Below are positions 1 through 60,165 of a stretch of DNA of 60,165 nt, in pieces. The stretch comes from a virus (lineage: Duplodnaviria > Caudoviricetes). Every line of letters begins with the position of its first letter. Positions within the stretch are counted from its first letter, which is position 1. The translations under genes and the position numbers were made by a program. The notes under the pieces are model-generated. The model was not told where the DNA came from, ran no database searches, and worked only from the letters and a program-made list of their open reading frames with translations. Location of the stretch: the IMG/VR virus record IMGVR_UViG_3300007775_000011, positions 1-60,165 of that record. One strand, written 5' to 3'.

Positions 1-11
1 AAAAACTTTTT

Positions 12-923
12 CTAATCCTCTTGTACTAGTTCTTTCATTAGATCATCTGCATATTGCTGTGGAAGCTCCCCCGGATCAATATTTTTATTTTTTAATTCAA
101 TAATATGCACATCTTTTTTATACATAGCAAGATAAGCAGCTATTTTTTCAGCTTGTTCGATGGCTTGGGGATCTGGATCATAGAAAATAAATACTTCATC
201 AAATCTTCTAAGTTTTTTGGCCTGTTCCCTTCGGTATTTAATTCCAAACGAGTTAACTGATCCAAATCCTAGTCTCCATGTATCGGTAATTCCTTCATTT
301 AGTACAACTTTACTGCCGGGAACATTATCTAAACCATATAGACAATGTTTATGGTCTATGACTTCTAGTTCTTTTTTACAGGCTTTATATTTTAATTTAG
401 ATTTTTCGGTGTAATCCCTTCCTTGATAACTTACAAGTTTACCATATTGATAAATTGGAGCTATTATTCTGAATTTATAAGGGCCGGTATGATTTGTGCC
501 TAAAAGCCCCCAATCTTTTTCAAGTTTATCCGGGTCAAATCCCCTAGATTTGAGATAAGATTTATGGGCTTTATTAAGAGATCCAGTGCCGGGGGGCAGT
601 ATTAATTCTTTTATTCGTTTACGCAACCCACTTGTTTTATCGTTTGCGGGGATTTTATAAGCTGACCTATACCTAGATATTATTTTAGTAGTTTCTCTCC
701 AGGAGCAGCCAGACAAAGCCTTTACTACTTTTTTAATTGAATGGCCTCCACATCTCCAGCAACTATAAAAGCTGTCTGTAAGATGAAAACCAAGGTGCCA
801 ACCCGGATTTCCCCGGCAGAAAGGACATGGAATATGTACCCAACCGATAGAACAATGTTTATGTCCTTCAGTTCGATATTGTATTCCAGTATCTCGGTAA
901 TATCTAATGGCGTCAAATATCAT
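12..923 (-). CDS. DNA primase (Zn finger + Toprim)
   Basis: N-terminal CPFC...CWRC zinc-binding motif; YQGR, EGITD and YDPD Toprim motifs. Confidence 0.85.
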   Translation of the reverse strand: MIFDAIRYYRDTGIQYRTEGHKHCSIGWVHIPCPFCRGNPGWHLGFHLTDSFYSCWRCGGHSIKKVVKALSGCSWRETTKIISRYRSAYKIPANDKTSGLRKRIKELILPPGTGSLNKAHKSYLKSRGFDPDKLEKDWGLLGTNHTGPYKFRIIAPIYQYGKLVSYQGRDYTEKSKLKYKACKKELEVIDHKHCLYGLDNVPGSKVVLNEGITDTWRLGFGSVNSFGIKYRREQAKKLRRFDEVFIFYDPDPQAIEQAEKIAAYLAMYKKDVHIIELKNKNIDPGELPQQYADDLMKELVQED

Positions 924-1141
924 TATTTATTACCGTATGATTTTTTGAGTAAATAGGATAAGTTTAGGCCCATCCAAGATTTTTTACAATTAATGTTATG
1001 ATCATCATAGATCATATAAATAGTAATCAATCCTTTTGTTTTCCATCTTCTGGGAATTGATTCTAAAAAATCACATTTCATAAAATTAATTTGCAATCCC
1101 ATTTCATAAAATTTATTTGGATTTATTGAATGTTTTTTCAT
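923..1141 (-). CDS. hypothetical protein
   Basis: 72 aa ORF with overlapping start/stop coupling to both neighbours. Confidence 0.5.
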   Translation of the reverse strand: MKKHSINPNKFYEMGLQINFMKCDFLESIPRRWKTKGLITIYMIYDDHNINCKKSWMGLNLSYLLKKSYGNK

Positions 1142-2799
1142 CTCTTATTCTCCAATTTTTTGAGTAAATATTGAATTGTATTTTTTTCATTGACTTTTCC
1201 ATCTAATACTTGATCAGTCATACATTGTTTTTTATCTATTATTTGGATTAAATCTTCTTCCACAGTACCCATTGCGACCAAATAATAATTAGTGCAGTGT
1301 CTTGTCTGAGTCATTCTATTAATTCGATCCTCTGCTTGTTCATGATCAGAAGTTTTAAATGAGAATTCTATTGTTACTGAGTTTGCCGCAGCAGTAAGGG
1401 TAAGAGCTACACTGGCGGCTTTTAAATTTCCAATAAAGACAGTACAATTAGGGTCATTTTGGAATTTTAATTCAGATTGTCTTCTTTGTTTTGGTGATTT
1501 TGAACCATCTATTACGACACACTTATTTTGGAATTTATTGTATAGCTCCTCAATAATCACTTTATGATGAGCAAATATAACAAGTTTTTCTCCACTTCTT
1601 AAAAATTCTTCAATCCATTTAATACATTCTTTTATTTTAGAAAAAGCAGCAGCTTGTCGCAGTGCAGTTAGTCTTTCAATTGCCGGTAAGTTTTCGGTGG
1701 CGGCTAATTCTCTATTATATGATGCTTTATTTATTTCAATAGGAATAACTGATCTGATTTTTCCCGGCAGTTCTTTTAAAACTTCCGTCTTTTTCCTTCT
1801 GATCATAACTGAGCCCCGGAGCTTCTTATATAATTCATTAACATTAGATTGTCCGGTAAAGTTCCATCCAAATCCATTATGTTTTGGGTCACAATATCTG
1901 TGAGCGAACTTCCACCAACTTGGAAATATGGTAGAATCAATCATTTTAATAATTGGGAATAATTCAAGAATTTGATTTTCAAGAGGTGTTCCGGTTAATC
2001 CCTGAACGTGTTTTGCTTTTTTTGCTAATATTTCAAAAGCCCATCCCATTTGGCTTTTATTATTTCCAGCCATATGGAATTCATCGGCAGTAACAGATTT
2101 CCAATTAATATTAGCAAGATCGGGTCGAAGTGATACCTTTTTGCCTGTTTTTCTACAGACACGACAATCTTTTTTAAGTATCTTATTGCCGCTGCATTTA
2201 GGACAGGTATTTGTTACTGCAAGAATATTATAATTTATAATGACTATATCCCCGTATATTTTAACAGGGTTTTTACCATTGATGATTTGGACTGTTACAC
2301 CGGTCATTAATTCTTCTGCCTTTTCGGCCCACATATATTTAGCTGTAGCGGGGCAGCATATAATAGCCGGTCTTGCATCTTGTCGGAGTTGTAGCCAGGC
2401 AAGTGTTTGATAGGTTTTACCCAACCCCATATCATCGGCATTTAAAACTTTACCATTCCTGGCTTCATAAAATGCAACTCCATCTCGTTGAAAATTTTTT
2501 AATATTGCATTAAATCCTGTAATATTTTTGATGCTTTTTATTTGAAGGGGGTTTTTTCGATTATTTTTCCATTTCCGTAATTCCCGGCTTAATCTAAATT
2601 CCCAAGAACATAATTTTTTGATATTTTCTTCACAAAATTTGGTAGTCCATAAAGGGCCGGATTTATCAAATTTTCTGCCGCTTAGTGTTTTGACTTTTGC
2701 TATTAAATCCCATTGGGGTGGAAATTTAATATGTAATAAGTCATTTTCTAAATAGACAAATCTTTCAGGAAGAATAGGTTTTTTCTTAAGTAATTTCAT
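1138..2799 (-). CDS. SNF2-family (SMARCAL1/HARP-like) helicase
   Basis: DDMGLGKT Walker A, DEFH Walker B, LTGTP, QAEDRINR motif VI; N-terminal HARP-like segment. Confidence 0.9.
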   Translation of the reverse strand: MKLLKKKPILPERFVYLENDLLHIKFPPQWDLIAKVKTLSGRKFDKSGPLWTTKFCEENIKKLCSWEFRLSRELRKWKNNRKNPLQIKSIKNITGFNAILKNFQRDGVAFYEARNGKVLNADDMGLGKTYQTLAWLQLRQDARPAIICCPATAKYMWAEKAEELMTGVTVQIINGKNPVKIYGDIVIINYNILAVTNTCPKCSGNKILKKDCRVCRKTGKKVSLRPDLANINWKSVTADEFHMAGNNKSQMGWAFEILAKKAKHVQGLTGTPLENQILELFPIIKMIDSTIFPSWWKFAHRYCDPKHNGFGWNFTGQSNVNELYKKLRGSVMIRRKKTEVLKELPGKIRSVIPIEINKASYNRELAATENLPAIERLTALRQAAAFSKIKECIKWIEEFLRSGEKLVIFAHHKVIIEELYNKFQNKCVVIDGSKSPKQRRQSELKFQNDPNCTVFIGNLKAASVALTLTAAANSVTIEFSFKTSDHEQAEDRINRMTQTRHCTNYYLVAMGTVEEDLIQIIDKKQCMTDQVLDGKVNEKNTIQYLLKKLENKR

Positions 2800-2951
2800 T
2801 TAGTTCGGGTTCTTTTTATTTTAGTGGGGGTGGGTTTGGTTCTAATTCTTTTTGATTCCCCTATTCGATAGGCTATTATTGCGTGACAGTTTGGACATTC
2901 TTTAGTCCATTTTTCTCTGATCATAATTGATTTATTACATATAGGACACAT
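2796..2951 (-). CDS. small zinc-ribbon protein (51 aa; not in ORF track)
   Basis: MCPICNK...ECPNCH followed by a basic tail; ATGA overlap with the helicase start. Confidence 0.6.
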   Translation of the reverse strand: MCPICNKSIMIREKWTKECPNCHAIIAYRIGESKRIRTKPTPTKIKRTRTK

Positions 2952-3068
2952 TTAATTTACTCCATATGCCATGGCCCATTTAAAAAGCATAAATAAAACA
3001 ATATAAACAAAAATTATACATCCAAGGAATTCTTCTATATTGTTTTTTATATATTTGATAGGGTTCAT
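2952..3068 (-). CDS. small membrane peptide (38 aa; not in ORF track)
   Basis: MNPIKYIKNNIEEFLGCIIFVYIVLFMLFKWAMAYGVN, one hydrophobic segment, tightly packed between neighbours. Confidence 0.5.
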   Translation of the reverse strand: MNPIKYIKNNIEEFLGCIIFVYIVLFMLFKWAMAYGVN

Positions 3069-3070
3069 TT

Positions 3071-3544
3071 TTAAATCTCTTTTATATCGTCACGGTATTT
3101 ACAAAATGAATTTTTCCAGTCGGCAAGTGCGTCAATCGCATTACAGGCATCCTCAGATAAGTTATCACGATTAGCGCGGGTAATATGCGCAATGAGTTGA
3201 AAAATATGTTTGTCATCCCATTTTACATTAAATGCTCCGCAATACAAAGGAAGACAAGAAAAATCGAGGTCGGCCCACTGAAGGTCGGCTCTACGAAGAT
3301 TGGCTCCACGAAGGTCGGCTCCACTAAGGTCGGCTCTACGAAGATTGGCTCCACGAAGGTCGGCTCTACGAAGATTGGCTCCACGAAGGTCGGCTCTACG
3401 AAGATTGGCCCATTGAAGGTCGGCTCTACGAAGATTGGCTCCACTAAGGTCGGCTTCACGGAGATAGGCCCTGACCCCCAAACTATCCCCTTTAATCCAT
3501 AATTTATGCTTGATAATAATGCATTTCAGTTTTCTTGTGTCCAT
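3071..3544 (-). CDS. pentapeptide repeat protein
   Basis: A(D/N)Lxx repeats ([10 protein letters not shown]) encoded by near-perfect 30-bp tandem repeats; AAGGAG RBS. Confidence 0.9.
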
Positions 3545-3564
3545 ATTTTTATTCTCCTTTATTA

Positions 3565-3595
3565 AAAAGCTCCCCAGATATTCTAGGGAGCTTTT
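3565..3595 (-). terminator. intrinsic terminator
   Basis: AAAAGCTCCC...GGGAGCTTTT hairpin with T tracts, downstream of the DUF932 gene. Confidence 0.6.
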
Positions 3596-3603
3596 ATGGA
3601 TAA

Positions 3604-4587
3604 TTAAGCGGCAATTTTTACCGCTTCTTCAAAGGCTTTATTTTTTAATGAATTGAATTCACCAAACCAGGCAGAGTTTAATCTGGAATCAGTGGATCTA
3701 GTAGAACGATCATGATCAGCAAATTGGGTGACCGCATTAAGAAGACCCCAGACTGTACCGTCTGAAGAAGACATACCGGAACCAATAGCCCCGCCCTGGA
3801 ACAATTCAATGATCCGGGCCATTCTGCGTGGTTGGGGCTGTTCTTCGATACTTTTTTCAGCATCTCCCATTACGTTAATTAGGAATTTGACTGCTTGTTT
3901 ATCGCTGATTTTCTTTTCCGTCATAGCGATAATATTGCTTTTAAAATTCTTAAAAGAATCATGAACCAGACCAAGTTCGGCTTTAACTTCTTCAGGATTG
4001 AATTCACGGGAGTGAGGAACTTTTACAGAATATTCTTTCTGCCCTTCTCCCTTGTCGATAGCAAAAGAAAGAGTGTTATTGCAAACTACTCTAACTGAAG
4101 TAAATTGAGCTGTAGTAGCCAAAGAACCGTCACAGGAAGTAGCAAGGAGCAAATAGGATTCAATCCTATCATGTTTAATAGTAGCAACATCCCCGGTTTT
4201 AGCCAAAGCCCATATTTTTTTACCGTTGAACATACTACCGGCTGTTTCCATTTTGAATCCGGCTGTTTCGATTAGAGAGCGATAAAATTCAAGGACTTCT
4301 TTTGGCTGTACTACTTTGTATTGATCGGAAACGATTGAGAGGGGTTCTTGATTATCGGAGCGAAAAAGAACATTTTTATTTGGAAAAGGGAAAACTTCGT
4401 TATACTCTTCTCCGGTAGGATTAAAACGAACAGGGGCAGAAAGGATATCCCAATTTAGTCGGGCTTCCTCTATCCAAGTTTCAATAGGGGCATCAGCTGA
4501 TATCTTCTGGCCAAGCCCGTGCCACGGTACCTGACCTGCATAACCCATACTCTGTCCATCATTGATTTCATAAAGTTCGTGTGCCAT
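3604..4587 (-). CDS. DUF932 / TIGR03299 phage-plasmid protein
   Basis: MAHEL...[14 protein letters not shown] and WGLLNAVT motifs. Confidence 0.9.
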
Positions 4588-4649
4588 GGTAATTCTCCTT
4601 TGTCCTATTTAGGGTTGGAGTTAATAAAGCGGGTTTTGATTATGATTTA

Positions 4650-4678
4650 ATTATAAAAAATCGGATTAAGAAAGTAAA
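4650..4678 (-). promoter_or_regulatory. sigma70-type early promoter
   Basis: TTTACT-17 nt-TATAAT on the - strand with an upstream T-rich UP-like tract. Confidence 0.7.
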
Positions 4679-4887
4679 GAAAAAAAAGAATAAAAAGAAA
4701 ACTTTTATTCAAGTTTTTATCTATTTACTTGAAACAACAAATAAAAATTCAATTATAAAAAACCTCTTTACTTTTAAAAATCTGACTCTTACTCTTACCG
4801 TTAGTTACTTTAATTTTTAACAAATAGTTAAAAATTTAACTTAAAACAAATCATTCTAAAACCTTTTCTCAAAAACAAATCATTCCA

Positions 4888-5517
4888 ATGTCCAGAAAAA
4901 GAACCAAAACATATAAACCCAAAAGAAAGAGAACAAAAAACTATTCTCATAAAAAGAAACCCCCTATAAAACCAATCAATAGACAACATTATCATTCTTT
5001 CCAACCTGGTAATGAACTTTGGAAATTAGCCAAGAATCCCGGTAGGAACACTATATACCAATCAGCAGAAGAACTTTGGAAAAAAGCTTGCGAATATTTC
5101 GAGTATATAATTAATAATCCCCTAAAGGAAGCAAAGGTGGTTAATGATCACGGTACCCCTGATGTTATATACGTTGACAAGCTTCAAGCAATGACCAAAG
5201 AGGGGCTTTGTATTGTTCTTGGTATAGGTACCTCCACTTATGATGACTATCGGAAAAGGCCGGAATTTTCGGGTATCTGTAGTGAAATAGATAGTGTTAT
5301 GCGTAATCAGACTATAACCGGAGCGGCGGCAGGTCTATTGAATCATGCTATTATTGCCCGTTATTTAGGATTATCAGAAAAAAAAGAAGTAACCGGAGCC
5401 GATGGAGAACCTTTAATGCCGGTATCAGAGAATAATGAAAGAGCCAAGCAATCACGTTTGGCTTTAATGGCAAGTGTATCTGATGATCTAATTGAAGATG
5501 AAGGGGATGAAGAATGA
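4888..5517 (+). CDS. terS: terminase small subunit (P22 gp3-like)
   Basis: FQPGNELW...EELW..ACEYF, GAAAGLLNHAIIARYLGL; precedes TerL. Confidence 0.85.
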   Translation: MSRKRTKTYKPKRKRTKNYSHKKKPPIKPINRQHYHSFQPGNELWKLAKNPGRNTIYQSAEELWKKACEYFEYIINNPLKEAKVVNDHGTPDVIYVDKLQAMTKEGLCIVLGIGTSTYDDYRKRPEFSGICSEIDSVMRNQTITGAAAGLLNHAIIARYLGLSEKKEVTGADGEPLMPVSENNERAKQSRLALMASVSDDLIEDEGDEE

Positions 5518-5906
5518 TAACCGAAGAACAATATAAAAAAGCAATAGAGGATAGGAAGAAAGCAGAAGATATTATATCCCAGTATCATCAGGAATCCAAT
5601 GAGAGATTCGATGAAAGGTATCAGGAATTTGAAAAGGGAACCAAACCTTTTACCGATGATGAATTGAGATATGCTGCATATAACAGATGTCCTTGCGGCC
5701 ACGGTCTTGCTTATCCTAAAAACTGTAGGTTGAATCACTTTTGGGATTGTTCAGCTATTTTAAAAGGTATTGCGGATACAAAAGTGCAACATACTGGAAA
5801 ATTACCTTTTATGTTTTATTCAATAAAATCTGAAGATCAACCAAGTGCTCGTGGGGCTACAACTAGGGGCCCAGTTGTTCCTCAAGTTAAAAAGGATATA
5901 TCTTGA
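5514..5906 (+). CDS. hypothetical protein with Cys/His motif
   Basis: RCPCGHG...HFWDC; overlap-coupled to neighbours. Confidence 0.6.
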   Translation: MITEEQYKKAIEDRKKAEDIISQYHQESNERFDERYQEFEKGTKPFTDDELRYAAYNRCPCGHGLAYPKNCRLNHFWDCSAILKGIADTKVQHTGKLPFMFYSIKSEDQPSARGATTRGPVVPQVKKDIS

Positions 5907-7366
5907 ATTATCCTAATTTATTACAGTTCTGGAAAATCCAAATGTTACACCAAATGGGTGTCAAGGCGGTTATTCGTCCTTGTCATAAGGTGAAAGCACG
6001 AGCATTAACCAGATTAGTATTGGGGGAGCTTCCCAAACCAAATTTAATGATATTAGAACCTCCCCGGATCGGTAAAACTGATTTAGGGGTTAAAGCGTTT
6101 GTGCCTTGGGGCATGAGTTGGTTTCCTGATAGTGAATTTATTTTATCAAGTTACGCATCTTCACTTGCAACTGATAATAGTGTTTATATCAGGAATACTC
6201 TTGCATCTGATTGGTACCGTTCTATGATAGATGAAGAATGGGGAGCTAAGGTCAGAATAATGGGAGATAAAGCTGCCGGACGTTCTGATCATTTTTTTAC
6301 AGAACAGGGAGGCTCAGTTAAAGCGGTTGGACGTGGTGGCGGTATTACCGGATTTGGTGCTGGTAAGTTGAGAAAGGAATTTGGAGGGGCTATCATGATG
6401 GACGATATGATGAAAGCCCAGGAAGCTAAATCTCCAGCGATTAGAGCGGAAACCGTAAACTATTATAAGTCTACCCTTAAAAGCCGCCGGAATCGTCTTA
6501 AAACTCCAAAGACCCCCCTTGTTTTAATTATGCAGAGACTTCATAATCAGGACTTGGCCGGACATCTACTCAAAGAAGAAAGAGAGCAGTGGAATGTGGT
6601 ACAGATCCCGGCTCTTGATGAAAATGATATTAGTATTTGGGAAGATCGTTGCAGTCAAGAAGAAATGCTGGAAATGAGAGAGTATGACCCTGAAACTTTT
6701 TATGCCCAATATATGCAGAATCCCCAAGCCAGTTCTTCTATTATTCTTAAACCTGATTGGTGGAAGTATTGGAGAAATAAAGCAGCACTTGAAAATCGAA
6801 TTACACTTAAATTCATAACAGCTGATACTGCGTTTAAAGCAGCAGATGATAACGATTGGTCAGTATTTCAATGTTGGGGTTGTGAAGGGACAAGAGGTTT
6901 ACATTTAATTGATCAAATAAGGGGCCGTTGGGAGTTTCCTGAGTTGGTTCCTGTAGCAAAGGAATTTTGGTTAAAACATAGTACATATATTAGAGGTATA
7001 ACACCAGCATCTGAATTCTGGATAGAAGACAAAGCAAGCGGCATATCTCTTATCCAGACAATGCGAAAAGAGCCGTATAGCATCCCGGTAAATGCCTGGA
7101 CTCCTGACGAGATGCAAACCAGTCCTGATAAAGTAGGGAGAGCCAAACAAGCAGCCCAGCCCCTTTGTGCGGGTAGGATATCTGTCCCTGACCCGGAGAT
7201 GGGAAAAGAATTTAAGTTTTCACGTGATTTAGTAAATGAAGCTGAGGCATTTACTAATGATGATAGTCATCTTTATGATGATCAGGTTGATACATTTACG
7301 CAAGCGGTTTCTATTTGGATGGAAAGAGGCGGGGGCACCGGCCCTATGCCTTTGATGGACTCATAA
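5903..7366 (+). CDS. terL: terminase large subunit
   Basis: PPRIGKT Walker A, MMDD Walker B, IMQRLH, ADTA, IEDKASG and DDQVD nuclease motifs. Confidence 0.92.
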   Translation: MNYPNLLQFWKIQMLHQMGVKAVIRPCHKVKARALTRLVLGELPKPNLMILEPPRIGKTDLGVKAFVPWGMSWFPDSEFILSSYASSLATDNSVYIRNTLASDWYRSMIDEEWGAKVRIMGDKAAGRSDHFFTEQGGSVKAVGRGGGITGFGAGKLRKEFGGAIMMDDMMKAQEAKSPAIRAETVNYYKSTLKSRRNRLKTPKTPLVLIMQRLHNQDLAGHLLKEEREQWNVVQIPALDENDISIWEDRCSQEEMLEMREYDPETFYAQYMQNPQASSSIILKPDWWKYWRNKAALENRITLKFITADTAFKAADDNDWSVFQCWGCEGTRGLHLIDQIRGRWEFPELVPVAKEFWLKHSTYIRGITPASEFWIEDKASGISLIQTMRKEPYSIPVNAWTPDEMQTSPDKVGRAKQAAQPLCAGRISVPDPEMGKEFKFSRDLVNEAEAFTNDDSHLYDDQVDTFTQAVSIWMERGGGTGPMPLMDS

Positions 7367-7384
7367 TTTAAGGAGGAATATATA

Positions 7385-7884
7385 ATGTCATTTGATTGGA
7401 AAAAAACGGTTAAAGCAATTGCACCTATGATCGGAACCGCTATTGGAGGCCCATTTGGTGGAATGGCATCTGCTGCTATTACTTCTGTATTGGGTATCAG
7501 TCCTGATTCTACAGATGATCAAATATCTGAAGCAATAAAGACCGCTTCCCCGGAACAGTTGGTTGCCCTTCGGAAAGCCGAGAAGGGTTTTAAAATCAAA
7601 ATGAAAGAACTGGATATCAAGATCGTGATTCAGCCAGACAAAGAGAAGTTGCCCTTGGTGGTGATTTGACGGTACAAATTCTTGCTGTTTTGGTTCTTAT
7701 CGGGTTTTTGGGAATGTGTATTTATTTAATCGGATGGGGACTGGAAGAGACCGCAAATGCGGGTTTAGCCGGTACTGTTATTGGTTATGTATCAGCCAAG
7801 GCAACTCAGGTTTGTAATTACTATTTTGGATCATCAAAGGGAAGTAAAGATAAAACCATATTAGCTGGTTTAGTAAATAAATAA
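7385..7884 (+). pseudogene. holin-like gene interrupted by a frameshift near 7620
   Basis: Frame 1 gives APMIGTAIGGPFGG...KMKELDI; the -1 frame continues YQDRDSARQRE plus two TM helices and YYFGSSKGSKDKT, together resembling one 3TM-holin-like protein. Confidence 0.7.
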
Positions 7885-7898
7885 AAGGAGAAGAACAA

Positions 7899-8285
7899 AT
7901 GCCGGTATCTTATTCAGTTGATCCTATACAGCCACCCAGAAACGCCACTCTTGAAATTCATGAGTTTGTAGTTGAAGCAGATGGTGCTGGAGTAGTACCT
8001 AATCAAGATACAGCATCAATTCACGGTTGGGTAGCTTTGGTGGAAGTTGTACCTGATTCTGTAGCTCCCCCTGCTGCTGCTTTTGATATCGCTCTTAATA
8101 CTCAGGATGGTATTGATGTATTGGGTGGACAGGGAGATCAGATTAGTGTATCCGCTCCTTCTCAATTTGTTCCGCAAGTCGGGGATGGTTTGGGCACAAG
8201 GCCCGTGTCTGGGGTTCTTACTTTCACTTGTTCTAATATTGGGGCAAGTAATAAAGTGGTCATTAAAGTCACCGTGGAAAAATAA
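7899..8285 (+). CDS. hypothetical beta-rich virion protein
   Basis: 128 aa, AAGGAG RBS, in the late operon. Confidence 0.6.
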   Translation: MPVSYSVDPIQPPRNATLEIHEFVVEADGAGVVPNQDTASIHGWVALVEVVPDSVAPPAAAFDIALNTQDGIDVLGGQGDQISVSAPSQFVPQVGDGLGTRPVSGVLTFTCSNIGASNKVVIKVTVEK

Positions 8286-9211
8286 TGTCAGGATCAAGCT
8301 CACGATCATACGGCCATTTTATTTATGCTGCCCTGGCTTCTTTATTTCAAGAGGCTCCGGGATCGGAAATAATACTACCTGATCCTGGCACTTACTACAA
8401 GTGGTCAAATTCGACTGTAGGGCAGCAATCAGCTCCTTATGGGGTAATAGCTGACTCTGCTAATGATCGGCTCTTAGTCGCTAAAAAAGGGGGCGGCAAT
8501 TATCTAATTAATTATAATGCTTCTATAGAGATTGATCCCAATCAGTGTTTCGGAGCTGCTTTATTTAAAAATGGGGTTTTAATACCCTCTACAATACAAA
8601 GACAGACTTCACCTGAACCAGCAAGAATCCATGCTGATAGTATTAGTTTAGTTGTTGGGGATTTAGTAACTGGAAGTATTGATAATTTAAAAATCCAAGA
8701 TGGTGTATTTTATGAAATTGCCGAAAAAACTGGGATACCTGGATTTTCTTTATTAATGACTTTTACAGATGGAGAAGCTTTATCTGATATATTTGAGTTT
8801 ATTGGTGATTATGATGGTTCAGCAAGTCATCAGGTAAAGGGGTCTGTTTACAATAATACAGGAACTATTTTTGATAATTTTACTTTATTTGATGCTGATT
8901 TTGCTTCCTTACCTTCTATTCAGTACAAAAAACGGTTTACTTTTCCCGGTACGTTATCTGATTATTATAATAATGACAAGGAAGTAATTATTAAAATTGA
9001 ACACGAGACATCAGGAAATACCAACCATAGATTTTATATGGATGAAATAGCAATAGTCAGGAGAAAATCAATATTGAATATATCAGCATCTGACATTATT
9101 CCTTTATCTCCGGGTGATTATATTGATTTGAGATTTTTTTGTCCTGCTAATTCCCAAACAGTAATTGTTAAAGATGCAAATTTAAACATTATTAAGAAAT
9201 ATAATAGTTGA
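8285..9211 (+). CDS. putative virion appendage protein (jelly-roll-like)
   Basis: beta-rich 308 aa protein between TerL and portal; N-terminal SSSRSYG motif. Confidence 0.5.
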   Translation: MSGSSSRSYGHFIYAALASLFQEAPGSEIILPDPGTYYKWSNSTVGQQSAPYGVIADSANDRLLVAKKGGGNYLINYNASIEIDPNQCFGAALFKNGVLIPSTIQRQTSPEPARIHADSISLVVGDLVTGSIDNLKIQDGVFYEIAEKTGIPGFSLLMTFTDGEALSDIFEFIGDYDGSASHQVKGSVYNNTGTIFDNFTLFDADFASLPSIQYKKRFTFPGTLSDYYNNDKEVIIKIEHETSGNTNHRFYMDEIAIVRRKSILNISASDIIPLSPGDYIDLRFFCPANSQTVIVKDANLNIIKKYNS

Positions 9212-9220
9212 GGTTGTTTT

Positions 9221-9580
9221 ATGTCAAGTTCAAGATCATATGGCCGGGGCCCAATAATTGATGAGATATTTAATGACATAGGAACTAAGTCAACGGGGAC
9301 AGTAACTATTGATTATAATAATGGGTCTTATCAAAAACTTACTGTTGGTGGTGATATTTCTATTGCTTTTAGTAATTTACCTGTATCTGGGAAAGCATGG
9401 GGAATTACTCTTGAACTTGTAAATGGGGCCGCTCATACTATTACTTGGCCAGCCGCTTTAAAAACTCCAGCCGGGGATACTTTAGAACAGACAGCTGCTG
9501 GAACTGATATACTTGTTTTTACTGGGCATACAGGCTCTGATACTATTTATGGTATGACTGCTGCGGAGGATATACAGTGA
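9221..9580 (+). CDS. fibre-associated beta-sandwich protein
   Basis: TIDYNNGSYQKLT...FSNLP...ITWP...GTDILVF, a pattern common in phage fibre domains; N-terminal SSSRSYG. Confidence 0.6.
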   Translation: MSSSRSYGRGPIIDEIFNDIGTKSTGTVTIDYNNGSYQKLTVGGDISIAFSNLPVSGKAWGITLELVNGAAHTITWPAALKTPAGDTLEQTAAGTDILVFTGHTGSDTIYGMTAAEDIQ

Positions 9581-10797
9581 TATCACGTAAAATGATGATG
9601 GCAGCAGCAGGGGCCGATAAAATACCTGGGCCATTTAATACGGTTGTGTTTTTAGGACACAGTTTTACCGCTAATAATGATCTTGTAAAGCGGGTTAATG
9701 TACTTCAAAATGCCAGTTGTGCTTTGTATAATAGAGGTATAAATGGAGATAAATATACCGATATGCTTGCGAGATTTGATACTGATGTATCTCCTAATAA
9801 CCCTGATTTAGTTTTGTTGGATTCTCCAACAAATGATATAACAAATGGGATTACCGCTGCCACAATACAAGCTACATTTAATTCTATAAAGGCAAAATGT
9901 GATTTAATTGGAGCAACTTTGATGACTACTGAGCTAACTCCATGGAAGAATTATTCTATGTGGACCGAAGCAAAGCAGACTCAAACAGAATTATGGAATG
10001 CGATTTTACCTAGTATTGGAGTTGCCTATACAAAATCATATGATATTCTAGGTGAGCCAGGCAGTCCAGAAGAACTAAATGCTTTATATGATGGTTTAGA
10101 TGGCGTACCAGATGGTTTACATTTGAATTCAGCTGGATTTGATATATATGCACCAATTCGATCATCTGCTTTTACGGGAGGGATAAATGGTCCTGCAGAA
10201 GCTTTAAAAGCACTTGGCTGGGCTGCTGGAGATGATTTTGATGGGTTGGCTCCCCACCCATCGTTTGGTGGTGGGAAGGTTAAGAACCATGTAATGGATT
10301 TAGATGAAACATTTTTAGGATGGTTTGATGTTTCTGGCGTTGGGAACTGGACTACAATGGGGGATGGTAGTATAGGAAATACAACCCAGATATTTGAAAA
10401 AATTGCATATGATACAGGAAACCAAGATGGGATACATAATATTGATCTAGTCTGGCCATCAAACCCAAATATGGCTGTTGGGGTAAGAGATACCTTGAAC
10501 GGTAATGATGCCGTGTATGTTCTTATTAGCTCTACAACTATATCATTATATAATAGTACTACCGCTGGCGGACAAGTACAGGTTGACCAAGTAACAGGGT
10601 TATCATATACACCCGGTGATATTGTAAAGCTTGAAGCGGTGTGTAATGGGACAACTATAAGTTTTACTATTAATGATGATAGTAATACAACTGTATCTTT
10701 TAATGGGTTTGACATTAATAATACAGATGGAAAAATCACACTTTTTAACGGCAATGCTAATCATAGGTTCAGAAAATTTAGAACTAAATTATTATAA
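9577..10797 (+). CDS. SGNH/GDSL hydrolase with lectin-like C-terminal domain
   Basis: VFLGHSFT, NRGING, TND and DGLH blocks. Confidence 0.8.
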   Translation: MISRKMMMAAAGADKIPGPFNTVVFLGHSFTANNDLVKRVNVLQNASCALYNRGINGDKYTDMLARFDTDVSPNNPDLVLLDSPTNDITNGITAATIQATFNSIKAKCDLIGATLMTTELTPWKNYSMWTEAKQTQTELWNAILPSIGVAYTKSYDILGEPGSPEELNALYDGLDGVPDGLHLNSAGFDIYAPIRSSAFTGGINGPAEALKALGWAAGDDFDGLAPHPSFGGGKVKNHVMDLDETFLGWFDVSGVGNWTTMGDGSIGNTTQIFEKIAYDTGNQDGIHNIDLVWPSNPNMAVGVRDTLNGNDAVYVLISSTTISLYNSTTAGGQVQVDQVTGLSYTPGDIVKLEAVCNGTTISFTINDDSNTTVSFNGFDINNTDGKITLFNGNANHRFRKFRTKLL

Positions 10798-10814
10798 GTA
10801 TAAAGAGATTAATT

Positions 10815-12983
10815 ATGTCAAGACAACGCACAAAATATTATAATGCTGCTTTTTCTAGTCCTACCGGAGCAGGAGGGGTTGGAGACCGGGGAGCTAGAAA
10901 TTATGTTCCATTTGGCGGTGATAATCCTTATTTTTCTCAAGATTATGTTTACAGGTGGAGACAGTACACCCGTTTATATGAGACATCATGGGAAGCTCGA
11001 AAGATTATTAATATTATTCCTGAAGATGCGTTGAGAAAGGAATGGATTGCAGAAGGTATCCCGGAAGAGATGGCCAAATATATCCAGGGAAGATTAGACC
11101 GTCTGCAATTTAATAATATTTTGAAAAGGAGTTTAAAGCTTGAGAGACTTCTTGGCGGTTGTCTCACTTTTATGGGTATTGATTCTGATAAAGATGATCC
11201 TTCAATTAAATATAATCCAACTGAAAAATCGGCATTAAGGTTTTTTAATGCTATTCCTGTTAGTAGAATAGCTCGGATGACTTGGGATCACAATCCCCTT
11301 TCTGAACATTATATGAGGCCCGAAAGCTTTTTGATTAATAGTCAAGAAGTCCACGTGAGCCGTTGTTTAGTTTGGGATGGGGAACCTCTTTTTGATCCCT
11401 ATGATTTTGCTCTTACCCAGTTCAGGTCAAATTTAGCTGGTTTCGGCCCTTCTAAGCTTGCTAATGTTTGGGATGATATAGTTAAAGCAGTAGGGACAAG
11501 GCAAGCTGCTTATCAATTAATTCAAACAAATAATGCTGTAATTGCCGCAGTAAAAGGTCTGAAAGATTTAAGCGGTACAAATGCCGGCAAGACTGCATTA
11601 GAGAAAGTCAAGGATATTGCAAATCAATTAAGTATATACAGGGCTGCTCTTATTGATGAGAATAGTGTTGATATTAAACAGCGGTCTGCTTCTTTTGGTT
11701 CTGTTCCTGAATTGATCTTGACTTTTATTCAGATTCTTTCTGCTGCATCCGATATACCGGCAACCAGATTTATTGGACAAGCTCCGGGAGGATTAAACGC
11801 AACCGGAGAATCTGACCTTGAAAATTACTATAACGTGATTGATGCTTATCAGCGACAGAGGATTGAGCCCCAGATCAGAAAAACGTATGACATTATTGGA
11901 TATTGGAAATTTAAAGATGCTTGGAAAAAAGAAAGGGAAAACTTGGGATTCAAATTTCCCCCTCTTTGGAATCAATCTGATCTTGAAGAAGCTGATACCA
12001 ATATGAAACATATTGAAAATGCCATGAAAGCTTTAGATGCCGGTTTAATGGATGAAAATAAAGTTATTGAGGAAATGAATAATCGTGGTGTTTTTACGGT
12101 AGACCTTGATGAAATTGACGAAAATTTATTGGATGATATTGATATAGATTCTGGCACCGGCTCCCTTCCTTCTCCTGCTCTTTCTCCCAGCAGGGCTTCA
12201 TCCCCGCTTCCTGCTGCCAATCCTGGTCAAGCTGGTGGAGGAAGGGAGCCAAATGCCGGTGATAAAGATGATGAATCAAAATATACAAGAAGAGAACCCG
12301 ATGGAAAAGGTGGATGGATTTATCATTATAACAAACTCAGGAATACCGGCAGTGCGATGCTTTTAATAAAGAAAGCCGGACATAACCCAGATCAATATGA
12401 TTTAGATCAATTTGTAAAGGGTTATAAAGTGGAGCAGGAACATAAAGACGTAACCAAAGGTGATCCGGTATCCACTGCTAAAATTGTTTTAGCTCATTTG
12501 GATGAGAAACCTGATTATTATGATCGACTTGAAAAGGTGGAAAATAATAATGGTGAATATCCACCCCCTATCCCGGTTGAACTTCATGGACTCCCTTTTG
12601 GCATTGAGAACCCTAAAGGATCAGTTAGAACGGGAATAGGTTGGGAAGTGGTGATGCCAGCTCATTATGGTCATATAAGATTTACTAAAGGATCAGATGA
12701 AGAAGAAATTGATGCTTATGTCGGTCCCTATCCTGAAAGTGAGATTGTATTTATAATTGACCAAAAGGACATTGAATCTGATACCTTTGATGAGCATAAA
12801 TGTATTTTTGGTTGTTTGAGTATGACTCAGGCCAAGGAACTGTATGCCGCAGGATTTAGTGACGGTAAAGGCCCGGATCGAATAATGTCTATTACCCCAG
12901 CCACTATTGATCGGTTTAAACAGTGGTTGGTTACGGGAGGACATAAAATCCCGTTTAATAATAAGCGAAAAAGGACTAAATAA
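10815..12983 (+). CDS. portal protein (DUF1073-type) with C-terminal DUF5661-like and inorganic pyrophosphatase-like domains
   Basis: AASDIPATRFIGQAPGGLNATGESDLENYY portal signature; EQEH...AHLDEKPDYY; IENPKGSVR...HYG...D..DAYVG...FDEHK. Confidence 0.85.
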   Translation: MSRQRTKYYNAAFSSPTGAGGVGDRGARNYVPFGGDNPYFSQDYVYRWRQYTRLYETSWEARKIINIIPEDALRKEWIAEGIPEEMAKYIQGRLDRLQFNNILKRSLKLERLLGGCLTFMGIDSDKDDPSIKYNPTEKSALRFFNAIPVSRIARMTWDHNPLSEHYMRPESFLINSQEVHVSRCLVWDGEPLFDPYDFALTQFRSNLAGFGPSKLANVWDDIVKAVGTRQAAYQLIQTNNAVIAAVKGLKDLSGTNAGKTALEKVKDIANQLSIYRAALIDENSVDIKQRSASFGSVPELILTFIQILSAASDIPATRFIGQAPGGLNATGESDLENYYNVIDAYQRQRIEPQIRKTYDIIGYWKFKDAWKKERENLGFKFPPLWNQSDLEEADTNMKHIENAMKALDAGLMDENKVIEEMNNRGVFTVDLDEIDENLLDDIDIDSGTGSLPSPALSPSRASSPLPAANPGQAGGGREPNAGDKDDESKYTRREPDGKGGWIYHYNKLRNTGSAMLLIKKAGHNPDQYDLDQFVKGYKVEQEHKDVTKGDPVSTAKIVLAHLDEKPDYYDRLEKVENNNGEYPPPIPVELHGLPFGIENPKGSVRTGIGWEVVMPAHYGHIRFTKGSDEEEIDAYVGPYPESEIVFIIDQKDIESDTFDEHKCIFGCLSMTQAKELYAAGFSDGKGPDRIMSITPATIDRFKQWLVTGGHKIPFNNKRKRTK

Positions 12984-12984
12984 A

Positions 12985-13023
12985 CCACTTGTTTTTAAAT
13001 TTAAGAGGGATTTAAAACTTTTT
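12985..13023 (+). repeat. conserved intergenic motif, copy 1
   Basis: CCACTTGTTTTTAAATTTAAGAGGGATTTAAAACTTTTT; also at 18124, 27255 and (- strand) 55549-55587. Confidence 0.85.
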
Positions 13024-13041
13024 AATAGGAGAGTATTTTAG

Positions 13042-13128
13042 ATGAGTAAAAAGATTCTTATAACAGGAGCAAGCGGTTTTGTAGGAAAGCATCTTGTTTC
13101 TAGGTGTTATAGATTAGGTTGGGTTTGA
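13042..13128 (+). pseudogene. remnant of an NAD-dependent sugar epimerase/dehydratase
   Basis: AGGAG RBS then MSKKILITGASGFVGKHLVSRCYRLGWV*, a GxxGxxG Rossmann start truncated at 28 aa. Confidence 0.75.
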
Positions 13129-13170
13129 AGATAGTTTAAAGTTTACTATTAATTTTTAAAGGAGAATATC

Positions 13171-13791
13171 ATGCCGAAGGGATCGAAAGTTTATAGAAAT
13201 AGTACTGATTCTACTATTAAATATCAAGTATTATCTTCTTATGGCACTAAAGGTCCAATTTTACCTATGAATGAAATATGGAAAAAATGGATGTGGAAAA
13301 TCCAGAAAGTAGATCATGGGGCACGTACAGTCACTTTAAAATCTTTTGCTCAGCTAAACAATTCATATAATGATTATAGCTTTGAAATTGAATGGGAAGC
13401 TGATCAAATAAATCCTGATATGAAACTAAATAGAGTTTATCGGTTATCTGCTCCTCAACAGCAAAAAGCTATATCTATGACCCATGATTATATAAAAAGA
13501 AATTTTAGAGTTAAACCTGAATCAATTAAAATTAAAAGGATTTCAAAGCAAACGTCTGATTTTCAAAATGGTTGTAATAAAGCTACTCAAGAAATCAACA
13601 ATAAGTTGATGAATGCCAAGAAGGTTTACGCCCATCCAAAAGATTCAAGATGGTACATTGTAAATCTTTCTTCCAGCTCCCTATCTCCCAGATATCACAT
13701 TATGGGACCAACTGGTCCTCATGGTAATGATATGACGGATTTAGAGCAAGCCAAAAAGAAATTGGATGCGACATATCGGTTGAGTAAATAA
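13171..13791 (+). CDS. hypothetical protein (putative internal head protein)
   Basis: AAGGAG RBS; shares FQNGxxKAxxExNNKLxNA with the 14716 ORF. Confidence 0.65.
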   Translation: MPKGSKVYRNSTDSTIKYQVLSSYGTKGPILPMNEIWKKWMWKIQKVDHGARTVTLKSFAQLNNSYNDYSFEIEWEADQINPDMKLNRVYRLSAPQQQKAISMTHDYIKRNFRVKPESIKIKRISKQTSDFQNGCNKATQEINNKLMNAKKVYAHPKDSRWYIVNLSSSSLSPRYHIMGPTGPHGNDMTDLEQAKKKLDATYRLSK

Positions 13792-13793
13792 CA

Positions 13794-14708
13794 ATGCCTA
13801 TCTTACTTGATTATAAACAGCTAGAAAAGCTGAAACAAAAACGTAAAGCCCGTAAAATGAAAAGACAACGGGATAATATATCTATGGAACGTACTTTGAA
13901 GAAAAGTATGGATAAACTTTGGAAAGAAGTTTTGTTACCTGCTTCTGAAGAAATCCGGGATATGATCAAGAGGAAAGCCCCTGCATCTGATATTGCTGAA
14001 TTGATGGATCGGGTATTAAGAAAAGCTGAATTTGAATATGGTCTTGCTTCTGATGAATTTATAACAGAATGGCAATTAAGTGTAGATCGGCAAACCAGAA
14101 CAGAAATGTTAAAAGGGTTACAGGAAAGTTTGGGGGTGGATATGACCGCTTTCTATGACACCCCGGAAATAAAAGATGTTCTTGAATCATCTACATTGGA
14201 AATGTCCCAATTAATTAAAACCATTCCTAATGATTATTTGAGTGATGTAGCCAGGGCTGTTAATGATAATTTTACTGGTAGACCTTTACCGGAGAATAGA
14301 ACACTTTTACAACAAGTTCAGCATTTAGGAAAAGTGACTAAAAATCGGTCAAAAGTAATAGCACGAGACCAGACAAAAAAACTCAGTTCGGCCCTTAATA
14401 GGCATCGTCAGGAATCTATTGGGGTTGAAATGTATATTTGGCGTACTGTAAAGGATGAGCGTGTTGTGGGCAAACCGGGGGGAAGATACCCGAAAGGAAA
14501 CAAAGCGCATGGCAATCACTGGATGATGGACGGTAAATATTGCCGGTGGGATGATCCAACTGTTTATAGTACCGATAAAGGTAAGACTTGGAAAAAGCGT
14601 AAAAGCGATATGCCCAAGAATAATCCTGGCGATGATATTTTATGTCGGTGCCACGCAGAGCCGGTTATTGATATTCAACAAATAATTAAATTTGCCGAAG
14701 CGGCATAA
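13794..14708 (+). CDS. MuF-like head morphogenesis protein
   Basis: IARDQT, YIWRTVKDERV, PGDDILCRCHAEPVI. Confidence 0.9.
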   Translation: MPILLDYKQLEKLKQKRKARKMKRQRDNISMERTLKKSMDKLWKEVLLPASEEIRDMIKRKAPASDIAELMDRVLRKAEFEYGLASDEFITEWQLSVDRQTRTEMLKGLQESLGVDMTAFYDTPEIKDVLESSTLEMSQLIKTIPNDYLSDVARAVNDNFTGRPLPENRTLLQQVQHLGKVTKNRSKVIARDQTKKLSSALNRHRQESIGVEMYIWRTVKDERVVGKPGGRYPKGNKAHGNHWMMDGKYCRWDDPTVYSTDKGKTWKKRKSDMPKNNPGDDILCRCHAEPVIDIQQIIKFAEAA

Positions 14709-14715
14709 TAAAGGA

Positions 14716-15141
14716 GGATTAAGTATGTCTCGTGTAACCATTTTGAAAGATAGCAGTTCAGGTGAATTTCGTGTTCCTGGACCAAGTGGGACAGAGGCAT
14801 CTGCCTATTATACGGATAGTAAATCAGATGCAGAAGGGACTGCCAAGCGGATGTGGAATGATTCCAATATTCAGATTAATTTTAGAACGGTTCCTGATTT
14901 TGATCGGTTTCAGAATAAGAATTTTCAAAATGGCCGTATGAAAGCTAAAAATGAAACCAATAATAAGTTGGCAAATGCCAATCCTGATGGAACAATAAGT
15001 CCTGATGAAGATCGGAAAAGAAAAGATTTAATTCAAAAAGCCAAAAGAATTTCGGAAGAATTAAAAAGAGAAGCTTACAATATTGGGGGTTCTTTTCGTG
15101 GTCCGGGAATCTGGGTTGAGGTAAAAAGGAATCTTGGATAA
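14716..15141 (+). CDS. hypothetical protein (putative internal head protein); likely ATG at 14725
   Basis: AAGGAGG RBS before MSRVT; FQNG..KA..E.NNKL.NA motif. Confidence 0.6.
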   Translation, partial: GLSMSRVTILKDSSSGEFRVPGPSGTEASAYYTDSKSDAEGTAKRMWNDSNIQINFRTVPDFDRFQNKNFQNGRMKAKNETNNKLANANPDGTISPDEDRKRKDLIQKAKRISEELKREAYNIGGSFRGPGIWVEVKRNLG

Positions 15142-15168
15142 ATAATTTATTTAAAAGGGAAAACAAAA

Positions 15169-16389
15169 ATGCAAATCACAAACAGAATAAATATCCCCAT
15201 TCCAACCGGATCAAGCCGGGAATATACTGAGGAAGGTTTTCTCAGGTGTAAATGTCGTGTACTGGCTGAAAGGGTGATGCCATACTCCAGAGCAGAACTT
15301 GAACAGATACCCCCGGAAATTACAGATGATCCTATTCTGCTTTTTGTGGGTAGGGATTCTATATCTGATCCCGACTCTCTGAGAAGTTTAGAAGGGGCTG
15401 CAGCTGTAGCGGGGGATCATAATTGGCTTGATCCTGAAGTCATTAAACAATATCAAGTAGGTCATGTTGCGGGTACTCCAAGAATGGATGGCCCCTATCT
15501 GGAATGTGATTTATTTATTACCGATAAGGAGGCAATAGAACAAATCGAAAATAAGGAACTTGAAGAAATATCTGCTGCTTATTCAGCTGATGCTGAATTC
15601 GGGGAGGGAGAATATGAAGGCCAGCCCTACCACGCTGAACAGCGGCAGTTGCGATATAATCACGTTGCTATAATTCCGGCTGGGTCTGGTCGGGCAGGTC
15701 GTGACGTAAAAATTCTCAATAAGAAAAACAAAGATGGAGGAAACCAGATGTCAGAAGATACAGTCAAAATGGTTCGTATCAAGTTGGTCCATAGCAATAA
15801 AATGGTTGCTATGAATGAGGATTCCGCTGCTGCTGTTGAGGAAGAAGCTACAGCAATGGATGGTAAGTTGGGCACTCTTATGAATGAACTGGAAGAGGCC
15901 AAAGGCGGTCGGGAAGAACTGGAGGCCAAAATACAGGAACTGGAAGGTGAGCTTTCTGTATACAAAGAGAAGTTGGATGAACTTCTTGGCGGACAGGATG
16001 CTGCTGTTGAGGAAGCTGCTGCAAATATGGTAGCGGAATCAGAAGAGGCTGAAGAGATCATGGAAAATTCCCCCATGTTTGATGAAGAGGGGGAAGAGAT
16101 CGAAAACGAAGACAAACGTGAGGAAATGATGAACTCCATCAAAGGGGTTTATGGGACTGATCTGCATAAAAAGGTTCTGACTACTGTTGGAATTAAATGC
16201 GAGAATATGTCTCCTGATCATATCCGTGGTGCTTTTAAGGCTCAGCACCAGCTTGCCTCTTCCGGTAAAAACCGTAAAGTGGTTGCGGGTCTTCAGATGA
16301 ACAATTCCATGACCCAAAAGACAACCGATGGGGCCCAGATCAGTGAACGCAATCCCCTTCAGCGTTTGGGTTTTCCGGCAAAGCAGTAA
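15169..16389 (+). CDS. prohead protease/scaffold (DUF2213)
   Basis: EISAAY, YNHVAII..GRAG motifs; acidic coiled-coil scaffold C-terminus. Confidence 0.88.
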   Translation: MQITNRINIPIPTGSSREYTEEGFLRCKCRVLAERVMPYSRAELEQIPPEITDDPILLFVGRDSISDPDSLRSLEGAAAVAGDHNWLDPEVIKQYQVGHVAGTPRMDGPYLECDLFITDKEAIEQIENKELEEISAAYSADAEFGEGEYEGQPYHAEQRQLRYNHVAIIPAGSGRAGRDVKILNKKNKDGGNQMSEDTVKMVRIKLVHSNKMVAMNEDSAAAVEEEATAMDGKLGTLMNELEEAKGGREELEAKIQELEGELSVYKEKLDELLGGQDAAVEEAAANMVAESEEAEEIMENSPMFDEEGEEIENEDKREEMMNSIKGVYGTDLHKKVLTTVGIKCENMSPDHIRGAFKAQHQLASSGKNRKVVAGLQMNNSMTQKTTDGAQISERNPLQRLGFPAKQ

Positions 16390-16461
16390 TAACAGTGGGT
16401 AAATTGGCCAAGTATCCCGAAAGTTAGAAATTTAATTAATTCAACATAAGGAGTAAAAACA

Positions 16462-17088
16462 ATGCCTTCTTTTCAGAATGGATACAGAGGAAGTGTAAAT
16501 GGTTCTGTCCAGACCAGTTATACAGATCAGCCGGGGGTTTCTGTTCCCGGTATGGCAGCATTTGCCAGTGATATTAACCTTCGTGATGCTTACCTGATCG
16601 GAGAAACTGATGGTGTAGCCGCAGGTAAAGGTATTCAGCTGATTCACCAGACTGAAGCTGATTATAACCTCCAGCATCCCAATATGGCTGTATATCTTCC
16701 TAATGGTGGGGAAGATGTTACTCACTTTGGCGGTATCGTTATGTTTGATGAAGCGATGCAGTCAGACTCCAACGGTATTCCCGGTTGGGCCAAAGGTCGT
16801 GTTGGTCGGGTTATGCGTCCTGTTCGTAATGGTGGCCGGATTTGGGTCAAAGCTGTGGAAGCTGTTACCCTTGATGATACTGTCAATTGGGTTATCGTTG
16901 CCCCGGCTGACGAATCTTATGAGGTTGGTGAGTTTGCCCCATCTGCTCTTGGAGGTGGAAGTGCCGGAACTTCAGTTGCTTTGCCTCATTGTAAATGGGT
17001 TGTGCCGGCAGCTGCTGGTGGAAATGCGATGATTGAAATGCTTGGAACACTGACTGCTACTGTTCCGGGAAATTCCAGCAGCGCATAA
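16462..17088 (+). CDS. head decoration/cement protein
   Basis: position between scaffold and MCP; GRIWVKA motif. Confidence 0.75.
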   Translation: MPSFQNGYRGSVNGSVQTSYTDQPGVSVPGMAAFASDINLRDAYLIGETDGVAAGKGIQLIHQTEADYNLQHPNMAVYLPNGGEDVTHFGGIVMFDEAMQSDSNGIPGWAKGRVGRVMRPVRNGGRIWVKAVEAVTLDDTVNWVIVAPADESYEVGEFAPSALGGGSAGTSVALPHCKWVVPAAAGGNAMIEMLGTLTATVPGNSSSA

Positions 17089-17137
17089 TTTTTATTAATC
17101 AATTTACTTTATTAATCAATAAAAGGAGGGCAAACAA

Positions 17138-18103
17138 ATGCCTTATGATTTTAGTACAGGTGGCAGTGGTCAGGTAACGGCAACTGAATTGATCGTCAGT
17201 GTATTCGATCAGGTTGAGGCCGGATTCTATGATGCGCTATATCCTGAAATCCTGTGGAGAAACCACATCAATGAGGGAAGTATCAAAACGGAAATCAACC
17301 CCGGTGCAATGAACTATGTATACCGTTCCAGAGATGTTAAGGGAATGGGCCAGTTTGTTCAGGGTGATCCCAATAATATTCCAAGGGTCGGTCAGGTAGT
17401 TGGTCAGGTAACTGTACCGATTCTGGATGCTGCGGTTGGATCTACTCTTACCGATATGGAAGCTCAGAGATATCAGTTTGGCTATCAGTCTGCTCTTGCC
17501 CAGGATTATGGCGAGATCATGAAGAAAGCTGCTGATTACCATATTGAGCGTACTTTCTTCTTTGGTAATGATGCAGCCCAGTTCCTGCCTTATTTGGACT
17601 ATCCGACTGTAGACAAGATTGTAACTGATCCTTGGGCATCTGGTACCCCTGAAGATTGGGTTGCTTCTATCAATGATGCCATTACTACGGTATGGACCAA
17701 CAGCAAGACTATCCATTTGCCTGATACGGTTGAACTGCCTCCGGCAAAATTCTCCCTGTTGACCCAGGCTTTTGTTATCGGTAATGTCGCTGGTTCCGGT
17801 GGTGCTGGAGTAGCTGTGTCCGCTCTGGAATACCTGAAGAAAAACAACATTTATACCGCAATGACTGGAAAAGAGCTGAATGTCAAAGTTCTTCGGTATC
17901 TGGAAGGTGCTGGTGTAGCTGGTGTTGATCGGGCTATTGTAAAAGAAAGCCAGGACAGGAACTTTGTTATGCCGTTCCCGCTGGCTTATCAGTTAGCCCA
18001 GCCTGTGCCGATTCCACTGGGTGTTGATATTTTTGCTCAGTACATTTTCGGTAGCTTCAATGTTCGGTACCCTGCAGCAATGGCCTATGTAGATGGCCTT
18101 TAA
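17138..18103 (+). CDS. major capsid protein (DUF2184-type)
   Basis: 321 aa; FFGN, PDTVELPP and terminal VRYPAAMAYVDGL; AAGGAGG RBS. Confidence 0.88.
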   Translation: MPYDFSTGGSGQVTATELIVSVFDQVEAGFYDALYPEILWRNHINEGSIKTEINPGAMNYVYRSRDVKGMGQFVQGDPNNIPRVGQVVGQVTVPILDAAVGSTLTDMEAQRYQFGYQSALAQDYGEIMKKAADYHIERTFFFGNDAAQFLPYLDYPTVDKIVTDPWASGTPEDWVASINDAITTVWTNSKTIHLPDTVELPPAKFSLLTQAFVIGNVAGSGGAGVAVSALEYLKKNNIYTAMTGKELNVKVLRYLEGAGVAGVDRAIVKESQDRNFVMPFPLAYQLAQPVPIPLGVDIFAQYIFGSFNVRYPAAMAYVDGL

Positions 18104-18117
18104 TCGGTAAATGAACC

Positions 18118-18164
18118 GGGAGGCCACTTGTTTTTAAATTTAAGAGGGATTTGAGTGGCCTCCC
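18118..18164 (+). repeat. conserved intergenic motif, copy 2, enclosed in an 11-bp stem
   Basis: GGGAGGCCACT...AGTGGCCTCCC flanks the motif core directly after the MCP stop. Confidence 0.8.
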
Positions 18165-18207
18165 TTCCCTTACCTTTCCAAAGAAATAAAAACGAAGGAG
18201 AAAGAAA

Positions 18208-18861
18208 ATGGCAACCAGAAGACGAACAAAGAAAACCCCTACCACGGGAAAGTCTCCGACAAAAATGAAAAAAGTCGCAGATATGAACAAGAAAGAACTT
18301 CAGGCCTATGCTTGGGAAAATTACCAGATTAATCTTGATCCTGATCAACTCAAAAAAGATGAGATGCTCAAGGCCATTGAAAATTTGGAAGCTGGTCGGG
18401 AATCTTTGAAAGCATCCAGTGAAAATCTGGAAGAAGAAAAAACCCCGGCACCGGCCCCGCCATCACGAAGACGAACAGCACCGGCCCCATCACCGGAAGC
18501 AAGTATTAAATCCAGTCCAACTATATCTATCGCCAATCAGCACACTGGTGGAATTTCTTTTCCAAGGAAAACCGATGATGGAAGACCTCTGCCCCCTCTG
18601 CGCCTCCCCCCCGGTGAAGTTACCCCAGTGGATCGGGAAATCTGGGAACTCGTCAAGAAAAAGGAAGTTGTTAAGCACTATCTCGACAAAGGACTGCTGG
18701 CTGAAACGACAAAACGGGGGAAAGTGCCTATGTTGGACAATACCTCAACCACGCTCCCGATTCCAGAGCATCTTCAGGATGAAGAGCAGACTGGAGGGAC
18801 AACGGGCCGTGCGGCAGAACTTCGTAAAAAACAAGTTGGGACAGTTACCTTGGACACGTAA
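18208..18861 (+). CDS. hypothetical protein (Rho-N-like small helical domain, Pro-rich linker)
   Basis: MNKKELQAYA...LKKDEMLKAI; position after MCP. Confidence 0.6.
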   Translation: MATRRRTKKTPTTGKSPTKMKKVADMNKKELQAYAWENYQINLDPDQLKKDEMLKAIENLEAGRESLKASSENLEEEKTPAPAPPSRRRTAPAPSPEASIKSSPTISIANQHTGGISFPRKTDDGRPLPPLRLPPGEVTPVDREIWELVKKKEVVKHYLDKGLLAETTKRGKVPMLDNTSTTLPIPEHLQDEEQTGGTTGRAAELRKKQVGTVTLDT

Positions 18862-18951
18862 ATAGTATTTGATTTTTTAGTTATTGGACATCAATCCTGA
18901 GCTGAAATATTCTCAGGATTGTTTCGAGCAACTAAAAAGGAGAGATTGAAA

Positions 18952-19338
18952 ATGTCTATAACATACGCAGATTTTATTGAAAAGTTTCCTGCTTTTTCAA
19001 GTTTAACTGAAGCAGAAGTAACAAGGCAATTAAATTTTTCTTCCCGTTTATTAGATAGTTCAGCTTGGAATGATTTTTATCAGGATGCTGTTTATTTAGA
19101 TACCGCTCATACATTATCTATAAGAACTTTGGCAAATAACGGTGGAACAGGAGGGGGACAACAAGCTGGAGTAGGGCAAATCACATCTGCATCTGTAGCT
19201 GGTATGTCTACCAGTTTTGCTCAGTTAAATACTGGGGAGGGAAATTATACTGTAGATTGGTATTCTAAAACATCTTATGGGCAGGAATTTTTAAGGTTAC
19301 AATCAATTATTATTCCAGCGGGGGTTATGGCAATATGA
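18952..19338 (+). CDS. head-tail connector (DUF4054-like)
   Basis: F..KFPAF, AHTL, ITSASV, TSYGQEFLRL; AAGGAG RBS before ATG 18952. Confidence 0.8.
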   Translation: MSITYADFIEKFPAFSSLTEAEVTRQLNFSSRLLDSSAWNDFYQDAVYLDTAHTLSIRTLANNGGTGGGQQAGVGQITSASVAGMSTSFAQLNTGEGNYTVDWYSKTSYGQEFLRLQSIIIPAGVMAI

Positions 19339-20318
19339 ATATATTTATCACATGTCCAAATTTTTCTCGTCACGGGGGAATTAGAGTTATTCTTGAGTGG
19401 GCAAATAGATTATCTGAAAATCATATTATTTATTTAAGGACTGATGACATTCATGATTGTAATTGGTTTAATATTAAATCTAATGTCCATATTGTTCGGG
19501 ATGATTCTTATATTTGGAAAAGTGATTGTTTAATTATATCTTCTCCCCATGGAGTTGAATATTTACATCATCCTGCTAGACCTGAAAAGACTTTTGTATT
19601 TTGCCAAATGGCTGAACATCTCTTCCGGTTAAATGATGTTCACTGGCAGAATTTTTGCAGACGTTTTTATTTAGCAGATGCCCCTATGATTTCCATTAGT
19701 AAATGGAATGAAGATTTATTCAGAAAAGCCGGGAGAAAAGGGAAGATTTATCAGGTAGGTAATGGAGTAAATTTGGACCACTTCCCTATTTCCGATAAAC
19801 CTAAAAATGGAAAAATTGTATTGGTGGAAGGATGGGAACCTGGGAATCCAACAAAAGATTGGGATAGAATAGGCCCCAGAGTAGCGCAAAGACTTAAAAA
19901 AGATGGATATATTATTTGGACTTATATTACATCAAAATTGTCTGAAAAATATAGAAGTATTCCTAATCGAGTTGCTTTTAATCCTAATCAAGAACAATTA
20001 AATGATCTTTATGAGAAAGCTACTATATTGATCAAAGCATCTAAATATGATGCCCGTTCTTGTTCTCCAATGGAAGCAATGACTAAGGGAACTGTATCCG
20101 CTCGTGCTATTTATGAAGGTGATGATGATTTAAAGCATCGTTATAATTGTCTTAGATCTACTTATAATGAAGATGATTTATATGATAATGCAAAAAGACT
20201 TTTGAATAATCCTGACCGAAGAGAAGAGTTGGCAAATAATTGTATTGAATATATAAAGACTTTTAATTGGGATTATTGGATGAATCAAATTGAATCTATT
20301 TTAGTGGGGAGTAAATGA
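19335..20318 (+). CDS. glycosyltransferase, GT-B/GT4-like
   Basis: HGGIRVILEWAN, NGVNLDHF, LYEKATILI.AS..D....SPMEAM. Confidence 0.85.
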   Translation: MNIFITCPNFSRHGGIRVILEWANRLSENHIIYLRTDDIHDCNWFNIKSNVHIVRDDSYIWKSDCLIISSPHGVEYLHHPARPEKTFVFCQMAEHLFRLNDVHWQNFCRRFYLADAPMISISKWNEDLFRKAGRKGKIYQVGNGVNLDHFPISDKPKNGKIVLVEGWEPGNPTKDWDRIGPRVAQRLKKDGYIIWTYITSKLSEKYRSIPNRVAFNPNQEQLNDLYEKATILIKASKYDARSCSPMEAMTKGTVSARAIYEGDDDLKHRYNCLRSTYNEDDLYDNAKRLLNNPDRREELANNCIEYIKTFNWDYWMNQIESILVGSK

Positions 20319-20950
20319 AAGATCGTGTTTGTATAATTTCGGTTGTTTATGGGGAGCCGGAATGGAAAAAGACAAAAGAATGTCTGGAATTATTAGATAT
20401 TCCTGTCAATTATATTGATCGTGGTGGTGTAGGTTCTTTGGCAGAGGCTATTAATAAAGGTTTTACCAAATATGCTAAACCAAAGCATGATTATGTTTTA
20501 TTTGTTACCAATGTAACTTTTCCATCTATGATGTTGAAAAAGTTAGTCAAGGAAATGGACAGGTCTGGTTATGCTGCTATTCATCCAAGTTTTAATAGTG
20601 ATCATCATTTTTGTCGTCCTCTCAATCAAGATTGCACGGTGGAATCTCCTTTTGTTGAATTTACTTGTTGTATGGTTCGGAGAGATGTTTTTTTAAATCA
20701 CTATTTAGATGAAAGGATGCCTTATTGGGGACATGATCTTGATTGGGGATATCGGGTTAAAAGATCTGGTTATGATGTAGGAATATATCATGGAATTAAA
20801 TTGGAACATGTCTATATAAGACATAATAAAAAGAAGCATCCATTAACCCAAGAAAGAAAAAGATTAAGGAATAATGCAGACTCAAGTACAAAAGCTGCTT
20901 TAATTGATAAATATGGTCCCAATTGGAGGGATTTTGTATGGGCACTATAA
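20315..20950 (+). CDS. glycosyltransferase, GT2-like
   Basis: LAEAINKG, LDERMPYWGHDLDWGYR. Confidence 0.75.
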   Translation: MKDRVCIISVVYGEPEWKKTKECLELLDIPVNYIDRGGVGSLAEAINKGFTKYAKPKHDYVLFVTNVTFPSMMLKKLVKEMDRSGYAAIHPSFNSDHHFCRPLNQDCTVESPFVEFTCCMVRRDVFLNHYLDERMPYWGHDLDWGYRVKRSGYDVGIYHGIKLEHVYIRHNKKKHPLTQERKRLRNNADSSTKAALIDKYGPNWRDFVWAL

Positions 20951-21597
20951 AAAAAGCTGCTGAGAGATCGGCACAATCGCAAGTAGAACTTTGGCAAGAT
21001 AATCATTATTATGATGAAGCTGAGCCCTATATTGAGGAACAGTGGAAAAATTTAATATGGCCTATTATTAAAAATTTAAATTTTTCTCATGTTGTTGATT
21101 TAGCTTGTGGGCGGGGTCGGAATACAACTAAATTAATTCCTATTTGTAAAAAGATAAGTTTAGTTGATATTGCTTCTAATAATATTAAATTTTGTAAAAA
21201 ACGATTCAAAAAAGAATCAAAAGTTGATTATTATTTGGGAAGTGGGGTTGAAATTCCGGTACCTGATAATTCAGTATCTTTAGTGTATTGTTTTGATGCT
21301 ATGGTACATTTTCCCCCGGAAGTAGTTTTTGAATATTTGAATGAAATTAAACGTGTTCTGATTCCGGGCGGGGCCGCTTTTTTACATCATTCCAATTGGA
21401 ATAAAAATTCAAATATTAATTTTTCAACCAATCCCCATGCTAGAAATCATATGTCCAGAAATCTTATGATGTATTGGGCCAATTCAATTGATCTGAAAAT
21501 AGTATCATCTCAGATTATTGATTGGGGTGAGGGAATTTATAAAGCAACTGATTTAGATTGCGTTACACTTTTGAGGAAGAAAATATGCCAGGGATAA
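20938..21597 (+). CDS. class I SAM-dependent methyltransferase
   Basis: VVDLACGRG, FDAMVHF, RVLIPGG; GGAGG RBS before ATG 20938. Confidence 0.88.
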   Translation: MGTIKKAAERSAQSQVELWQDNHYYDEAEPYIEEQWKNLIWPIIKNLNFSHVVDLACGRGRNTTKLIPICKKISLVDIASNNIKFCKKRFKKESKVDYYLGSGVEIPVPDNSVSLVYCFDAMVHFPPEVVFEYLNEIKRVLIPGGAAFLHHSNWNKNSNINFSTNPHARNHMSRNLMMYWANSIDLKIVSSQIIDWGEGIYKATDLDCVTLLRKKICQG

Positions 21598-22601
21598 TTA
21601 TTGAGGGAACAAAAACAGTTTATTGGCCAATACCAAAAAATGGCTGTACTACAATGAAAGCCTATCTTTGTCAAGTTTTTGGATTGGGTAATCAAAAAAA
21701 TGTCCATACGGCTCCTTTTCCAAAAACACCAACCCCAATGAAAGGTTATAGGAATTTTGCTATTGTACGCAATCCCTATGCTCGTTTATATTCTCTTTGG
21801 AAAAATAAAATATCGCCGGAAAGAGTAAAGCATCCAAAATTTAAAGAAAATCAAGTTGATCCTAATGTCTTTAAAAGATGGCCTGATTTATTTAGAGCAA
21901 ATATGTCTTTTGAAGAATTTGTGGATGCTGTTCTTTCTATACCTCCCCAAGAGGCTGATCATCATTTTAGTCCTCAGTCTCTTCAGATTCCTAAACAGGG
22001 TGTTGAGATTTGTAAATTGGAAGAGGTAGCCCCCTTAATGCATTCTATTATGCCAGCATATAACACTTCCCCCAAAAGTGATTGGAAGAGTTTTTATAAA
22101 TTTGGATCAATGACCCAAAGAGTTTGGGACTACTATAAACAAGATTTTCTCCGGTTTAAATATCCTTTACCTTTTAATACTATTCTTGTTGATTGTGATG
22201 GCGTGTTAACAGATGGAAAATTAACAATAGATCGTAACGGGGAGAAATCTTTTAAATCTTTTCATGCACGGGATGTTCGAGCCATCCGGGAATTGGTAAG
22301 CCATGGATATAATATTGTATTAGTTACTGCTGATGGTTGGCCCGGAATATATCATTTTGCTGAAAAAGTAAGAGCAGAAGTTTGCGTGAAAAGAAATAAG
22401 GCAGAGATACCTTATACCAATTATTTAGCTATTGGAGATGATGCTTGGGATGTTCCGATGATGGAAAATGCATCTGGGCGGTTTGCCCCTCTTGATGCTG
22501 ATCCTTCAATTTTACAAATGCCTTTTGTAAATCGTTTAGAGACTCCGGGTGGTAAAGGAGTTATGGCTGAATTAGCACGTATTTTGTTGGGAGAAGGTTA
22601 A
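21585..22601 (+). CDS. sulfotransferase (Sulfotransfer_2-like) fused to a KdsC-like HAD phosphatase
   Basis: IPKNGCTT, VRNPYARLYS, DHHFSPQS; then DCDGVLTDG, IGDDAWD, GGKGVMAE. Confidence 0.85.
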   Translation: MPGIIIEGTKTVYWPIPKNGCTTMKAYLCQVFGLGNQKNVHTAPFPKTPTPMKGYRNFAIVRNPYARLYSLWKNKISPERVKHPKFKENQVDPNVFKRWPDLFRANMSFEEFVDAVLSIPPQEADHHFSPQSLQIPKQGVEICKLEEVAPLMHSIMPAYNTSPKSDWKSFYKFGSMTQRVWDYYKQDFLRFKYPLPFNTILVDCDGVLTDGKLTIDRNGEKSFKSFHARDVRAIRELVSHGYNIVLVTADGWPGIYHFAEKVRAEVCVKRNKAEIPYTNYLAIGDDAWDVPMMENASGRFAPLDADPSILQMPFVNRLETPGGKGVMAELARILLGEG

Positions 22602-23333
22602 ATGAAAGTTGATGTAGTATATACCCTGGCCCCTATGTCGAAAAATGGGGAGGATTGGGAATTGCGCTATTCATTACGATCTTTGTCCAATCAACCATGG
22701 GTAGGTAATATTTTTATTGTAGGATACAAACCGGAATGGGTTTGTAATGCTATACATATACTATTAGATGATCCTTATAAATCAAAAGATGCTAATATTA
22801 TCAGAAAGGTTTTAAAAGCTTGCGAACATCCTGAATTATCTGATGATTTTATTATTAATAGTGATGATCATTATATAATGAATAAAATTCGTTTGATGGA
22901 TTTGGGGCCGTGGTTAGAATATCCATCATCATTAAAAGATGCTTATTTAAAACAAGTAGTTTCTCGTTGGTATATTCGATTAATTAAAACTATTGATTTC
23001 TGTAATAGAAGGAATTTGCCCCAGTGGGTATTTGAAAGTCATATTCCATATCTTGTAAATAAACAAAAATATCAAAAGGTCATGTCCAATATTCCTTATG
23101 ATAAAGATAATGGATTAATGACCCATATTTATTACAATTTAGTATTAAAATATTCTCCTTTAAAAACCATACAGGGAACTGTAGTCAGGTTAAAAAAAGA
23201 AGAAACATATGAAGAAATAAAAGAAAAATTAAAATCTTGTATTTTCTTAAATCATAATGATCAGGGACTTTCCGATGGATTAAAACAAATTATGTCAGAA
23301 AGATTTTCTAAACCTTCACCGTGGGAGAAATAA
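22602..23333 (+). CDS. Stealth-like sugar-phosphotransferase
   Basis: DVVYT, ELRYSLRSL, LSDDFIINSDD, HIPY. Confidence 0.7.
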   Translation: MKVDVVYTLAPMSKNGEDWELRYSLRSLSNQPWVGNIFIVGYKPEWVCNAIHILLDDPYKSKDANIIRKVLKACEHPELSDDFIINSDDHYIMNKIRLMDLGPWLEYPSSLKDAYLKQVVSRWYIRLIKTIDFCNRRNLPQWVFESHIPYLVNKQKYQKVMSNIPYDKDNGLMTHIYYNLVLKYSPLKTIQGTVVRLKKEETYEEIKEKLKSCIFLNHNDQGLSDGLKQIMSERFSKPSPWEK

Positions 23334-23334
23334 A

Positions 23335-23769
23335 ATGAATTGGAAAGGGGTTTGTATTCATCATTCTTTAACAGAGGACAGTGATACAAGATCATGGGAA
23401 GCGATCAGAAAATATCATATACATACTAATGGTTGGGATGAGATCGGATATCATTTTGGAATTGAAGATGTAGAGGGTCGGATTCATGTCAGGATAGGCC
23501 GTCCAACTAATATGCAAGGGGCCCACGCTCCATCTCTTAATCAATCTCATATAGGAATTTGCGTTGTTGGCAATTATGATGGGATACCGCCCTGCCCTGA
23601 ATATATTCGTAGACTTGTTTTGTTAATTCATGATTTGTCTATTTTTTATAAGTTTCCTATTAATTATGAATCTATTCGATTTCATAATGAAGTAGCGCAC
23701 AAAACCTGTCCGGGTAAACTCTTCCCGGCAAAATCTGAAATAATTAAAATGGTTAATAAATTAAATTGA
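23335..23769 (+). CDS. endolysin, N-acetylmuramoyl-L-alanine amidase (amidase_2)
   Basis: IHHS, IGYHF, GAHA, IGIC, H...KTCPG. Confidence 0.92.
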   Translation: MNWKGVCIHHSLTEDSDTRSWEAIRKYHIHTNGWDEIGYHFGIEDVEGRIHVRIGRPTNMQGAHAPSLNQSHIGICVVGNYDGIPPCPEYIRRLVLLIHDLSIFYKFPINYESIRFHNEVAHKTCPGKLFPAKSEIIKMVNKLN

Positions 23770-24242
23770 AATCATTTACCCGAAGAAAAAACAAAAATGC
23801 CGGTACTGAGTTATTGAACCGGCTTAAAAAAACAGCATCAAGGGAAATTGCGGTGGGGTTCCCGAAAGGAAAAGCTCAAGCCTATCCTGATGGGACTTCT
23901 GTTATTGATGTAGCTGCTCAAAATGTTTATGGGACTCCAACAATTCCCCAACGTGATTTTATGACTTTGGCTTCTAGTGATATCCGGGAAAAGACAAGAC
24001 CTATTATAAAACGGATTGTAAAAGAGGCCAATAAAAAAGGAGGTAATGAAAGGGTGGTTGATTCTCTCCAAAATGCTGCAGGAGAAGTTGCAAAATCAGC
24101 TATTCAAAAAGCCATTATTGATTTAGATACCCCGCCAAATGCTCCATCTACTATTGACGCAAAGGGGTCTTCTAATCCTTTGATTGATACAGGACATATG
24201 AAAGATTCCGTGACTTTTGATATCCGGGAGAAATCAAAATGA
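23766..24242 (+). CDS. neck/tail completion protein (HK97 gp10-like)
   Basis: IPQRDFM, PPNAPSTI..KGSSNPLIDTG. Confidence 0.8.
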   Translation: MKSFTRRKNKNAGTELLNRLKKTASREIAVGFPKGKAQAYPDGTSVIDVAAQNVYGTPTIPQRDFMTLASSDIREKTRPIIKRIVKEANKKGGNERVVDSLQNAAGEVAKSAIQKAIIDLDTPPNAPSTIDAKGSSNPLIDTGHMKDSVTFDIREKSK

Positions 24243-24628
24243 GTATCCTTCCTTTAAATGCCGCTACATTATGTTTGGGTTTATTTGAACAAACTCTTAC
24301 TGTAGCTGATTATTCTTATATTACTGAAAACGGAATTGATAAAAAACAATTATATGGATCAAGGGTCAGTATAAAAGCAGCTGTTGATGCTTCTGGAAAT
24401 CAACAGCTTATTCGTATTTTTGGTGGGGCCGTATCGGATGGGGATATCGGAATATATACAAAAGAAATTTTATATATCCTTGATGAATTTACTAATTTGA
24501 CAGATCGAAAAAACACAATTATTACTTATTCCGGGTTATTATATTCTATTAAGCAAAAAGCTGATTGGAGTGAACAGGCTGGGGCTTATGTTTATTTGGC
24601 TGGTAGATATGTAGATCAAGGAAGATAA
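24239..24628 (+). CDS. head closure protein
   Basis: size, synteny and C-terminal DW motif. Confidence 0.6.
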   Translation: MSILPLNAATLCLGLFEQTLTVADYSYITENGIDKKQLYGSRVSIKAAVDASGNQQLIRIFGGAVSDGDIGIYTKEILYILDEFTNLTDRKNTIITYSGLLYSIKQKADWSEQAGAYVYLAGRYVDQGR

Positions 24629-24629
24629 A

Positions 24630-25214
24630 ATGCCGATAAGAACAAGCATAGATGAACTTTACAATAAAATTGGTGCTGTGATTTTATTATCTACTGGAAG
24701 AAATTGGTGGAGAAAGTCCGGGATTAATACGGCCCCTAAATCTACATATAGTTTGGTTAATATTACGCAAAGCGATTCAATTGAAAATCAAATAACAGAA
24801 GATGTAGAAAAAGATACCCCCGCTATTACTGGAGAAATATTTGAACAAGTAACTTGGGGGACATCTTTATTGGATATTGAAGTTGAATTTTTTCGGAGTG
24901 GGGATAATGATACAGCGTCCGATGCCGCAACTAGATTTAAAAATAGTTTGGCCTTACAGGCACGATTTTATGATTTGTGGGAAGTCTGCGGATTATCGGG
25001 ATCAGTTAGATTAACCAATATTGGAGAAGTCTTTCGACAAGATACAGAACCAAGATGGCGGGTTCAGTTTTCTGTTTACGCAAATGTAACAGATCCTGTA
25101 CCTCTTAATGATAATGATCTTTTTGATATTAATTCCCAAACAGTTGAGGTTACTCATGTTGGGATTGATGATACAGAAACAGATTTAGATGATGTTGTTA
25201 TTAATAACGAATAG
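24630..25214 (+). CDS. tail terminator
   Basis: size and position directly upstream of the sheath. Confidence 0.65.
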   Translation: MPIRTSIDELYNKIGAVILLSTGRNWWRKSGINTAPKSTYSLVNITQSDSIENQITEDVEKDTPAITGEIFEQVTWGTSLLDIEVEFFRSGDNDTASDAATRFKNSLALQARFYDLWEVCGLSGSVRLTNIGEVFRQDTEPRWRVQFSVYANVTDPVPLNDNDLFDINSQTVEVTHVGIDDTETDLDDVVINNE

Positions 25215-25229
25215 TAGGAGGAACAAAAG

Positions 25230-26756
25230 ATGCCTTATGTAACAGCTGACACAAGTTTGCCAAGAAGTCTAGATGTTTCAATTTCTTTATCCAGAGCCCA
25301 GGCAGAAACAAGAACAGACCTCAGCCTCCCGGCAGTGGTACTTGAAGATTTGGGATTTTTCCCAAATGAAAACAGGGTTCGTTTTTACTCGACTATTGAA
25401 GCGGTGGAAGCGGATTTTGCGGCAGGAACGGAAGCTCATTTTGCTGCTTCTGCTTTCTTTAATCAAACCCCCAAGGCTGATACTCTGGCAATTGGAGAAG
25501 TTTACCTGACAGCCCAACCAGCTTTGCTGGCTTCTGCGGTTTTTACTGCCGCTGAAATTACGGCACTGACTTCTATATCTGATGGGTCAATGGATATTAC
25601 ATATAATCCAGACACAGAAGGTTCTGCTGGCCCTACGACTATTTCAATGACAGGTCTTGATTTTACTGCGGTAACTGATGAGGCTTCTATAGCTTCTATA
25701 CTGAATGCCGCTACAGATTCTGGTATTTCAGTTAGTGTAAAAACTCTTCCGGGCGGTAATAAGCACGTTGTATTTACCACTGTCGCTACCGGTGATAATG
25801 TAGTAGTGACTTATCCATCAGCCGGGGTTTCTGGTACTTATGTTGGAGATTTGCTCAACTTGACCAGTGCTCAGGGTGGTTCTGTAATGAACGGATATAC
25901 CCCAACTGATATTGGTTCTGAATTGACCAACGTATTTAATGCGGCAAATCAGGCCGGTAAATATATTTATGGTTGGGCTCTTTCCGCTGATCTTCGTGAT
26001 GTTTCTATCCAAACTACAGCTGCAGCTTGGGTACTTTCCCGGACAGGTTTTATGGTTCTCACTACCAATGATGTGACTGCCGTTGATCCTTCTTACTCAG
26101 CTGATATTGGTTCTGTGGTATCAGCTACCGGAAACCGGAGAGTGACTTGCGTTTATCATGATAATGCCCAGAGATATCCTGATGTTTCTATTTTGGCTTA
26201 TATGCTTCACGTAGATTATCGGCTCCAAGATTCTACTGTTACGGCAAAATTCAAAGAACTGCCCGGAATTGAAACAGTAGATGTGACTGAAACTGAATGG
26301 TCAACTCTCCAGGAAAAAGGATACAATACCTATACGGCTATTGGAAATGATGCCCGTACCTATCGTGATGGGGATACAAGCAGTTCCAGCTGGTATATGG
26401 ACACTGTGATCAATCTGGATAATTTCGTTGAAGATTTATCCGTGGCCGTTTTCAATGTTTTCTTGCGCAATAAGAAAATCCCCTACACTACACAGGGCCA
26501 GGCTCTTTTGGTTGATGCTTGTCGGGATGTTGGGAATCAGTACACTTATAACGGTACTTTTGCGGATCGTGAAACCACAGATTCAACTCGGAAATCAGGA
26601 ACAGTATTGGTGCCGGCAGTAGTAATTACCCCAACCCCAATTGCTCAGTCTTCAGTTGCGGACAGAGCAGCAAGAAGTGGCCCCCCGATTGCTATGGAAG
26701 TTCAAGAAGCAGGGGCCATTCATTCTGTTTCTATTAATGTTGAAGTTGTCAGTTAA
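25230..26756 (+). CDS. tail sheath protein (DUF3383)
   Basis: TAKFKELPG, KIPYT.QG, GAIHSVSI. Confidence 0.9.
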   Translation: MPYVTADTSLPRSLDVSISLSRAQAETRTDLSLPAVVLEDLGFFPNENRVRFYSTIEAVEADFAAGTEAHFAASAFFNQTPKADTLAIGEVYLTAQPALLASAVFTAAEITALTSISDGSMDITYNPDTEGSAGPTTISMTGLDFTAVTDEASIASILNAATDSGISVSVKTLPGGNKHVVFTTVATGDNVVVTYPSAGVSGTYVGDLLNLTSAQGGSVMNGYTPTDIGSELTNVFNAANQAGKYIYGWALSADLRDVSIQTTAAAWVLSRTGFMVLTTNDVTAVDPSYSADIGSVVSATGNRRVTCVYHDNAQRYPDVSILAYMLHVDYRLQDSTVTAKFKELPGIETVDVTETEWSTLQEKGYNTYTAIGNDARTYRDGDTSSSSWYMDTVINLDNFVEDLSVAVFNVFLRNKKIPYTTQGQALLVDACRDVGNQYTYNGTFADRETTDSTRKSGTVLVPAVVITPTPIAQSSVADRAARSGPPIAMEVQEAGAIHSVSINVEVVS

Positions 26757-26782
26757 TTTTGAAATATTAAGGAGGTAGTACA

Positions 26783-27238
26783 ATGGCTCGAATTAATTTA
26801 TATGCCCAGAACAGACACACGTTGGTTGTGGATGGTACGCCAATCACCGGATTTGCCGATGGAGATTGGTTGGCGGTAAAAGTTGATGGTAATGTCGCTG
26901 AAAGGACGCAGGGAGGTGATGGCCCCTCTATGAATATCAGTGTTCCCCAAGGCGGTATCATTACTGTTAATCTGCTTCCGACTTCTCCGGCCCTTGGTAT
27001 TCTTTATTCAATCCGGGATGCTCAGCAACTTACTCCCCGCTTATTCAGCATTGTGTTGATATCTGGAGTGGAAGAGATTATCCAAGCGGGTGGATGTGCT
27101 TTTGGAGAGCTTCCTGAATTTCAGACAGGTGGTCCGACAATGAAAGGCAGGAGTTTTCCTTTTGAATGTTCTCAGATCAAATTGGATTCCAGTGGAGTGG
27201 AAGCTGTTGCCGGTGGTCTTCTTGGAGGATTGATTTAA
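26783..27238 (+). CDS. tail tube protein
   Basis: ITGFADG, G.ITVNLLPTSP; follows the sheath. Confidence 0.85.
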   Translation: MARINLYAQNRHTLVVDGTPITGFADGDWLAVKVDGNVAERTQGGDGPSMNISVPQGGIITVNLLPTSPALGILYSIRDAQQLTPRLFSIVLISGVEEIIQAGGCAFGELPEFQTGGPTMKGRSFPFECSQIKLDSSGVEAVAGGLLGGLI

Positions 27239-27254
27239 TAAACCCTTCTTTTAG

Positions 27255-27293
27255 CCACTTGTTTTTAAATTTAAGAAGGATTTAAAATTTTTT
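27255..27293 (+). repeat. conserved intergenic motif, copy 3
   Basis: CCACTTGTTTTTAAATTTAAGAAGGATTTAAAATTTTTT. Confidence 0.85.
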
Positions 27294-27340
27294 AATACTA
27301 GGGGTTATTTAAAGAATAAAAGTAAAGGAGAAAGAAAACT

Positions 27341-27814
27341 ATGGAAAAGCGAGAAAAAACTTTTGAAGACAGACTCTATATTATTTTGACGCCACCGGTT
27401 CTCAAGGCTATGCCTTTATGTACAAAGGTAATGGTATTATTGGGGCCGGTGATAGGGTCTTTGGGAAAAGATGTTAAAAAAGGTGGATGGGATGCTTTTT
27501 CTCAAGCTGTATCTATAATGGATGCTGATACAGTTCAAAATTTGATGATATCTGCAGTTAAGATGTCTCAATTAACATTTGACGGAGTTTTGTTGACTGA
27601 TGATTTAAATTTTGAACGACACTTTGGACAATATCGTCAAGATTTATACCAGGTATGTCTTTGGTGCTTGTGGGAGAGCGTGAAGGATTTTTTACCCATT
27701 CAGGGACTCTCCACCCTGAAAGATCTGGAGAAGAAACTGAACAAGAGCAAGGAAGGATTTGGGAACCAGATGAAGACCGAAACAACATCAAGCTCCCAGA
27801 AGGATGGACAGTAG
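27341..27814 (+). CDS. tail assembly chaperone (G)
   Basis: between tube and tape measure; ERHF...LYQV..W. Confidence 0.75.
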   Translation: MEKREKTFEDRLYIILTPPVLKAMPLCTKVMVLLGPVIGSLGKDVKKGGWDAFSQAVSIMDADTVQNLMISAVKMSQLTFDGVLLTDDLNFERHFGQYRQDLYQVCLWCLWESVKDFLPIQGLSTLKDLEKKLNKSKEGFGNQMKTETTSSSQKDGQ

Positions 27815-27975
27815 ATTGGTGGCTTGGTCGGCCTGTCTGGGCTGGTATGTGTTCTTGGAATGAACTGGGTGATGGTAGTATAACAATAAAGGATTTACTT
27901 CAAATGCATCGAAGTCTTAATTTGAAAGATTGGATTGAAAAGAAATCCTATGAACTTAATAAGGAGGGGTCTTGA
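27688..27975 (+). CDS. -1 frameshift extension of the chaperone (GT)
   Basis: in-frame T TTT TTA slippery heptamer at 27688-27694; open -1 frame ending WWLGRPV...ELGDGSITIKDL. Confidence 0.7.
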   Translation, partial: FFTHSGTLHPERSGEETEQEQGRIWEPDEDRNNIKLPEGWTVDWWLGRPVWAGMCSWNELGDGSITIKDLLQMHRSLNLKDWIEKKSYELNKEGS

Positions 27976-27976
27976 A

Positions 27977-28258
27977 ATGCCAACTGGGGTTTTAACAGTA
28001 GATATTAACCAAGCTATTGTTTTATTGGTTGGAGTAGTTGGGGTTAAAATTTTATATAATTTGGTAGATGTTCTTTTTGCCAAATATAAAACATCTAGAG
28101 ATCATCTTTCCAAAGAAGAATTCCACACTATTTGTGAAAGCAGACGTTCCCGGTGTTCTAATACTCTGACTAAAAAAGTGGATGCTATAGCCAAAGTCAC
28201 CTTGGCCATGGCAGTAAAAATGAATATTGACGTTAAAGATATTGAGGGGTTATTGTAA
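27977..28258 (+). CDS. small single-TM membrane protein
   Basis: AAGGAGG RBS; hydrophobic AIVLLVGVVGVKILY. Confidence 0.55.
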   Translation: MPTGVLTVDINQAIVLLVGVVGVKILYNLVDVLFAKYKTSRDHLSKEEFHTICESRRSRCSNTLTKKVDAIAKVTLAMAVKMNIDVKDIEGLL

Positions 28259-29847
28259 TGCCTTCGGTTATTGATGAACTTGTCACGATATTGGGTATTG
28301 AAGTTGATGGAGGGGTTGGAAAAACTCTCCAAACTTTTAATGCTGGTTTAGATTCTGTAACAAGATTTGCAGGTTGGGCCGGGGCCGCTTTAATAGCCAC
28401 TGCCGGTTCAATTGCTTATTTTACAGAAAGAACAGCTGAAAGTACCGCTGAATTGGACAAGTTTCATCAATTAACTGGTATTAGTACCGATAATGTTCAG
28501 GGGCTAATGCATGCAGTAGAACAAGTTGGGGGAGAAGCAGACAATTTAAAATCAGATTTAATGGGATTGACTAAATCAATGTCAAGTCCTGTTCCCGGAG
28601 AATTCAATCATACTCTCTTTATGATGGGCGTTAATGTCCGAAAGAGTAATGGAGAAATTAAAAAAGCAGATGAGATTTTACTAGATGTAGCTGATAAAAT
28701 GAAAGGTATGTCTAGTATAGAGCAATTACAATGGGGTAGTAAAATTGGTCTGAGTGACGATACCATTTTATTACTCCAGGAAGGTCGGGAAGCAATTGAA
28801 GGATTACAGCAACAAGCTGCTGACATCCCAACTATTGTCAATAAAGAAAACATACGAAACGCAAGAGAATTCATAACTCAAATGAAAATGATCAGGCGGG
28901 TTATTACATATATATCACAAGAAGCGACCAGTGCGGCTGGACCTGCTTTAAAATCTATTGTAAAAGATATGACCCAGTGGCTTAAAATGAACCGGGAATT
29001 TATTCAAATGGGTCTTCGGAATTTCATTGAAGGTATTGTATCTGGATTTAAAAGATTTGGATATTGGATAAAATCCATAAAAGAAGCTTTTGATAATTTC
29101 CTACCTGGAGTTGGTAAATTTATTGAAGGATTTACTGATATGCAGGTTATTAGTTCGGTTGTATTTGCTATTCTTTCTAGTTTAGCAATTGTAATTGGAA
29201 TTGCCGCCGCTAAATTTATAATAATTGGAGCGGCTATAACGGCAGTTGCTTTGGCTTTTGAAGATTTTATTGTTTATTTACAAGGCGGTGAATCTGTTTT
29301 TGGAAGTCTAATTGAATGGACTGAAAAGTTATATGAAAAGTTTTCTAATCGTTTTCCGGCTTTATCTGGTTTTTTAGGGGATTTAGCAGAAGTATTAAAA
29401 GGATCGGTTTTAATAGCTGTTGATGCTGTAAAAAATTCTTTTGATTTATTATGGGAAGGATTAAAAATGATTGGCGGGGGATTAGTTTGGCTTTTAGATA
29501 AAATTAACTCTGGCCTTGGAAAAATGGGATATGGAACCAAGTCTATATCAGATCAGATTCAAGATAATATGAAAAATATGAGGGAATCTTCTGATTCATT
29601 TTTAAAAGGTTTCGTAAAAGATGCCCAAAATTTTAATCTAAATGCATCAGCTCAAATAAATGCTCCGAAAGTTAAAGCTGGTATAAATAGAGGTTCTCAG
29701 AAAACAATACACCAGAAAACAGAAGTAAAAAATGATTTTCATATAACTGGTTCTAATGCGCAAGAAATAGCGGATGCAGCATCTGAAAAAATGGAAATGA
29801 CTATGCATAAAATTTTTCCGGGCGGTTTAGCCCCTGTGGTGGATTAA
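28258..29847 (+). CDS. tape measure protein
   Basis: VIDELVTILG N-terminus, helical repeats, TM segment, EDFIVYLQGGES motif. Confidence 0.88.
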   Translation: MPSVIDELVTILGIEVDGGVGKTLQTFNAGLDSVTRFAGWAGAALIATAGSIAYFTERTAESTAELDKFHQLTGISTDNVQGLMHAVEQVGGEADNLKSDLMGLTKSMSSPVPGEFNHTLFMMGVNVRKSNGEIKKADEILLDVADKMKGMSSIEQLQWGSKIGLSDDTILLLQEGREAIEGLQQQAADIPTIVNKENIRNAREFITQMKMIRRVITYISQEATSAAGPALKSIVKDMTQWLKMNREFIQMGLRNFIEGIVSGFKRFGYWIKSIKEAFDNFLPGVGKFIEGFTDMQVISSVVFAILSSLAIVIGIAAAKFIIIGAAITAVALAFEDFIVYLQGGESVFGSLIEWTEKLYEKFSNRFPALSGFLGDLAEVLKGSVLIAVDAVKNSFDLLWEGLKMIGGGLVWLLDKINSGLGKMGYGTKSISDQIQDNMKNMRESSDSFLKGFVKDAQNFNLNASAQINAPKVKAGINRGSQKTIHQKTEVKNDFHITGSNAQEIADAASEKMEMTMHKIFPGGLAPVVD

Positions 29848-29848
29848 T

Positions 29849-30529
29849 ATGGCTATTTCAGACAGATTAAGAGTTGTTGCTAATTCTTTGGTTGGTGGTA
29901 ATATTGTTACTATTTTGGCACGCTCCGCAATCAGATTGAATGCATTACGACAAGCAGCTATTTTTGAGGCTAAAAGAAATCAAGTTTATTCCCAAACAGT
30001 TCCTTATCAACCACCGGCCCCTCTTATAGCTGGGGTACCTGTTTCTGCCCGATTACAAGAAACCTATTCATATACATCTAGTCCTACGCAACATGCCGTT
30101 GAGAGCGGGGCTATTTTAACGGATCATGTAATTGTTCAGCCCATCAAAATTAATTTATCTTTTGAGGTTTCCAACTTCCAAGATGGCGTTGCTGAGTATG
30201 CTCTTATACTGCTTGAAGATATGTGGAAAAATCGAAGACCTTTGGAGTTAATTACAGAACATAAAAAAATTCAAGATATGGTTTTAATTAATCTTCAAGC
30301 AGACAATTCTGCTCCGGTTTGGGGTAAATTAGTTTTCCGGGCAACATTCCAACAAATTAAATTAGTAAGTTTGGAAACAATAGATTATCCAGAGGAAAAA
30401 CTGAGACCAGCAGATACTACAGGTGGTCCAGATACTTTTTTGAGTTCGGAATCAGCTACTAATCAAGGATTACAGCAACCAAAAGATGTATCTGGTGCTG
30501 CTAGATTATGGGAGTTATTTACAGGATGA
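29849..30529 (+). CDS. baseplate/tube initiator (Dit-like)
   Basis: TQHAVESGAILTDHVIVQP. Confidence 0.8.
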   Translation: MAISDRLRVVANSLVGGNIVTILARSAIRLNALRQAAIFEAKRNQVYSQTVPYQPPAPLIAGVPVSARLQETYSYTSSPTQHAVESGAILTDHVIVQPIKINLSFEVSNFQDGVAEYALILLEDMWKNRRPLELITEHKKIQDMVLINLQADNSAPVWGKLVFRATFQQIKLVSLETIDYPEEKLRPADTTGGPDTFLSSESATNQGLQQPKDVSGAARLWELFTG

Positions 30530-30855
30530 AAATAATTGAATTAGAGCCCAGAGGACAAGGAACAACTTCTGTTGATTTAGAGGATGCCATTGTCACTTTT
30601 GTCACTAGATATAATTATTCAGCTAATTGCTGGACTTTAGATTTAATTGATGCTGAAGATAACCCTATATTAATGGGGTTAATGCTTATTCCCAATATTG
30701 ATGTTTTAATTCCATATGCAGAACAAAAAGAATTATATGGATCATTAGTATTGGTGGAAAAAGAAACTGATGATTATCAAGATCCAGATAGATTAGGGGT
30801 AGATACTAAATTAATTTGGTATGCTCCCGGTGAGGAAATAAATATTTTAACATGA
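30526..30855 (+). CDS. baseplate plug protein
   Basis: RYN....WTLDL.D, LGVDTKL.W; synteny. Confidence 0.7.
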   Translation: MKIIELEPRGQGTTSVDLEDAIVTFVTRYNYSANCWTLDLIDAEDNPILMGLMLIPNIDVLIPYAEQKELYGSLVLVEKETDDYQDPDRLGVDTKLIWYAPGEEINILT

Positions 30856-31745
30856 GTGATCAACCGTTTTTAAGACAAGTTGAACTATTGATCGGCCCTT
30901 TATCGGAATGGAGGGGGGGTGGAAACCAAGATCAGGCATTGCGTATTTATAGTGATGGAACTCAAGATCATTTACGGGTTAAGTTTTCGATTCATAAACA
31001 TCTTATTTCAACGGCAACTCCAACAGTTATTTCTGTTTATAATCTTTCAGCGGGGTTAAGAGCTGCTTTGAGAAAATCAGAAGCACAGATTGTTTTAAAT
31101 ATCGGTTGGGAGAATAGAGGATTGACACAAGTTTTTGTAGGTTCTTTATTAGCGGCAGTACATGAAAGACAGGGCGGGGATATTGTAACTAATTTAATAA
31201 GTTTAGCTGGTTTTGGTGGGATATCAAGATCAGTTTATAGTATCACTTATAATAATCAAACTCAGATCAGTACTATCGTAAAAGATTTTGCATCTCAAAT
31301 TCCGGGAATTAAAATTGATCCAAAATTAATCAATATCAAAGGAACTACTGTCCGGGCCCAGGGATGGTCTTTTGCAGGACATACAAGTGAGGGTTTAGAT
31401 AGATTGGCTCGAATGTTCGGATTTAGCTGGTGGATAAATAACGGCTATTTTAACGCTCTAAGCGATAATAAAGCACTTCAGGGGGGTAGGGTATTAATTA
31501 GTAGTAAAAACGGTTCTCTATTAAAGGCAGAGCCTATGTTAGCCTCACCTATGCAGAAACAAGCAGGGACAACTATCCAATCAATTCTTAATCCTGATAT
31601 TGAGCCGGGGAAATTAATTCAATTAGAAAGTGAAGTTAATCCAAAGTTAAATGGAGAATATAAAGTTCATACTTTAAGTCATTCAGGTGATACTTTCGGA
31701 AATGATTGGCGGTCAAGTATTGAAAGTTGGATTCAGGTAATTTAA
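30852..31745 (+). CDS. baseplate hub protein
   Basis: ISVYNLS, LNPDIEPG, HSGDTFGNDW. Confidence 0.8.
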   Translation: MSDQPFLRQVELLIGPLSEWRGGGNQDQALRIYSDGTQDHLRVKFSIHKHLISTATPTVISVYNLSAGLRAALRKSEAQIVLNIGWENRGLTQVFVGSLLAAVHERQGGDIVTNLISLAGFGGISRSVYSITYNNQTQISTIVKDFASQIPGIKIDPKLINIKGTTVRAQGWSFAGHTSEGLDRLARMFGFSWWINNGYFNALSDNKALQGGRVLISSKNGSLLKAEPMLASPMQKQAGTTIQSILNPDIEPGKLIQLESEVNPKLNGEYKVHTLSHSGDTFGNDWRSSIESWIQVI

Positions 31746-32602
31746 TGGATAATCGAATACAAAAAGATAAAGATTCTGCATTAAAAGAAACAATTGATCG
31801 TGCTATGTCTCGATTAAACACTTGTATTCCTGGTATTATAGAATCATTTGATACTTCTAATCAAACAGCTGAAGTATCACCGGCTATAAGAATGAGAGTG
31901 AGTATTGAAGGAGAAGATACCCAATTTATTGATCTTCCAAAAATTATTCAGGTGCCTTTAGTTTTTCCTTATGCGGCTACTGCTGGTTTTGCTCTTACTC
32001 TTCCGGTAAAAAAAGGTGATTCTTGTCTTTTAGTTTTTTCACAAAGGGCTATTGATAATTGGCATGATAAAGGAGGGATACAAACCCCGGAAGTTGAGGG
32101 GGTTTCTGGCAGGCACCATGATTTAACAGATGCCTTTGCTATAATGGCCCCTGCTGCTATTCCTGATGTTTTGGGAAGTTGGCAATCAGATGCTATTGAA
32201 TTGAGGAATAAAGCAAGAACATCCCGACTTACTGTAACAGATAGTAAAGTAGAAACTAAAGTGGCATCAACTTCTTTTGTTGTTAATTCAGACGGAACCA
32301 TAATTGGGACTTGTGATTCTATGACAGTCACGGCAAGTACTAAAGTGACTATGACAACCCCTCTTGTTGAATGTTCTGCGAATGTAACAATTGGTGGTAA
32401 TTTAACAGTAACTGGATTGACTATAACCGGGGGTTTATCTTCTCTTGGGACATATGGAGCTGGAATTGCTACTTTCTCCGGTGGTCTTACAAATACCGGG
32501 GGAGATATTTCTAGTGATGGTATATCTCTTGAAAGTCATACCCATCCACAAGGAAGTGATTCAAATGGAGATTCACAACAAGATACAGGAGGGCCGCAAT
32601 AA
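31745..32602 (+). CDS. baseplate spike (Gp138-like)
   Basis: TCIPGII, PVKKGD.CLLVFSQRAIDNW, RHHDLTDA, terminal HxH metal-binding motif. Confidence 0.88.
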   Translation: MDNRIQKDKDSALKETIDRAMSRLNTCIPGIIESFDTSNQTAEVSPAIRMRVSIEGEDTQFIDLPKIIQVPLVFPYAATAGFALTLPVKKGDSCLLVFSQRAIDNWHDKGGIQTPEVEGVSGRHHDLTDAFAIMAPAAIPDVLGSWQSDAIELRNKARTSRLTVTDSKVETKVASTSFVVNSDGTIIGTCDSMTVTASTKVTMTTPLVECSANVTIGGNLTVTGLTITGGLSSLGTYGAGIATFSGGLTNTGGDISSDGISLESHTHPQGSDSNGDSQQDTGGPQ

Positions 32603-32982
32603 TGGCTTTTACATGGGGCATTGATTTATCTCATTTTGATCTTGTAATTGGGACAGATGGAAAATTATTAACTGTTTACGGGGCTGAAGAAGTTCGGCAG
32701 CGTATTTTAGTGACTCTTCAACACCATTGGCAAGAATATTTTAGAAATGTTCCTGCTGGAATTCCTTGGTATGATTACATTTTAGGAAGTAAAAATAAAC
32801 AAATTGTGGAAGCTTTATTACGCAGGGCCATATTAGATGTTCCTGACGTATTTAGTATTTTATCTTTAAAATTATATCCCCCAACTTCAACTAATAGAAA
32901 TTATGAATTAGATACATTAGTTGAAGTATTAGGGGATGATTCACCAGAAATGATCCAATTAACTGAATCTCTTATAATATAA
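32602..32982 (+). CDS. baseplate wedge/sheath initiator
   Basis: EEVRQRI..L..W.EYF....GIPW. Confidence 0.75.
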   Translation: MAFTWGIDLSHFDLVIGTDGKLLTVYGAEEVRQRILVTLQHHWQEYFRNVPAGIPWYDYILGSKNKQIVEALLRRAILDVPDVFSILSLKLYPPTSTNRNYELDTLVEVLGDDSPEMIQLTESLII

Positions 32983-32996
32983 GGGGGGAGATTATT

Positions 32997-34217
32997 ATGT
33001 CCTATGGAGTAACAGATGAAGGGTTTGTTTTAAAAAGGCTTGATGATATTTTATCTGATTTAATCAGTGAATTATCCACAATAACAGATCCCCAATCAGG
33101 TGAAAGTTTAACCCCTGATTTAACTGATGAAAATGATCCTCTAGTACAAATTATTAATGCTTTTGGTGATGGATTATCAGATGCTTGGGAAGTTTTACAA
33201 CTTTCCTATAATCAATATGATCCTTTAAAAGCAACCGGGGCCGGTTTATCAGGGCTGGTTCAATTGAATGCTTTAACTAGAAAAGCTGGTACAGAAACAA
33301 CGGTTACTTTAACAATGTCTGGTGATGCTGGTTTAAATATAACAGCAGGTAAAAAAGTTTCAACATTAGATGATTCTGTTGTTTTTACTCTCCCGGCATG
33401 GACGTTTGATGGGGGCGGTTCTGCTTCTGTAATTGGTACTGCTACAGAAAAGGGAGTTTTGGAAGCGGCGGCAGGGGAAGTTGTAAAAATAGTAACACCA
33501 ATATCTGGTTGGGATTCAGTAACAAACGCATCAGATGCTATTCCCGGTACTGCTGAAGAAACAGATACTGAATTAAGAGCAAGACAACAAAATAGTACTT
33601 CAGCAACTGGATCTTCTTTTGTAGATGCTCTTTATGGGGCTTTATCCGCATTAGATGGGGTTGAATATACTAAAGTTTATCAGAATTTAACTTTAGTGAC
33701 TGATGCTCGAAGTATTCCCGGTAAAACTGTTGCGGTTGTTATACAGGGCGGTGATGATGATGAAATTTCAGAAACTATATTTCAAAGACTTCCTGCTGGT
33801 GCCGGAACATTTGGGACAACCGCAACAGAACAAACTGATACCCAAGGAATAGTATATCCCATTTTATTTTCTAGACCAGCTGGAATTGATATATATGTTG
33901 AAATTGAAATTGAAGTAATTGACACTGATTTATGGCCAACAGATGGACAAGATATCATGAAAGCTGATATTCTTACCTATGTAACATCAGGTGCCTCAGC
34001 TATTGGAATAACATCTGGATATGATCGTGATGGATATATTCCTGGAGAAGATGTTTATGCTTCTGAATTATATACCCCAATTAATAAACAAAAAGGAATT
34101 AGAATCAATAGTGTTTTAGTAGGGACAAGTGATCCCGGTTCTGCATCTTCTGTTTCGATTGCTTGGAATGAAATAGCATCTTTTGATACCGCCAATATAA
34201 ATATTACGGAAATATAA
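32997..34217 (+). CDS. baseplate J-like wedge protein
   Basis: GVTDEGF, G..EETDTELRAR, FSRP. Confidence 0.9.
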   Translation: MSYGVTDEGFVLKRLDDILSDLISELSTITDPQSGESLTPDLTDENDPLVQIINAFGDGLSDAWEVLQLSYNQYDPLKATGAGLSGLVQLNALTRKAGTETTVTLTMSGDAGLNITAGKKVSTLDDSVVFTLPAWTFDGGGSASVIGTATEKGVLEAAAGEVVKIVTPISGWDSVTNASDAIPGTAEETDTELRARQQNSTSATGSSFVDALYGALSALDGVEYTKVYQNLTLVTDARSIPGKTVAVVIQGGDDDEISETIFQRLPAGAGTFGTTATEQTDTQGIVYPILFSRPAGIDIYVEIEIEVIDTDLWPTDGQDIMKADILTYVTSGASAIGITSGYDRDGYIPGEDVYASELYTPINKQKGIRINSVLVGTSDPGSASSVSIAWNEIASFDTANINITEI

Positions 34218-34219
34218 AT

Positions 34220-34924
34220 ATGGCTTTTACATCTATTACCCCGGAACAAAAAGACAGTTTGACAAGAGCTATTGCAAGAACATTATTGCAATTTAGGAAT
34301 AGTCCTGTATTTCAGTATATTCTTGAAGCTTTTATTACTGAAATACAAGCTTTTCAAGATGCTGCTTTTGATCTTATACAGAATAGAGGGCCGGCAGATG
34401 CAACTGGAGTTAATTTGGAAGCTATTGGAAGAATAGTTGGACAAGACAGAACTATATTTGATTATTCTGAATTAGCTTGGTTTGCTGCTGATACTATCGG
34501 ACAGGGAGCTGACCAAGCTCCGGTTTGGGTTACCAATGCCCCTTTAACTGAATCTATTGAAGCTGATGATACTTGGTATAGACAATTAATTGAAGGTAGG
34601 GTACATAGAAATTTTACCCAATATGGATCAATCCCGGAAATACAAGAAGTAGCCAGAATCACTTTTGGAATTGAATTAAGTATATATAGAACAGGGCCGA
34701 TGGTAGTTCAATTGGCAGTACCAAGTTCAATTCCTACTTGGATTTTAAATTATTTAACTAAAACATTTCAAAATAATTATGTAGAAAATCAATATTATTT
34801 ACCATATCCAGCGACAATGTCTATTGATTCTGTATTAATAATGCCGGAAACTTCATTCACACCTGATGTGGCGGGAGCCGGTGCAGATGTTGGGGTAGCA
34901 GCTGTAGCTATCCCTATTTCATAA
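34220..34924 (+). CDS. baseplate wedge protein (DUF2612-like)
   Basis: ATGVNLEAIGRIVG, DDTWYR. Confidence 0.8.
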   Translation: MAFTSITPEQKDSLTRAIARTLLQFRNSPVFQYILEAFITEIQAFQDAAFDLIQNRGPADATGVNLEAIGRIVGQDRTIFDYSELAWFAADTIGQGADQAPVWVTNAPLTESIEADDTWYRQLIEGRVHRNFTQYGSIPEIQEVARITFGIELSIYRTGPMVVQLAVPSSIPTWILNYLTKTFQNNYVENQYYLPYPATMSIDSVLIMPETSFTPDVAGAGADVGVAAVAIPIS

Positions 34925-34943
34925 TTTAAGGAGGGTTTAAAAA

Positions 34944-36575
34944 ATGGCGCAAAGAGATCAAAATATACCTGCAGTTTGGGCTGATGGAGCTGCTGATGTT
35001 CCGGCCTCCCCTGTTGCTTCAACAACATATAGAAAATCTTCAATTTCAGCGGGGGATATAACATCAGCCTGGCCATATTCTCAAGTTGTGGATAGTGCTA
35101 TTCACAATGAGGTTTTAGGAAGATTGACATATTTAATGAAGGAGTTGGAAGAAAGATCAGTTTTGATTTGGTCTCCTAATACAGAATATAAAACTGGGAC
35201 TTATTGTCTTGGACCTACAAATTTTTTACGATATATGGCAACCCAAGATTCTACCAATGAAAATCCCGAAGACGAAACCGGTGAATGGATTTTGGTAGAT
35301 TTGAGACAAACTATTGAAACAACAGCATCAGCTACTTCTACTGCTTTGGGATTATCTCTTTTTCATGAAATTAGTGGAACTGCTACAATAACCGGATTTA
35401 CTGGAATTGCTGGAGTAGTTTATCACTGTAGAGCAATTGGGGCTTTTACTCTTACTCACCACGCTACTGATTTAATAATAACCCAAGGCGGTGCTAATAT
35501 TACTGTAGCAGCAGGAGATACATTTGATGTTCAAATGCTTACGACTACCACGGCGCGGATTGTTAACTATATAAATGTAACCGGATACTCAAATACTCAG
35601 AACAACACTAATGTTGGCGCAGGATATAACGTATTCAACTCTTTCACTACCGGAACAGATAATACGGTAGTTGGATATGCTGCATTTTCAAACACAGGGA
35701 CAACTCAGTATTATGCTACCGCTATTGGAAAATACTCATTAAGGAATGTTAATAACGCTAATTATCCTACAGCAGTTGGATATCAATCTGCTGAGGCTCT
35801 CACTACTGGATCACACACAACTGCAATAGGGTATAATTCATTAAGAAGTGTCACCACGGCAGACTATAACACAGCGGTAGGTGGGGCTGCGGCAGAACTT
35901 ACTACTGGCAGCAGAAATACAGCTATTGGAGCTAATGCTCTGGGAGTAAACACAACTGGCGGGTATAATACTGCTGTTGGCGCATTGGCTCTTGATAGCG
36001 CAGACGCAACAGGGAATACAGCCGTTGGAGCTGGAGCTGGTGGAGCTGTAACCTCCGGAGGGAATAATACAATAATTGGTCAAGCTGGGTTGTCTCTTAC
36101 TACAGGGAGTAATAATACCATTATTGGTAATTCGGCTGGGTCTAGCTCTTCTCCATCCGGACAACTAACCACCGAAAGCAACAGAATCTGTCTTGGTGAT
36201 ACTAGTGTAACAAATGCTTATATAAAAGTTGCTTGGACAGTCACCTCAGATGCAAGAGATAAGGCAGATGTGACAGACTTCAACCACGGGCTTGACTATA
36301 TCTCTCAATTGCGACCTGTGAATTTTGTATGGGATGATCGAAGTAGTTATGAAAATGGGGTATCTGATGGTTCAAAGAAAAAGGATAAAATACAACTTGG
36401 TTTTTTAGCTCAAGAGGTTAGCGATGTTGAAAAGAGTTTATGTATTGATAATGATTGCATAGTTGATACAAGCAATACGGAACTATTCGGGATGCAGGAA
36501 ACTAAATTAATACCCGTCCTGGTAAACGCTATCAAAGAATTACAAGAAAGATTGATAAAATTAGAAAGCAAATGA
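34944..36575 (+). CDS. tail fibre with C-terminal intramolecular chaperone (Peptidase S74)
   Basis: NTAVG/NTAIG beta-helix repeats; SDARDK cleavage motif; GFLAQEV; LVNAIKEL. Confidence 0.9.
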   Translation: MAQRDQNIPAVWADGAADVPASPVASTTYRKSSISAGDITSAWPYSQVVDSAIHNEVLGRLTYLMKELEERSVLIWSPNTEYKTGTYCLGPTNFLRYMATQDSTNENPEDETGEWILVDLRQTIETTASATSTALGLSLFHEISGTATITGFTGIAGVVYHCRAIGAFTLTHHATDLIITQGGANITVAAGDTFDVQMLTTTTARIVNYINVTGYSNTQNNTNVGAGYNVFNSFTTGTDNTVVGYAAFSNTGTTQYYATAIGKYSLRNVNNANYPTAVGYQSAEALTTGSHTTAIGYNSLRSVTTADYNTAVGGAAAELTTGSRNTAIGANALGVNTTGGYNTAVGALALDSADATGNTAVGAGAGGAVTSGGNNTIIGQAGLSLTTGSNNTIIGNSAGSSSSPSGQLTTESNRICLGDTSVTNAYIKVAWTVTSDARDKADVTDFNHGLDYISQLRPVNFVWDDRSSYENGVSDGSKKKDKIQLGFLAQEVSDVEKSLCIDNDCIVDTSNTELFGMQETKLIPVLVNAIKELQERLIKLESK

Positions 36576-36895
36576 AATATACCTTAATCATAATCGCAAT
36601 TATCTGTTGCAGTTGCACAAAGATGGAGATTGCCACAAACTCTTTGCTGGTTGCCGATTGGTCACAGACAAGGCAATTCCCGGATAATAATATTGAAGAG
36701 AAAAACATCATACTTGGTAAATATCCAAGCAAAGAACATATTAATTATTATTTTGCCGGTTGTCTATTGACAAACACAATTTTACACAGAACATTGCCAG
36801 ACAAGTATTTAGATTATTACCAGAAAGGATTAATAATTGTTCAGGTTGGTGCTATATCTAACAATTATAGTCTAGGGGTAAGGGTTAAATTTTAA
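36572..36895 (+). CDS. putative lipoprotein
   Basis: signal peptide with Cys lipobox-like end (IICCSC); DWSQT and E.N.ILG motifs; terminal Phe. Confidence 0.6.
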   Translation: MKYTLIIIAIICCSCTKMEIATNSLLVADWSQTRQFPDNNIEEKNIILGKYPSKEHINYYFAGCLLTNTILHRTLPDKYLDYYQKGLIIVQVGAISNNYSLGVRVKF

Positions 36896-37531
36896 TTATC
36901 TATCTTCAACTTCAATAACACTGGTCTTTCCTTTCTTTTTAATATGAAAGATTCGATCAGCAGATTCAATTAAAGCGGGGTCGTGGCTAATAATAATATG
37001 CTGCAGACCCCGCTTATGGCTTATTTCTCTCATCATAGCTCCAATTTTCGGTCGAGCTTTTTTATCAGGATTTTTAAAGGGCTCATCCATTATTATTACA
37101 TTTCTGGGGGCAGGGTTCTGTATATCTCTTAGAGATATTTTTAAAGCATAGGAAGCGACATCAACTTGTCCATATCCTGCACCACCCATTGGATCAGCCA
37201 ATCTCCCATCTCTTTCAAAATAAAGTGGTATTTCTGTCCTCCCAGCACTGATATTAAACTCCATAGCAAGTTTATAGGCTTCTTCTCCGAAAACTGCGGA
37301 CAGAGCCAAATTGGGCGGCTCTGTGACGTGATATTCTAACTCAGCTTGGGTAGCTTTCGCAACTTCCTGTAGAATAGCTCGTGCTTGTTCTACATATCGT
37401 TGTCTTCGGCGGGTATTAATAAGGGCTTTATTTTTCTTTTCCAGGTCTTCTTTTTTCTGGTCTCTCCGGCCCTTTTTTTGTTCTAATTCAGTTCTAATCT
37501 TCTTCAGATTCATCTTCATTCCCGATTTCAT
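36896..37531 (-). CDS. SbcC/Rad50-like ATPase, C-terminal half
   Basis: coiled coil, signature-like GYGQ, IIMDEPF Walker B, IISH. Confidence 0.8.
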   Translation of the reverse strand: MKSGMKMNLKKIRTELEQKKGRRDQKKEDLEKKNKALINTRRRQRYVEQARAILQEVAKATQAELEYHVTEPPNLALSAVFGEEAYKLAMEFNISAGRTEIPLYFERDGRLADPMGGAGYGQVDVASYALKISLRDIQNPAPRNVIIMDEPFKNPDKKARPKIGAMMREISHKRGLQHIIISHDPALIESADRIFHIKKKGKTSVIEVEDR

Positions 37532-37754
37532 ATTTTATCTTAAAAGCATCCAAGCCCTTTTCCAAACCCTTTTTGATTTGTTTACCCTTTTTTTCCAAAT
37601 CAGATAAAGAAAAATCAATTTTATCCGGGGAAGTTTTAAAATCTTGTTTCATTTGCCGTTCAGTTGCTTTTAATTCCCCATCAATTTCACTTAATCGGGT
37701 TTGTTTTTTCTTTACGGTTTTTTGTAAATTTTTTATTTCTTGGACAGCATCCAT
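37494..37754 (-). CDS. small coiled-coil protein
   Basis: AAGGAG RBS; heptad-rich sequence. Confidence 0.6.
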   Translation of the reverse strand: MDAVQEIKNLQKTVKKKQTRLSEIDGELKATERQMKQDFKTSPDKIDFSLSDLEKKGKQIKKGLEKGLDAFKIKYEIGNEDESEED

Positions 37755-37823
37755 TTTTCTTTTCTCCTTTTTTATTTGTCTCCTTATAGGGTAATATATT
37801 ATCTCCCCAATTCTCCACGTCTT

Positions 37824-38786
37824 TCATCGGTTTTCCTTTTCGGTAAATTCCCAAACTAAATCTTGGACAGGTTGCCTTACTTTATTTTCAGCAAAGAATT
37901 TTTCCAAATTAGTTTCATAATGCAAAGATATGCTTTTAATGGTATTTAAACGAGATATAAAAGCATCCATTCTTTCATCTCGGTCTTTTACAATATCTAT
38001 ATGTTCCCGGCTTATTACATTAGGATCAATAGGAATATTAATTGATTCTAAAGTATTAGTGCCGGCATCCCATAAAAATACTCTTGATTTAAAAGTTTCC
38101 TGTCCAGCAGACATTCTCATTATGCTACCGGGATTGACTAACCGATTGCCCTTATAAGCAGATTCAAAAGATTGGTGATTATGTCCCGATATGATTAAAT
38201 CATAATCAGGGAAATCTCGAAGTAATTTTATGGATGCGCCATTTGGATCAGCTCCGGGGTAGGGTCTTCTGCCCTGATAGACTTCAGTATGGACCATAGC
38301 AACTGCGGGAAGGTGTTTGTTTTTATTTTTAAGAGGTTTTAAAGGATGTCGCCATGGGTAGGTATATAAAACGAAAGAATCCCCCCTACCACCAAAATCA
38401 GAGGGTTCTATTATAGTTTCTTCTTCTTTCAATACTTGGATTTTTCCAGCTTTCCATAAAACATATAATCCAGATTCTTCTATTCGATCTATTTTATGAG
38501 CTGGCAGATCGTGATTACCGGGAATTGTAATAATATCATTGGGCAGGAATTTAAGCATTATTCCCAATAAAAATGGGGAACATTTCCAATTTTCGGTTAA
38601 ATCCCCGGCATGAAGGATGGGACATTTATGTTTTTTTCGGAGCCTTTCAATAAATCTCCACTTAATTATTTGAGTTTGGATATAATCTTCATCCAATCTA
38701 CAAACTGGGGTACTATCATAAGCATGGAGATCAGCCGTTATAATAGCTGATACATTTTTCATCATTCTTCCTCCAATACCCAGCAA
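37824..38786 (-). CDS. SbcD/Mre11-like nuclease
   Basis: ADLH, AGDL, GNHD, GHNH, NPGS metallophosphoesterase motifs. Confidence 0.9.
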   Translation of the reverse strand: MLGIGGRMMKNVSAIITADLHAYDSTPVCRLDEDYIQTQIIKWRFIERLRKKHKCPILHAGDLTENWKCSPFLLGIMLKFLPNDIITIPGNHDLPAHKIDRIEESGLYVLWKAGKIQVLKEEETIIEPSDFGGRGDSFVLYTYPWRHPLKPLKNKNKHLPAVAMVHTEVYQGRRPYPGADPNGASIKLLRDFPDYDLIISGHNHQSFESAYKGNRLVNPGSIMRMSAGQETFKSRVFLWDAGTNTLESINIPIDPNVISREHIDIVKDRDERMDAFISRLNTIKSISLHYETNLEKFFAENKVRQPVQDLVWEFTEKENR

Positions 38787-39817
38787 TTTTCACATTTTTT
38801 AGGTAGTTTAGTTTTTAATTTTTTTAGACTTTCAGAAAGTTCTTTTTCAACTTCTTCTTTCTCTTCCTTTAATTTCAAGAAATTTTCTTTTAATGAATTC
38901 AAATTTCTGTAATCTTTTCTAATACTTTCTAAAGATTCAGAAAATTTTAATAATTTATCAAGTTCTTTTCCGGCATTTATAAATACAACTAATCCTTCTT
39001 GTTCTTTTATTAAGGATTGGTAGTGGTTTCTTAAATTAGTTATTTGTAATATTATAGATTTTGTATCAGTTAATTTTTGGGAATCTTCTAATAATGAAGT
39101 AATATCTTCTTCAGCATCCCGGAATATTTCGAGTGATTCCCGTTCTTTCTCTAATTCTGCGTGGGAATCTTTTAATTTATTTAATTTGGATATATTTCGA
39201 TTAATATTATTGAGTTGTTTTTCCCAACCTTCTAAATCTTCAAGATCACCTTCCATTTCTTCAAGATATGTATAGGCTTTTAATTCATCTTCTAGTTCTT
39301 CAACTTCGATTCCTATTGCTTTTAATTGGGCAGCAACTCTTCTATTTTCTTTTTCGGAATTTGAAAGAGCGGTATCAATAACTTGTAAATCAGCAGCTTT
39401 ATTTAATATTTTGGCTACTTCGGAAGCATTAGAATTGAGAAGGTAGAATTGGTCTTTCTGTTCCTGAAAACAAATATCAGTTACATTAAGAGCGTGTTGG
39501 ATAGGCTCTGGGACTTTTACCCCGAAACCGGCAAAAATTTCTTCATCATTTAAGTGGTATTCATTTTTGCTTTTTGTGCGTAGTCTTGTTATAACATCAT
39601 TATCTGAGGTAGTAATAGAAGAGGACATTTCATCAGCGTCCCAATTCATTAAAGTTTCTATACCGGGAGATTTATTAGTCATGAGCCAAAACAATCCCCG
39701 GTAAATAGCAGATTTACCTGAATCAGTATCTCCAATGATAAGATTAATTCCCGGATGGAAATTTAAAGTAATATCTTTCCATCTTTGAATATTAATTAAT
39801 CTTGCTGACAATATCAT
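38762..39817 (-). CDS. SbcC/Rad50-like ATPase, N-terminal half
   Basis: GDTDSGKS Walker A, Q-loop, long coiled coil ending in CENC (zinc-hook-like). Confidence 0.85.
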   Translation of the reverse strand: MILSARLINIQRWKDITLNFHPGINLIIGDTDSGKSAIYRGLFWLMTNKSPGIETLMNWDADEMSSSITTSDNDVITRLRTKSKNEYHLNDEEIFAGFGVKVPEPIQHALNVTDICFQEQKDQFYLLNSNASEVAKILNKAADLQVIDTALSNSEKENRRVAAQLKAIGIEVEELEDELKAYTYLEEMEGDLEDLEGWEKQLNNINRNISKLNKLKDSHAELEKERESLEIFRDAEEDITSLLEDSQKLTDTKSIILQITNLRNHYQSLIKEQEGLVVFINAGKELDKLLKFSESLESIRKDYRNLNSLKENFLKLKEEKEEVEKELSESLKKLKTKLPKKCENCWVLEEE

Positions 39818-40380
39818 TTTGTCCTTCTCCTGGTTCTTTCAACAAATTGTTTGACAAGTTTATTATGTCTTCCGGCTGCATAAACCCCGCAGGCATCGGC
39901 TATATGCTCAAACCTTCCTTTGTTCCAGACTTTTTTTGTAATTTGATAAGAAAACCCTTTGCCTGTTTTTGACATTTTTCCGTTATATAATTCAACGGCT
40001 CTTTCCATCATTTCTTCTTTCGTAGCATTGGGTTTATTACAAAATGCTATTTTAACATCACGTGGATCATACCATTCAATAGGGATTTTTAACAAAGCGA
40101 ATGTTGCACTTGCGCTGGCAGTAGCCAAACCCATAGCTCGTGCTGCTGTAGATGATTGGCTACCACCGTGCGGTATTTCTCCCATTCCTGCTTGTATTCT
40201 ATATCTTTTACAAATTTTTTCGATTTCTAGTGCAATATACGCAGATCGGTTGGCATTATCATTTGATAATTTTATACTTGAATCTTTTTTGGTTGAAATA
40301 CAACCATCTCGAACAGGTTTATGATTACGGAATACAACCCATCCAATATTTGAAAAAGCTATATCAAGACAAAGAATCAT
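39814..40380 (-). CDS. ruvC: RuvC-like Holliday junction resolvase
   Basis: ILCLD, GE.P, DVK, ATKEEM, HIADA. Confidence 0.8.
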   Translation of the reverse strand: MILCLDIAFSNIGWVVFRNHKPVRDGCISTKKDSSIKLSNDNANRSAYIALEIEKICKRYRIQAGMGEIPHGGSQSSTAARAMGLATASASATFALLKIPIEWYDPRDVKIAFCNKPNATKEEMMERAVELYNGKMSKTGKGFSYQITKKVWNKGRFEHIADACGVYAAGRHNKLVKQFVERTRRRTK

Positions 40381-40520
40381 TTAATTTTCTCTTTTTTTAT
40401 TAAATAATAATTTGTCTTATAATATATAAGGGCTTTGTTTTCTCCCATAGAATATCCTAAGAATAAAAAGGATATTAAAAGAGCGGTTATCAAAAATATA
40501 AAAAATATTAAAGGTCGCAT
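40377..40520 (-). CDS. small membrane peptide (47 aa; not in ORF track)
   Basis: MRPLIFFIFLITALLISFLFLGY...; ATGA overlap with ruvC. Confidence 0.45.
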   Translation of the reverse strand: MRPLIFFIFLITALLISFLFLGYSMGENKALIYYKTNYYLIKKEKIK

Positions 40521-40540
40521 AAATCAATACTCATAAAAAT

Positions 40541-40876
40541 TTAATTGATCGGAAAAGGGAATTTCACGGATTGTAATTTTTCAAGTTCCGCTTTATTCTT
40601 TTTAGTAGATATTTTTTTCCTTTTTAATTTTGCTATTCTTTGCTGAATAGCATTATAAGCAGAAGCAGACCTCATTAACCATCTTTTATCATCTATACAT
40701 CGGACATTAAAAGAAATATGCTTTAAAGCCTTATAATATCTTCTGCGAATATCCCGGAATATCTCACCAGTATTTCCGGTTCCTTTTCCTGATCTTATAA
40801 AATATTGAGCATCTCGAATAGATAAGCCTGAAGGATACACCATTTTTCTGATTTGCCGTGCTCTTTTACCGTTCAT
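40541..40876 (-). CDS. hypothetical basic protein
   Basis: MNGKRARQIRK...RRRYYKALK; AAGGAG RBS. Confidence 0.65.
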   Translation of the reverse strand: MNGKRARQIRKMVYPSGLSIRDAQYFIRSGKGTGNTGEIFRDIRRRYYKALKHISFNVRCIDDKRWLMRSASAYNAIQQRIAKLKRKKISTKKNKAELEKLQSVKFPFPIN

Positions 40877-40897
40877 AGTAGTCTCCTTTATAAAATA

Positions 40898-42025
40898 TTA
40901 ATATCGGGCTTTACGGCCCAATTTGAGTGATTCCTCACGATTCCACCAAGCTCGTTGGACGATTCTTTTTAATTTCTTTTCTTTCCCGGCATCTTCAATA
41001 GCTCTTACAAGTTTGTCTTTGCCATTTTCATTCATGTCAAATTCCGGGGCTTTGATCCAAGAACCGCCTTTCCAATGTCCAACATCAATTAAAAATTGGA
41101 CCATAGAAGCATTATCATCAATTCCTAGATCATCATATATATTGAATTCAATATCCCGGAGTTTGCCGGTAATTGAATTTTTATCCATAGTTATTTTACT
41201 AGTTACCCCTATTTTGACACCTTGTTCTTTTATGGAGGCTTTCTTTTTGAGAAAAGGTCGTACATGTGAATAAAAATAAGGAGCCTCACCCCCACTGGTA
41301 GTATAGTGAGATTGTCCCGGCATAGGGTTTATTCTTTGTCGGAGTTGTTGAGTAAGAATAAATAATGAATTGGTATCAGCTACACATCCATTAAGCATAC
41401 GGAGAATTTGACCTAATATTTTGGCCTTTTCAGTGTTGAAACTTCCTGCAATTTTTTTAACAGCTTCTTTACTTTTTGCAGCTGCTAATGCTTTTTTCAT
41501 TTCTTTTTCGATTTCTTCATCAGTTGAGAAACTGTCCAAACTATCTGATACCCAAATAAATTTTTTGCCTTTTTTAGATAGTTGGAGCATATTGTTTTTT
41601 AAATCTTGAATAGTATTGGAAATTCCAGATTCATCTTCATTCCCTTTCAGATCTTTATACAATAATCCACTAGGGGTTTGAAGACGGTCTAAAAGAGGTG
41701 GGAAAAGTCTTTTTAAATCAAAATCACACCTTCTTTCAACATCATCATAAACTAGAAGATAATCATCAAATTTAGAATCAAGACAGGCTTCAGCAAAAGC
41801 GGAAAGAACAAGAATAGTTTTGCCAGCTGCAGATTGACCAGGCATAGTATTGATTCTGCCCAATGGCCATCCCCCGTTTACATCTCCAGACATAGCCAAA
41901 TTCAACATAGTTGAACCAGTCTTTAAAAAACCAGTAACAGGTTTGGTATCCGTCCGGGGTTTTCTTTTTCTTTCCACACTTTTCACGACAGCATCAGCTG
42001 ATCGTCTTCTGGTTCTTCGGGTCAT
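40898..42025 (-). CDS. recA: RecA/UvsX-like recombinase
   Basis: TGSTMLNLAMSG, GQSAAGKT, DSLD, QLR, TSGG; likely start MTRRT at 42025. Confidence 0.88.
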   Translation of the reverse strand: MTRRTRRRSADAVVKSVERKRKPRTDTKPVTGFLKTGSTMLNLAMSGDVNGGWPLGRINTMPGQSAAGKTILVLSAFAEACLDSKFDDYLLVYDDVERRCDFDLKRLFPPLLDRLQTPSGLLYKDLKGNEDESGISNTIQDLKNNMLQLSKKGKKFIWVSDSLDSFSTDEEIEKEMKKALAAAKSKEAVKKIAGSFNTEKAKILGQILRMLNGCVADTNSLFILTQQLRQRINPMPGQSHYTTSGGEAPYFYSHVRPFLKKKASIKEQGVKIGVTSKITMDKNSITGKLRDIEFNIYDDLGIDDNASMVQFLIDVGHWKGGSWIKAPEFDMNENGKDKLVRAIEDAGKEKKLKRIVQRAWWNREESLKLGRKARY

Positions 42026-42212
42026 AAAGCTTCTCCAATCCTTCTTTATTGAAAAAATAATGGTTATGCTTGCCTCCCGGTTGTATACATATACCAGCTT
42101 TTGTAGCATGGGCAATCAGGGTTGGTTTTGTTAAAACCATTCCATATTTATCCATGAGCATTTTTAATGCTTCATTGGTCCTGATTAATTCAGGTTGTTT
42201 TTTTTCTTTCAT
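41994..42212 (-). CDS. small HTH/excisionase-like protein
   Basis: LIRTNEAL...TKPTLIAH...G...PGG..YFF. Confidence 0.5.
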   Translation of the reverse strand: MKEKKQPELIRTNEALKMLMDKYGMVLTKPTLIAHATKAGICIQPGGKHNHYFFNKEGLEKLYDPKNQKTIS

Positions 42213-42331
42213 AACTCTTCCTTTTGTAAAAATTAATTAACAAATAAGGCTGTGTATTATTTTTCGTAGGGTGGAATCATTTATCCCTATTTCCACCATC
42301 TAAGGGCACCTCATTTGTTAATTAAAGGTTT

Positions 42332-43690
42332 TTAATCTTCAGCCTCTTCTTCGAGTTTTTCTTTTAGGTCATCGCAATCTTCCCAAACATCGCATTTACG
42401 ACATTTATTAGAAGTATTACAATCATGTCCATACCGAAGACCGTGAGGACATTTCCCATCTTCTTCCGGTTCTTCCTCATCCTTATCCTCATCTTTTTTC
42501 TTTTTGGAGGTTCGGCGGGAAGTTTTCTTTTTAGAAGATTTCTTTGGAGGTTCTTCCTCTTCTTCCTCATCCTCTTCTTCCGGTTCTTCCTCTTCTTCCG
42601 GTTCTTCCTCTTCCTCTTCAGGAAGATCAAGTTCAAGGATTTCGGCAATTTCTTCTCTCATTTCCTCTTCATCAAGTTTCAGAAGAGAGACATCAAGGGA
42701 ATATTGTTTGATGAGTTTCTTCATTTCCTTGAGAGACATTTCAGAAAGTTCTTCCCCATCAATATTAGGGGCTTCCTGTTCCTCTTCCTCTTCCTCTTCT
42801 TCCCCGACTTCTGGATCCATTCCATAATAGACCTTTTCCAGTTCTTCATATTCAAGAACATGAAGACAATCAGTCAAATCAATATCATGGAAAACAGCCC
42901 AATCAGGTAAGCTCTTTTTAAAGCTCTCAAAATCAATCCGGTCAGCAGTACCATAAAATTCATCGGTCATGCGGATATCAAGAGCAATCTTGTCTTCGGG
43001 ATCGGCAAACCAAGGCTCATTGTCTTCGATTTCTTCAATTTCAGATTCAAGAGCCTTACCGAAACAATGAAAACTGATATCAAAAAGGAAGAGGTGGTTA
43101 TCATCACTTTGGTGATCAAAGAACAAATAAAGCTCCCGTTGTTTCGGCTTGATTGCTTTGATCACGTCTTCATTGACGTCTTTATCTTTACGAAGTTCAA
43201 CTAAATCTTCACAAATGGGACACCGCTTGTTAAAGGTCTTGGCAGGGCAAATGACTTTTGCCTCATCTGGGCCAATCTCAGCGTGACGGTAATATGTACG
43301 TTTATAGTATATTCCACCTGGTTCGATCTTATCCGGATGATTATAAACCTTGGCCTCATAAGGCATAGCACTGACCAAAATATTGGTCTTGTGTTTTTTC
43401 TTCGGAAAATCAAGCTGGAAAAATTCTACTCCTTTTGGGAGCTGTATATAATTTCCACCGCCCTGTTCCCGTTCCTGGGTTTGCTCTTTCGCCCGTTGGC
43501 GCATAGCTCCCATTGCTTTTTTATCACGCTTTTTAGCGGATTTCTTGCCTGCTTTTCTTGCCATGTCATTACTCCTGTTGTTTGGGTTTTTTGTTTTTTG
43601 GAAAGCTATCATATTATTTTGTTCTTCGGGATAGGCTTTCCAGTATTTCATCCATTCCGGTGTTCCCGGCGTTAAACTTTTGAAATTCAT
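42332..43690 (-). CDS. single-stranded DNA-binding protein (T4 gp32-like); alternative start at 43564
   Basis: H..IG....ICP....CPICE zinc motif; very acidic tail; terminal CPHG..C..C..C. Confidence 0.75.
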   Translation of the reverse strand: MNFKSLTPGTPEWMKYWKAYPEEQNNMIAFQKTKNPNNRSNDMARKAGKKSAKKRDKKAMGAMRQRAKEQTQEREQGGGNYIQLPKGVEFFQLDFPKKKHKTNILVSAMPYEAKVYNHPDKIEPGGIYYKRTYYRHAEIGPDEAKVICPAKTFNKRCPICEDLVELRKDKDVNEDVIKAIKPKQRELYLFFDHQSDDNHLFLFDISFHCFGKALESEIEEIEDNEPWFADPEDKIALDIRMTDEFYGTADRIDFESFKKSLPDWAVFHDIDLTDCLHVLEYEELEKVYYGMDPEVGEEEEEEEEQEAPNIDGEELSEMSLKEMKKLIKQYSLDVSLLKLDEEEMREEIAEILELDLPEEEEEEPEEEEEPEEEDEEEEEEPPKKSSKKKTSRRTSKKKKDEDKDEEEPEEDGKCPHGLRYGHDCNTSNKCRKCDVWEDCDDLKEKLEEEAED

Positions 43691-44229
43691 TTGCGTGTTC
43701 TTCTAGTTCTTTTTTGTCCTTTCATCCGGTCTTTTACTTTACCCCGGATTTTTTCTGATTTATTTTCAATATATTGCTGATATTCTTCCCCAAGGTTTCG
43801 GGGGAGATCGGGCCCAGCAAAATATTCCATTCCCATTAATTTGACCATTTCAATCAAAGTATATCTCCTTTCCCGGACTTTACTGATGGCAACGGAAAGG
43901 AGGTTTAAATTGAATTCAGCTTGATTGAGTTGTTCTTTGGCTTCAATATGGTCTTCATGGTTTCTGTAATAAGCTTCTACAGTTTGGGCATTTGCTTTAC
44001 CACCGGGAATATTTGAAGGATCATCCCAAGCTTCTTGGATTAATCGTGATCGGGTTATTTTGGAATTTTCCCAAGCCTCATCTCGTTCTTTTTTTAACTG
44101 GGCTTCCAATTGCCCATAAAACCCAAAAAGAGAAGGTTGACGCAATAATTCAACATCAAGTTGATTTGGGTCAATATCTAAATCTTCATCAATATCGAAT
44201 TCATCAATATCAAAATTTTTTTCTTCCAT
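43687..44229 (-). CDS. UvsY-like recombination mediator
   Basis: DLDIDPNQLD.E..RQP, helical; adjacent to SSB and RecA. Confidence 0.6.
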   Translation of the reverse strand: MEEKNFDIDEFDIDEDLDIDPNQLDVELLRQPSLFGFYGQLEAQLKKERDEAWENSKITRSRLIQEAWDDPSNIPGGKANAQTVEAYYRNHEDHIEAKEQLNQAEFNLNLLSVAISKVRERRYTLIEMVKLMGMEYFAGPDLPRNLGEEYQQYIENKSEKIRGKVKDRMKGQKRTRRTRK

Positions 44230-44305
44230 AGTCTTTCTCCTTACCTGATAAAGTTAAATAATTAAATAAATATAAAAGAAAATAAAGAAAAAAGAAAGTA
44301 AAAAA

Positions 44306-45274
44306 TTAAAAAGGAATCTCTTCTTCATCATCTTCTTCAACAGCTTTACACGCATCATAACTAGCCATTGTTAAACCGGGGAAACCAGTATTATAGAAAG
44401 GCTCTTTAAAGGCATCCATTATTACAAAAGCAAGGGGATGATCTTCTTTTAATAAAACAGAATTACAATAATTCAAAACAGCATATCTGACTTTTTCGGG
44501 GTCTTGTCCTTTAAACCGAAAAAGAATATCTCTGATTTTATCCCATCCTTTTGCGTTGATCAATCCATTACAAAGATCAATCACCTGAGATTCCTGTAAT
44601 ATGATTTTGTCAAGAGCTTCTTCTTGTTCTTCAGGGTCAAGATCAATAATCTGATCTAATGCTGTTAAAGCATCCCTGGGATGTCCTTCTGAGCCCTTAA
44701 TAATTTGATTAAGAATATCTTTTCCAACTCTTTTTCTTTCTTTTTTACAAACCTTTTTTAAAAGTTGGAGTAAATCACGTCTTTCTAATACTTCGACTTC
44801 AAAGATAGAACACCGGCTTTTAATAGTACCCAGGATATCTTCCGGGTTGGTTGAACAAAGAAAAAAGAAAGCATGTTCAGGCGGTTCTTCCAATAATTTT
44901 AAAAGAGCATTTTGTGGTTTATTTTTCGGGCTATTTCCACCCTCCCCGAAAAGGTGGAACTCATCAAGAATCCAGCCTTTATTTTTACTTTCCCCCAAAC
45001 TGGATAAATTAGCACTATCAATTATAGCACGGGCATCTTCAATTTTTCGATGATTGGAGCAATTTATTTCTTTCTGATTGAATCCCTGACAATCTAATTC
45101 ATGGGCCATTATTCGAGCCATAGTTGTTTTCCCGCAACCTTTTGGGCCGGTAAATAGAAAACTATGAGGTATTTTGTTTTTATCTCGTTTAATTATACTG
45201 GCTAAACTTTTTACTAATTTTTCATTACCATAAACTTCATACAAGCTTTCAGGCCGGTAATTAAGATGTAACAT
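44306..45274 (-). CDS. dnaX: clamp loader (DNA pol III gamma/tau-like)
   Basis: YRP, GPKGCGKT, DEFH, NALLKLLEEPP, SRC. Confidence 0.9.
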   Translation of the reverse strand: MLHLNYRPESLYEVYGNEKLVKSLASIIKRDKNKIPHSFLFTGPKGCGKTTMARIMAHELDCQGFNQKEINCSNHRKIEDARAIIDSANLSSLGESKNKGWILDEFHLFGEGGNSPKNKPQNALLKLLEEPPEHAFFFLCSTNPEDILGTIKSRCSIFEVEVLERRDLLQLLKKVCKKERKRVGKDILNQIIKGSEGHPRDALTALDQIIDLDPEEQEEALDKIILQESQVIDLCNGLINAKGWDKIRDILFRFKGQDPEKVRYAVLNYCNSVLLKEDHPLAFVIMDAFKEPFYNTGFPGLTMASYDACKAVEEDDEEEIPF

Positions 45275-45275
45275 A

Positions 45276-45671
45276 TTATCTCCCCTTAATTATTTTGTAT
45301 TTAATATTTGAGGCAAAGATAAATTTGCCCTGCTCTATACTTTCCCCTAATCGACACCCTTCACAATCCGGGGAACATCTTTTATAATGAGTATGATATC
45401 TTTTAAATTTATTTCTTTTATTAATGCACCATGATCTGAATTTTTCTTTTGCCTCTTCTTTTGTAATTCCGTAAAATATGGCAGGTTGGGAATTTTTAGC
45501 GGCAAAACATATTCGGGAAAACCTCCATTTATTTTTTATCCTGCAATCAACGACCTTTGTTTTGCCTAAGCATAATCCACATTTCATCATCGGCACCTTC
45601 ACCAAATTCCATGTTAAAATAATCCTCAGCACAAGGAACACAAAACCCATGTGACCACCCAGAAACGCCAA
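45276..45671 (-). CDS. hypothetical Cys-containing protein (start uncertain, likely ~45590)
   Basis: MMKCGLCLGKTKVVDCR...CSPDCEGC. Confidence 0.45.
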   Translation of the reverse strand: MAFLGGHMGFVFLVLRIILTWNLVKVPMMKCGLCLGKTKVVDCRIKNKWRFSRICFAAKNSQPAIFYGITKEEAKEKFRSWCINKRNKFKRYHTHYKRCSPDCEGCRLGESIEQGKFIFASNIKYKIIKGR

Positions 45672-45750
45672 GCCCGTCTTTTACGCCAAGCCATGCCCCA
45701 CACCTGCAGCAAAAAGAGACTATGGCCGGGATGCTCGTTGTGATTATCAT
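45547..45750 (-). CDS. small zinc-finger protein
   Basis: CCRCGAWLG...SHGFCVPC. Confidence 0.6.
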   Translation of the reverse strand: MIITTSIPAIVSFCCRCGAWLGVKDGLGVSGWSHGFCVPCAEDYFNMEFGEGADDEMWIMLRQNKGR

Positions 45751-45758
45751 GTTTTATC

Positions 45759-45796
45759 CTTTAACCGTACACGGTCGGCATAATACTCTGTTAAGT
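45759..45796 (+). other. degenerate terminal attC (right arm)
   Basis: ...GGCATAATACTCT GTTAAGT; R' coincides with the stop of ORF 45791. Confidence 0.4.
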
Positions 45797-46045
45797 AGCA
45801 CGTAGTTTTCTTTCTATCTCTTCCGCACTGTCCCGTTTAAAGTCAATCCATTGGTGGTTCTCACCATTGTTACACTGCATTTCACCATCATCACCATACA
45901 ATCCACTCTTTGAGCAACCGTGATTTAACCACAGCAATTCACGCAACTTCTTCTCGCTACTTAACAAGTCGCTTGAGTTCGACGGCAAACCCGCCGGTTT
46001 GGTTGCTCTTATCAATTCTCCAGTTGCTATTTCTGTTCCTGCCAT
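45791..46045 (-). CDS. cassette ORF, hypothetical
   Basis: AAGGAGG RBS and ATG inside attC 45959-46092; LRELLWLNHGC..LYGDDGEMQC. Confidence 0.75.
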   Translation of the reverse strand: MAGTEIATGELIRATKPAGLPSNSSDLLSSEKKLRELLWLNHGCSKSGLYGDDGEMQCNNGENHQWIDFKRDSAEEIERKLRAT

Positions 46046-46092
46046 TTCATTCCTCCTTAGTTGGGTTTCCGCGTCTCAACTTGGTGTTAAAA
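45959..46092 (+). other. attC site
   Basis: ACTTAAC AAGTC GCTTGAGTTCGAC ... GCGTCTCAAC TTGGT GTTAAAA. Confidence 0.75.
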
Positions 46093-46341
46093 ACCCTCTT
46101 CATAATTGCAATAGTCGCAGGTTGCCTTACAGTTTCTTGGCAATGCCAATGTTTTCTTGCCAGATAATCTCAAAGGGTATTCCCCACAATTAGGGCATAC
46201 CAAATAAGGCTCAACCGGCTTAGTGGTTGCAATAACACGGCTTTTAACAACCGCATCAACCGGACTCGCTACCTCTGGCTTGTCTGGGCAGTTATCACAT
46301 TTTCCGGGAATTTTTACGCAATCTTCACATTCTGTTTTCAT
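46087..46341 (-). CDS. cassette ORF, zinc-ribbon protein
   Basis: CEDC..CDNC, CPNC..CDYC; stop lies in R', start lies inside the next attC. Confidence 0.7.
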   Translation of the reverse strand: MKTECEDCVKIPGKCDNCPDKPEVASPVDAVVKSRVIATTKPVEPYLVCPNCGEYPLRLSGKKTLALPRNCKATCDYCNYEEGF

Positions 46342-46374
46342 TATCTGCTCTCCTGTTATGGCAACACGTTGGTG
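46242..46374 (+). other. attC site
   Basis: TTTTAAC AACC GCATCAACCGGAC ... TCCTGTTATGG CAACAC GTTGGTG; extra base in L''. Confidence 0.75.
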
Positions 46375-46377
46375 CGC

Positions 46378-46608
46378 TTAATAACATGGATATTCACAGG
46401 CGCTCACGCAGTCATCACACCACGGCACCCCGTTACGTGGTACTTTTGCCAATTCTTTCTTGCTAACAAAAACTCCGCATTCGTGGCATTTTTCACGCTT
46501 TTGCACAGAACCAGTAAATTCAGTGGATTCGCTAACCTTGGCGTTTTGGTGGCAGTTATAAGGCGACAAGGTGCATGTGTCGTCATAAATGCAGTCTATA
46601 CATTCCAT
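46378..46608 (-). CDS. cassette ORF, Cys-rich protein
   Basis: MECIDC...CHEC...CDDC; start inside attC 46505-46637. Confidence 0.65.
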   Translation of the reverse strand: MECIDCIYDDTCTLSPYNCHQNAKVSESTEFTGSVQKREKCHECGVFVSKKELAKVPRNGVPWCDDCVSACEYPCY

Positions 46609-46637
46609 TCGCTCACCTTTGATTATGGTCGTTAGCA
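46505..46637 (+). other. attC site
   Basis: ACAGAAC CAGT AAATTCAGTGGAT ... CCTTTGATT ATGGTC GTTAGCA. Confidence 0.65.
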
Positions 46638-46853
46638 AAACGTCATACCAAGTAAAAACTGGAGCCTGTTTTCTAATTTCTCCAAATGCTCACGAGGCAC
46701 AACGCACACTGGCGTTCCATTCTCTATCTCTGCTGCTTCCTGCCACTCCGACAGGTATTTATCAGGCATCCCGCCGTGATCCATGACTATCTTCCCACCT
46801 ATTATTCTTAGCTTGTCTGGGGCAGCATCCCCAAGCTTTCTTATATTTTTCAC
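46632..46853 (-). CDS. cassette ORF, hypothetical
   Basis: GGAGG RBS then GTG at 46853; stop in R'. Confidence 0.65.
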   Translation of the reverse strand: MKNIRKLGDAAPDKLRIIGGKIVMDHGGMPDKYLSEWQEAAEIENGTPVCVVPREHLEKLENRLQFLLGMTFC

Positions 46854-46868
46854 GGCGTACCTCCTGTT

Positions 46869-46958
46869 TGCTAACCAGCGCATTAAATCGACTGGAATAA
46901 TCTTTGGTTATTAAAATCGGCCAGCCCATCGGCCAGCGGTTTATGCTAAACGTTAGCG
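46869..46958 (+). other. attC site
   Basis: TGCTAAC CAGC GCATTAAATCGACTGG ... CCAGCGGTTTATGC TAAAC GTTAGCG; closely similar to 59405-59494. Confidence 0.9.
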
Positions 46959-47222
46959 GTCCATGAATGGGCCGACAATAGTAACGTCAATAGTCCCTAA
47001 ATTCCATCCCCTTCTGTGTCGTATGCGTCTGCCAGGGGAGTAAGACAAAATATACCAAAGGTTTTGCCGTTTGATCTCAATCTTGATGCCCCACTGCATC
47101 CAGTTCGGCATTGCCTGGTTTACGGATTTACGAAGCCGATGGAATCCGCTAACCAGGCGTTGCACTCTGACCCCATGGGGCGTGGGTTCTTTGGTTGTTT
47201 GTTTATTCGGTGTTTCCATCAT
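46953..47222 (-). CDS. cassette ORF, hypothetical
   Basis: AAGGAG RBS and ATG inside attC 47147-47272; stop in R'. Confidence 0.65.
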   Translation of the reverse strand: MMETPNKQTTKEPTPHGVRVQRLVSGFHRLRKSVNQAMPNWMQWGIKIEIKRQNLWYILSYSPGRRIRHRRGWNLGTIDVTIVGPFMDR

Positions 47223-47272
47223 TTCAAATCTCCTTTGTTCACCCATGGGTCAGGTGAACTTAAACGCTCTAT
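47147..47272 (+). other. attC site (R' core mutated GTT>GCT)
   Basis: CGCTAAC CAGGC GTTGCACTCTGACCCCATGGG ... CCCATGGGTCAGGTGAAC TTAAAC GCTCTAT. Confidence 0.75.
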
Positions 47273-47431
47273 TTCCCGTCTAAATTATCCCATATATGGT
47301 CTAAAACCTTATTTCCAAGCTCTGTGTATCTAAGCCAGCCTCGCAATCCGCAGTCTCGCAAAGTCTTGTCTTTCAAAGTCTCAAATTCCTTTTGCTTGTT
47401 ATCCGGCTACCAGTTATGCCGGTCGTTATCT
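47269..47431 (-). pseudogene. truncated cassette: ORF remnant plus attC right half
   Basis: open frame ...LRGWLRYTELGNKVLDHIWDNLDGK* without a clear start; CAGTTATGC CGGTC GTTATCT without a left arm. Confidence 0.5.
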
Positions 47432-47629
47432 TCGACAACCTTTCATGCCAATAACGACTTCAAATTTTTCATGGCAGTTTTCACATTCCACAGTAAAACA
47501 TCCATTGTGTTTCTTGGGCTTCTTGTATCTCGCCCACGTTTCACACTTTTTGCACTGTCTGGGCAATCCTTTCAAAAACCGTTCACATCCAGGCTGAGAA
47601 ATTTCATCAATAAAATCTAAATTTTCCAT
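47426..47629 (-). CDS. cassette ORF, zinc-ribbon protein
   Basis: MENLDF...CKKC...CENC; stop in R'; could start at 47677 inside the attC. Confidence 0.65.
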   Translation of the reverse strand: MENLDFIDEISQPGCERFLKGLPRQCKKCETWARYKKPKKHNGCFTVECENCHEKFEVVIGMKGCRR

Positions 47630-47632
47630 GTC

Positions 47633-47718
47633 AGATAACCATCGCATTAACGCAGACTGGAAGAAAGCTGGCGGCATTGGCTCGTTCAAGGCCCAGCAGC
47701 TCAACAAAAACGTTATAT
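47633..47718 (+). other. attC site
   Basis: AGATAAC CATC GCATTAACGCAGACTGG ... CCAGCAGCTCAAC AAAAAC GTTATAT. Confidence 0.7.
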
Positions 47719-47733
47719 TGCTAAATAAAAATG

Positions 47734-47847
47734 TTGCCATGAAGGGAGTTGAACCCTCATCTGCCACCAGAAAAATCATACAGAATCGAACTGTATCAGC
47801 TTCCCCACCTTTCATGGGGAGGTGTCTGCCAATTTCACCACATGGCA
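47734..47847 (-). ncRNA. tRNA-like RNA occupying a whole cassette
   Basis: acceptor stem TGCCATG/CATGGCA, Leu-type D arm GTGAAATTGGCAGACAC, T arm GAGGGTTCAACTCCCTT; non-canonical anticodon loop and an extra TTCGATT hairpin. Confidence 0.7.
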
Positions 47848-47976
47848 ACATAACAAAAAAATAAAGCGGATTGCTAAAACCGTGGCGGATTTAAGTTATT
47901 GGCTGTGGCGCTACATTTCGGTAACGTCCAAGTTTTATACTAGCAATCCGCAACAGCTTATTATAGGTTGTTATCT
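47848..47976 (+). other. attC site (long, VCR-like layout)
   Basis: ACATAAC AAAA AAATAAAGCGGATTGCTA ... CAGCTTATT ATAGGTT GTTATCT. Confidence 0.75.
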
Positions 47977-48147
47977 TTCCCGTTCACGCATGGCATCCAA
48001 GGCCATGTTTATTAAGCGGGAAATTCCTTTACCTTTTTGCGCCCTGATCCACCTGTTATTAATCCGGCTTATCCTTGCGCCTATTCGTACATGGTCGGTT
48101 GTAGGGCCAACCTTTCGGCCAGCCCCTTTTCTTGCACCGCCTCTCAT
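47971..48147 (-). CDS. small DNA-binding protein (RGG motif + ribbon-helix-helix-like; not in ORF track)
   Basis: MRGGARKGAGRK...VRIGARIS...ISRLINMALD, 58 aa; stop in R'. Confidence 0.75.
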   Translation of the reverse strand: MRGGARKGAGRKVGPTTDHVRIGARISRINNRWIRAQKGKGISRLINMALDAMRERER

Positions 48148-48359
48148 ATGTATTTACCTGTTACAGGAGATACAACATACAAACCGCTTTCACTGTGCAA
48201 ATCATCTTTGATGCTACATATCCCTTCAGCCTCCAAAGTCTCAAAGGCAGCAAATAACTGTTTCTGCCCGGTGTGTATATTAAAACATCTCCCGTTATCC
48301 ATAGCCAAAGAGTTACATATCATCCTCACTGCTTCTATTTGCGCTTGTGCCTTTTTCAT
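48144..48359 (-). CDS. cassette ORF, hypothetical
   Basis: GGAGG RBS; first gene after the cassette promoter; ATGA-coupled to the next gene. Confidence 0.7.
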   Translation of the reverse strand: MKKAQAQIEAVRMICNSLAMDNGRCFNIHTGQKQLFAAFETLEAEGICSIKDDLHSESGLYVVSPVTGKYI

Positions 48360-48373
48360 GGTGTATCCTCCGT

Positions 48374-48429
48374 TTGGCTTTATTGCCCTTTGTTAAATAC
48401 AGAATATCATCATTTTTGATTTTTGTCTA
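48374..48429 (-). promoter_or_regulatory. cassette-borne promoter plus conserved leader
   Basis: TAGACA-17 nt-TATTCT with TGn extension; leader AACAAAGGGCAATAAAGCCAA repeated at 60089-60112. Confidence 0.7.
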
Positions 48430-48463
48430 CCTTTTTTCAATAAATAATTAAAATAAAGTAAAA

Positions 48464-48529
48464 AGATAACAAATAAATTAACGACGACAGGAAACCTGCG
48501 GTTTATCAGCCCTCATTATTGCCGTTATA
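48464..48529 (+). other. attC site (right boundary of array A)
   Basis: AGATAAC AAAT AAATTAACGACGACAGG AAA CCTGCGGTTTAT ... GTTATAT. Confidence 0.6.
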
Positions 48530-48606
48530 TTTTTAAGCTATTCCATCAATGTGGGTTATTGTTTCAACCCACCGGACAGGTATATCACCGGCCCATTCCT
48601 TGTCAT

Positions 48607-50055
48607 TCATCGAATAAAATTATTTGAACAAATAGGACAAGTCCAAATATTTTTCTTTTTATTATGGTACATCCATTCATTTCCGCAATTACAAGGATGA
48701 AAATGAACTTCATCTTTTTCATACCAACTTTTTCCAGCTGGAGAAAATTCTGTTTCAGCGTCAAGTGGTACGATTAACCACGGCCATACTTCACGAATAT
48801 CATGGCACATTATTTTATCAGTAACTTTCATTACATGATTTATTTCAGAGGGCTCAAAATCAAAAACAATAGCATCATGAATCTGTCCTAAGATCTTTGT
48901 TTCCCATTTCTCTTCTATAGATATTTTTTGAATATGAATCAAAGACCAAAGAAGACAATGAAAAGCTGATCCCTGTACAGCATAATTGATAGCTTCATTC
49001 CGGGACATTACTCCCTGATATCTAAAACCTGTAAAACTATCAAAATATCCATTTTCTTGATAGGATTCTACATGATCATTTTTCCATTGATTATAAACTG
49101 GATAGCGGTCTTCCCAAAATTTTCTTTCAACTTTTTGTATATGCTTTTCAAATTTTTTATAGGATCGGATACCGTGTTTTGCTAAATGTTTTTTTAATGG
49201 AACCCCATCTGCTGTTTTAAGATTTAACTGTTCTATTCCTACCCAAAGAGCTTGGGCGCAATTAACATAATAATCACCGTAAAATTGAGGAAAGACAAAC
49301 TTATTTTTACCGCAATATCTTGCATCTTTTGTCCACTCATCCATTTCTAATTTATAGCATTCCATTGCCATATCTCGGTGCATATCTCTTTCCGGGTCGG
49401 TAATATCCTCTATCATAGTGGGATCACGATGATAACAAGCGGCAACTTTTACTTCTATGCCGCCATAATCTTTTTCCCCAAATACTCTTTTATCTGTTCT
49501 TGGTAAAAAAGCTTTTCTTACCATACTTTTTACCCAAGGGATTCTAACCGGGATATTTTGGAAATTAATATTAGATGATGATGAACGAAAAGTGACTACA
49601 GTATGTAAATTAAAAAATGGGTAAAGAAAACCATCAACCTGTTCTCTGAGTATTCCTCCAAGATAGGTACCTTGGATTTTTTCCATTTTTCTTCTTTCTA
49701 ATAATAAATTAAGCCATTCCATATTAAGAGCTTGTAAACTTTCTTCATCAGTGGAACCTTGATCACCGCCAGTTTGTTTTTTTGCTTTTAATTTTAAATG
49801 ATCATAAAGAAGTTCGGATAATTGTTCATTGGAATTATATTTGAATTTACTGCCATATAACTCTTTCCATTTCTGTACTTCTTTATACTCACTTAATTTG
49901 ATTTCAGCTTTTTTGATTTTTTTTGTTAATCTTCGATCTTGTAAATGGCAATGATCTAAATCAATTTTCATTCCATTCAACTGGATCTGAGAAAGAGCCA
50001 ATGCCCCTTCATGAAGCAGCTGATATCCTTTGATGTCAACAGGAGTTATTTGCAT
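48607..50055 (-). CDS. polA: family A DNA polymerase, polymerase domain
   Basis: TFRSSS.NINFQNIP, DYGGIE (motif A), R..GK...F..FYG (motif B), NYAVQGSA, QIHD (motif C). Confidence 0.92.
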   Translation of the reverse strand: MQITPVDIKGYQLLHEGALALSQIQLNGMKIDLDHCHLQDRRLTKKIKKAEIKLSEYKEVQKWKELYGSKFKYNSNEQLSELLYDHLKLKAKKQTGGDQGSTDEESLQALNMEWLNLLLERRKMEKIQGTYLGGILREQVDGFLYPFFNLHTVVTFRSSSSNINFQNIPVRIPWVKSMVRKAFLPRTDKRVFGEKDYGGIEVKVAACYHRDPTMIEDITDPERDMHRDMAMECYKLEMDEWTKDARYCGKNKFVFPQFYGDYYVNCAQALWVGIEQLNLKTADGVPLKKHLAKHGIRSYKKFEKHIQKVERKFWEDRYPVYNQWKNDHVESYQENGYFDSFTGFRYQGVMSRNEAINYAVQGSAFHCLLWSLIHIQKISIEEKWETKILGQIHDAIVFDFEPSEINHVMKVTDKIMCHDIREVWPWLIVPLDAETEFSPAGKSWYEKDEVHFHPCNCGNEWMYHNKKKNIWTCPICSNNFIR

Positions 50056-51281
50056 ATATCAATTCCCAATTTTTTACGTTTTTCCCATTGAACTTCAGCC
50101 AACCGATATTCCAATAAAGAATCCAGAGCATTTCTTTTTAGAACATCTTTCATATTAGCTTCATAAATTCTATTAAAAGAATTAGCGTGCTTTTCCGTCC
50201 CTTTTAAAAATTCCCCGGTTGCGTCTTTAAAATCCATTATTCCAAAATTAACAATACTTTGAAATTCAAGATCATTACACCCACGGCGATTATCTAATGT
50301 ATGAGATCCATACATTGTATCCCATAACCAACCTTCTGGGATTATATTCATAATATGTCTAGTCCACATATCTTCAAATTTCATGTGATGGGCTATTTTT
50401 TTAATATTTGGATTTTTAAGAATCCGGCCCCAAATCCTTTCAACATTTATATCATCAAAAGGAAAGGCAAAAGCATTATCCCTATCAGTTGCTATACTTA
50501 AAGTGACAATATGGTGTCCTTTTGCAATAGGACGTAGACCAGTTGTTTCATAATCAAAAGCAATAGGATTTATAAACCCTCTATTTATTTCTTCCAATTT
50601 GGGCAGTATTTGTTTAGGAGATGTTAAAATTTCAATACAACTTTCAGGGTCTTTCCATTCCGGGAAATCATCTTGGTAATGATCAATAGCATTTTTGAGA
50701 TCCATCTCAAATATAGTTTCAATAACCTGATTCCCGTGCGCGGCTTTTTTTACATAAGCTGGGTGGTACATTGGGAATATCCAACATTTATGATCTTGGT
50801 CAGGTATTTGCCAACCCCTCCAAGAATAAATCCCGGTACCCACAGAAACACGATGGCCGAAACAACTATCAATAGCGATATTACCCAATAAAAATATGGC
50901 CTTTGGTTTGTATTTTTTAATGACTTTTAAAATCCGGTTTCGACAAGCTTGGATTTCTTTTGGTTTTGGATTTCTACTATCAGGTGGGTGACAATTAACG
51001 CTATTGATTTTTATACAATCTCTATCTATATCAATCTTGTTTCTTTTTAATAATCTGCGGAGATATAGACCTGGTTTACCAACTAATTGTTTTCCAAGTT
51101 TATCTTCTTTTTCTCCCGGAGCCTCAGCCCAGATTAATATTTCTTTTTTACCTTCTCCGTGAGGTTTCATTTTCGGAGATTTACAAGACCGATATAGACC
51201 GCAGGAGGCGCATCCAATAGTTTTACCGGATGCCCCCCTGTTTATTCCAACAATTTCGTCTTTACTAAAAAAGCCGGACAT
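50046..51281 (-). CDS. family-4 uracil-DNA glycosylase domain fused to a 3'-5' exonuclease domain (N-terminal part of a split SPO1-type polymerase)
   Basis: CASC..C, EAPG..ED, CHPP..R.P, YHPAY; then DYETTGL, HHMKFE, DTM, NALD. Confidence 0.88.
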   Translation of the reverse strand: MSGFFSKDEIVGINRGASGKTIGCASCGLYRSCKSPKMKPHGEGKKEILIWAEAPGEKEDKLGKQLVGKPGLYLRRLLKRNKIDIDRDCIKINSVNCHPPDSRNPKPKEIQACRNRILKVIKKYKPKAIFLLGNIAIDSCFGHRVSVGTGIYSWRGWQIPDQDHKCWIFPMYHPAYVKKAAHGNQVIETIFEMDLKNAIDHYQDDFPEWKDPESCIEILTSPKQILPKLEEINRGFINPIAFDYETTGLRPIAKGHHIVTLSIATDRDNAFAFPFDDINVERIWGRILKNPNIKKIAHHMKFEDMWTRHIMNIIPEGWLWDTMYGSHTLDNRRGCNDLEFQSIVNFGIMDFKDATGEFLKGTEKHANSFNRIYEANMKDVLKRNALDSLLEYRLAEVQWEKRKKLGIDICK

Positions 51282-52315
51282 CAGTTTTCCTTTGCCATAG
51301 CTACAACGTGTTTGAAGTTATCCTTTTCAAATAATATTGATTTATCTCCAATAATCGCAGTACGAAACATTTTAAGAATTTGGATAAAATTTGAAGGGTT
51401 AATTTTAAAAGTACATTCCCCGGCTTTGGATTTCATTTTAAGGGACTTTTTAAACCACCCATTATCCCCTTTCCCTTCCACTGTTAACTTTTTCTTGTTA
51501 ACAGAAACTATCAATGAATTATTATCTGCCATAATAGTTGCATTATTTATAGCAGATATCAAATCTTTGGGAAATTCAATTTCATCTCCATCTACTTTAA
51601 AAAAACTGGAAATATCTGGATATTTCCCATCGTGCGTTCTACAGCTAAAAATGGTGCCTAAGCGGTTTTTAAAATGGGCCCATCCTTCGGTATGGGAAAT
51701 CTTTACAGGCTTATAAGAAGCTAAATGACGAGCTGAGGAAGCTGGTAAAAGATACCCTTCACTATCAGCTCCTGTTTCTGTGTCCCAAATAGTAGCACGG
51801 GAATTATCACAAGATTGAATAAAATCAGGCTTTACATATAAACATGTAAAAATTGGTTGGGAAGCATCGCCGGAAGCAGAGAAAATACAACTGTTTATAG
51901 CGGTAATAAAATTATCAGGATTAGGGATTTTCTTAAACTTTTTGGGTTGTGACATTTCTTCGATAGGCAAACGAATTTCTTGTTCAAGTCTGATCCCGGC
52001 TTCCCCATCCGATTCTGTAGAGATAGTTAATTCAGAATTATCAATTTCCAGTTCAATTTCTTCGCAAGAAAAACTTTTTAAAATACTGAAAAACTCTCTT
52101 GCTTGAACTGCTGCCTTCATATCTAAAGAACCATCCCCAACAAGTGGGTGTTGTATGGCTATTTCATCATTAAAAGTCATAGCCATATCTTCATTAAATA
52201 CAAAACAGGAAGCTTGCTCAACAAGACTATTTTCAGAAGCAATCCCCGGCTGAAGTATTTGTAAAATATCCAATAATTCTTTTCTATTAATTTTCATTGC
52301 TCCTTCTCCTTGCAT
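51281..52315 (-). CDS. dnaN: DNA polymerase sliding clamp (beta-like)
   Basis: KINRKELL, CDNSR, GKYPD; size. Confidence 0.8.
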   Translation of the reverse strand: MQGEGAMKINRKELLDILQILQPGIASENSLVEQASCFVFNEDMAMTFNDEIAIQHPLVGDGSLDMKAAVQAREFFSILKSFSCEEIELEIDNSELTISTESDGEAGIRLEQEIRLPIEEMSQPKKFKKIPNPDNFITAINSCIFSASGDASQPIFTCLYVKPDFIQSCDNSRATIWDTETGADSEGYLLPASSARHLASYKPVKISHTEGWAHFKNRLGTIFSCRTHDGKYPDISSFFKVDGDEIEFPKDLISAINNATIMADNNSLIVSVNKKKLTVEGKGDNGWFKKSLKMKSKAGECTFKINPSNFIQILKMFRTAIIGDKSILFEKDNFKHVVAMAKEN

Positions 52316-52322
52316 TAAATTA

Positions 52323-53144
52323 TTATTCCCAACTATGTATTTTTTTTATTTCAACAGGATTCATTCTTTTTTTGAAAAAATAAAGAGATTCACTATCAAG
52401 ACAACCCCCATCATTAATCAATCTTGGATCATTTTGAATAAATGGAAAGGTATAAAAACAATATTGGACATATTCAGATAGAAAAGGTTCTGGAGCGCAT
52501 ATACAATAACGAAAATTGATATATTTCCAATTGTAATCCCAAATTACAATAGCTTTTAATTCGTTATTGCAGCATAATCCATAACGATTAAACCCCTTAT
52601 CTAAATAAATAGTTAATGTTTCGGGGTCATATATGACTTCTTCGGAGTTTTTATTTTGCAACCATTTTAAAAAAAGTTCATTAATATCATCACTCATTCT
52701 TTTTGTAACATAATTGCAACAAGGATCATTTAAGTTAACCCAAGTATATAATTTTCCTTTCGGCCATTTTTTGATATTTTTTCTAAAGGTTTTCCATTTA
52801 TTCCCTGAAAGATCCAAAAAGTTTCTTTGATCAAAAATAAATTCATAATCAAGAAATTTAGATATAGGGCCACAAACTCTATATACATTTGGCCAATTAG
52901 GAAAATCGGCCCGTACTCCTTTCATTGGCATATAAGGCCATTTTATATCTGTTCGGAGCGGGGGGAATAAATCAAATTTTTTATCATCAAAAGCATGAAT
53001 ACCGCTATGATTTTGTTCTTCAGTAATTCCGGCTTTTTCAAAATATTCACGACTAATGAAAAAGTTAGGATCAATCTTGGTTTTTTTCAGAGTTTCCAGA
53101 TATAATCCCAAGTGTTGTTCCTTCTGGTTGTTTTTTTGTCCCAC
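52323..53144 (-). CDS. DUF2156/GNAT-fold protein
   Basis: DYEFIF....LDLSGNKWKTFRKNIKKW, INDGG....L..FK.RMNP. Confidence 0.6.
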   Translation of the reverse strand: MGQKNNQKEQHLGLYLETLKKTKIDPNFFISREYFEKAGITEEQNHSGIHAFDDKKFDLFPPLRTDIKWPYMPMKGVRADFPNWPNVYRVCGPISKFLDYEFIFDQRNFLDLSGNKWKTFRKNIKKWPKGKLYTWVNLNDPCCNYVTKRMSDDINELFLKWLQNKNSEEVIYDPETLTIYLDKGFNRYGLCCNNELKAIVIWDYNWKYINFRYCICAPEPFLSEYVQYCFYTFPFIQNDPRLINDGGCLDSESLYFFKKRMNPVEIKKIHSWE

Positions 53145-53179
53145 AACTTGATCCCCCCATTTTTATTAAAGCGGTTTCC

Positions 53180-53365
53180 TTAAATATAAACAATTAATTC
53201 TTGTTCCATTTGCTTTAATAAATTTTTTGCTATTCTTTTCCGCTTATTATTTTTGCAATATTCTTCCATTGCGTCTATAATAATTTTAGATTCTTTGGTG
53301 GAAGCAAAAATAATAGAATCCCCCGTTTCTGTTCCTTTTCCATTATATAATAGAGCGATTTTCAT
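53180..53365 (-). CDS. hypothetical protein
   Basis: 61 aa, ATGA-coupled. Confidence 0.55.
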   Translation of the reverse strand: MKIALLYNGKGTETGDSIIFASTKESKIIIDAMEEYCKNNKRKRIAKNLLKQMEQELIVYI

Positions 53366-53589
53366 AATGTTATTTTTTCAAGTTTTATTTTAGAGGGTTT
53401 TCTTGATTGAGGAGTAAAATCTAATTCTTGTATCATTTCGGCTTGTCCCTTACTTAAAAAAGTAAGAGCCTCAGAACGTTGTCCCCAAGTCCATTTACCA
53501 TCTTTAACAGTGAGGAATTTTTTCCAGTTTCTTTTTTTAGATTTAGGTATAGAAACGATTAAGAATATTTCTATTTCCATTTGATTCAT
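53362..53589 (-). CDS. hypothetical protein
   Basis: 75 aa, GGGGG RBS. Confidence 0.55.
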   Translation of the reverse strand: MNQMEIEIFLIVSIPKSKKRNWKKFLTVKDGKWTWGQRSEALTFLSKGQAEMIQELDFTPQSRKPSKIKLEKITL

Positions 53590-53630
53590 CCCCCGGTTTT
53601 GGTTTAATTACTTATTTTCAACTTTTAGGG

Positions 53631-53684
53631 ATTGGAGGGGGAATTGAACCCCCCAACAGCGTCCTACCCTTTCCTAAGCCCAAT
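53631..53684 (-). ncRNA. tRNA-like minihelix (acceptor stem + T arm only)
   Basis: ATTGGG...GGGGG TTCAATT CCCCC TCCAAT. Confidence 0.4.
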
Positions 53685-53876
53685 ACATAAAAACCAAAAA
53701 TAAATAATTAATAAAGGGGTGGGACTAGAATGGGAGAGCCAGCCCCACCCCTTTAAAGTCCTACATAAAGGCGTAATTTTATAAAATATTATAAATTATT
53801 GTTTTAATCTAATCCATAAACAAACCACCTCCTTCTTCCGGGCCAACTATCCGGGATCGGCTACTTGGTTTATTAA

Positions 53877-54125
53877 TTAGTATTTCCTTATTTTATTTTT
53901 GGGATCGAAAGCTTTGGCAAAAAAAGCTTTTAATTCACCATATCCATTACCAAATATTTTATCCCAAAACTGAGAATAATAATATATATTTCCATCATCT
54001 TCCTCCCAAGACAAAATTCCTTTTAAATCTCCATCTTTACAAATTTTAAATTCAATTTTAGAACAGGAGGCATTGTGTTGTTTAAGTGTATTTTTTAAAA
54101 GCTTTTCAATCTTTTTTAAATTCAT
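53877..54125 (-). CDS. hypothetical protein
   Basis: GGGAG RBS before MNLKKIEK. Confidence 0.55.
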   Translation of the reverse strand: MNLKKIEKLLKNTLKQHNASCSKIEFKICKDGDLKGILSWEEDDGNIYYYSQFWDKIFGNGYGELKAFFAKAFDPKNKIRKY

Positions 54126-54309
54126 TTTCTTTCTCCCTTTCTTTTTGTTCTTGGACAAATTTTGTAAAGAAAGATTTTTCAATAGCTTCAAATTCATCAG
54201 AAGTTAAATTAATATTGCGTTTAAAAAATAACCCTTCCCGGTCTTTAAAATCCAATTGAATAGTTCTGCGATCATTTTTATATACTGTAGGAAGTTTAGC
54301 AATAATCAT
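54106..54309 (-). CDS. hypothetical protein
   Basis: 67 aa, abuts the upstream glycosyltransferase. Confidence 0.5.
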   Translation of the reverse strand: MIIAKLPTVYKNDRRTIQLDFKDREGLFFKRNINLTSDEFEAIEKSFFTKFVQEQKEREKENEFKKD

Positions 54310-54310
54310 A

Positions 54311-55456
54311 TTATTTTCTTTTGATAAGTTTCATTCCATATTCATCATTGCTTTTTATTGGGGTAATATCAGGTTTTAAAATTGGTTTATTACGTTTAAA
54401 TTTTGAATAATCAACTTGATGGTGCCAACGATTAAATTTAAAAACTATATCAACAACATCAGGATGTTGTTTTTGGAGACTTTTAGCAAATGATTTTCGA
54501 TAATCATTTGTATTGTATACATTATCTGTATTTCCACCTTTTAAGGCTCCTTTAGTTTTTCCACCGTCAAATGTTTTTCCTTTATTCATTAAAAGGACAT
54601 AGAATAATAAAGTACAATATCCATCTTTTAATAATCTGAGACTGAGATCAGTATCTTCATTATATCTTCCCCGCCATCTATGCGGCAGATCAGTCTTTAA
54701 AAGAATACAAGAATAAATTCTGGAATTGAATAAATAAGGAGGGTGATTGGGAGATCGGTCACGGACGAAACCTTGATCATGTGGTCCGGCCATTACTATA
54801 TTTTCATATCTGTCAACAAAATCTTCCATAGCCCGAAAGAAACCACCCCCGGTCACTTTTAATCTTCGGTTATGATTACACCTTGTAAATGTAGTTATAT
54901 TGTCATCAACAGTCCAATGACGTTTAAATCCTCTTTTTTTACACCATTCCCATATATAATTTCGTGCCGGCACTGATCCTCTTCCAAGATCATGAAAAGG
55001 CATAACAACTACTTTATTTTTTCCAAGGTGTTTTATATATTCTTCAGCTTCGGTTTCTTCAACAAAAAATTTATAAGAAACCCCAAGTTGATCCAGTAGT
55101 TTTCCTGTAGTTTGGACATCGGCCCTTCCTTTACTCGGTATACAAACTGGATATTTAGAATCTTCAGGTGGGCCCGTATATTCAAATTTATTTTTTTCAA
55201 GTGGTTTTTGTCCAGGGTACCACGCAGAATCAGTTCTTTTATTAATTCTAATTCCTAATTTTTCGGCAAATTCTTTTACATCTTCTTCAGTCATAAAATT
55301 CATAACTATTCTGCGTTGTGGAGATGCATCTTTCATAACAAATTCAGGCATTCCCCACCACATATCTTTCCAATGTGGCTCGAATAATCCAAAATCAATA
55401 GATTCTTTTTCACGGGTAGGTCGATTTTCGTTTAATTCTTTTTCAAAATTATCCAT
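54311..55456 (-). CDS. TAGT/GREB1-like GT-A glycosyltransferase
   Basis: WWGMPEF N-terminal domain; YPVCIPSKGR, ARNYIW, WTVDDN, WRGRYNEDTDLSLRLL, GGNT, RWHHQVDY. Confidence 0.8.
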   Translation of the reverse strand: MDNFEKELNENRPTREKESIDFGLFEPHWKDMWWGMPEFVMKDASPQRRIVMNFMTEEDVKEFAEKLGIRINKRTDSAWYPGQKPLEKNKFEYTGPPEDSKYPVCIPSKGRADVQTTGKLLDQLGVSYKFFVEETEAEEYIKHLGKNKVVVMPFHDLGRGSVPARNYIWEWCKKRGFKRHWTVDDNITTFTRCNHNRRLKVTGGGFFRAMEDFVDRYENIVMAGPHDQGFVRDRSPNHPPYLFNSRIYSCILLKTDLPHRWRGRYNEDTDLSLRLLKDGYCTLLFYVLLMNKGKTFDGGKTKGALKGGNTDNVYNTNDYRKSFAKSLQKQHPDVVDIVFKFNRWHHQVDYSKFKRNKPILKPDITPIKSNDEYGMKLIKRK

Positions 55457-55468
55457 ATTAATACCTGT

Positions 55469-55536
55469 TTTAATTATTTTTATTTTTTAAATAAACAACT
55501 TGTTTCGACTCTATTTAAAAAATAAAAATAATTAAA
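55469..55536. repeat. perfect 25-bp A/T-only inverted repeat, 18-nt spacer
   Basis: TTTAATTATTTTTATTTTTTAAATA / TATTTAAAAAATAAAAATAATTAAA. Confidence 0.85.
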
Positions 55537-55548
55537 GGGGCGAGTACT

Positions 55549-55587
55549 AAAAAGTTTTAAATCCCTCTTAAATTTAAAAACAAGGGG
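55549..55587 (-). repeat. conserved intergenic motif, copy 4
   Basis: reverse complement CCCCTTGTTTTTAAATTTAAGAGGGATTTAAAACTTTTT, preceded by a GGGGATATA/TATATCCCC hairpin. Confidence 0.85.
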
Positions 55588-55630
55588 GATATACCGTTTG
55601 ATATATCCCCCATTTCGATCCGGGTATATA

Positions 55631-56179
55631 TTATTTCCCGGATGCCTGTTTTCTCAGAACGGCATAGATGGCGTTGCCGATAACACGGTATGACTTTTCA
55701 GGGAATTTTTCCTTAACTTCAAGAACAACATCATCTTCGTGTCTGTCCCCAAGACCGTCTTTCAGGGTTTCCTGCAGAAAAGTTGCCATCCCTTCTTTCT
55801 TTTTGCCGGCACCTTTCTTTTTGGAACCGGATTTTTTAGCCTTGCTCTTATCTTTCGGAGCGGCCTTTTTTTCTTCTTCCTCTTTGGCCCCTTCTTCATT
55901 GACCTTGGGACCAATTTCAAGTTCTTCAAAAAGAGCCCAGGTTTCATCGGTCAGCGGATCACTTTCAGCAACATCAGCGTCTGCGATTTCGATAATTTCC
56001 GCTTTCAGTTCTTCGATGTCGGAATCGGTATCAAGAGGTGGTTCAAGACCGATAACATCATTCAGATCTTCGGCGGCGGCGATCAGGCGTTTATCCATAC
56101 TGGGGCCTTTTTTCTTGGCCGGGGCTTTTTTCTTGCCGGTGGTATTTTTCGTTGTTTTTCCTGTTGCTTTCTTTGCCAT
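55631..56179 (-). CDS. Lys-rich/acidic hypothetical protein (histone H1-like tracts)
   Basis: MAKKATGKTTK..KKAPAKKK; AAGGAG RBS; own promoter. Confidence 0.75.
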   Translation of the reverse strand: MAKKATGKTTKNTTGKKKAPAKKKGPSMDKRLIAAAEDLNDVIGLEPPLDTDSDIEELKAEIIEIADADVAESDPLTDETWALFEELEIGPKVNEEGAKEEEEKKAAPKDKSKAKKSGSKKKGAGKKKEGMATFLQETLKDGLGDRHEDDVVLEVKEKFPEKSYRVIGNAIYAVLRKQASGK

Positions 56180-56245
56180 GGTAATTCTCCTTTGTTTTGG
56201 TTTGTTTATGGCTTTTGGTTAAGTACTGTATTGATCTTGTAAAAC

Positions 56246-56274
56246 ATCATATTCTATTTTTAACACTAAGTAAA
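56246..56274 (-). promoter_or_regulatory. sigma70-type promoter
   Basis: TTTACT-17 nt-TATGAT with a T-rich UP tract, same design as 4650-4678. Confidence 0.65.
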
Positions 56275-56312
56275 GAAAAAAAAGAGATAAAAAAGAAAAA
56301 AATTAATTTTTA

Positions 56313-57860
56313 TTAAAAATAGCTTCCCAAATAAGGTCTGCCGGTTTCTAAAGATTGCAAAACTTTAATCTCCAAAGATTGATCAAATTCACCTTCCCTA
56401 CCCAATAAAGGTGACATTCTCATTATTTTATCTTTCTTTTCTTTTGCTGTTTGGTTTAAAGCATAAGCAGCAGTCACGTGATCCCACTTTCTTCCGGATT
56501 CACTAAAGTTTTTAGTTCTTAATTTTCTTGTTTCTAATCCATCTGAATCTGCCTGGGTAGCGGTAATGAAACATAAATTATATTTTAAACTGATTTGCCG
56601 CACTGCTTTCCAAACCTCATTAATTTTATGTCTCATATCAATTCGATTATCAGACCATTCAAGTAAATCAATATAATCCAAAACCAATACTTTCGGAATC
56701 CATCCTCTATTTGCCCATATTTCTAAAATAGATATTAATTCATTAATTCTCAAAGAAGGTCGGGCAACTACACGAAAATCATTAGACCCGGAAAATTTGC
56801 TCATCCATTTCAATCCAGCTCTATAGCCTTCACGCCAAGTCAAAGGTTCCACCTTTTCTCTGATTTTATACCAGACTGCTCCTTTAAATTTTTGAGGATT
56901 CCTTTTTAAACAATATGTACAGGGGACATATCCTAATTCGGTTGCATCTTCAAATGAAATTTTCGCAGGCGGTTCATCTTCTTTTTCCGGCTCTTCATAT
57001 AGTCCAAAATCGCAAGTTCTTTTTTTTATACTACAAGAATCGGTTTGATTATGAAGACAATCTATTATTGGTATTTTAATTTCACCACAATATCTTTGGT
57101 CATAGCTTTTTTGGCATAATCTTACATGAAGTCTTCTGACCTGCTGTTCCTCACTTAAATCTCCGATTTGAAATAAGGCAACTCTATTACGAAAACGATG
57201 AGCCCGGAAAGCTAACTCATCAAGCCACCACGTTTTACCTCTTTTTGCCGGGGCTAAAAAAGAAATGAAAGTTCCTTCTGAAAATTGATTATTAAAAAGA
57301 ACGTCTAAAGCTCCTGGATATGTGAAAAGAGGGTCTTGGAACGTCTCAAAAGCAGTTCTGATTTTATCAGCATTAGTAAAAGGATTGAAACCCAAATCTT
57401 CATGAAGTTCTATAGATCGGTAATTTTCAAGAACTTCTTGTGCATGTAACGGCTCATCATCATGTAAAGCTTGGCTGGCTTCTCTAATTGTTATTTTTAT
57501 TCTTCTTTCGTCTAGATAAGCTCTTGATTGTTTTAAATAATATTCAAAGTCATATTCTTTTTCTTTTTCATATTGGTTACTCAAAGAATCCATAAGATCA
57601 GCCATATCATCGGCCAAATCTTCATCAATATCATCTTTTCTTACTTTTTGATCATATATCTCTTGGAGTAGTTTCCCCGGAGCTTTCCCAAATTCTTCAT
57701 GGTATTCTAAAATCCAATTACATAATAATTTACTTACATCAGCTTGGAATAAATCAAGATTTAATTCAGGATATATGGACTTCAGAAAGGGGGTGCTAAT
57801 AGCCAACCCAATTAATAAATTCCTTTCTGAAGAAACTTTTATTTTTCTTTTGCGTATCAT
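56313..57860 (-). CDS. dnaB: replicative DnaB-like helicase
   Basis: APAKRGKT Walker A, VLDYIDLL, ITATQA, FSES..K; Cys-rich insertion. Confidence 0.82.
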   Translation of the reverse strand: MIRKRKIKVSSERNLLIGLAISTPFLKSIYPELNLDLFQADVSKLLCNWILEYHEEFGKAPGKLLQEIYDQKVRKDDIDEDLADDMADLMDSLSNQYEKEKEYDFEYYLKQSRAYLDERRIKITIREASQALHDDEPLHAQEVLENYRSIELHEDLGFNPFTNADKIRTAFETFQDPLFTYPGALDVLFNNQFSEGTFISFLAPAKRGKTWWLDELAFRAHRFRNRVALFQIGDLSEEQQVRRLHVRLCQKSYDQRYCGEIKIPIIDCLHNQTDSCSIKKRTCDFGLYEEPEKEDEPPAKISFEDATELGYVPCTYCLKRNPQKFKGAVWYKIREKVEPLTWREGYRAGLKWMSKFSGSNDFRVVARPSLRINELISILEIWANRGWIPKVLVLDYIDLLEWSDNRIDMRHKINEVWKAVRQISLKYNLCFITATQADSDGLETRKLRTKNFSESGRKWDHVTAAYALNQTAKEKKDKIMRMSPLLGREGEFDQSLEIKVLQSLETGRPYLGSYF

Positions 57861-57887
57861 AGAACGGTACCAATCAGATGCAAGAGT
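57855..57887 (-). repeat. 33-bp exact copy of terL 6197-6229 (inverted)
   Basis: ACTCTTGCATCTGATTGGTACCGTTCTATGATA at both loci. Confidence 0.9.
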
Positions 57888-57935
57888 TTATGCCGCGCAT
57901 TCATTGGCGCGGTCTGGTTATAATCGGCGTTATAT
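57859..57935 (+). other. attC site (left arm atypical)
   Basis: GCCGCGC...GCGCGGTCTGGTTAT AATCGGC GTTATAT; left arm is the terL-identical segment. Confidence 0.55.
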
Positions 57936-57937
57936 TG

Positions 57938-58153
57938 CTAGTTATTGAAAACTATCAATTCCACCGGCACATTACGCACAGACCCATCGGGCATCTCTAC
58001 AACCGCAGTAGTAAAGTTCCCCGGGCCATTCTCAAACTCTTCATAGTTAACCCCAAACTGGTGAAACACCCCATTTCCTACAGCAACCTTATCAAAGTGT
58101 GTTTGGCCCTTTACCCTTTGCCACTCATAAACAACAACTTTCCTAGTTTCCAT
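57938..58153 (-). CDS. cassette ORF, conserved-looking phage hypothetical protein
   Basis: G.FHQFGVNYEEFENGPGNFTTAVVEMPDG. Confidence 0.8.
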   Translation of the reverse strand: METRKVVVYEWQRVKGQTHFDKVAVGNGVFHQFGVNYEEFENGPGNFTTAVVEMPDGSVRNVPVELIVFNN

Positions 58154-58167
58154 ATATTAGCCCCCCA

Positions 58168-58261
58168 AGATAACAATTAAATTCACGCAGACGGCGCGAA
58201 CGTGGGCGGCACTATCCGTGTATTTCTTCGGTGGTGCCGCTGATGATTATGTGCGTTATGC
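58168..58261 (+). other. attC site
   Basis: AGATAAC AATT AAATTCACGCAGACGGC ... GCCGCTGATGATT ATGTGC GTTATGC. Confidence 0.8.
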
Positions 58262-58480
58262 GTACGAATAACTTGATCCGAACTCTTCTTTATATCCACA
58301 CGAACAAACACCAAACTTGTCTACTCTGTATATCTCTCCAAATGGGCCACTGTCTAATGTTTTTCTACCAAATATTTTTACTTTATGTCCCAAGTATTGA
58401 GCGTGATAGTCGAGTGTACTCATAACACCACGGTTAACTTGACAAGAAGAGGCTTGTGTCTTTTTTGTTGTTTCTTTCAT
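58256..58480 (-). CDS. cassette ORF, hypothetical (H...CSC motif)
   Basis: start inside attC 58420-58507; stop in R'. Confidence 0.7.
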   Translation of the reverse strand: MKETTKKTQASSCQVNRGVMSTLDYHAQYLGHKVKIFGRKTLDSGPFGEIYRVDKFGVCSCGYKEEFGSSYSYA

Positions 58481-58507
58481 GGCTTACAAGTTACCTCCAC
58501 GTTATGT
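58420..58507 (+). other. attC site
   Basis: TCATAAC ACCAC GGTTAACTTGAC ... CAAGTTACC TCCAC GTTATGT. Confidence 0.85.
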
Positions 58508-58831
58508 TCTCAACTTGCGACGGTATTCATCCATCCCAATACGTCGCAAATTTGAGTAATCATTGTCAAGCAAAGCCCATGCGAAGAAAACACCGTAGGT
58601 AATCATGGCAACGGTACGCAAATACTCCCCCGGGCCAATTACTAGCCAACAAACAACCACTAATATTATAGACGGCAAACCGAACAGCAAACAGAATCGG
58701 GTGATATCGTTGTACCAAAACCAAATCCAAAAAGAATCATAACCAGTCGCTTCACTTGACCCCAAGGGGTCGGCGTTCTGCGCTTTGTCAAATCCTGTTT
58801 CTGGGTCTAAATCAAACGGGCTATTATTCAT
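58502..58831 (-). CDS. cassette ORF, two-TM membrane protein
   Basis: GGAGG RBS and ATG inside attC 58737-58871; two hydrophobic helices. Confidence 0.75.
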   Translation of the reverse strand: MNNSPFDLDPETGFDKAQNADPLGSSEATGYDSFWIWFWYNDITRFCLLFGLPSIILVVVCWLVIGPGEYLRTVAMITYGVFFAWALLDNDYSNLRRIGMDEYRRKLRT

Positions 58832-58871
58832 TTTGTCCTCCCCTTGGGTCAAGTGACCTCAATCGTTATCT
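58737..58871 (+). other. attC site
   Basis: TCATAAC CAGTC GCTTCACTTGACCCCAAGGGG ... CCCCTTGGGTCAAGTGACC TCAATC GTTATCT. Confidence 0.88.
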
Positions 58872-59123
58872 TGCCGACCATGTTAAAAAGCTTTTATATG
58901 CCATCCCAGCCCAAAACATATACAACGGAAGCCATGTTTTATTTTCAACTGCTGCTCCTATAAAATAGGCAGGCATCCAAACAGTAGCACAAACAAAAAA
59001 GGCTATTAGCATCCTCCACTTCTTGACAAAGATAACCAGTCGCTTAACAGCTGACCGCAAGAACTGGTGCGGTTTTTGTTCCTCTTCTGCTATCGTTACC
59101 GTCTGTTCATGGTCGTATTTCAT
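58866..59123 (-). CDS. cassette ORF, two-TM membrane protein
   Basis: AAGGAG RBS and ATG inside attC 59030-59168; stop in R'. Confidence 0.75.
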   Translation of the reverse strand: MKYDHEQTVTIAEEEQKPHQFLRSAVKRLVIFVKKWRMLIAFFVCATVWMPAYFIGAAVENKTWLPLYMFWAGMAYKSFLTWSAR

Positions 59124-59168
59124 TGGTTTCTCCTTCTTGCGGCAGGTTAGCTTATTAAAACGGTGGGT
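59030..59168 (+). other. attC site (R' degenerate)
   Basis: AGATAAC CAGTC GCTTAACAGCTGACCGCAAGAA ... TTCTTGCGGCAGGTTAGC TTATTAAAAC GGTGGGT. Confidence 0.65.
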
Positions 59169-59180
59169 TGCTCAAGTATC

Positions 59181-59387
59181 TTAAGTAATGGCTCCGTTTA
59201 CATCTATGTTTGTAACGTCAGCAAGAACTCCCTCAAGCCATCTAATATTGTCATGCCATGCCTCAGTAAAAGTTATTTTTCCGGTATCAATATCTTCCTG
59301 GTGCATAAACTCAAATCCACAGATGTTTTCATACTTCTGCATGCACTGACGCTGTTTACTGTTTATTTTCTTTGCGTATACAGCCAT
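59181..59387 (-). CDS. cassette ORF, hypothetical
   Basis: AGGAGG RBS 7 nt before MAVYAKK. Confidence 0.75.
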   Translation of the reverse strand: MAVYAKKINSKQRQCMQKYENICGFEFMHQEDIDTGKITFTEAWHDNIRWLEGVLADVTNIDVNGAIT

Positions 59388-59404
59388 TCGCATACCTCCT
59401 TGCA

Positions 59405-59494
59405 ACCCAACCAGCGCATTAAAGCCGACTGGAATAAAGTTTGTTTATTAAAATCTGCCAGCACGGGGCCAGCGGTTTATGCTTAACGTTAGTT
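59405..59494 (+). other. attC site
   Basis: ACCCAAC CAGC GCATTAAAGCCGACTGG ... CCAGCGGTTTATGC TTAAC GTTAGTT. Confidence 0.9.
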
Positions 59495-59497
59495 TAC

Positions 59498-59635
59498 TTA
59501 GTGCGTATTAACCACACTCTTGATATCTATACTATGCAATCTACTTTCCTTTAGTGCCAAATTAATAGCCTCGAAAAATTCCATCATCATTTTGCTTTCC
59601 CATACTTCACCATTATAAAAAGTAACTTTCCACAT
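59498..59635 (-). CDS. cassette ORF (45 aa; not in ORF track)
   Basis: GAGG RBS; MWKVTFYNGEVWESKMMMEFFEAINLALKESRLHSIDIKSVVNTH. Confidence 0.65.
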   Translation of the reverse strand: MWKVTFYNGEVWESKMMMEFFEAINLALKESRLHSIDIKSVVNTH

Positions 59636-59649
59636 AAATTTACCTCGTA

Positions 59650-59734
59650 AACTAATAATAAAATTAATCTGACTAGAAGAAGTTTGGGTTGCAAGCGCAG
59701 TCTGGTGGCTGGAAGCTTATTATCGGCGTTATCT
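59650..59734 (+). other. attC site (R'' AAC>AAT)
   Basis: AACTAAT AATA AAATTAATCTGACTAG ... CTGGAAGCTTATT ATCGGC GTTATCT. Confidence 0.65.
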
Positions 59735-59893
59735 TTCAGTAGCTTCAACCTTGCAGCCCTTTAAGACTATTCGGAAAAGGTCTGGCTTATTCTTTGCCCA
59801 GTTCCCCAAGGTCTGCAAGCTCTGTCCGGTCAACCGTGCAACCACAGAGAGGCTTTTCAGTCCCTCCGCTTTTGCCTGTTGTGATGGGGTCAT
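59729..59893 (-). CDS. small HTH DNA-binding protein
   Basis: MTPSQQAKAEGLKSLSVVARLTGQSLQTLGNWAKNKPDLF; stop in R'. Confidence 0.75.
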   Translation of the reverse strand: MTPSQQAKAEGLKSLSVVARLTGQSLQTLGNWAKNKPDLFRIVLKGCKVEATER

Positions 59894-59894
59894 T

Positions 59895-60068
59895 TTAGTC
59901 ATCTTCTCCGGCAACATACTCTCCGTCCATGTCATAGATAGCAACGCTTCCAGTATGGTCACAATTGTTGTCAAACTGGGTTATAGCAAAATCAAGAGCT
60001 TCTTCTGCTGTCTCGCATCCTGTGATTGTCATTGAGCTGTTTCCGCATATTGCTTTATATTCTTTCAT
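59895..60068 (-). CDS. small acidic protein (57 aa; not in ORF track)
   Basis: AAGGAG RBS; MKEYKAICGNSSMTITGCETAEEALDFA...GEDD. Confidence 0.7.
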   Translation of the reverse strand: MKEYKAICGNSSMTITGCETAEEALDFAITQFDNNCDHTGSVAIYDMDGEYVAGEDD

Positions 60069-60088
60069 TGTTCTTCTCCTTAGTTTGG

Positions 60089-60144
60089 TTGGCTTTATTG
60101 CCCTTTGTTAAACATAGAATACCAAACTATTTTAAACATTGCGA
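60089..60144 (-). promoter_or_regulatory. cassette-borne promoter plus conserved leader
   Basis: extended -10 TGGTATTCT; leader core identical to 48374-48397. Confidence 0.65.
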
Positions 60145-60165
60145 TACTTATTTTAAATTATTTTA

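What the first reader, a model, noticed from the sequence alone, without database searches (positions are those of the whole stretch)
45759..60165. Phage carries two integrase-less attC cassette arrays with uniformly inverted genes: a possible host-IntI-driven accessory gene shuffling system
Seen: about 17 attC-like sites in two clusters (45.76-48.53 kb, 57.86-59.73 kb). Most have an AAC left core, an L'' box with an extra base followed by GAC, a complementary L' box and a GTT right core. The aadA/VCR-like top strand is the + strand, while every cassette gene is on the - strand, co-directional with the phage early genes. No tyrosine recombinase or attI is recognisable in the window. Established: IntI recombines folded attC bottom strands, and cassette genes normally run toward their attC. 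Inference: the phage uses a host integron integrase in trans to gain, lose and reorder early accessory genes. These cassettes would be antisense to Pc, hence silent, if parked in a host integron. attC sites in phages are not new in themselves; the fully inverted, phage-adapted architecture is the unusual part.
Basis: partly seen in the sequence, partly recalled or inferred. Interest (0 to 1): 0.95.

Follow-up and report, generated by a model that had tools for sequence, protein, structure and literature searches.

The report
Phage cassette arrays with flipped attC
A soil phage carries two integrase-less arrays of integron-type recombination sites (attC) whose small genes all point the opposite way to normal integron cassettes, and an unrelated mobile element shows the same layout.

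Summary
I built attC covariance models only from class 1 integron cassettes and Alteromonadaceae chromosomal integrons, never from the window. Their 9 best window hits all lie on the + strand inside the two clusters (R3: 14.9-28.3 bits, E 1.6e-4 to 0.31). That is 9 supported sites, not about 17.

The genes are on the - strand. 14 of 17 have a Shine-Dalgarno motif. The TAA stop of 10 of 17 is the TTA of the G|TTA right core, against 2 of 60 backbone genes. No tyrosine recombinase is in the record.

The arrays look foreign. GC is 44% and 42% against 37% for the rest. None of 18 array ORFs is found in 18 related loci, where polymerase and clamp loader usually sit side by side.

A second viral contig (L053) has five attC hits, all antisense to its genes. 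One of those genes is a homologue of a window cassette gene. Its attC family matches Alteromonas and Aliiglaciecola integrons, whose genes mostly run the canonical way.

Integrase-less attC arrays in phages are already published (PMC9892861). The uniformly reversed polarity is the new part. Recombination by a host integron integrase (IntI) is plausible but untested.

The parts
45959..46092 (+). attC-like site a1. R'' is ACTTAAC and R' is GTTAAAA. It encloses the SD, the ATG and the first 29 codons of gene c1.
   Evidence: R3 25.8 bits, E 6.7e-4. R2 12.7 bits. The MFE fold of the - strand pairs the R boxes. An A bulge lies on the + 5' arm.
46869..46958 (+). attC-like site D. R'' is TGCTAAC and R' is GTTAGCG. 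It has the canonical two extra bases on the + 5' arm and belongs to the same family as site J.
   Evidence: R2 28.1 bits, E 2.6e-5. R3 27.6 bits. Arm alignment. Repeats D8 and D15 link it to 59426-59492. The MFE fold is not the attC fold, z -0.41.
47848..47976 (+). attC-like site a6. It has an 11-bp perfect stem, long spacers and no extra bases.
   Evidence: R3 28.3 bits, but R2 only 11.4 bits, E 1.4. Fold z -2.31.
48464..48530 (+). attC-like site a7, short. It lies in the AT-rich stretch upstream of the first gene of array 1. Its 5' part resembles site I.
   Evidence: R3 18.8 bits, E 0.034. R2 11.0 bits. Repeat D19.
58168..58261 (+). attC-like site I. R'' is AGATAAC and R' is GTTATGC.
   Evidence: R3 19.7 bits, E 0.021. 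R2 12.0 bits. A bulge in CAG-A-CGGC. Fold z -2.93, but not the attC fold.
58420..58507 (+). attC-like site b3, with both canonical extra bases. It overlaps the 5' end of gene d2.
   Evidence: R2 22.6 bits, E 1e-3. R3 26.7 bits. The MFE fold is the attC fold.
58737..58871 (+). attC-like site b4. It has a long stem with one extra C. It encloses the SD, the ATG and the 27-residue leader of gene d3.
   Evidence: R2 20.2 bits. R3 23.1 bits. Fold z -3.32 with the R boxes paired. Inverted repeat I6.
59405..59494 (+). attC-like site J, a paralogue of site D.
   Evidence: R2 15.2 bits, E 0.12. R3 15.6 bits, E 0.21. The L'' stretch is 10 of 11 identical to that of the aadA1 attC read from plasmid R100.
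59650..59734 (+). Weak attC-like site b6.
   Evidence: R3 14.9 bits, E 0.31. R2 8.5 bits, E 9.5. No stable fold, z +0.81.
45791..48359 (-). Array 1 genes c1-c8:
- c1: 45791-46045
- c2: 46087-46341
- c3: 46378-46608
- c4: 46632-46853
- c5: 46953-47222
- c6: 47426-47629 (start uncertain)
- c7: 47971-48147
- c8: 48144-48359
   Evidence: ORFs. SD motifs and stop contexts. No Pfam or PHROG family at the thresholds used. c1 has 34 homologues. c5 has none.
57938..60068 (-). Array 2 genes d1-d8:
- d1: 57938-58153
- d2: 58256-58480
- d3: 58502-58831
- d4: 58866-59123
- d5: 59181-59387
- d6: 59498-59635
- d7: 59729-59974 (start uncertain)
- d8: 59895-60068
   Evidence: ORFs. SD motifs. d1 matches phrog_11000 at 3e-15, d6 phrog_29556 and d7 phrog_409. 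The d3 family has 47 homologues.
48374..48409 (.). Conserved 36-nt element just upstream (in the - sense) of the first gene of array 1. Its second copy is at 60089-60124, ahead of array 2. It contains GTTAAA and may be the 3' half of an attC.
   Evidence: Repeat D10, 92% identity. The half-site reading is my own by eye and has no model support.
60089..60124 (.). Second copy of the 36-nt element, ahead of array 2 and near the contig end.
   Evidence: Repeat D10.

Best explanation
Shown:
- The window holds two integrase-less clusters of integron-type attC sites (CALINs) inside the replication module of a myovirus-like phage.
- At least nine sites match attC models built from bacterial integrons. 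All nine have their top strand on +.
- All the small genes between them are on -. The folding, recombinogenic bottom strand is therefore the sense strand, the reverse of normal cassettes.
- In the gene's reading direction the predicted mobile unit is C-attC-(SD)-ORF-TAA. The attC comes first. The ORF's TAA stop supplies the TTA of the next G|TTA crossover.
- In three units (c1, d2, d3) the SD, the start codon and an N-terminal leader lie inside the attC.

Inferred:
- The arrays came from outside the phage backbone.
- An integron integrase of the host, acting in trans, made them and can reshuffle them. It would do so by attC x attC recombination, or by attC x attG recombination at GWT sites such as the GTTA on the strand opposite a TAA-C stop.
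- Transcription comes from the phage promoter region that carries the conserved 36-nt element at the head of each array.
- If the fork moves with transcription, as the GC skew suggests, the bottom strands lie on the lagging-strand template. That position favours folding and excision.
For: Site identity and strand:
- Independent models give top hits only on + inside the clusters: 8 best of 18; 9 best of 20.
- Controls: 33 of 33 plasmid hits lie on the gene strand. The validated attC sites of Tetrasphaera phage TJE1 are recovered at 26.1-33.2 bits on the gene strand. Six relatives (96 kb) give only 3 weak hits.
- Extra bases sit on the + 5' arm at canonical spacing.

Coding strand:
- 14 of 17 - strand ORFs have an SD motif.
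- Three ORFs have PHROG hits.
- The stop is TAA followed by C in 10 of 17 array genes against 2 of 60 backbone genes, Fisher p 9.6e-7.

Foreign origin:
- GC is 44.4% and 42.5% against 36.8%.
- 0 of 18 array ORFs hit 18 related loci.
- The gap between polymerase and clamp loader is about 20-430 nt in 12 of 13 relatives, against 3332 nt here.

Recurrence:
- L053 has five attC hits (18.7-28.5 bits), all antisense to its SD-preceded genes. One of those genes is a d3 homologue at 61% identity.
- L053's attC family gives exact 19-nt matches in Alteromonas and Aliiglaciecola genomes. Those loci hold dense arrays, 51 hits.
- In those bacterial arrays the longest ORF is on the attC top strand in 32 of 41 cassettes, opposite in 2 and unclear in 7. 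In L053 it is 0 on the top strand, 3 opposite and 1 unclear, of 4.

Modularity:
- P0048 shares 26 of 27 leader residues encoded by attC b4, but has another gene body.

Published precedent:
- Phage attC sites recombine with IntI1 (PMC9892861, section 3.4).
- IntI inserts cassettes at genomic GWT sites in either orientation (bioRxiv 10.1101/2022.09.11.507474, passages).
- A bottom strand on the lagging-strand template favours excision (PMC13108822, passages).
Against: - No IntI is present and no recombination was observed. 13% of the genome is missing, and array 2 runs into the contig end.
- Model scores of 15-28 bits are far below those of mobile-integron attC sites (32-78 bits). The E-values are rough.
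- Only 3 of 9 sites fold better than shuffled sequence at z<-2. The minimum-energy fold pairs the R boxes in 5 of 9 sites, and not in the best-scoring site D.
- Site 47848-47976 lacks extra bases, and its rank depends on the model (11.4 bits with R2, 28.3 with R3).
- The conserved cores of c1 and d3 start exactly at R'', and P0048 diverges there. That is not the canonical crossover end for + polarity. It fits attC family conservation or homologous recombination as well.
- Homologues of d1 and d3 in 7 of 8 other viral loci have no attC nearby.
- The replication direction is inferred from GC skew only.
Confidence: 0.55

Rival explanations
1. Fossil arrays. The cassettes entered the phage once, by IntI at secondary sites or by illegitimate recombination. 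They are now fixed phage genes and the attC sites are decaying. The reversed polarity is only what survived selection for expression.
For: - Weak folding: 6 of 9 sites have z>-2.
- Model scores are modest.
- Several G|TTA junctions have no attC behind them (about 45790, 46631, 47425, 57929). These could be scars of attC loss.
- The attG preprint notes that attC sites are easily deleted by replication slippage (10.1101/2022.09.11.507474, discussion passage).
Against: - The GC content is still 6-8 points above the backbone.
- Sites D and J keep canonical geometry and are 89-96% alike over the repeat blocks.
- Alteromonas integron sites, taken to be functional, score 12-38 bits with the same model. 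The validated TJE1 sites score 26-33 bits.
- The same reversed layout with a homogeneous attC family occurs in L053.
Confidence: 0.27
2. Homologous-recombination linkers. The attC-derived repeats act as short portable homologies that let the phage's own recombination swap the genes between them, without any integrase. This is how promoter-early stem-loops (PeSLs) are proposed to work in T4-type phages; I recall that model and did not read a paper on it here.
For: - Joints are seen at the R'' end (P0048, c1, d3), which the canonical IntI crossover does not predict.
- The D/J and I/a7 pairs share 26-37-nt blocks.
Against: - Most of the nine sites are unlike each other, so they offer little homology.
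- The canonical attC geometry and the TAA|C rule (10 of 17 against 2 of 60) are not needed for homologous recombination.
- Promoter-like sites are not above chance: 9 against 7.6 and 6 against 5.1.
Confidence: 0.1
3. These are not attC sites at all. They are ordinary intergenic hairpins, such as terminators or RNA processing sites, that happen to begin with TAAC and end with GTTA because of stop codons.
For: - Terminator-like hairpins lie on the - strand inside sites D, J and I.
- Terminator-like counts are 8 against 3.2 +/- 1.9 and 4 against 1.9 +/- 1.5 in shuffles.
- Rfam found nothing, but I believe it holds no attC family.
Against: - All 9 of the 9 best hits of a model built only from bacterial integrons fall in 3.9% of the search space.
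- The L'' stretch of site J is 10 of 11 identical to that of the aadA1 attC.
- The strand asymmetry matches the extra-base rule.
- Relatives of the phage lack such hits.
Confidence: 0.05

Closest known systems
CALINs (clusters of attC sites lacking an integrase) in virulent and temperate phages, Qi et al. 2023 (PMC9892861)
   Same: - Integrase-less clusters of attC sites between small genes in phage genomes.
- The proposed action of a host IntI in trans.
- My model recovers the validated TJE1 sites at scores like those of the window: 26-33 bits against 15-28.
   Different: - In TJE1 the attC top strand is the gene strand, and the sites follow orf1-3.
- Here, and in L053, every supported site is antisense to the genes, and some sites contain the gene's start.
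- The sections I read (2.1, 3.4) mention divergent attC directions in one phage but no uniformly reversed array.
Sedentary chromosomal integron arrays of Alteromonadaceae
   Same: - L053's sites share exact 19-nt stretches with them.
- Dense arrays of about 100-nt attC sites about 300-400 nt apart with small ORFs.
   Different: - There the longest ORF is on the attC top strand in 32 of 41 cassettes and opposite in 2.
- The window's own attC sequences were not found in 185,579 species genomes with one 21-nt pattern.
Reverse-oriented cassettes within bacterial integrons, such as toxin-antitoxin cassettes with their own promoter
   Same: The ORF is antisense to the attC top strand and its expression is independent of Pc.
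   Different: - These are a minority scattered within canonical arrays. The figure is recalled; PMC13108822 (passages) says only that toxin-antitoxin cassettes carry their own promoter.
- Here all genes of both arrays are reversed. They appear to share one upstream promoter region per array rather than one promoter each (searches are inconclusive).
Cassette insertion at genomic attG sites (5'-GWT-3'), Loot et al. preprint 10.1101/2022.09.11.507474
   Same: It gives a route by which cassettes enter DNA that lacks attI, in either orientation. The strand opposite a TAA-C stop reads GTTA, which contains the motif.
   Different: It was shown in E. coli chromosomes with mobile-integron cassettes. 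It has not been shown for phage DNA or for building arrays.

Membership tests
integron attC site | Match to a covariance model of attC sequence and structure | tested here: met
   I used my own models built from plasmid and Alteromonadaceae attC sites, not IntegronFinder's model. There are 9 sites at E<=0.31 with R3 and 6 at E<1 with R2.
integron attC site | Inverse core sites R'' (RYYYAAC) and R' (GTTRRRY) | tested here: met
   8 of 9 sites have AAC and GTT cores in register. 59650-59734 starts with AACTAAT as extracted.
integron attC site | L''/L' pairing with extrahelical bases on the '' arm, which sets strand choice | tested here: met
   The canonical pair of extra bases is present in sites D, J and b3. 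An A bulge in the GAC context is present in a1, I and a7. b4 has one extra C only, and a6 has none (and my reading).
integron attC site | The folded bottom strand is a stable hairpin | tested here: inconclusive
   The minimum-energy fold pairs the R boxes in 5 of 9 sites. z<-2 in 3 of 9.
integron attC site | Recombined by an integron integrase | not testable with these tools
   This needs an attC x attI or attC x attC assay. The precedent for other phage sites is in PMC9892861.
CALIN (IntegronFinder definition) | Two or more attC sites less than 4 kb apart on one strand, with no IntI nearby | tested here: met
   There are 4 sites in 45959-48530 and 5 in 58168-59734, all on +. No PF00589 or TIGR02249 match is found in the record. 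The definition is taken from PMC4889954 passages.
canonical integron cassette | The ORF lies on the attC top strand, with the attC at its 3' end | tested here: not met
   All 17 array ORFs are on -, and all 9 sites are on +.
complete integron | intI gene, attI site and Pc promoter | tested here: not met
   No integrase is present. attI was not searched because no model was available. The record is 87% complete.
T4-type promoter-early stem-loop (PeSL) cassettes | An early promoter plus a stem-loop ahead of each small ORF | tested here: inconclusive
   Sigma-70-like sites are not above shuffles: 9 against 7.6 and 6 against 5.1. The phage's own promoter type is unknown.

The most novel reading that the evidence does not exclude
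Reverse-polarity cassettes are a distinct class, adapted to mobile elements, and not accidents. In them the attC comes first and the ORF second. The attC serves both as recombination site and as translation leader, supplying the SD, the start codon and a leader peptide. The ORF's TAA-C stop forms the next crossover. The bottom strand lies on the sense strand, which is the lagging-strand template, so that a phage passing briefly through a host that carries an integron integrase exchanges early accessory genes at high frequency. The exchange draws on a cassette pool shared among phages and satellites and separate from the host's own canonical pool.
Probability: 0.25. Interest if true: 0.85.

Novelty: new variant of a known kind. 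Interest (0 to 1): 0.62.

Why it matters
Integron cassettes are defined by one polarity, and that polarity ties expression to the integron's Pc promoter. Whole arrays with the opposite polarity on a phage and on an integrative element would mean two things. First, the attC and IntI machinery serves gene pools that bacterial integrons cannot express. Second, surveys that assume co-oriented ORFs mis-annotate them.

The finding also gives a concrete, cheap test: strand-specific attC x attI assays, with junctions predicted at TAA|C. It offers a way to ask how cassettes are born, because here phage gene families (d1, d3, c1) sit directly against attC cores.

If the sites prove inactive, the finding is only one more phage CALIN of unusual orientation.

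Tried and rejected
- Rfam gathering scan of the window: 0 matches. I believe Rfam holds no attC family, so this says nothing.
- blastn of array 1 against 50,697 phage records: no match.
- Pfam on 18 array ORFs: no hit above a curated cut-off.
- PHROGs on the same ORFs: 3 usable hits (d1, d6, d7) and one weak hit (c0, E 0.008).
- Search for close relatives to test indel boundaries. Viral contigs gave polymerase identity of 57% at best and helicase identity of 59%. Metagenome contigs gave 53% at best. None is close enough.
- A 21-nt pattern from sites D and J: 0 matches in viral contigs and 0 in species genomes.
- d1 homologues in 3 viral loci: no attC hit above 9.6 bits.
- d3 and P0048 relatives in L050-L052, L054 and L055: none convincing.
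- The 17-nt L053 pattern in viral contigs: apart from L053's own contig there were 4 single matches, and none looked like an attC by eye.
- c5 has no homologue.
- My longest-ORF strand test is crude. It mis-scored one TJE1 cassette whose annotated gene ends inside the attC. For the window it gave 1 same, 4 opposite and 2 unclear of 7. For the window I therefore rely on SD motifs and PHROG hits instead.
- Sequencing runs: X1 is probably the source and X2 holds a small share. Both are labelled soil metagenome and neither was laid. They are no evidence of anything here.
- Literature. No paper in the library holds 'attC' + 'integron' + 'inverted cassettes'. None holds 'attC' + 'sedentary chromosomal integron' + 'reverse orientation'. 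My statement that reversed arrays are unreported rests on these two searches, and on the parts of PMC9892861 that I read. Its supplements were closed.
I did not use the look-up of encoding contigs because it is marked closed. As a result the 62,504-nt contig that also encodes P0001 and P0049, and P0048's contig, could not be read.

Full report
**What the window is.** The 60165-base window is a whole IMG/VR record. It is linear and CheckV rates it 87% complete. It encodes a tail sheath distantly like those of Burkholderia and Ralstonia myoviruses.

The region from 37 to 60 kb is a - strand replication module. It holds:
- a family A polymerase split into a UDG-exonuclease gene and a polymerase gene;
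- a sliding clamp and a clamp loader;
- a TET-associated glycosyltransferase;
- a DnaB-like helicase.

Array 1 sits between polymerase and clamp loader. Array 2 lies upstream of the helicase and runs to the contig end. Neither PF00589 nor TIGR02249 matches anywhere in the record.

**Building an independent test.** No attC model was on hand, so I made one from data that do not include the window.
- From plasmid R100 I read the aadA1 attC on its gene strand.
- I used the 5' conserved segment of its integron to find class 1 integrons in plasmids.
- I fetched 16 loci and cut out 18 different attC sites.
- Eleven short sites aligned well (A2). With a hand-written consensus structure they gave model R1.

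R1 found 33 sites in 198 kb of plasmid loci. All 33 lie on the cassette-gene strand. They include long sites that were not in its training set. R2 was rebuilt from those 33. R3 was built from 53 hits that add Alteromonadaceae chromosomal sites, one L053 site and one TJE1 site.

**The observation.** With filters off, the best window hits are confined to the + strand of the two clusters.
- R1: the best 4 hits, and 7 of its 14 hits in all.
- R2: the best 8 of 18 hits.
- R3: the best 9 of 20 hits, at 14.9-28.3 bits.

The + strand of the clusters is 3.9% of the search space. No - strand hit appears inside the clusters at E<=10.

Controls:
- Six related phage loci (96 kb, filters off) gave 3 hits, the best at 12.6 bits.
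- Eighteen related loci (219 kb, default filters) gave one hit of 10.6 bits.
- In Tetrasphaera phage TJE1 the attC sites were shown to recombine with IntI1 (PMC9892861, section 3.4). There R2 gave 33.2, 26.6 and 26.1 bits on the gene strand at the 3' ends of orf1-3.

So nine sites are supported, not about seventeen.

**Polarity.** On the + strand, site J reads AAC, six bases, then ATTAAAGCCGAC. The aadA1 top strand reads AAC, five bases, then GTTCAAGCCGAC. Aligning each 5' arm with the reverse complement of its 3' arm shows where the extra bases lie:
- The reference sites (aadA1, catB3, TJE1 a-c) have one extra base after 3 pairs and an extra A after 6 more, both on the 5' arm of the top strand.
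- Sites D, J and b3 show the same two extra bases on the + 5' arm.
- Sites a1, I and a7 show the A in the GAC context.
- Site b4 has a single extra C on that arm.
- Site a6 has no extra base.

The + strand is therefore the top strand, and the - strand is the bottom strand that integrases recombine.

**The genes are on the - strand**.
- 14 of 17 - strand ORFs have an SD motif at a normal distance.
- d1, d6 and d7 match PHROG families.
- The long + strand ORFs are shadows. For example, 57878-58180 lies antisense to d1, which has homologues at 59-75% identity.
- In 10 of 17 array genes the stop is TAA followed by C, so the stop codon is the TTA of G|TTA. In 60 backbone genes this context occurs twice (Fisher p 9.6e-7).

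**Anatomy that follows.** Under the established rule the crossover is at G|TT of R'. I checked this rule on the plasmid data: the same arr attC is followed by different next cassettes right after G|TT. Applied here, each unit read in the gene's direction is C-attC-ORF-TAA.

In three units the ORF begins inside its attC:
- The SD, the ATG and 29 codons of c1 lie in site a1.
- The first 20 codons of d2 lie in site b3.
- The SD, the ATG and a leader of d3 lie in site b4.

Homologues show that these N-termini are additions:
- The d3 family has 47 homologues, typically of 82 residues starting METNK. The window copy replaces the first nine residues by an attC-encoded extension.
- The c1 family core starts at EKKLR. 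The window copy carries 30 extra residues, and the core begins four bases from R''.

P0048, an 80-residue metagenomic protein, shares 26 of the 27 leader residues encoded by b4 and then continues as an unrelated membrane protein. The relative of that second part found in L050 has no attC nearby. The same attC therefore stands in front of different genes.

These joints lie at R''. The canonical crossover does not explain that. They may reflect family-wide conservation of attC sites, homologous recombination, or rare top-strand events. I cannot tell which without the DNA.

**Origin.** GC is 44.4% in array 1 and 42.5% in array 2, against 36.8% elsewhere. None of 18 array ORFs has a tblastn hit in 18 related loci. 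In 12 of 13 relatives that hold both genes, polymerase and clamp loader are about 20-430 nt apart. L001 has a 2.5-kb insert without attC hits. In the window the gap is 3332 nt. Array 1 is therefore an insertion into a known variable spot.

**A second case.** I searched viral contigs with a profile of the d3 family. This found L053, where the homologue (61% identity) lies on +. It sits inside five attC hits that are all on - (18.7, 27.7, 28.5, 28.1 and 24.8 bits). Each site is followed by an SD and an ATG on +. Four of five upstream ORFs end in TAA|C. The sites form one homogeneous family with textbook 7-5-3-1-6-1 geometry on the - strand.

The contig (G001, 24.7 kb, 49% complete) carries these genes:
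- a truncated P4-like integrase, a GNAT gene and an AlpA-like gene around the array;
- a lambda-like integrase, a repressor, terminase, portal and head genes further on;
- no TIGR02249 match.

A 19-nt stretch of its attC gives exact matches in Alteromonas (7 loci), Aliiglaciecola (2 loci), a Shewanella and an Oceanospirillales MAG, among 15 hits in all. Eleven of those loci hold 51 attC hits in dense arrays. There the longest ORF lies on the attC top strand in 32 of 41 cassettes, opposite in 2 and unclear in 7. In L053 the figures are 0, 3 and 1 of 4. The same attC family therefore carries genes one way in host integrons and the other way on the mobile element.

**Mechanism.**
- Shown: the sites, their strand, the reversed genes, the stop-codon rule, the foreign composition and the recurrence.
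- From established knowledge: strand choice by extrahelical bases, crossover at G|TT, and the consequence that such cassettes would be antisense to Pc at an attI site.
- Inferred, point 1: a host IntI acts in trans. Precedent: five of six phage attC sites recombined with IntI1 (PMC9892861).
- Inferred, point 2: entry may have used secondary GWT sites (bioRxiv 10.1101/2022.09.11.507474). The strand opposite a TAA-C stop reads GTTA. Insertion there spares the gene and automatically gives the reversed polarity.
- Inferred, point 3: GC skew changes sign with gene direction at about 4.8 and 37 kb. If forks run with transcription, the - strand is the lagging-strand template. There bottom strands fold and cassettes excise more often (PMC13108822, passages).

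**Evidence against the active-system reading.**
- Folding is unremarkable for most sites.
- Scores are modest.
- One site's rank depends on the model.
- There is no integrase and no population evidence.
- The R'' joints are unexplained.

**Comparison and verdict.** The nearest known things are phage CALINs and Alteromonadaceae integron arrays. The window meets the CALIN definition. It fails the usual feature of canonical cassettes, namely an ORF on the top strand. I rate it a new variant of a known kind. The arrays and their reversed polarity are well supported (about 0.85). Their use by a host integrase is an open but cheaply testable proposal (about 0.5).

Noticed in passing
L053:1827-3302 (IMG/VR contig G001): A second reversed array. 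It has five homogeneous attC sites antisense to five SD-preceded small genes, on an integrative element next to lambda-like phage genes. Its attC family matches Alteromonas and Aliiglaciecola integrons.
   Followed up: yes
window 48374-48409 and 60089-60124: A 36-nt element, 92% identical between its two copies, sits just upstream of the first gene of each array. It contains GGCTTTATTGCC, five bases and GTTAAA, which resembles the L'-R' half of the D/J-type attC. It might be a half-site or a shared leader.
   Followed up: partly
P0048 (metagenomic protein, 80 aa): It carries the 27-residue leader encoded by attC b4 (26 of 27 identical), fused to an unrelated small membrane protein. Its DNA could not be fetched.
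   Followed up: partly
P0001 and P0049 (cluster tables): Proteins identical to d3 and c1 are recorded on 2 contigs, the longest of 62,504 nt. The same phage therefore exists in a slightly longer assembly, which may show what follows array 2.
   Followed up: no
window 54311-55456 (-): A TET-associated glycosyltransferase (PF20691, 5.4e-40) lies in the replication module. This suggests hypermodified cytosines in the phage DNA, which could affect any recombinase or restriction enzyme acting on it.
   Followed up: no
window 48607-51281 (-): The family A polymerase is split. A UDG-like domain fused to a 3'-5' exonuclease (50046-51281) is followed by the polymerase domain (48607-50055).
   Followed up: no
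window 55469-55536: A perfect 25-nt AT-only inverted repeat with an 18-nt spacer lies between the glycosyltransferase gene and ORF 55631-56179. It could be an origin or a terminator.
   Followed up: no
L056:1424-1668; L061:3080-3324 and 3424-3668: Aliiglaciecola integron arrays hold repeated 245-nt cassettes with no ORF longer than 34 residues on either strand.
   Followed up: no
L001:5978-8433: One relative has a 2.5-kb insert at the same polymerase/clamp-loader junction but no attC hits. The junction is therefore a hotspot filled in by different means.
   Followed up: partly
window 48144-48359 and 47971-48147 (-): c8 and c7 overlap by 4 nt. c7 is a very basic 58-residue protein with a C-terminus that looks ribbon-helix-helix by eye. 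The pair may be a regulator or a toxin-antitoxin-like couple.
   Followed up: no

Follow-up and report, generated by a model that had tools for sequence, protein, structure and literature searches.

Putative arrays of inverted integron-type cassettes in a tailed-phage genome, with reading frames that mostly stop at the R' cut site

Two GC-richer clusters of small genes in a tailed-phage genome are best explained, with a probability of about 0.6, as integrase-less arrays of inverted integron-type cassettes whose open reading frames (ORFs) have settled by compaction onto the TAA of the recombination cut site. The genes of both arrays all run backwards and mostly stop at that cut site, which may bear on how cassettes arise.

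Genomic setting of the two clusters

The window, that is, the whole 60,165-nt stretch analysed, is a tailed-phage record of the myovirus type by its gene content. It encodes terminase, portal, protease, major head, tail sheath, tape measure and baseplate proteins, and a replication module is also present. The two clusters (Table 1; GC content of both together 0.429 versus 0.368 for the backbone) are located in the replication and early region without an integrase nearby, i.e. they are of the CALIN type. The record, an estimated 87% complete, yielded no integron integrase, and this counts against an integron reading. Array A is flanked by a backbone gene (45547-45750) on one side and by the end of PolA (48607) on the other. 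In PolA relatives, an ORF of ~310 aa, a putative clamp loader by its size and position, directly follows PolA, and array A is therefore an insertion. The candidate site that borders array B on the left overlaps the start of a DnaB-like gene.

Table 1. Arrays, cassettes and attC-like sites in the window. Scores are given for covariance models R1 and R2; 4/4 denotes a match of the R'' box with the start of its own cassette at all four variable positions.
Feature	Coordinates	Strand	Description
Array A	45791-48524	attC top strands +, all ORFs minus	about nine integron-type cassettes
cA1	45791-46086		inverted ORF 45791-46045, 84 aa; stop is the first 3 bases
cA1 attC	45959-46092	+	R2 20.2 bits; R'' ACTTAAC, 4/4
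cA2	46087-46368		inverted ORF 46087-46341, 84 aa, Cys-rich; stop at first base
cA2 attC	46242-46374	+	R2 12.6 bits; R'' TTTTAAC, 4/4
cA3	46369-46631		inverted ORF 46378-46608, 76 aa; stop 9 nt inside
cA3 attC (weak)	46505-46637	+	R2 11.4 bits
cA4	46632-46952		inverted ORF 46632-46853, 73 aa; stop at first base
cA4 attC	46869-46958	+	R1 26.9 bits, E 3.8e-4; R2 31.9 bits; own R'' 4/4
cA5	46953-47266		inverted ORF 46953-47246, 97 aa; stop at first base
cA5 attC (without R')	47147-47266	+	R2 18.6 bits, model positions 7-59 only; R'' CGCTAAC at 47147, 4/4
159-nt stretch	47267-47425		between truncated cA5 attC and G/TTATCT boundary at 47425
cA6	47426-47712		inverted ORF 47426-47629, 67 aa; stop at first base
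cA6 attC (weak)	47633-47718	+	R2 only 5.8 bits; R'' AGATAAC identical to complement of own cassette start
cA6b	47713-47970		no convincing ORF
cA6b attC	47848-47976	+	R2 18.5 bits; fold z -2.09
cA7	47971-48524		inverted ORFs 47971-48147 (stop at first base) and 48144-48359
cA7 conserved leader	48374-48409		repeat D8
cA7 promoter-like site	48429-48401	minus	consensus match only
cA7 attC	48464-48530	+	R2 15.6 bits; R'' AGATAAC, 4/4
Candidate weak attC-like site	57859-57935	+	R2 11.5 bits; left edge of array B
Array B	57930-60124	attC top strands +, all ORFs minus	at least seven cassettes, to record end
cB1	57930-58255		inverted ORF 57938-58153, 71 aa, phrog_11000; stop TAG 8 nt inside
cB1 attC	58168-58261	+	R2 20.8 bits
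cB2	58256-58501		inverted ORF 58256-58480, 74 aa; stop at first base
cB2 attC	58420-58507	+	R1 24.8 bits, E 1.1e-3; R2 25.1 bits
cB3	58502-58865		inverted ORF 58502-58831, 109 aa, membrane protein; stop at first base
cB3 attC	58737-58871	+	R2 35.6 bits, E 3.9e-7; R1 17.8 bits
cB4	58866-59162		inverted ORF 58866-59123, 85 aa; stop at first base
cB4 attC	59030-59168	+	R2 10.1 bits; R' core decayed to GGT; R'' AGATAAC, 4/4
cB5	59163-59488		inverted ORF 59181-59387, 68 aa; stop 18 nt inside
cB5 attC	59405-59494	+	R2 20.5 bits; copy of cA4 attC (repeats D6, D12, D14); R'' ACCCAAC, 4/4
cB6	59489-59728		inverted ORF 59498-59635, 45 aa, AT-rich; stop 9 nt inside
cB7	59729-60124		cut by record end; inverted ORFs 59729-59893 (54 aa, stop at first base) and 59895-60068
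cB7 conserved leader	60089-60124		repeat D8

Strand and boundaries of the attC-like sites

Two covariance models were used, R1 from 30 real attC sites adjoining IntI1-like genes and R2 solely from other viral contigs, which contributed 15 attC hits; they are not independent, because R2 descends from R1 hits. At E up to 10, R1 yielded ten hits in the window, of which six fall in the clusters (best scores 26.9, 24.8 and 17.8 bits), all of these on the + strand. R2 yielded 16 hits, of which 13 are in or at the edge of the clusters, again all on the + strand and eight of them with E < 0.02; in 57.6 kb of other phage loci, taken as a negative control, it gave two hits at E up to 1. The strand call of R1 was as expected for 24/24 and 101/102 bacterial attC hits, and right for all five sites in a viral contig with a true IntI. 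On a single element, 58420-58507, R2 scores 25.1 bits on the + strand versus 5.8 bits on the minus strand. Since the attC top strands are on + and the ORFs on minus, the genes are inverted relative to attC. The initial annotation had taken the GTTA at the stops for the R' crossover core, and every cluster match of the two models is on the + strand, in agreement with an R' of attC-like sites whose top strand is +.

The aligned sites are laid out as expected for attC: the R box has 7 bp, the spacers measure 5 and 6 nt, and the 5' arm of the L box carries a single bulged base. The core (GTT; GGT at 59162) is preceded by C at 13 of 16 boundaries, and AAC is followed by A or C in 13 of 14 R'' boxes, both as in real attC. 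The opening hexamer of each cassette is complementary to the far-side R'' at 36 of 40 variable positions (permutation P = 6e-5), so that the boundaries behave as real cassette ends, as had been proposed; with the in-situ partner R'' the figure is 20/36. The test is symmetric, in that it finds matching half-sites flanking each cargo and is silent on which half-site is cut. A G/TT boundary is contained in none of the 16 ORFs and an R'' box in seven, where its reading phase varies; hence only the + model yields self-contained cassettes. Counting against the assignment, scores are 10 to 36 bits here versus 24 to 74 for bacterial attC, and five sites are below 13 bits. In plain folding, two 87-nt sites were no better than shuffles (z -0.37 and +0.72), the best site reaching z -2.09.

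Content of the cassettes

A cassette extends from the TT of one G/TT to the G of the next. On the minus strand it begins with the rest of its own attC, followed by a ribosome-binding site and then by a complete ORF that closes with the stop. The attC loop of seven cassettes encloses the ribosome-binding site and the ATG together with roughly the first 18 to 32 codons (about 18 in cB2). The cA4 ORF has a GTG start after AGGAGG, and its attC forms all 16 model pairs with a bulged base in L''. Members of the cA1 protein family occur in 56 viral contigs, and the cB3 protein, whose cassette has a 30-nt inverted repeat (I5), has 55 homologues. The ORF 59729-59893 of cB7 has a weak match to a regulator (phrog_409, E 5e-4).

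The least secure cassette is cA3. The stretch between the truncated cA5 attC and the next boundary has a short hairpin (fold of 47395-47432, z -3.21) and no match to the attC model. The cA6b attC forms a long hairpin that, on the minus strand, has a T-run behind it; the cassette has no tRNA or Rfam match. Neither R1 nor R2 matched an attC in cB6, which counts against the integron reading.

Stop codons at the R' core

Ten stops had been listed as a TTA immediately after the G of GTT, and all ten were confirmed on the + strand: 45791, 46087, 46632, 46953, 47426 and 47971 in array A, and 58256, 58502, 58866 and 59729 in array B. On the coding (minus) strand each reads as TAA followed by C, and seven of the ten as TAACG. 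Such ends are found in 10 of the 16 minus-strand ORFs of the two clusters and in 10 of the 14 that adjoin a cassette boundary. In the remaining four of these 14, the stop is 8, 9, 9 and 18 nt inside the cassette, in line with the distance of about 20 nt given earlier. The view that the inverted gene fills its cassette up to G/TT also holds, as no ORF crosses a boundary and ten stop on its first three bases.

A comparison of cassette and backbone stops had been called for. Outside the clusters, TAAC ends 2 of 69 ORFs in the window (greedy ORF call), and in PolA-related phages 13 of 284 ORFs from 16 loci. When the TAAC stops were compared with control tallies of 2/58 and 14/284, Fisher tests returned P values between about 1e-7 and 1e-9; the tallies 2/69 and 13/284 are at least as extreme as these. 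The base after the TAA stop is C in 10 of 13 cases, compared with a C fraction of 0.176 on that strand (binomial P = 5e-6). Twelve cassettes begin with TTA, and ten of them use it as the stop. In the two that begin with TTG or GTG, the R' is of the GTTG type, in one case with the core decayed to GGT, so that no TAA is on offer (boundary GTTGGTG in cA3, start GTGGGT in cB5); their ORFs end before the boundary, at 9 and 18 nt inside, which is what one would expect of a site that merely supplies a convenient TAA.

Origin of the stop-codon coincidence

The cassette half of R' (TTA plus three bases), read in reverse, would provide the last sense codon and a TAA, and this TAA would be the last point where the ORF of a mobile cassette can end independently of its neighbour. 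It would be unable to decay, because recombination presumably keeps the GTT core constant, and in a compact phage genome the ORFs may have settled onto it. As R' and R'' are complementary, the arrangement would mirror the usual case, in which forward ORFs stop in the TAAC of R''. A host integron integrase probably inserted and shuffled the cassettes at a GTT secondary site in phage DNA, and a promoter-like site, accompanied by the leader, in the terminal cassettes cA7 and cB7 probably drives the whole of each array leftwards. In three other viral contigs (L078, L047 and L058), ORFs of 76 to 250 aa opposite the attC strand, including SSB and a PAPS-reductase-like gene, also end exactly on TTA; two viral arrays (L061 and L039) have the usual forward orientation, with stops in the TAAC of R''.

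The initial annotation had read the coincidence as a trace of cassette genesis. Phage genes natively ending in TAA-C would present GTTA on their other strand as a secondary site, used by the integrase when a cassette is founded or inserted, and the stops would record this founding and not later compaction. We consider this unlikely, although several observations favour it. Integrases are reported to insert at short GWT sites and to spare essential genes (bioRxiv 10.1101/2022.09.11.507474); cutting just past a stop codon would be harmless to the gene; and in L047 the end of the SSB gene, one of the core genes of phages, coincides exactly with R' of the outermost attC. The cA1 protein ends 3 residues past the conserved core, and at least 8 residues follow the matched stretch in 51 of 56 homologue loci (the other five stop within that stretch and give no reading). 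The proposed check of homologue ends was divided, with TAAC in just 2 of 56 cA1 homologues, against genesis, and in 3 of 7 non-cassette cB3 homologues, slightly in its favour. On the other hand, the last sense codon matches the cassette's own R'', and AGA-TAA is common to four ORFs, so these ends look imposed by the site rather than inherited from genes without a common origin. Moreover, seven R'' arms are located inside ORFs, so that a simple addition of attC next to an already complete gene is excluded. The stops would be explained at least as well by compaction onto the TAA of the site as by genesis. From the earlier interpretation we retain the R' identity, the inverted genes and the filling up to G/TT, and regard the stop coincidence as no more than a possible record of genesis.

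A misread orientation appears quite improbable. The clusters would then be ordinary forward cassettes on the minus strand, with the stop TAAC as the familiar R'' of the textbook arrangement; attC sites are near-palindromic, the complementarity test fits either orientation, and 10 of 46 bacterial forward-cassette ORFs have their stop in the R'' TAAC. The protein P0070, a separate one, has a different body and no more in common than the 26 to 29 residues encoded inside attC 58737-58871. The simplest reading of this is an exchange at R'' and not at R', natural if the cut is at that end, and it counts against inversion. However, the strand calls given above point the other way (13/13 cluster hits; 25.1 against 5.8 bits on one element; 101/102 bacterial sites and 5/5 beside a viral IntI), G follows TAAC at 7 of 10 stops and follows R'' at none of the 30 training-alignment sites, and the boundary would cut 7 of 16 ORFs in three different reading phases.

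It is very improbable that the clusters are not integron-related, with terminators, translational-coupling stems or T4 PeSL-type modules convergently resembling attC: terminator-like minus-strand stems at several sites (at one a strong hairpin with a T-run), the missing integrase, and the 5' arms of cB2 and cB3, which span the upstream stop and downstream ribosome-binding site as in coupling hairpins, would suit it, but a generic hairpin would not give an R box, spacer, bulged L box or conserved AAC/GTT letters, nor score on one strand only, and cargo-specific half-site matching would be left without explanation. IntI1 is reported to recombine phage attC sites of this kind, at G/TTRRRY in an assay (PMC9892861). 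Promoter-like sites are not enriched either (9 versus 7.6 expected, and 6 versus 5.1).

Comparison with known systems

Canonical integron cassettes have their stop codon within the inverse core R'' (RYYYAAC). The putative inverted cassettes of the window likewise use the TAA of an R-box TAAC, but in R', the cut half-site, and on the other strand, for the 10 of 14 boundary ORFs. Promoter-bearing (toxin-antitoxin) cassettes are often inverted relative to their array. Those of sedentary chromosomal integrons carry their own promoter (PMC13108822), as a cassette of each window array seems to do. They are single and scattered through forward arrays, whereas in the window all cassettes are inverted, with a single promoter cassette at the far end that seems to supply the entire array.

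PeSLs consist of a promoter and a stem-loop and are exchanged by homologous recombination; they are not known to have R and L boxes or a GTT core. The T4-type PeSLs resemble the window in being repeated regulatory stem-loops between small early ORFs of variable regions (PMC2839356).

Cassette insertion has been described at short GWT genomic secondary sites, attG, which explains arrays outside the integron platform; that work concerned E. coli chromosomes and forward cassettes, whereas insertion here would have been into a phage genome (bioRxiv 10.1101/2022.09.11.507474). The TTATAT after the last attC of array A recurs as the opening hexamer of cB1, the first cassette of array B, and this would fit insertion at similar GTT secondary sites.

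Virulent phages have been reported to carry attC clusters lacking an integrase (CALIN); like the window, these are tailed-phage genomes that have no intI and contain attC arrays with small cassettes (Qi et al. 2023, Front Microbiol, PMC9892861). Their arrays are described as oriented 'as in bacteria', with divergent sites in one phage, and a term search of the main text of that paper returned no array-wide inverted ORFs, R' stops or ORF starts inside attC (PMC9892861). No report of wholly inverted arrays with the stop in R' was found in the literature searched. With phage attC clusters already published (Qi et al. 2023), the arrays of the window are an unusual variant of a known arrangement.

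Stop codons of the clustered ORFs coincide with the R' core

On the coding strand, all ten stop codons that the initial annotation had placed on the R' crossover core are TAA with C as the next base; in seven the sequence reads TAACG. TAAC endings were found in 10 of the 16 ORFs within the two clusters (arrays A and B) versus 2 of 69 ORFs outside, so they are not equally frequent at the ends of cassette and backbone genes. The same ending occurs in 13 of 284 ORFs in the loci of PolA-related phages and in 2 of 56 homologues of the 84-aa protein encoded by cassette cA1. Fisher tests of the cluster against the control TAAC ends gave P near 1e-7 or lower; they were computed with control tallies of 2/58 and 14/284, and the tallies of 2/69 and 13/284 are at least as extreme. 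The remaining boundary ORFs stop at offsets of 8, 9, 9 and 18 nt, within about 20 nt of the predicted G/TT cut, as had been proposed. The coincidence of the stop codon with the predicted cut site is a real and statistically strong feature.

Identification of candidate attC sites

An early view of the junctions spoke against attC sites: most junctions seemed too short, no folding signal was apparent for the 87-nt repeat present in both clusters, and the coding strand resembled the ordinary arrangement with a stop in R''. These doubts over their identity were therefore addressed by a direct test with covariance models. The first model (R1) started from IntI1 of plasmid R100 as the query and 80 genome loci with IntI1-like genes. 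Terminal complementarity and folding yielded 79 candidate hairpins upstream of the integrase gene, 35 of which had typical cores; removal of four badly aligned sites and one near-duplicate left 30 sites. In this model, the R box has 7 bp, the spacer 5 nt, and the L box 3+6 bp and a single bulge. On bacterial arrays R1 called the strand expected from the integrase gene in 24/24 and 101/102 matches.

A search of both strands of the window with filters off gave ten R1 matches. Six of these belong to the clusters, all six on the + strand, and the other four are AT-rich palindromes of 17–22 nt located elsewhere. The three best sites score 17.8 to 26.9 bits, no higher than the low end of the bacterial range (23.8 to 74.2). 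Among 64 other viral loci, R1 revealed arrays of matches in five contigs, all obtained as neighbours of a homologue of the cA1 protein. The second model (R2) was built from 15 R1 matches in other viral contigs, with zero sites from the window; it descends from R1 matches, and the two models are not independent. R2 produced 16 matches in the window. Thirteen of them, without exception on the + strand, fall within the clusters or at their edges; eight have E < 0.02, with at least four such sites per array, all on the + strand. At one element (58420-58507) the R2 score was 25.1 bits on the + strand versus 5.8 bits on the minus strand. In 57.6 kb of other phage loci, searched as a negative control, R2 had two matches at E up to 1. 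Five of the attC sites are weak, scoring under 13 bits.

Arrays, best-scoring attC sites and leader elements in the window
Feature	Position	Strand	Details
Array A	45791-48524	attC on +, ORFs minus	about nine cassettes, 258-554 nt
Array B	57930 to record end	attC on +, ORFs minus	at least seven cassettes
R1 match	46869-46958	+	26.9 bits, E 3.8e-4
R1 match	58420-58507	+	24.8 bits, E 1.1e-3
R1 match	58737-58871	+	17.8 bits, E 0.048
Leader copy, array A	48374-48409	minus	36 nt, before the first gene
Leader copy, array B	60089-60124	minus	36 nt, before the first gene
Promoter-like site, array A	48429-48401		just upstream of the leader

Both cores, AAC of R'' and GTT of R', are present in 13 of 14 sites; R' is absent in the site 47147-47266, and GGT replaces GTT in one site. 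As in real attC sites, the core is preceded by C at 13 of 16 boundaries (GTT; GGT at 59162), and AAC is followed by A or C at 13 of 14 R'' boxes. In the model alignments, four sites (46869-46958, 58420-58507, 58737-58871 and 58168-58261) show the L''/L' stem, an extra-helical base within the R''-L'' arm, and two unpaired spacers close to 5 and 6 nt in length; weaker sites fit this layout more poorly. When eight junctions were simply folded, attC hairpins were not clearly supported; the z-scores of five sites were -0.37, +0.72, -2.09, -0.80 and -0.63, the first two belonging to the two copies of an 87-nt repeat, one per cluster. The same attC of 87–90 nt is indeed found once in each array (46869-46958 and 59405-59494), and the similarity starts at AAC of R'' and stops at GTTAG of R'. 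The GGT core (59162-59168) belongs to the attC of cassette cB4, and the four bases that follow it still match R'' of the next cassette. Judged by its sequence, the site appears to be dead, which would keep two cassettes joined.

Cassette boundaries and gene orientation

The first six bases of an integron cassette complement R'' of its own attC, because both meet in the excised circle. In the window, cassette starts match their own R'' at 36 of 40 variable positions (permutation P = 6e-5), with all seven bases matching in six cassettes; the match to the in-situ R'' partner is 20/36, and that of unrelated pairs about 2/4. Each cargo is flanked by matching half-sites, and the neighbours have been exchanged. 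This test is symmetric in orientation and alone cannot tell which of the half-sites is cut.

The orientation follows from the strand calls of both models and from ORF integrity, which reject canonical minus-strand cassettes with the stop in R''. G/TT boundaries are absent from all 16 ORFs, whereas R'' boxes occur inside seven, in three reading phases; a complete ORF with a ribosome-binding site per cassette is obtained only under the + strand model. The base asymmetry around the cores and the attC matches of a viral contig with a true integron integrase (L039, below) support this orientation as well. The stops thus sit at the R' end of the sites, which is GTTA on the + strand. Insertion of a solo attC at a pre-existing stop is also rejected, with GTT just left of R'' in one of seven sites and seven R'' arms inside ORFs. 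The layout, the model-based orientation, the matching half-sites and the ending of ORFs at or before the boundary are all shown by the present analysis, and the structural part of the initial annotation, inverted ORFs that fill the cassette up to G/TT, holds.

In ten cassettes the stop lies on the first three bases. Two others start with TTG or GTG, which offer no TAA, and their ORFs stop 9 and 18 nt inside; in two further TTA-starting cassettes the stops are 8 and 9 nt inside. At the other end, the attC loop of seven cassettes includes the ribosome-binding site and the start of the gene, from the ATG to about codon 18 to 32. The last cassette of each array contains two ORFs and a conserved 36-nt leader; the two leader copies are 92% identical, and the proteins downstream of them are unrelated. 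Each array is probably transcribed from one promoter cassette at its far end. Promoter-like sites at the junctions are not above the shuffled expectation, unlike the PeSL-type phage shuffling module, which is defined by an early promoter at each junction.

One cassette has no attC detectable by the models, the segment 47267-47425 is assigned to no cassette, and the cassette 47713-47847 has no convincing ORF. By eye, the region 47700-47850 has a tRNA-like appearance that is unsupported by ARAGORN and Rfam.

Inverted and forward arrays in other genomes

Three of the viral contigs with R1 arrays (L078, L047 and L058) have attC matches on the strand opposite to the ORFs, and cassette starts complementary to their own R''. 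In these contigs, ORFs of 76–250 aa end exactly on TTA of G/TTA: three by script and a fourth by reading in L078, two in L047 and one in L058. The L047 region 312-1532 includes an SSB (72.6 bits) and a PAPS-reductase-like gene, each ending on R' of an opposite-strand attC. The L078 record is estimated to be 100% complete and the L058 record has terminal repeats; neither has an integrase. The other two contigs, L061 and L039, contain forward arrays with stops in or after R''. The L039 contig spans 104987 bases, with an estimated completeness of 89%; its full integron integrase gene (1121-2128, record G005 9945-10868; 329.8 bits at a cut-off of 265) lies beside a forward array of at least five attC matches. 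In this contig 5/5 attC matches point away from the integrase gene, as expected, and the ORFs are forward.

Among 50 distinct cassettes in bacterial arrays beside IntI1-like genes, 46 have forward ORFs, three have inverted ORFs and one is empty; forward ORFs thus number 46/50 in the bacterial control versus 0/16 in the window. The stop falls within the TAAC of R'' in ten of the 46 bacterial forward ORFs; of the three inverted ORFs, none has its stop on the first bases of the cassette.

Phage genome and content of the clusters

The record is linear, with 60165 bases, and the phage is described as lytic-type. Genes for terminase, portal, head protease, major head protein, tail sheath, tape measure, baseplate wedge and tail spike are on the + strand. 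The minus strand holds a replication and recombination module with primase, SNF2 helicase, clamp loader, family A polymerase, sliding clamp, DnaB-like, SbcCD-like and RecA-like proteins, UDG-exonuclease, and a TET-associated glycosyltransferase (54311-55456, PF20691, E 5e-40). The latter is a hint of possible cytosine modification in this phage. Between the glycosyltransferase gene and the next ORF lies an inverted repeat (55469-55536) made up of A and T only, with perfect 25-nt arms and a spacer of 18 nt. The left end of the record encodes a pentapeptide-repeat protein (3071-3544) and a DUF932 protein (3604-4587), near the primase and SNF2 helicase genes. No match to the integron integrase (TIGR02249) was found in the record, estimated to be 87% complete, which sets the arrays apart from complete integrons, and no tyrosine recombinase appears among the Pfam tables of 20 large ORFs.

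The clusters consist of small minus-strand ORFs, with a GC content of 0.429 versus 0.368 in the remainder. In the longer of 16 loci of PolA-related phages (41–49% identity), an ORF of about 310 aa, which we take by its size and position to be a putative clamp loader, directly follows PolA; therefore cluster A is an insertion relative to those phages. The closest PolA relatives have at most 49% identity in viral contigs and at most 53% in metagenome contigs. Neither cluster had a blastn match among cultured phages, and neither the 87-nt repeat nor the 36-nt leader turned up in exact-pattern scans of viral contigs and genome contigs. Pfam and PHROGs searches with the 16 small ORFs and an overlapping 131-aa ORF identified phrog_11000; other matches were weak (phrog_409, phrog_28969 and four Pfam families far under their cut-offs). 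The 97-aa ORF of cA5 has no homologue by word search.

Possible origin of the coincidence

We suggest that a host integron integrase probably inserted and shuffled the cassettes. Insertion at secondary sites has been documented for bacterial genomes (bioRxiv 10.1101/2022.09.11.507474), and attC sites of virulent phages were reported to be recombined by IntI1 (PMC9892861). The motif TTATAT that follows the last attC of array A also forms the first six bases of cB1, the opening cassette of array B; this shared motif would fit insertion at similar GTT secondary sites. The stop probably lies on the cut site because the cassette-borne half of R' is read as the last codon plus TAA. Mutation of the R' core would kill the site, and the core TAA would be the last stop able to travel with the cassette; a compact phage genome would favour overlap of the stop codon and the recombination core.

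The initial annotation had seen in the same coincidence a footprint of how cassettes are created or inserted. Such a footprint would be in line with TAAC at the end of three of seven non-cassette homologues of the 109-aa membrane protein of cB3 (58502-58831), and with the cA1 protein, which ends three residues past the conserved core, sooner than those homologues that have a readable tail. We rate this part of the proposal lower than compaction. The loci with homologues of the cB3 protein contain no arrays.

A further observation that bears on genesis concerns P0070, an 80-aa protein from a public collection. Its likeness to the 109-aa cB3 protein is limited to the first 26–29 residues and the remainders are unrelated; by our mapping, the common stretch coincides exactly with the portion of the gene that lies within the attC 58737-58871. 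Other cB3 homologues align from about residue 27 onward. P0070 and the cB3 protein thus represent one attC-borne leader on two different bodies; a search of viral contigs yielded no locus for P0070. One could speculate, and taken as a whole we consider it rather unlikely, that phages keep 'antisense' integron cassettes as a class of their own, made for expression from the bottom strand of attC. In such cassettes the attC loop would encode a short N-terminal leader together with its start codon and ribosome-binding site, the R' core would give the stop, and new cassettes would arise by in-frame joining of an ORF body between both half-sites, the leader common to P0070 and the cB3 protein being a trace of the joining. 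If this were true, phage arrays would be a place to observe cassette genesis. To our knowledge, how a gene acquires its attC is still an open question in the field. The arrays also offer a small testable system for cassettes shaped by compaction versus by the manner of their making.

Comparison with known integron systems

Both arrays have multiple attC sites on one strand and no intI, and thus correspond to CALINs as defined in PMC4889954 (two or more attC sites on the same strand at distances under 4 kb, without intI). Integrase-less attC clusters in virulent phages were described by Qi et al. 2023 (PMC9892861), so this kind of array is already known, and the inverted form is a variant of it. 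Our literature search found no report of wholly inverted arrays, stops on R', or ORF starts inside attC; the supplementary array tables of Qi et al., which lie outside this search, may bear on the point.

The arrays add further evidence for cassette exchange between phages and bacterial integrons. The same inverted layout is seen again in three unrelated viral contigs, with SSB among the genes concerned, and the stop on G/TTA provides a clean sequence signature of a true cassette boundary in phage arrays. Annotation pipelines default to the forward orientation, and the present arrays give a reason to check gene orientation in both phage and bacterial CALINs. Integron cassettes are almost always described as promoterless and co-oriented with attC. 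In contrast to these usual cassettes, every gene in the arrays of the window is opposite to attC, starts at or inside attC and in most cases ends on the first three bases of the cassette.

Follow-up and report, generated by a model that had tools for sequence, protein, structure and literature searches.

Integrase-less arrays of attC-type sites in a virulent-type phage contig, with putative start codons in attC loops

Two islands of small genes in a phage contig

The window, i.e. the whole stretch of 60,165 nucleotides analysed here, is a 60-kb IMG/VR contig of virulent type, myovirus-like and rated at 87% by CheckV. Two GC-richer islands with genes on the - strand are found in it, at about 48531-45790 and 60124-57861, and at least 14 attC-type palindromes are distributed across both. 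Island A (45790..48531, -) is an array of attC-type sites and small ORFs with a GC content of about 44%, the flanks being at 33-36%. Read in gene sense, it opens with the complete attC A0 and closes with a lone TTAAC box (45794-45790) containing the stop codon of the last ORF. Island B (57861..60124, -) is a second array of attC-type sites and ORFs, the upstream end of which is the contig end, while the other end meets the start codon (57860) of a DnaB-like helicase gene. A second phage contig, G001 (CheckV 81%), was used for comparison. The scores given below come from R1, a covariance model trained only on an alignment of 14 short phage sites, four from the window and ten from G001.

In island A, the short attC-type site A0 (48463..48531, -; 23.7 bits, E 5.9e-4) is followed by A1 (47847..47977, -; 26.1 bits), with the upstream stop TAA within the ATAAC box and, behind it, a tRNA-like cassette without an ORF. 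Next comes the short site A2 (47632..47719, -; 53.5 bits), the ATG of the next ORF standing 10 nt past its GTT. A4 (47146..47273, -; 13.2 bits) has a degenerate 5' box, ATAGA, and is 76% identical to a site of G001, with compensatory changes in the arms. Its loop carries the SD sequence AAGGAG and an ATG at 47222, from which an ORF (46953..47222, -) reads VRVQRLVS off the 3' arm, GTT being translated as Val. The short site A5 (46868..46959, -; 79.7 bits) precedes an ORF whose GTG (46853) lies beyond the site. A6 (46504..46638, -; 15.2 bits, E 0.044) holds an SD and an ATG (46608) in its loop, with which the ORF 46378..46608 (-) opens, and has two candidate 3' boxes, GTTAGC at 46536 and GGTTCT at about 46514. 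The loop of A7 (46241..46375, -; 9.9 bits), the arms of which are homologous to sites of G001 and L055, carries the SD AGGAG and the ATG (46341) of an ORF (46087..46341, -) with SPVDAVVK encoded by the arm. Finally, A8 (45958..46093, -; 13.5 bits) carries the SD AAGGAGG and an ATG (46045) in its loop, and in the corresponding ORF (45791..46045, -) 30 residues encoded by the attC form a leader, after which comes a conserved core of the YGDDGEMQC type.

Island B includes the attC-type site B2 (59649..59735, -; 38.4 bits) and the short site B3 (59404..59495, -; 88.6 bits), 89% identical to A5. The loop of B4 (59029..59161, -; 15.3 bits) carries the SD AAGGAG and the ATG (59123) of an ORF (58866..59123, -) reading SAVKRLVI from the arm; hydrophobic stretches read directly off its translation suggest that it may encode a small membrane protein. 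B5 (58736..58872, -; 14.9 bits), with 30-nt arms, carries the SD GGGGAGG and an ATG (58831) in its loop, opening an ORF (58502..58831, -) with a leader of roughly 30 residues that does not occur in its protein family. In B6 (58419..58508, -; 31.8 bits), the ATG (58480) of the ORF 58256..58480 (-) lies in the loop, with GGAGGT 12 nt upstream, and a second in-frame ATG is found within the GTTATG box (58423). The short site B7 (58167..58262, -; 61.3 bits) is followed by an ORF starting beyond it. At the last junction of the island, B8 (57861..57933, -), an ATAAC box stands before a poor palindrome; a - strand match to the model was looked for there and none was found.

Both contigs thus have tandem arrays: the window has 14 sites, G001 has 15 that the model supports (18 by reading), and ORFs of 45-139 aa lie between them. 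A complete integron, that is intI with an adjacent attI and Pc, was found neither in the window nor in G001, and a search of both for tyrosine recombinases (PF00589) gave no match. The arrays would therefore be CALINs.

Identity and polarity of the attC-type sites

AACG and GTT are invariant in 14/14 aligned short sites, and on a wider list of 31 sites xxAAC stands at the 5' end of 30 (A4, with ATAGA, being the exception) and GTTxx at the 3' end of all. The consensus fold comprises a 4-bp R box and, between the R helix and the inner stem, an unpaired spacer of 5 nt on each side. All three bulges of the consensus stem are on the 3' side, and aligning arm against arm puts the additional bases of nearly all 31 sites on the 3' arm. 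According to Nivina et al. 2016, the bottom strand is cleaved at the AAC of R', and its extrahelical bases stand on the opposite arm, a geometry displayed by nearly all of the 31 sites. In the 14-site alignment, pairing involves 89.1% of cells (73.0% in shuffles), and 41 cells are changed on both sides (15.5 in shuffles), the observed value being reached by 0/500 shuffles; double changes affect 11 of the 17 pairs of the consensus stem.

Searching the two phage contigs (107,633 bases) with R1 gave 25 matches, all on the gene-sense strand and all inside the arrays; they comprise the 14 training sites and 11 new ones. With filters off, full-length - strand matches were obtained at all seven sites with an in-loop start. 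Six of these seven score weakly, with 9.9-15.3 bits and E values of 0.028-0.65 in searches of 2.5-3.7 kb. As the best + strand match reaches 9.6 bits and one unexplained - strand match 9.1 bits, on the model alone A7 stays within the noise, and A4 and A8 score weakly; all three are additionally backed by arm alignments and by homologous sites in other contigs. A6 and B4 each have two alternative 3' boxes, among which R1 chooses those of the preliminary description. On canonical controls, the model matches the aadA1 attC of R100 on the strand antisense to aadA1 with 38.7 bits (E 3e-7), the sense strand yielding only 8.8 bits, and 4/4 integron attC sites of R46 on the antisense strand (16.4-29 bits). 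In all, R1 finds 5/5 canonical attCs on the bottom strand.

Loops of 100-190 nt occur, at sites of 204 and 239 nt in G001, which is longer than is usual for attCs. Across the 31 sites, no stability bias towards the bottom strand was detected (gene-sense strand stabler in 16/31, mean difference -0.2 kcal/mol, p = 0.46), nor any bias in G:T pairs (average 0.90 vs 1.0). In Nivina et al. 2016, a stabler fold and more G:T pairs on the bottom strand are described for attCs of mobile integrons; such a bias is a statistical trend and does not define an attC. Together, the bottom-strand control matches, the covariation, the boxes, the spacer and the bulges confirm, in sequence and structure, the attC-type character of these elements.

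In the window, G001 and L055 it is the gene-sense strand that R1 matches; in R100, R46, L058 and L038 it is the antisense strand. No canonical cassette, with the ORF in the sense of the attC top strand, was found in the window. As the phage matches are on the gene-sense strand only and the canonical ones on the bottom strand, the ORFs lie on the bottom strand of the attCs, the cassettes being inverted. The canonical crossover (xTAA|C) would then fall at the upstream stop codon, and each ORF would belong with the attC preceding it. The upstream stop had been placed at the foot of the stem, which is borne out: at 9/14 window sites it is the TAA of the xTAAC box; at the others it is found 5-30 nt upstream. 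Arrays start, in gene sense, with a complete attC (A0 in the window, g1 in G001) and finish with a lone xTAAC box past the last ORF (45794-45790 in the window, 2553-2549 in G001; B8 is weak). Along transcription, each unit thus consists of an attC and then an ORF. On the bottom strand, cleavage would occur at AA|C in R', within xTAA|C, the TAA of which is usually the stop of the preceding ORF, and the L''/R'' arm would adjoin, or sit inside, the 5' end of the ORF of its own cassette. The crossover being on the opposite arm, the ORF would survive excision and insertion whole. We infer both the cut position and the recombination of these sites by a host-supplied integron integrase.

Start codons, leaders and reading frames

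An SD and an ATG lie together in the hairpin loop of 7/13 window sites and 5/18 G001 sites, all 12 in-loop ATGs having an SD. The seven ORFs of the window (ends 45791, 46087, 46378, 46953, 58256, 58502 and 58866, all -), for which the preliminary description had reported an ATG and usually a ribosome-binding site within the attC, are all present with their arm-encoded peptides and have SD matches of 4-6 nt at 5-12 nt from the ATG. The distance from the ATG to the GTT box downstream is 54-93 nt, and that to the xxAAC box upstream is 25-50 nt. That these genes run through the complement of L''/R'' agrees with the arm alignments, the fold and the matches on canonical controls. At the 14 short sites, starts are found 10-33 nt past GTT and in no case are SD and ATG in the loop. 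About half of the cassettes would thus place SD and ATG just past the attC, the other seven having the start moved into the variable terminal loop, so that their first 17-31 codons would lie in the loop and the L''/R'' arm. Database proteins of exactly 84, 74 and 109 aa, resulting from independent gene calls, correspond to the in-loop ATG starts, and the in-loop ATGs are probably used as such.

Conservation was expected to begin only after the attC-encoded peptide, as it does in both ORFs with homologues (45791 and 58502). The leader of the 45791 ORF is common to 0/26 aligned homologues, 17 of which begin no more than 12 residues before the conserved LRELLW block; most start where the attC ends, at which point the ORF has a TTG without SD (45967). 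In the family of the 58502 ORF, the commonest length is 82 aa (21/74), and conservation opens at WIWFWYND, directly past the arm-encoded residues; an in-frame start with an SD was sought downstream in this ORF and none was found. P0110 and P0111 share 26 of their first 29 residues with the B5 leader and show no similarity beyond, one leader thus being found on three unrelated proteins (P0037, P0110 and P0111). The notion of an appended variable leader suits A8 and B5 and needs qualifying for A6 and A7, the loops of which encode CxxC-type motifs; these motifs, as in g6 and g14 of G001, look like real protein parts. A downstream start is possible for the 45791 ORF (TTG 45967) and for the 58256 ORF (ATG in the GTTATG box).

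The GTT core had been described as read in all three frames, and codon positions 1, 2 and 3 are all observed. Its G is at position 1 in A4, A7, B4 and B6, and also in A6 if the box is GTTAGC, at position 2 in B5 (GGT-TAT) and at position 3 in A8 (TTG-TTA). Constraint acting on DNA rather than on peptide is likewise upheld, as arms covary, homologous arms are translated in different frames (B5 vs A4 and g12 of G001) and loops diverge while arms are kept. The arm would have to serve hairpin pairing and an open reading frame at once, a double demand that would explain why three frames are used and why the peptides are unconserved or generic.

The hairpin had also been proposed to occlude the ribosome-binding site. 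SD and AUG are predicted to be unpaired with a probability of 0.56 when the 3' arm is included and of 0.68 when it is left out; where the start is outside the attC, the value is 0.49. A clear effect appears at B6, B5 and B4 only, so that occlusion does not stand as a general rule and is weakly supported by these folding predictions.

Alternative readings and known integron systems

The sites could be attC-type with true starts at or after GTT, the in-loop SD-ATG pairs being fortuitous or only ferrying ribosomes through the hairpin. Such later starts would fit the 17/26 homologues of the 45791 ORF that begin close to where the attC ends, the TTG at 45967, the in-frame ATGs in the GTTATG boxes of B6 (58423) and of g12 in G001, and the short ORFs within attC that aid downstream translation according to the available part of the review PMC8876359. 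They are nevertheless unlikely, as the downstream candidates all lack an SD, present at 12/12 in-loop ATGs, and as the latter are in frame with the body without an intervening stop, so that initiation there yields a long protein regardless. In the 58502 ORF, moreover, the next in-frame start is already past the beginning of the conserved core, and two more gene-called proteins begin with the B5 leader. One leader on three unrelated bodies, with similarity stopping at the GTT box, could also mean that the gene-sense strand functions as the top strand and that recombination at GTT, within the coding sequence, swaps SD-ATG-leaders between bodies; homology between attCs of the window and G001 does end at the box. 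This reading is very unlikely given that R1 matches 5/5 canonical attCs on the bottom strand only and that arrays open with a complete attC and close with a lone xTAAC box. In addition, all three frames are in use at GTT, so that two of three exchanges would break the ORF, and unrelated cassettes of large chromosomal integrons usually carry similar attCs.

A hairpin acting in RNA needs neither invariant AAC/GTT triplets nor an unpaired spacer nor one-sided bulges, and in 11 kb a model trained solely on phage sites picks out the canonical attCs of R100 and R46 and hardly anything more. It is likewise very unlikely that the palindromes are phage RNA-level elements (for processing, termination or translation control), or an otherwise spread repeat, merely resembling attC, even if the integrase is absent from the window and G001, in sites of the A5/B3 type a terminator-like inner hairpin precedes a run of T, sequestration affects part of some SDs and the bottom-strand energy bias is lacking. 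The same site families also occur in unrelated phages, beside unrelated genes, and attC sites of virulent phages were recombined by IntI1 experimentally, as stated in section 3.4 of Qi et al. 2023 (Front Microbiol, PMC9892861). We consider it probable that the islands are integron-type gene cassette clusters without integrase, with ORFs on the attC bottom strand and starts partly in loops. A more tentative proposal is that phages might keep for themselves a pool of integron cassettes in mirror orientation. In these, the attC would be a portable translation-initiation module, supplying an SD, an ATG and a short leader to any coding body placed behind it. If so, one attC leader would be met on several unrelated proteins, which is the case for P0037, P0110 and P0111, and a cassette would form when such an attC is joined to part of a gene. 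In a bacterial integron these cassettes, antisense to Pc, would stay silent; in the phage, read-through would express them, and a host integrase could shuffle them among co-infecting phages.

Like the attCs of class 1 integrons (aadA1, oxa2), the phage sites are imperfect palindromes with AAC/GTT R boxes, an unpaired spacer, extrahelical bases on one arm and a variable terminal loop, in tandem arrays with short ORFs. In contrast with them, the phage ORFs are on the bottom strand, the attC precedes the ORF, no intI or attI is nearby, there is room in the loops for an SD, a start codon and as many as about 60 codons, and there is no bottom-strand energy bias. Inverted cassettes, e.g. toxin-antitoxin cassettes in chromosomal integrons, share an ORF directed against the canonical sense relative to the attC. 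They are exceptions with their own promoters within canonical arrays, whereas in the phage the inversion affects entire arrays, which run in the direction of phage transcription.

CALINs in virulent phages have already been published: the available text of Qi et al. 2023 reports attC clusters without integrase in lytic phage genomes, as here. In the two virulent-phage arrays for which its section 3.4 gives an orientation, the cassettes are co-oriented 'as in bacterial arrays'. The arrays studied here comprise at least 14 sites in the window and at least 15 (18 by reading) in G001, all with bottom-strand ORFs. Section 3.4 of that paper does not mention ORF starts inside attC, and its supplementary tables may list orientations. 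Searches of the literature turned up neither the inverted layout nor a translation start inside attC.

As far as the available parts of PMC8876359 and PMC11511950 (Nat Commun 2024) indicate, the stop codon of a cassette can overlap attC, and short ORFs in attC relieve a ribosome block. Coding sequence overlapping the R''/L'' side and an mRNA hairpin able to affect translation are common to both situations, but the known overlap concerns the 3' end of the ORF or a separate short ORF, and here the 5' end of the main ORF with SD and ATG. In another phage, L058, the mirror case was observed, the last 40 or so codons of an ORF lying inside an attC of canonical orientation. The accessible part of PMC8876359 also describes ORF-11 and ORF-18 in attI1 and N-terminal fusions made at attI1, where, as here, the SD, the start codon and the first residues of a protein come from a recombination site, or that site aids translation of the adjacent cassette. 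The attI site acts across the crossover and for the first cassette only, whereas in the phage arrays every cassette can carry its own putative initiation region in its attC.

Two cassette islands in a phage replication module and their counterpart in a second phage

The window is an entire IMG/VR virus record, linear and 60,165 bases long, which CheckV estimates to be 87% complete. Profile searches place the terminase, portal, head protease, tail sheath, tape measure and tail spike genes on its + strand and a replication module on its - strand, including a DnaB-like helicase, a DNA polymerase in two ORFs, RecA-like and SbcCD-like proteins, an SNF2 helicase and a primase-like protein. No tyrosine recombinase (PF00589) is encoded in the window. 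Two islands, A (45790-48531) and B (57861-60124), are nested inside this module and stand out by a G+C content of 42-46% vs 30-36% in the surroundings. A Pfam search of 18 island ORFs gave two sub-threshold matches and nothing more, Rfam returned nothing relevant for the window at gathering score or for island A in E-value mode, and a distant blastn of island A against the phage GenBank collection gave no match. Relatives of the helicase were found at two loci (59% identity), and the one inspected, L002, has no such island upstream of the gene.

In each island, a 36-nt box (48374-48409 and 60089-60124) stands at the head of the first two-gene cassette. The two copies are 92% identical, have AT-rich DNA with weak matches of the sigma-70 type in front of them, and are followed by unrelated proteins. 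This box may be a shared promoter or operator; the count of promoter-like sites was not above that of shuffles. Another G+C-richer stretch encodes, on the - strand, a pentapeptide-repeat protein (PF00805, 3071-3544, E 7e-27) and a DUF932 protein (3604-4587, E 3e-65), and no attC-type site was found there (3071-4587). A TET-associated glycosyltransferase (PF20691, E 5e-40) is encoded at 54311-55456 (-), which suggests modified and glycosylated bases in the DNA of this phage.

Read in gene sense (- strand), nearly every junction between small ORFs of the islands is laid out alike, with an xTAAC box, an imperfect palindrome and a GTTAx box. The stop TAA of the upstream ORF usually lies within the xTAAC box, as the preliminary description had noted in placing this stop at the foot of the stem. 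A degenerate 20-base 3'-arm pattern derived from three window sites had two true matches in IMG/VR viral contigs, both in a single contig referred to as G001 (47,468 bases, about 43% G+C, no PF00589 match). By our own reading, the G001 array includes 18 sites, labelled with a g, from about 9,940 to about 2,790. The palindromes alone match in a blastn of the window against G001, with no gene among the matches, and an all-against-all blastp of the island ORFs of both contigs revealed neither a common gene body nor a cassette in two contexts. Outside viral contigs, the same pattern gave three genome-contig and three metagenome-contig matches, all judged to be due to chance, as were, on inspection, the nine loci matching an exact 16-mer of site A5. 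An exact 21-mer of the conserved box is absent from viral contigs. A regex scan for AAC...GTT palindromes returned 20 matches vs 4-24 in shuffles and, as it did not separate real from shuffled sequences, a covariance model was used instead.

Structure, strand and limits of the attC-type sites

The 14 short sites that were aligned are 82-96 nt long, four of them belonging to the window and ten to G001, and AACG and GTT are invariant in the alignment. Its RNAalifold consensus is constituted of a 4-bp outer helix, five unpaired bases on each side, and a 13-pair inner stem with three bulges, all on the 3' side. Compensatory changes occur in 11 of the 17 consensus pairs. Paired cells amount to 89.1% vs 73.0% in 500 column shuffles and double-change cells to 41 vs 15.5, none of the 500 shuffles reaching the observed values, and pairing drops to 30-52% when partner columns are slid by one to three positions. 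The covariance model built from these sites, R1, gave 25 matches on both contigs (107,633 bases), all on the gene-sense strand and all within the arrays. They correspond to the 14 training sites and 11 new ones, among which are the opening site of island A (48463-48531) and B2 (59649-59735).

Established attC sites of plasmids R100 and R46 served as controls. In R100, R1 matches the aadA1 attC on the strand antisense to aadA1 (38.7 bits, E 3e-7), vs 8.8 bits on the sense strand. In R46, all four integron attC sites (oxa2, aadA1, oxa2, orfD) are matched on the antisense strand with 16.4-29 bits, together with one further match at E below 1 in 7 kb. These antisense matches indicate that, as judged by sequence and structure, the phage elements are attC-type and their gene-carrying strand is the canonical attC bottom strand. 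Nivina et al. 2016 describe a bottom strand that is cleaved at the AAC in R' and has its extrahelical bases on the other arm; this geometry is also seen when the arms of 31 sites are aligned with each other. The tendency of the attC bottom strand toward higher stability and more G:T pairs, which is also reported, is not seen in the phage sites: their gene-sense strand is the more stable one in 16 of 31 cases (p = 0.46) and has no surplus of G:T pairs.

Since the gene sense is the bottom strand, the canonical crossover would be placed in xTAA|C, and each cassette would extend from the C of this box to the following TAA, with the attC and then the ORF in between. The array ends fit such a crossover. 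Read in gene sense, the arrays have a whole attC at their head (A0 for island A, g1 for G001) and, after the last ORF, a lone xTAAC box followed by DNA without R1 match. This lone box stands at 45794-45790 (-) in island A and at 2553-2549 in G001; in island B, the terminal junction before the helicase gene, B8, displays an xTAAC box and a poor palindrome.

Both layouts occur in other phages, among 74 loci gathered via one cassette protein family. The single site of the phage locus L055 is laid out as in the window, with an ATG inside its loop. The canonical layout, with R1 matches opposite to the genes, is found in the IMG/VR phage contigs L058 (five matches; 1764-3400, +) and L038 (two matches; 2660-3650, +). 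The ORF 1612-1887 of L058 extends almost to the GTT box, so that roughly its last 40 codons are part of the attC, a mirror image of the window's arrangement.

Some cassettes are unusual. At 47731-47851 (-), directly after a GTTATG box, an ORF-less cassette carries a tRNA-like sequence of about 120 nt with an 11-bp closing stem, a D arm, which we take to be of the Leu/Ser type, and two T-arm-like hairpins (fold z = -3.0). In L058, whose array has the canonical orientation, a similar element is found at the equivalent position (2692-2824, +; z = -3.5). Neither is called by ARAGORN or Rfam, and ARAGORN found no tRNA in the window. The array of G001 includes about 580 nt of non-coding DNA (about 6560-7140, -) full of AAATTAGTTNNAACTAA-type repeats, which look iteron-like and could possibly represent a replication origin in a cassette. 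Between the stop of ORF 47426, located in an ATAAC box, and A4, the stretch 47269-47430 (-) includes three ATAAC repeats and a short hairpin, with one 35-codon TTG ORF as its coding content; it is possibly a decayed cassette or the remnant of a recombination event.

Candidate gene starts and peptides encoded by the attC

The start survey covered 31 sites, 13 from the window and 18 from G001. In the 14 short sites, the start codon is found 10-33 nt past GTT, mostly with the Shine-Dalgarno (SD) sequence between them, and none has both SD and ATG in the loop. In 12 longer sites (84-239 nt), both SD and ATG are found in the loop; the ATG precedes GTT by 45-187 nt, and its frame stays open as far as the gene body. 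Seven are in the window (A4, A6, A7, A8, B4, B5, and B6) and five in G001 (g6, g12, g13, g14, and g17). The seven window sites are the same as those of the preliminary description, which had reported seven ORFs beginning inside an attC, and provide candidate starts. Their ATG lies 25-50 nt past the xTAAC box, no SD-preceded start is found within 150 nt downstream of GTT, and database gene calls take the in-loop ATG for all three ORFs searched (84, 74, and 109 aa).

With filters off, each of the seven window sites has an R1 match over its full length on the - strand: B6 (31.8 bits), B4 (15.3), A6 (15.2), B5 (14.9), A8 (13.5), A4 (13.2), and A7 (9.9). The score of A7 is at the noise level of about 9-10 bits, and this site therefore rests on homology instead, as both its arms, not its loop, are common to g17 and the L055 site. 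A4 has 76% identity to g12 and is also a relative of B5, and the arms are linked by compensatory changes (TGACC/GGTCA vs GGAAC/GTTCC; CATGG/CCATG vs CAAGG/CCTTG).

Over the 12 in-loop sites, the G of GTT occupies every codon position: the first at eight (A4, A6 with GTTAGC taken as its box, A7, B4, B6, g12, g13, and g17), the second at two (B5 and g14), and the third at two (A8 and g6). The reading of GTT in all three frames is thus borne out, and homologous arms are read in different frames in B5 vs A4/g12. The commonest frame yields a recurrent arm motif (RLVS, RLVI, RLVM, ALVS, AVVK). The structural and evolutionary proposals of the preliminary description, in which DNA structure rather than peptide is constrained, are judged to hold, and its variable leader fits A8 and B5. 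The loops of A6, A7, g6, and g14 encode CxxC pairs, and the segment encoded by the loop may there contribute to protein function instead of being a simple leader.

If the attC-encoded peptide were an added leader, conservation would be expected to begin only after it, and this is so in both families with relatives. The ORF ending at 45791, which starts in A8, has 34 relatives, of which 26 were aligned, eight being left out only for brevity. Invariant residues are found from L38 on, inside an LRELLW block; 17 of the 26 start at most 12 residues before this block, the nine others have longer, mutually different N-terminal extensions, and none possesses the 30-residue leader of the window. The ORF ending at 58502, which starts in B5, has 74 relatives, 21 of exactly 82 aa. 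Among 22 aligned sequences, conservation begins at WIWFWYND, four residues past the arm-encoded ...ATGY, the attC-encoded leader standing in place of the usual N-terminus METNKFKRA. In two database proteins of other assemblies (P0110 and P0111), 26 of the first 29 residues agree with this leader, and there is no likeness to the ORF beyond it, so that one attC-encoded leader is joined to three unrelated bodies. A leader-based locus search did not find it in IMG/VR viral contigs. For the ORF ending at 58256 (B6), the homologue search returned the ORF itself alone.

At the RNA level, attC hairpins in mRNA are described in a review (PMC8876359) as hindering ribosomes, short ORFs within the attC relieving this hindrance. 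According to mRNA folding, the predicted unpaired mean of SD and AUG is 0.56 at the 12 in-loop sites vs 0.68 with the 3' arm cut off, and 0.49 at the 14 sites starting outside the attC. The arm has a clear effect at only three sites, B6 (0.11 with the arm, 0.63 without), B5 (0.42 and 0.74), and B4 (0.49 and 0.76). The suggestion that the attC hairpin occludes the RBS can thus be kept, tentatively, as possible for some cassettes, and it is not retained as a general property. The proposal of translational control in the preliminary description is judged to be weak. In attCs of the A5/B3 type (46918-46937 and 59457-59473, -), an inner G+C hairpin is followed by AGATTTTAATAA and was scored as terminator-like by a scan; this hairpin is also found in g1, g4, and g16.

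Relation to known integron cassettes

Clusters of attC sites carried by phages are already published, as Qi et al. 2023 (PMC9892861) report 17 phage CALINs, virulent phages included, and the recombination of five phage attC sites by IntI1. According to a 2024 paper (PMC11511950), attC and stop codon overlap in the majority of resistance cassettes. Arrays with all ORFs on the bottom strand, or an SD and start codon within an attC loop, appear in no title or abstract found by word searches of open-access full texts.

As far as sequence can tell, the window arrays are best read as CALINs with inverted cassettes, each attC preceding its own ORF and often holding the candidate start of that ORF. 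The observation of candidate gene starts inside the attC is confirmed, and it also applies to two more phage contigs. Provided that the sites are active, an attC tolerates a coding loop of about 60-190 nt and an arm doubling as reading frame, a recombination site can double as a translation-initiation region, and a class of cassettes exists that works in phage-like contexts only. This bears on the origin of cassettes, i.e., the unsolved question of their making, on gene exchange between phages and host integrons, and on annotation tools, which are built for the ORF-then-attC order and here face inverted arrays. In the usual integron cassette, the ORF comes before the attC, is expressed from Pc, and is touched by the attC at most at its stop codon, whereas the phage arrays display the opposite layout, with the attC loop and arm carrying the start of the gene.
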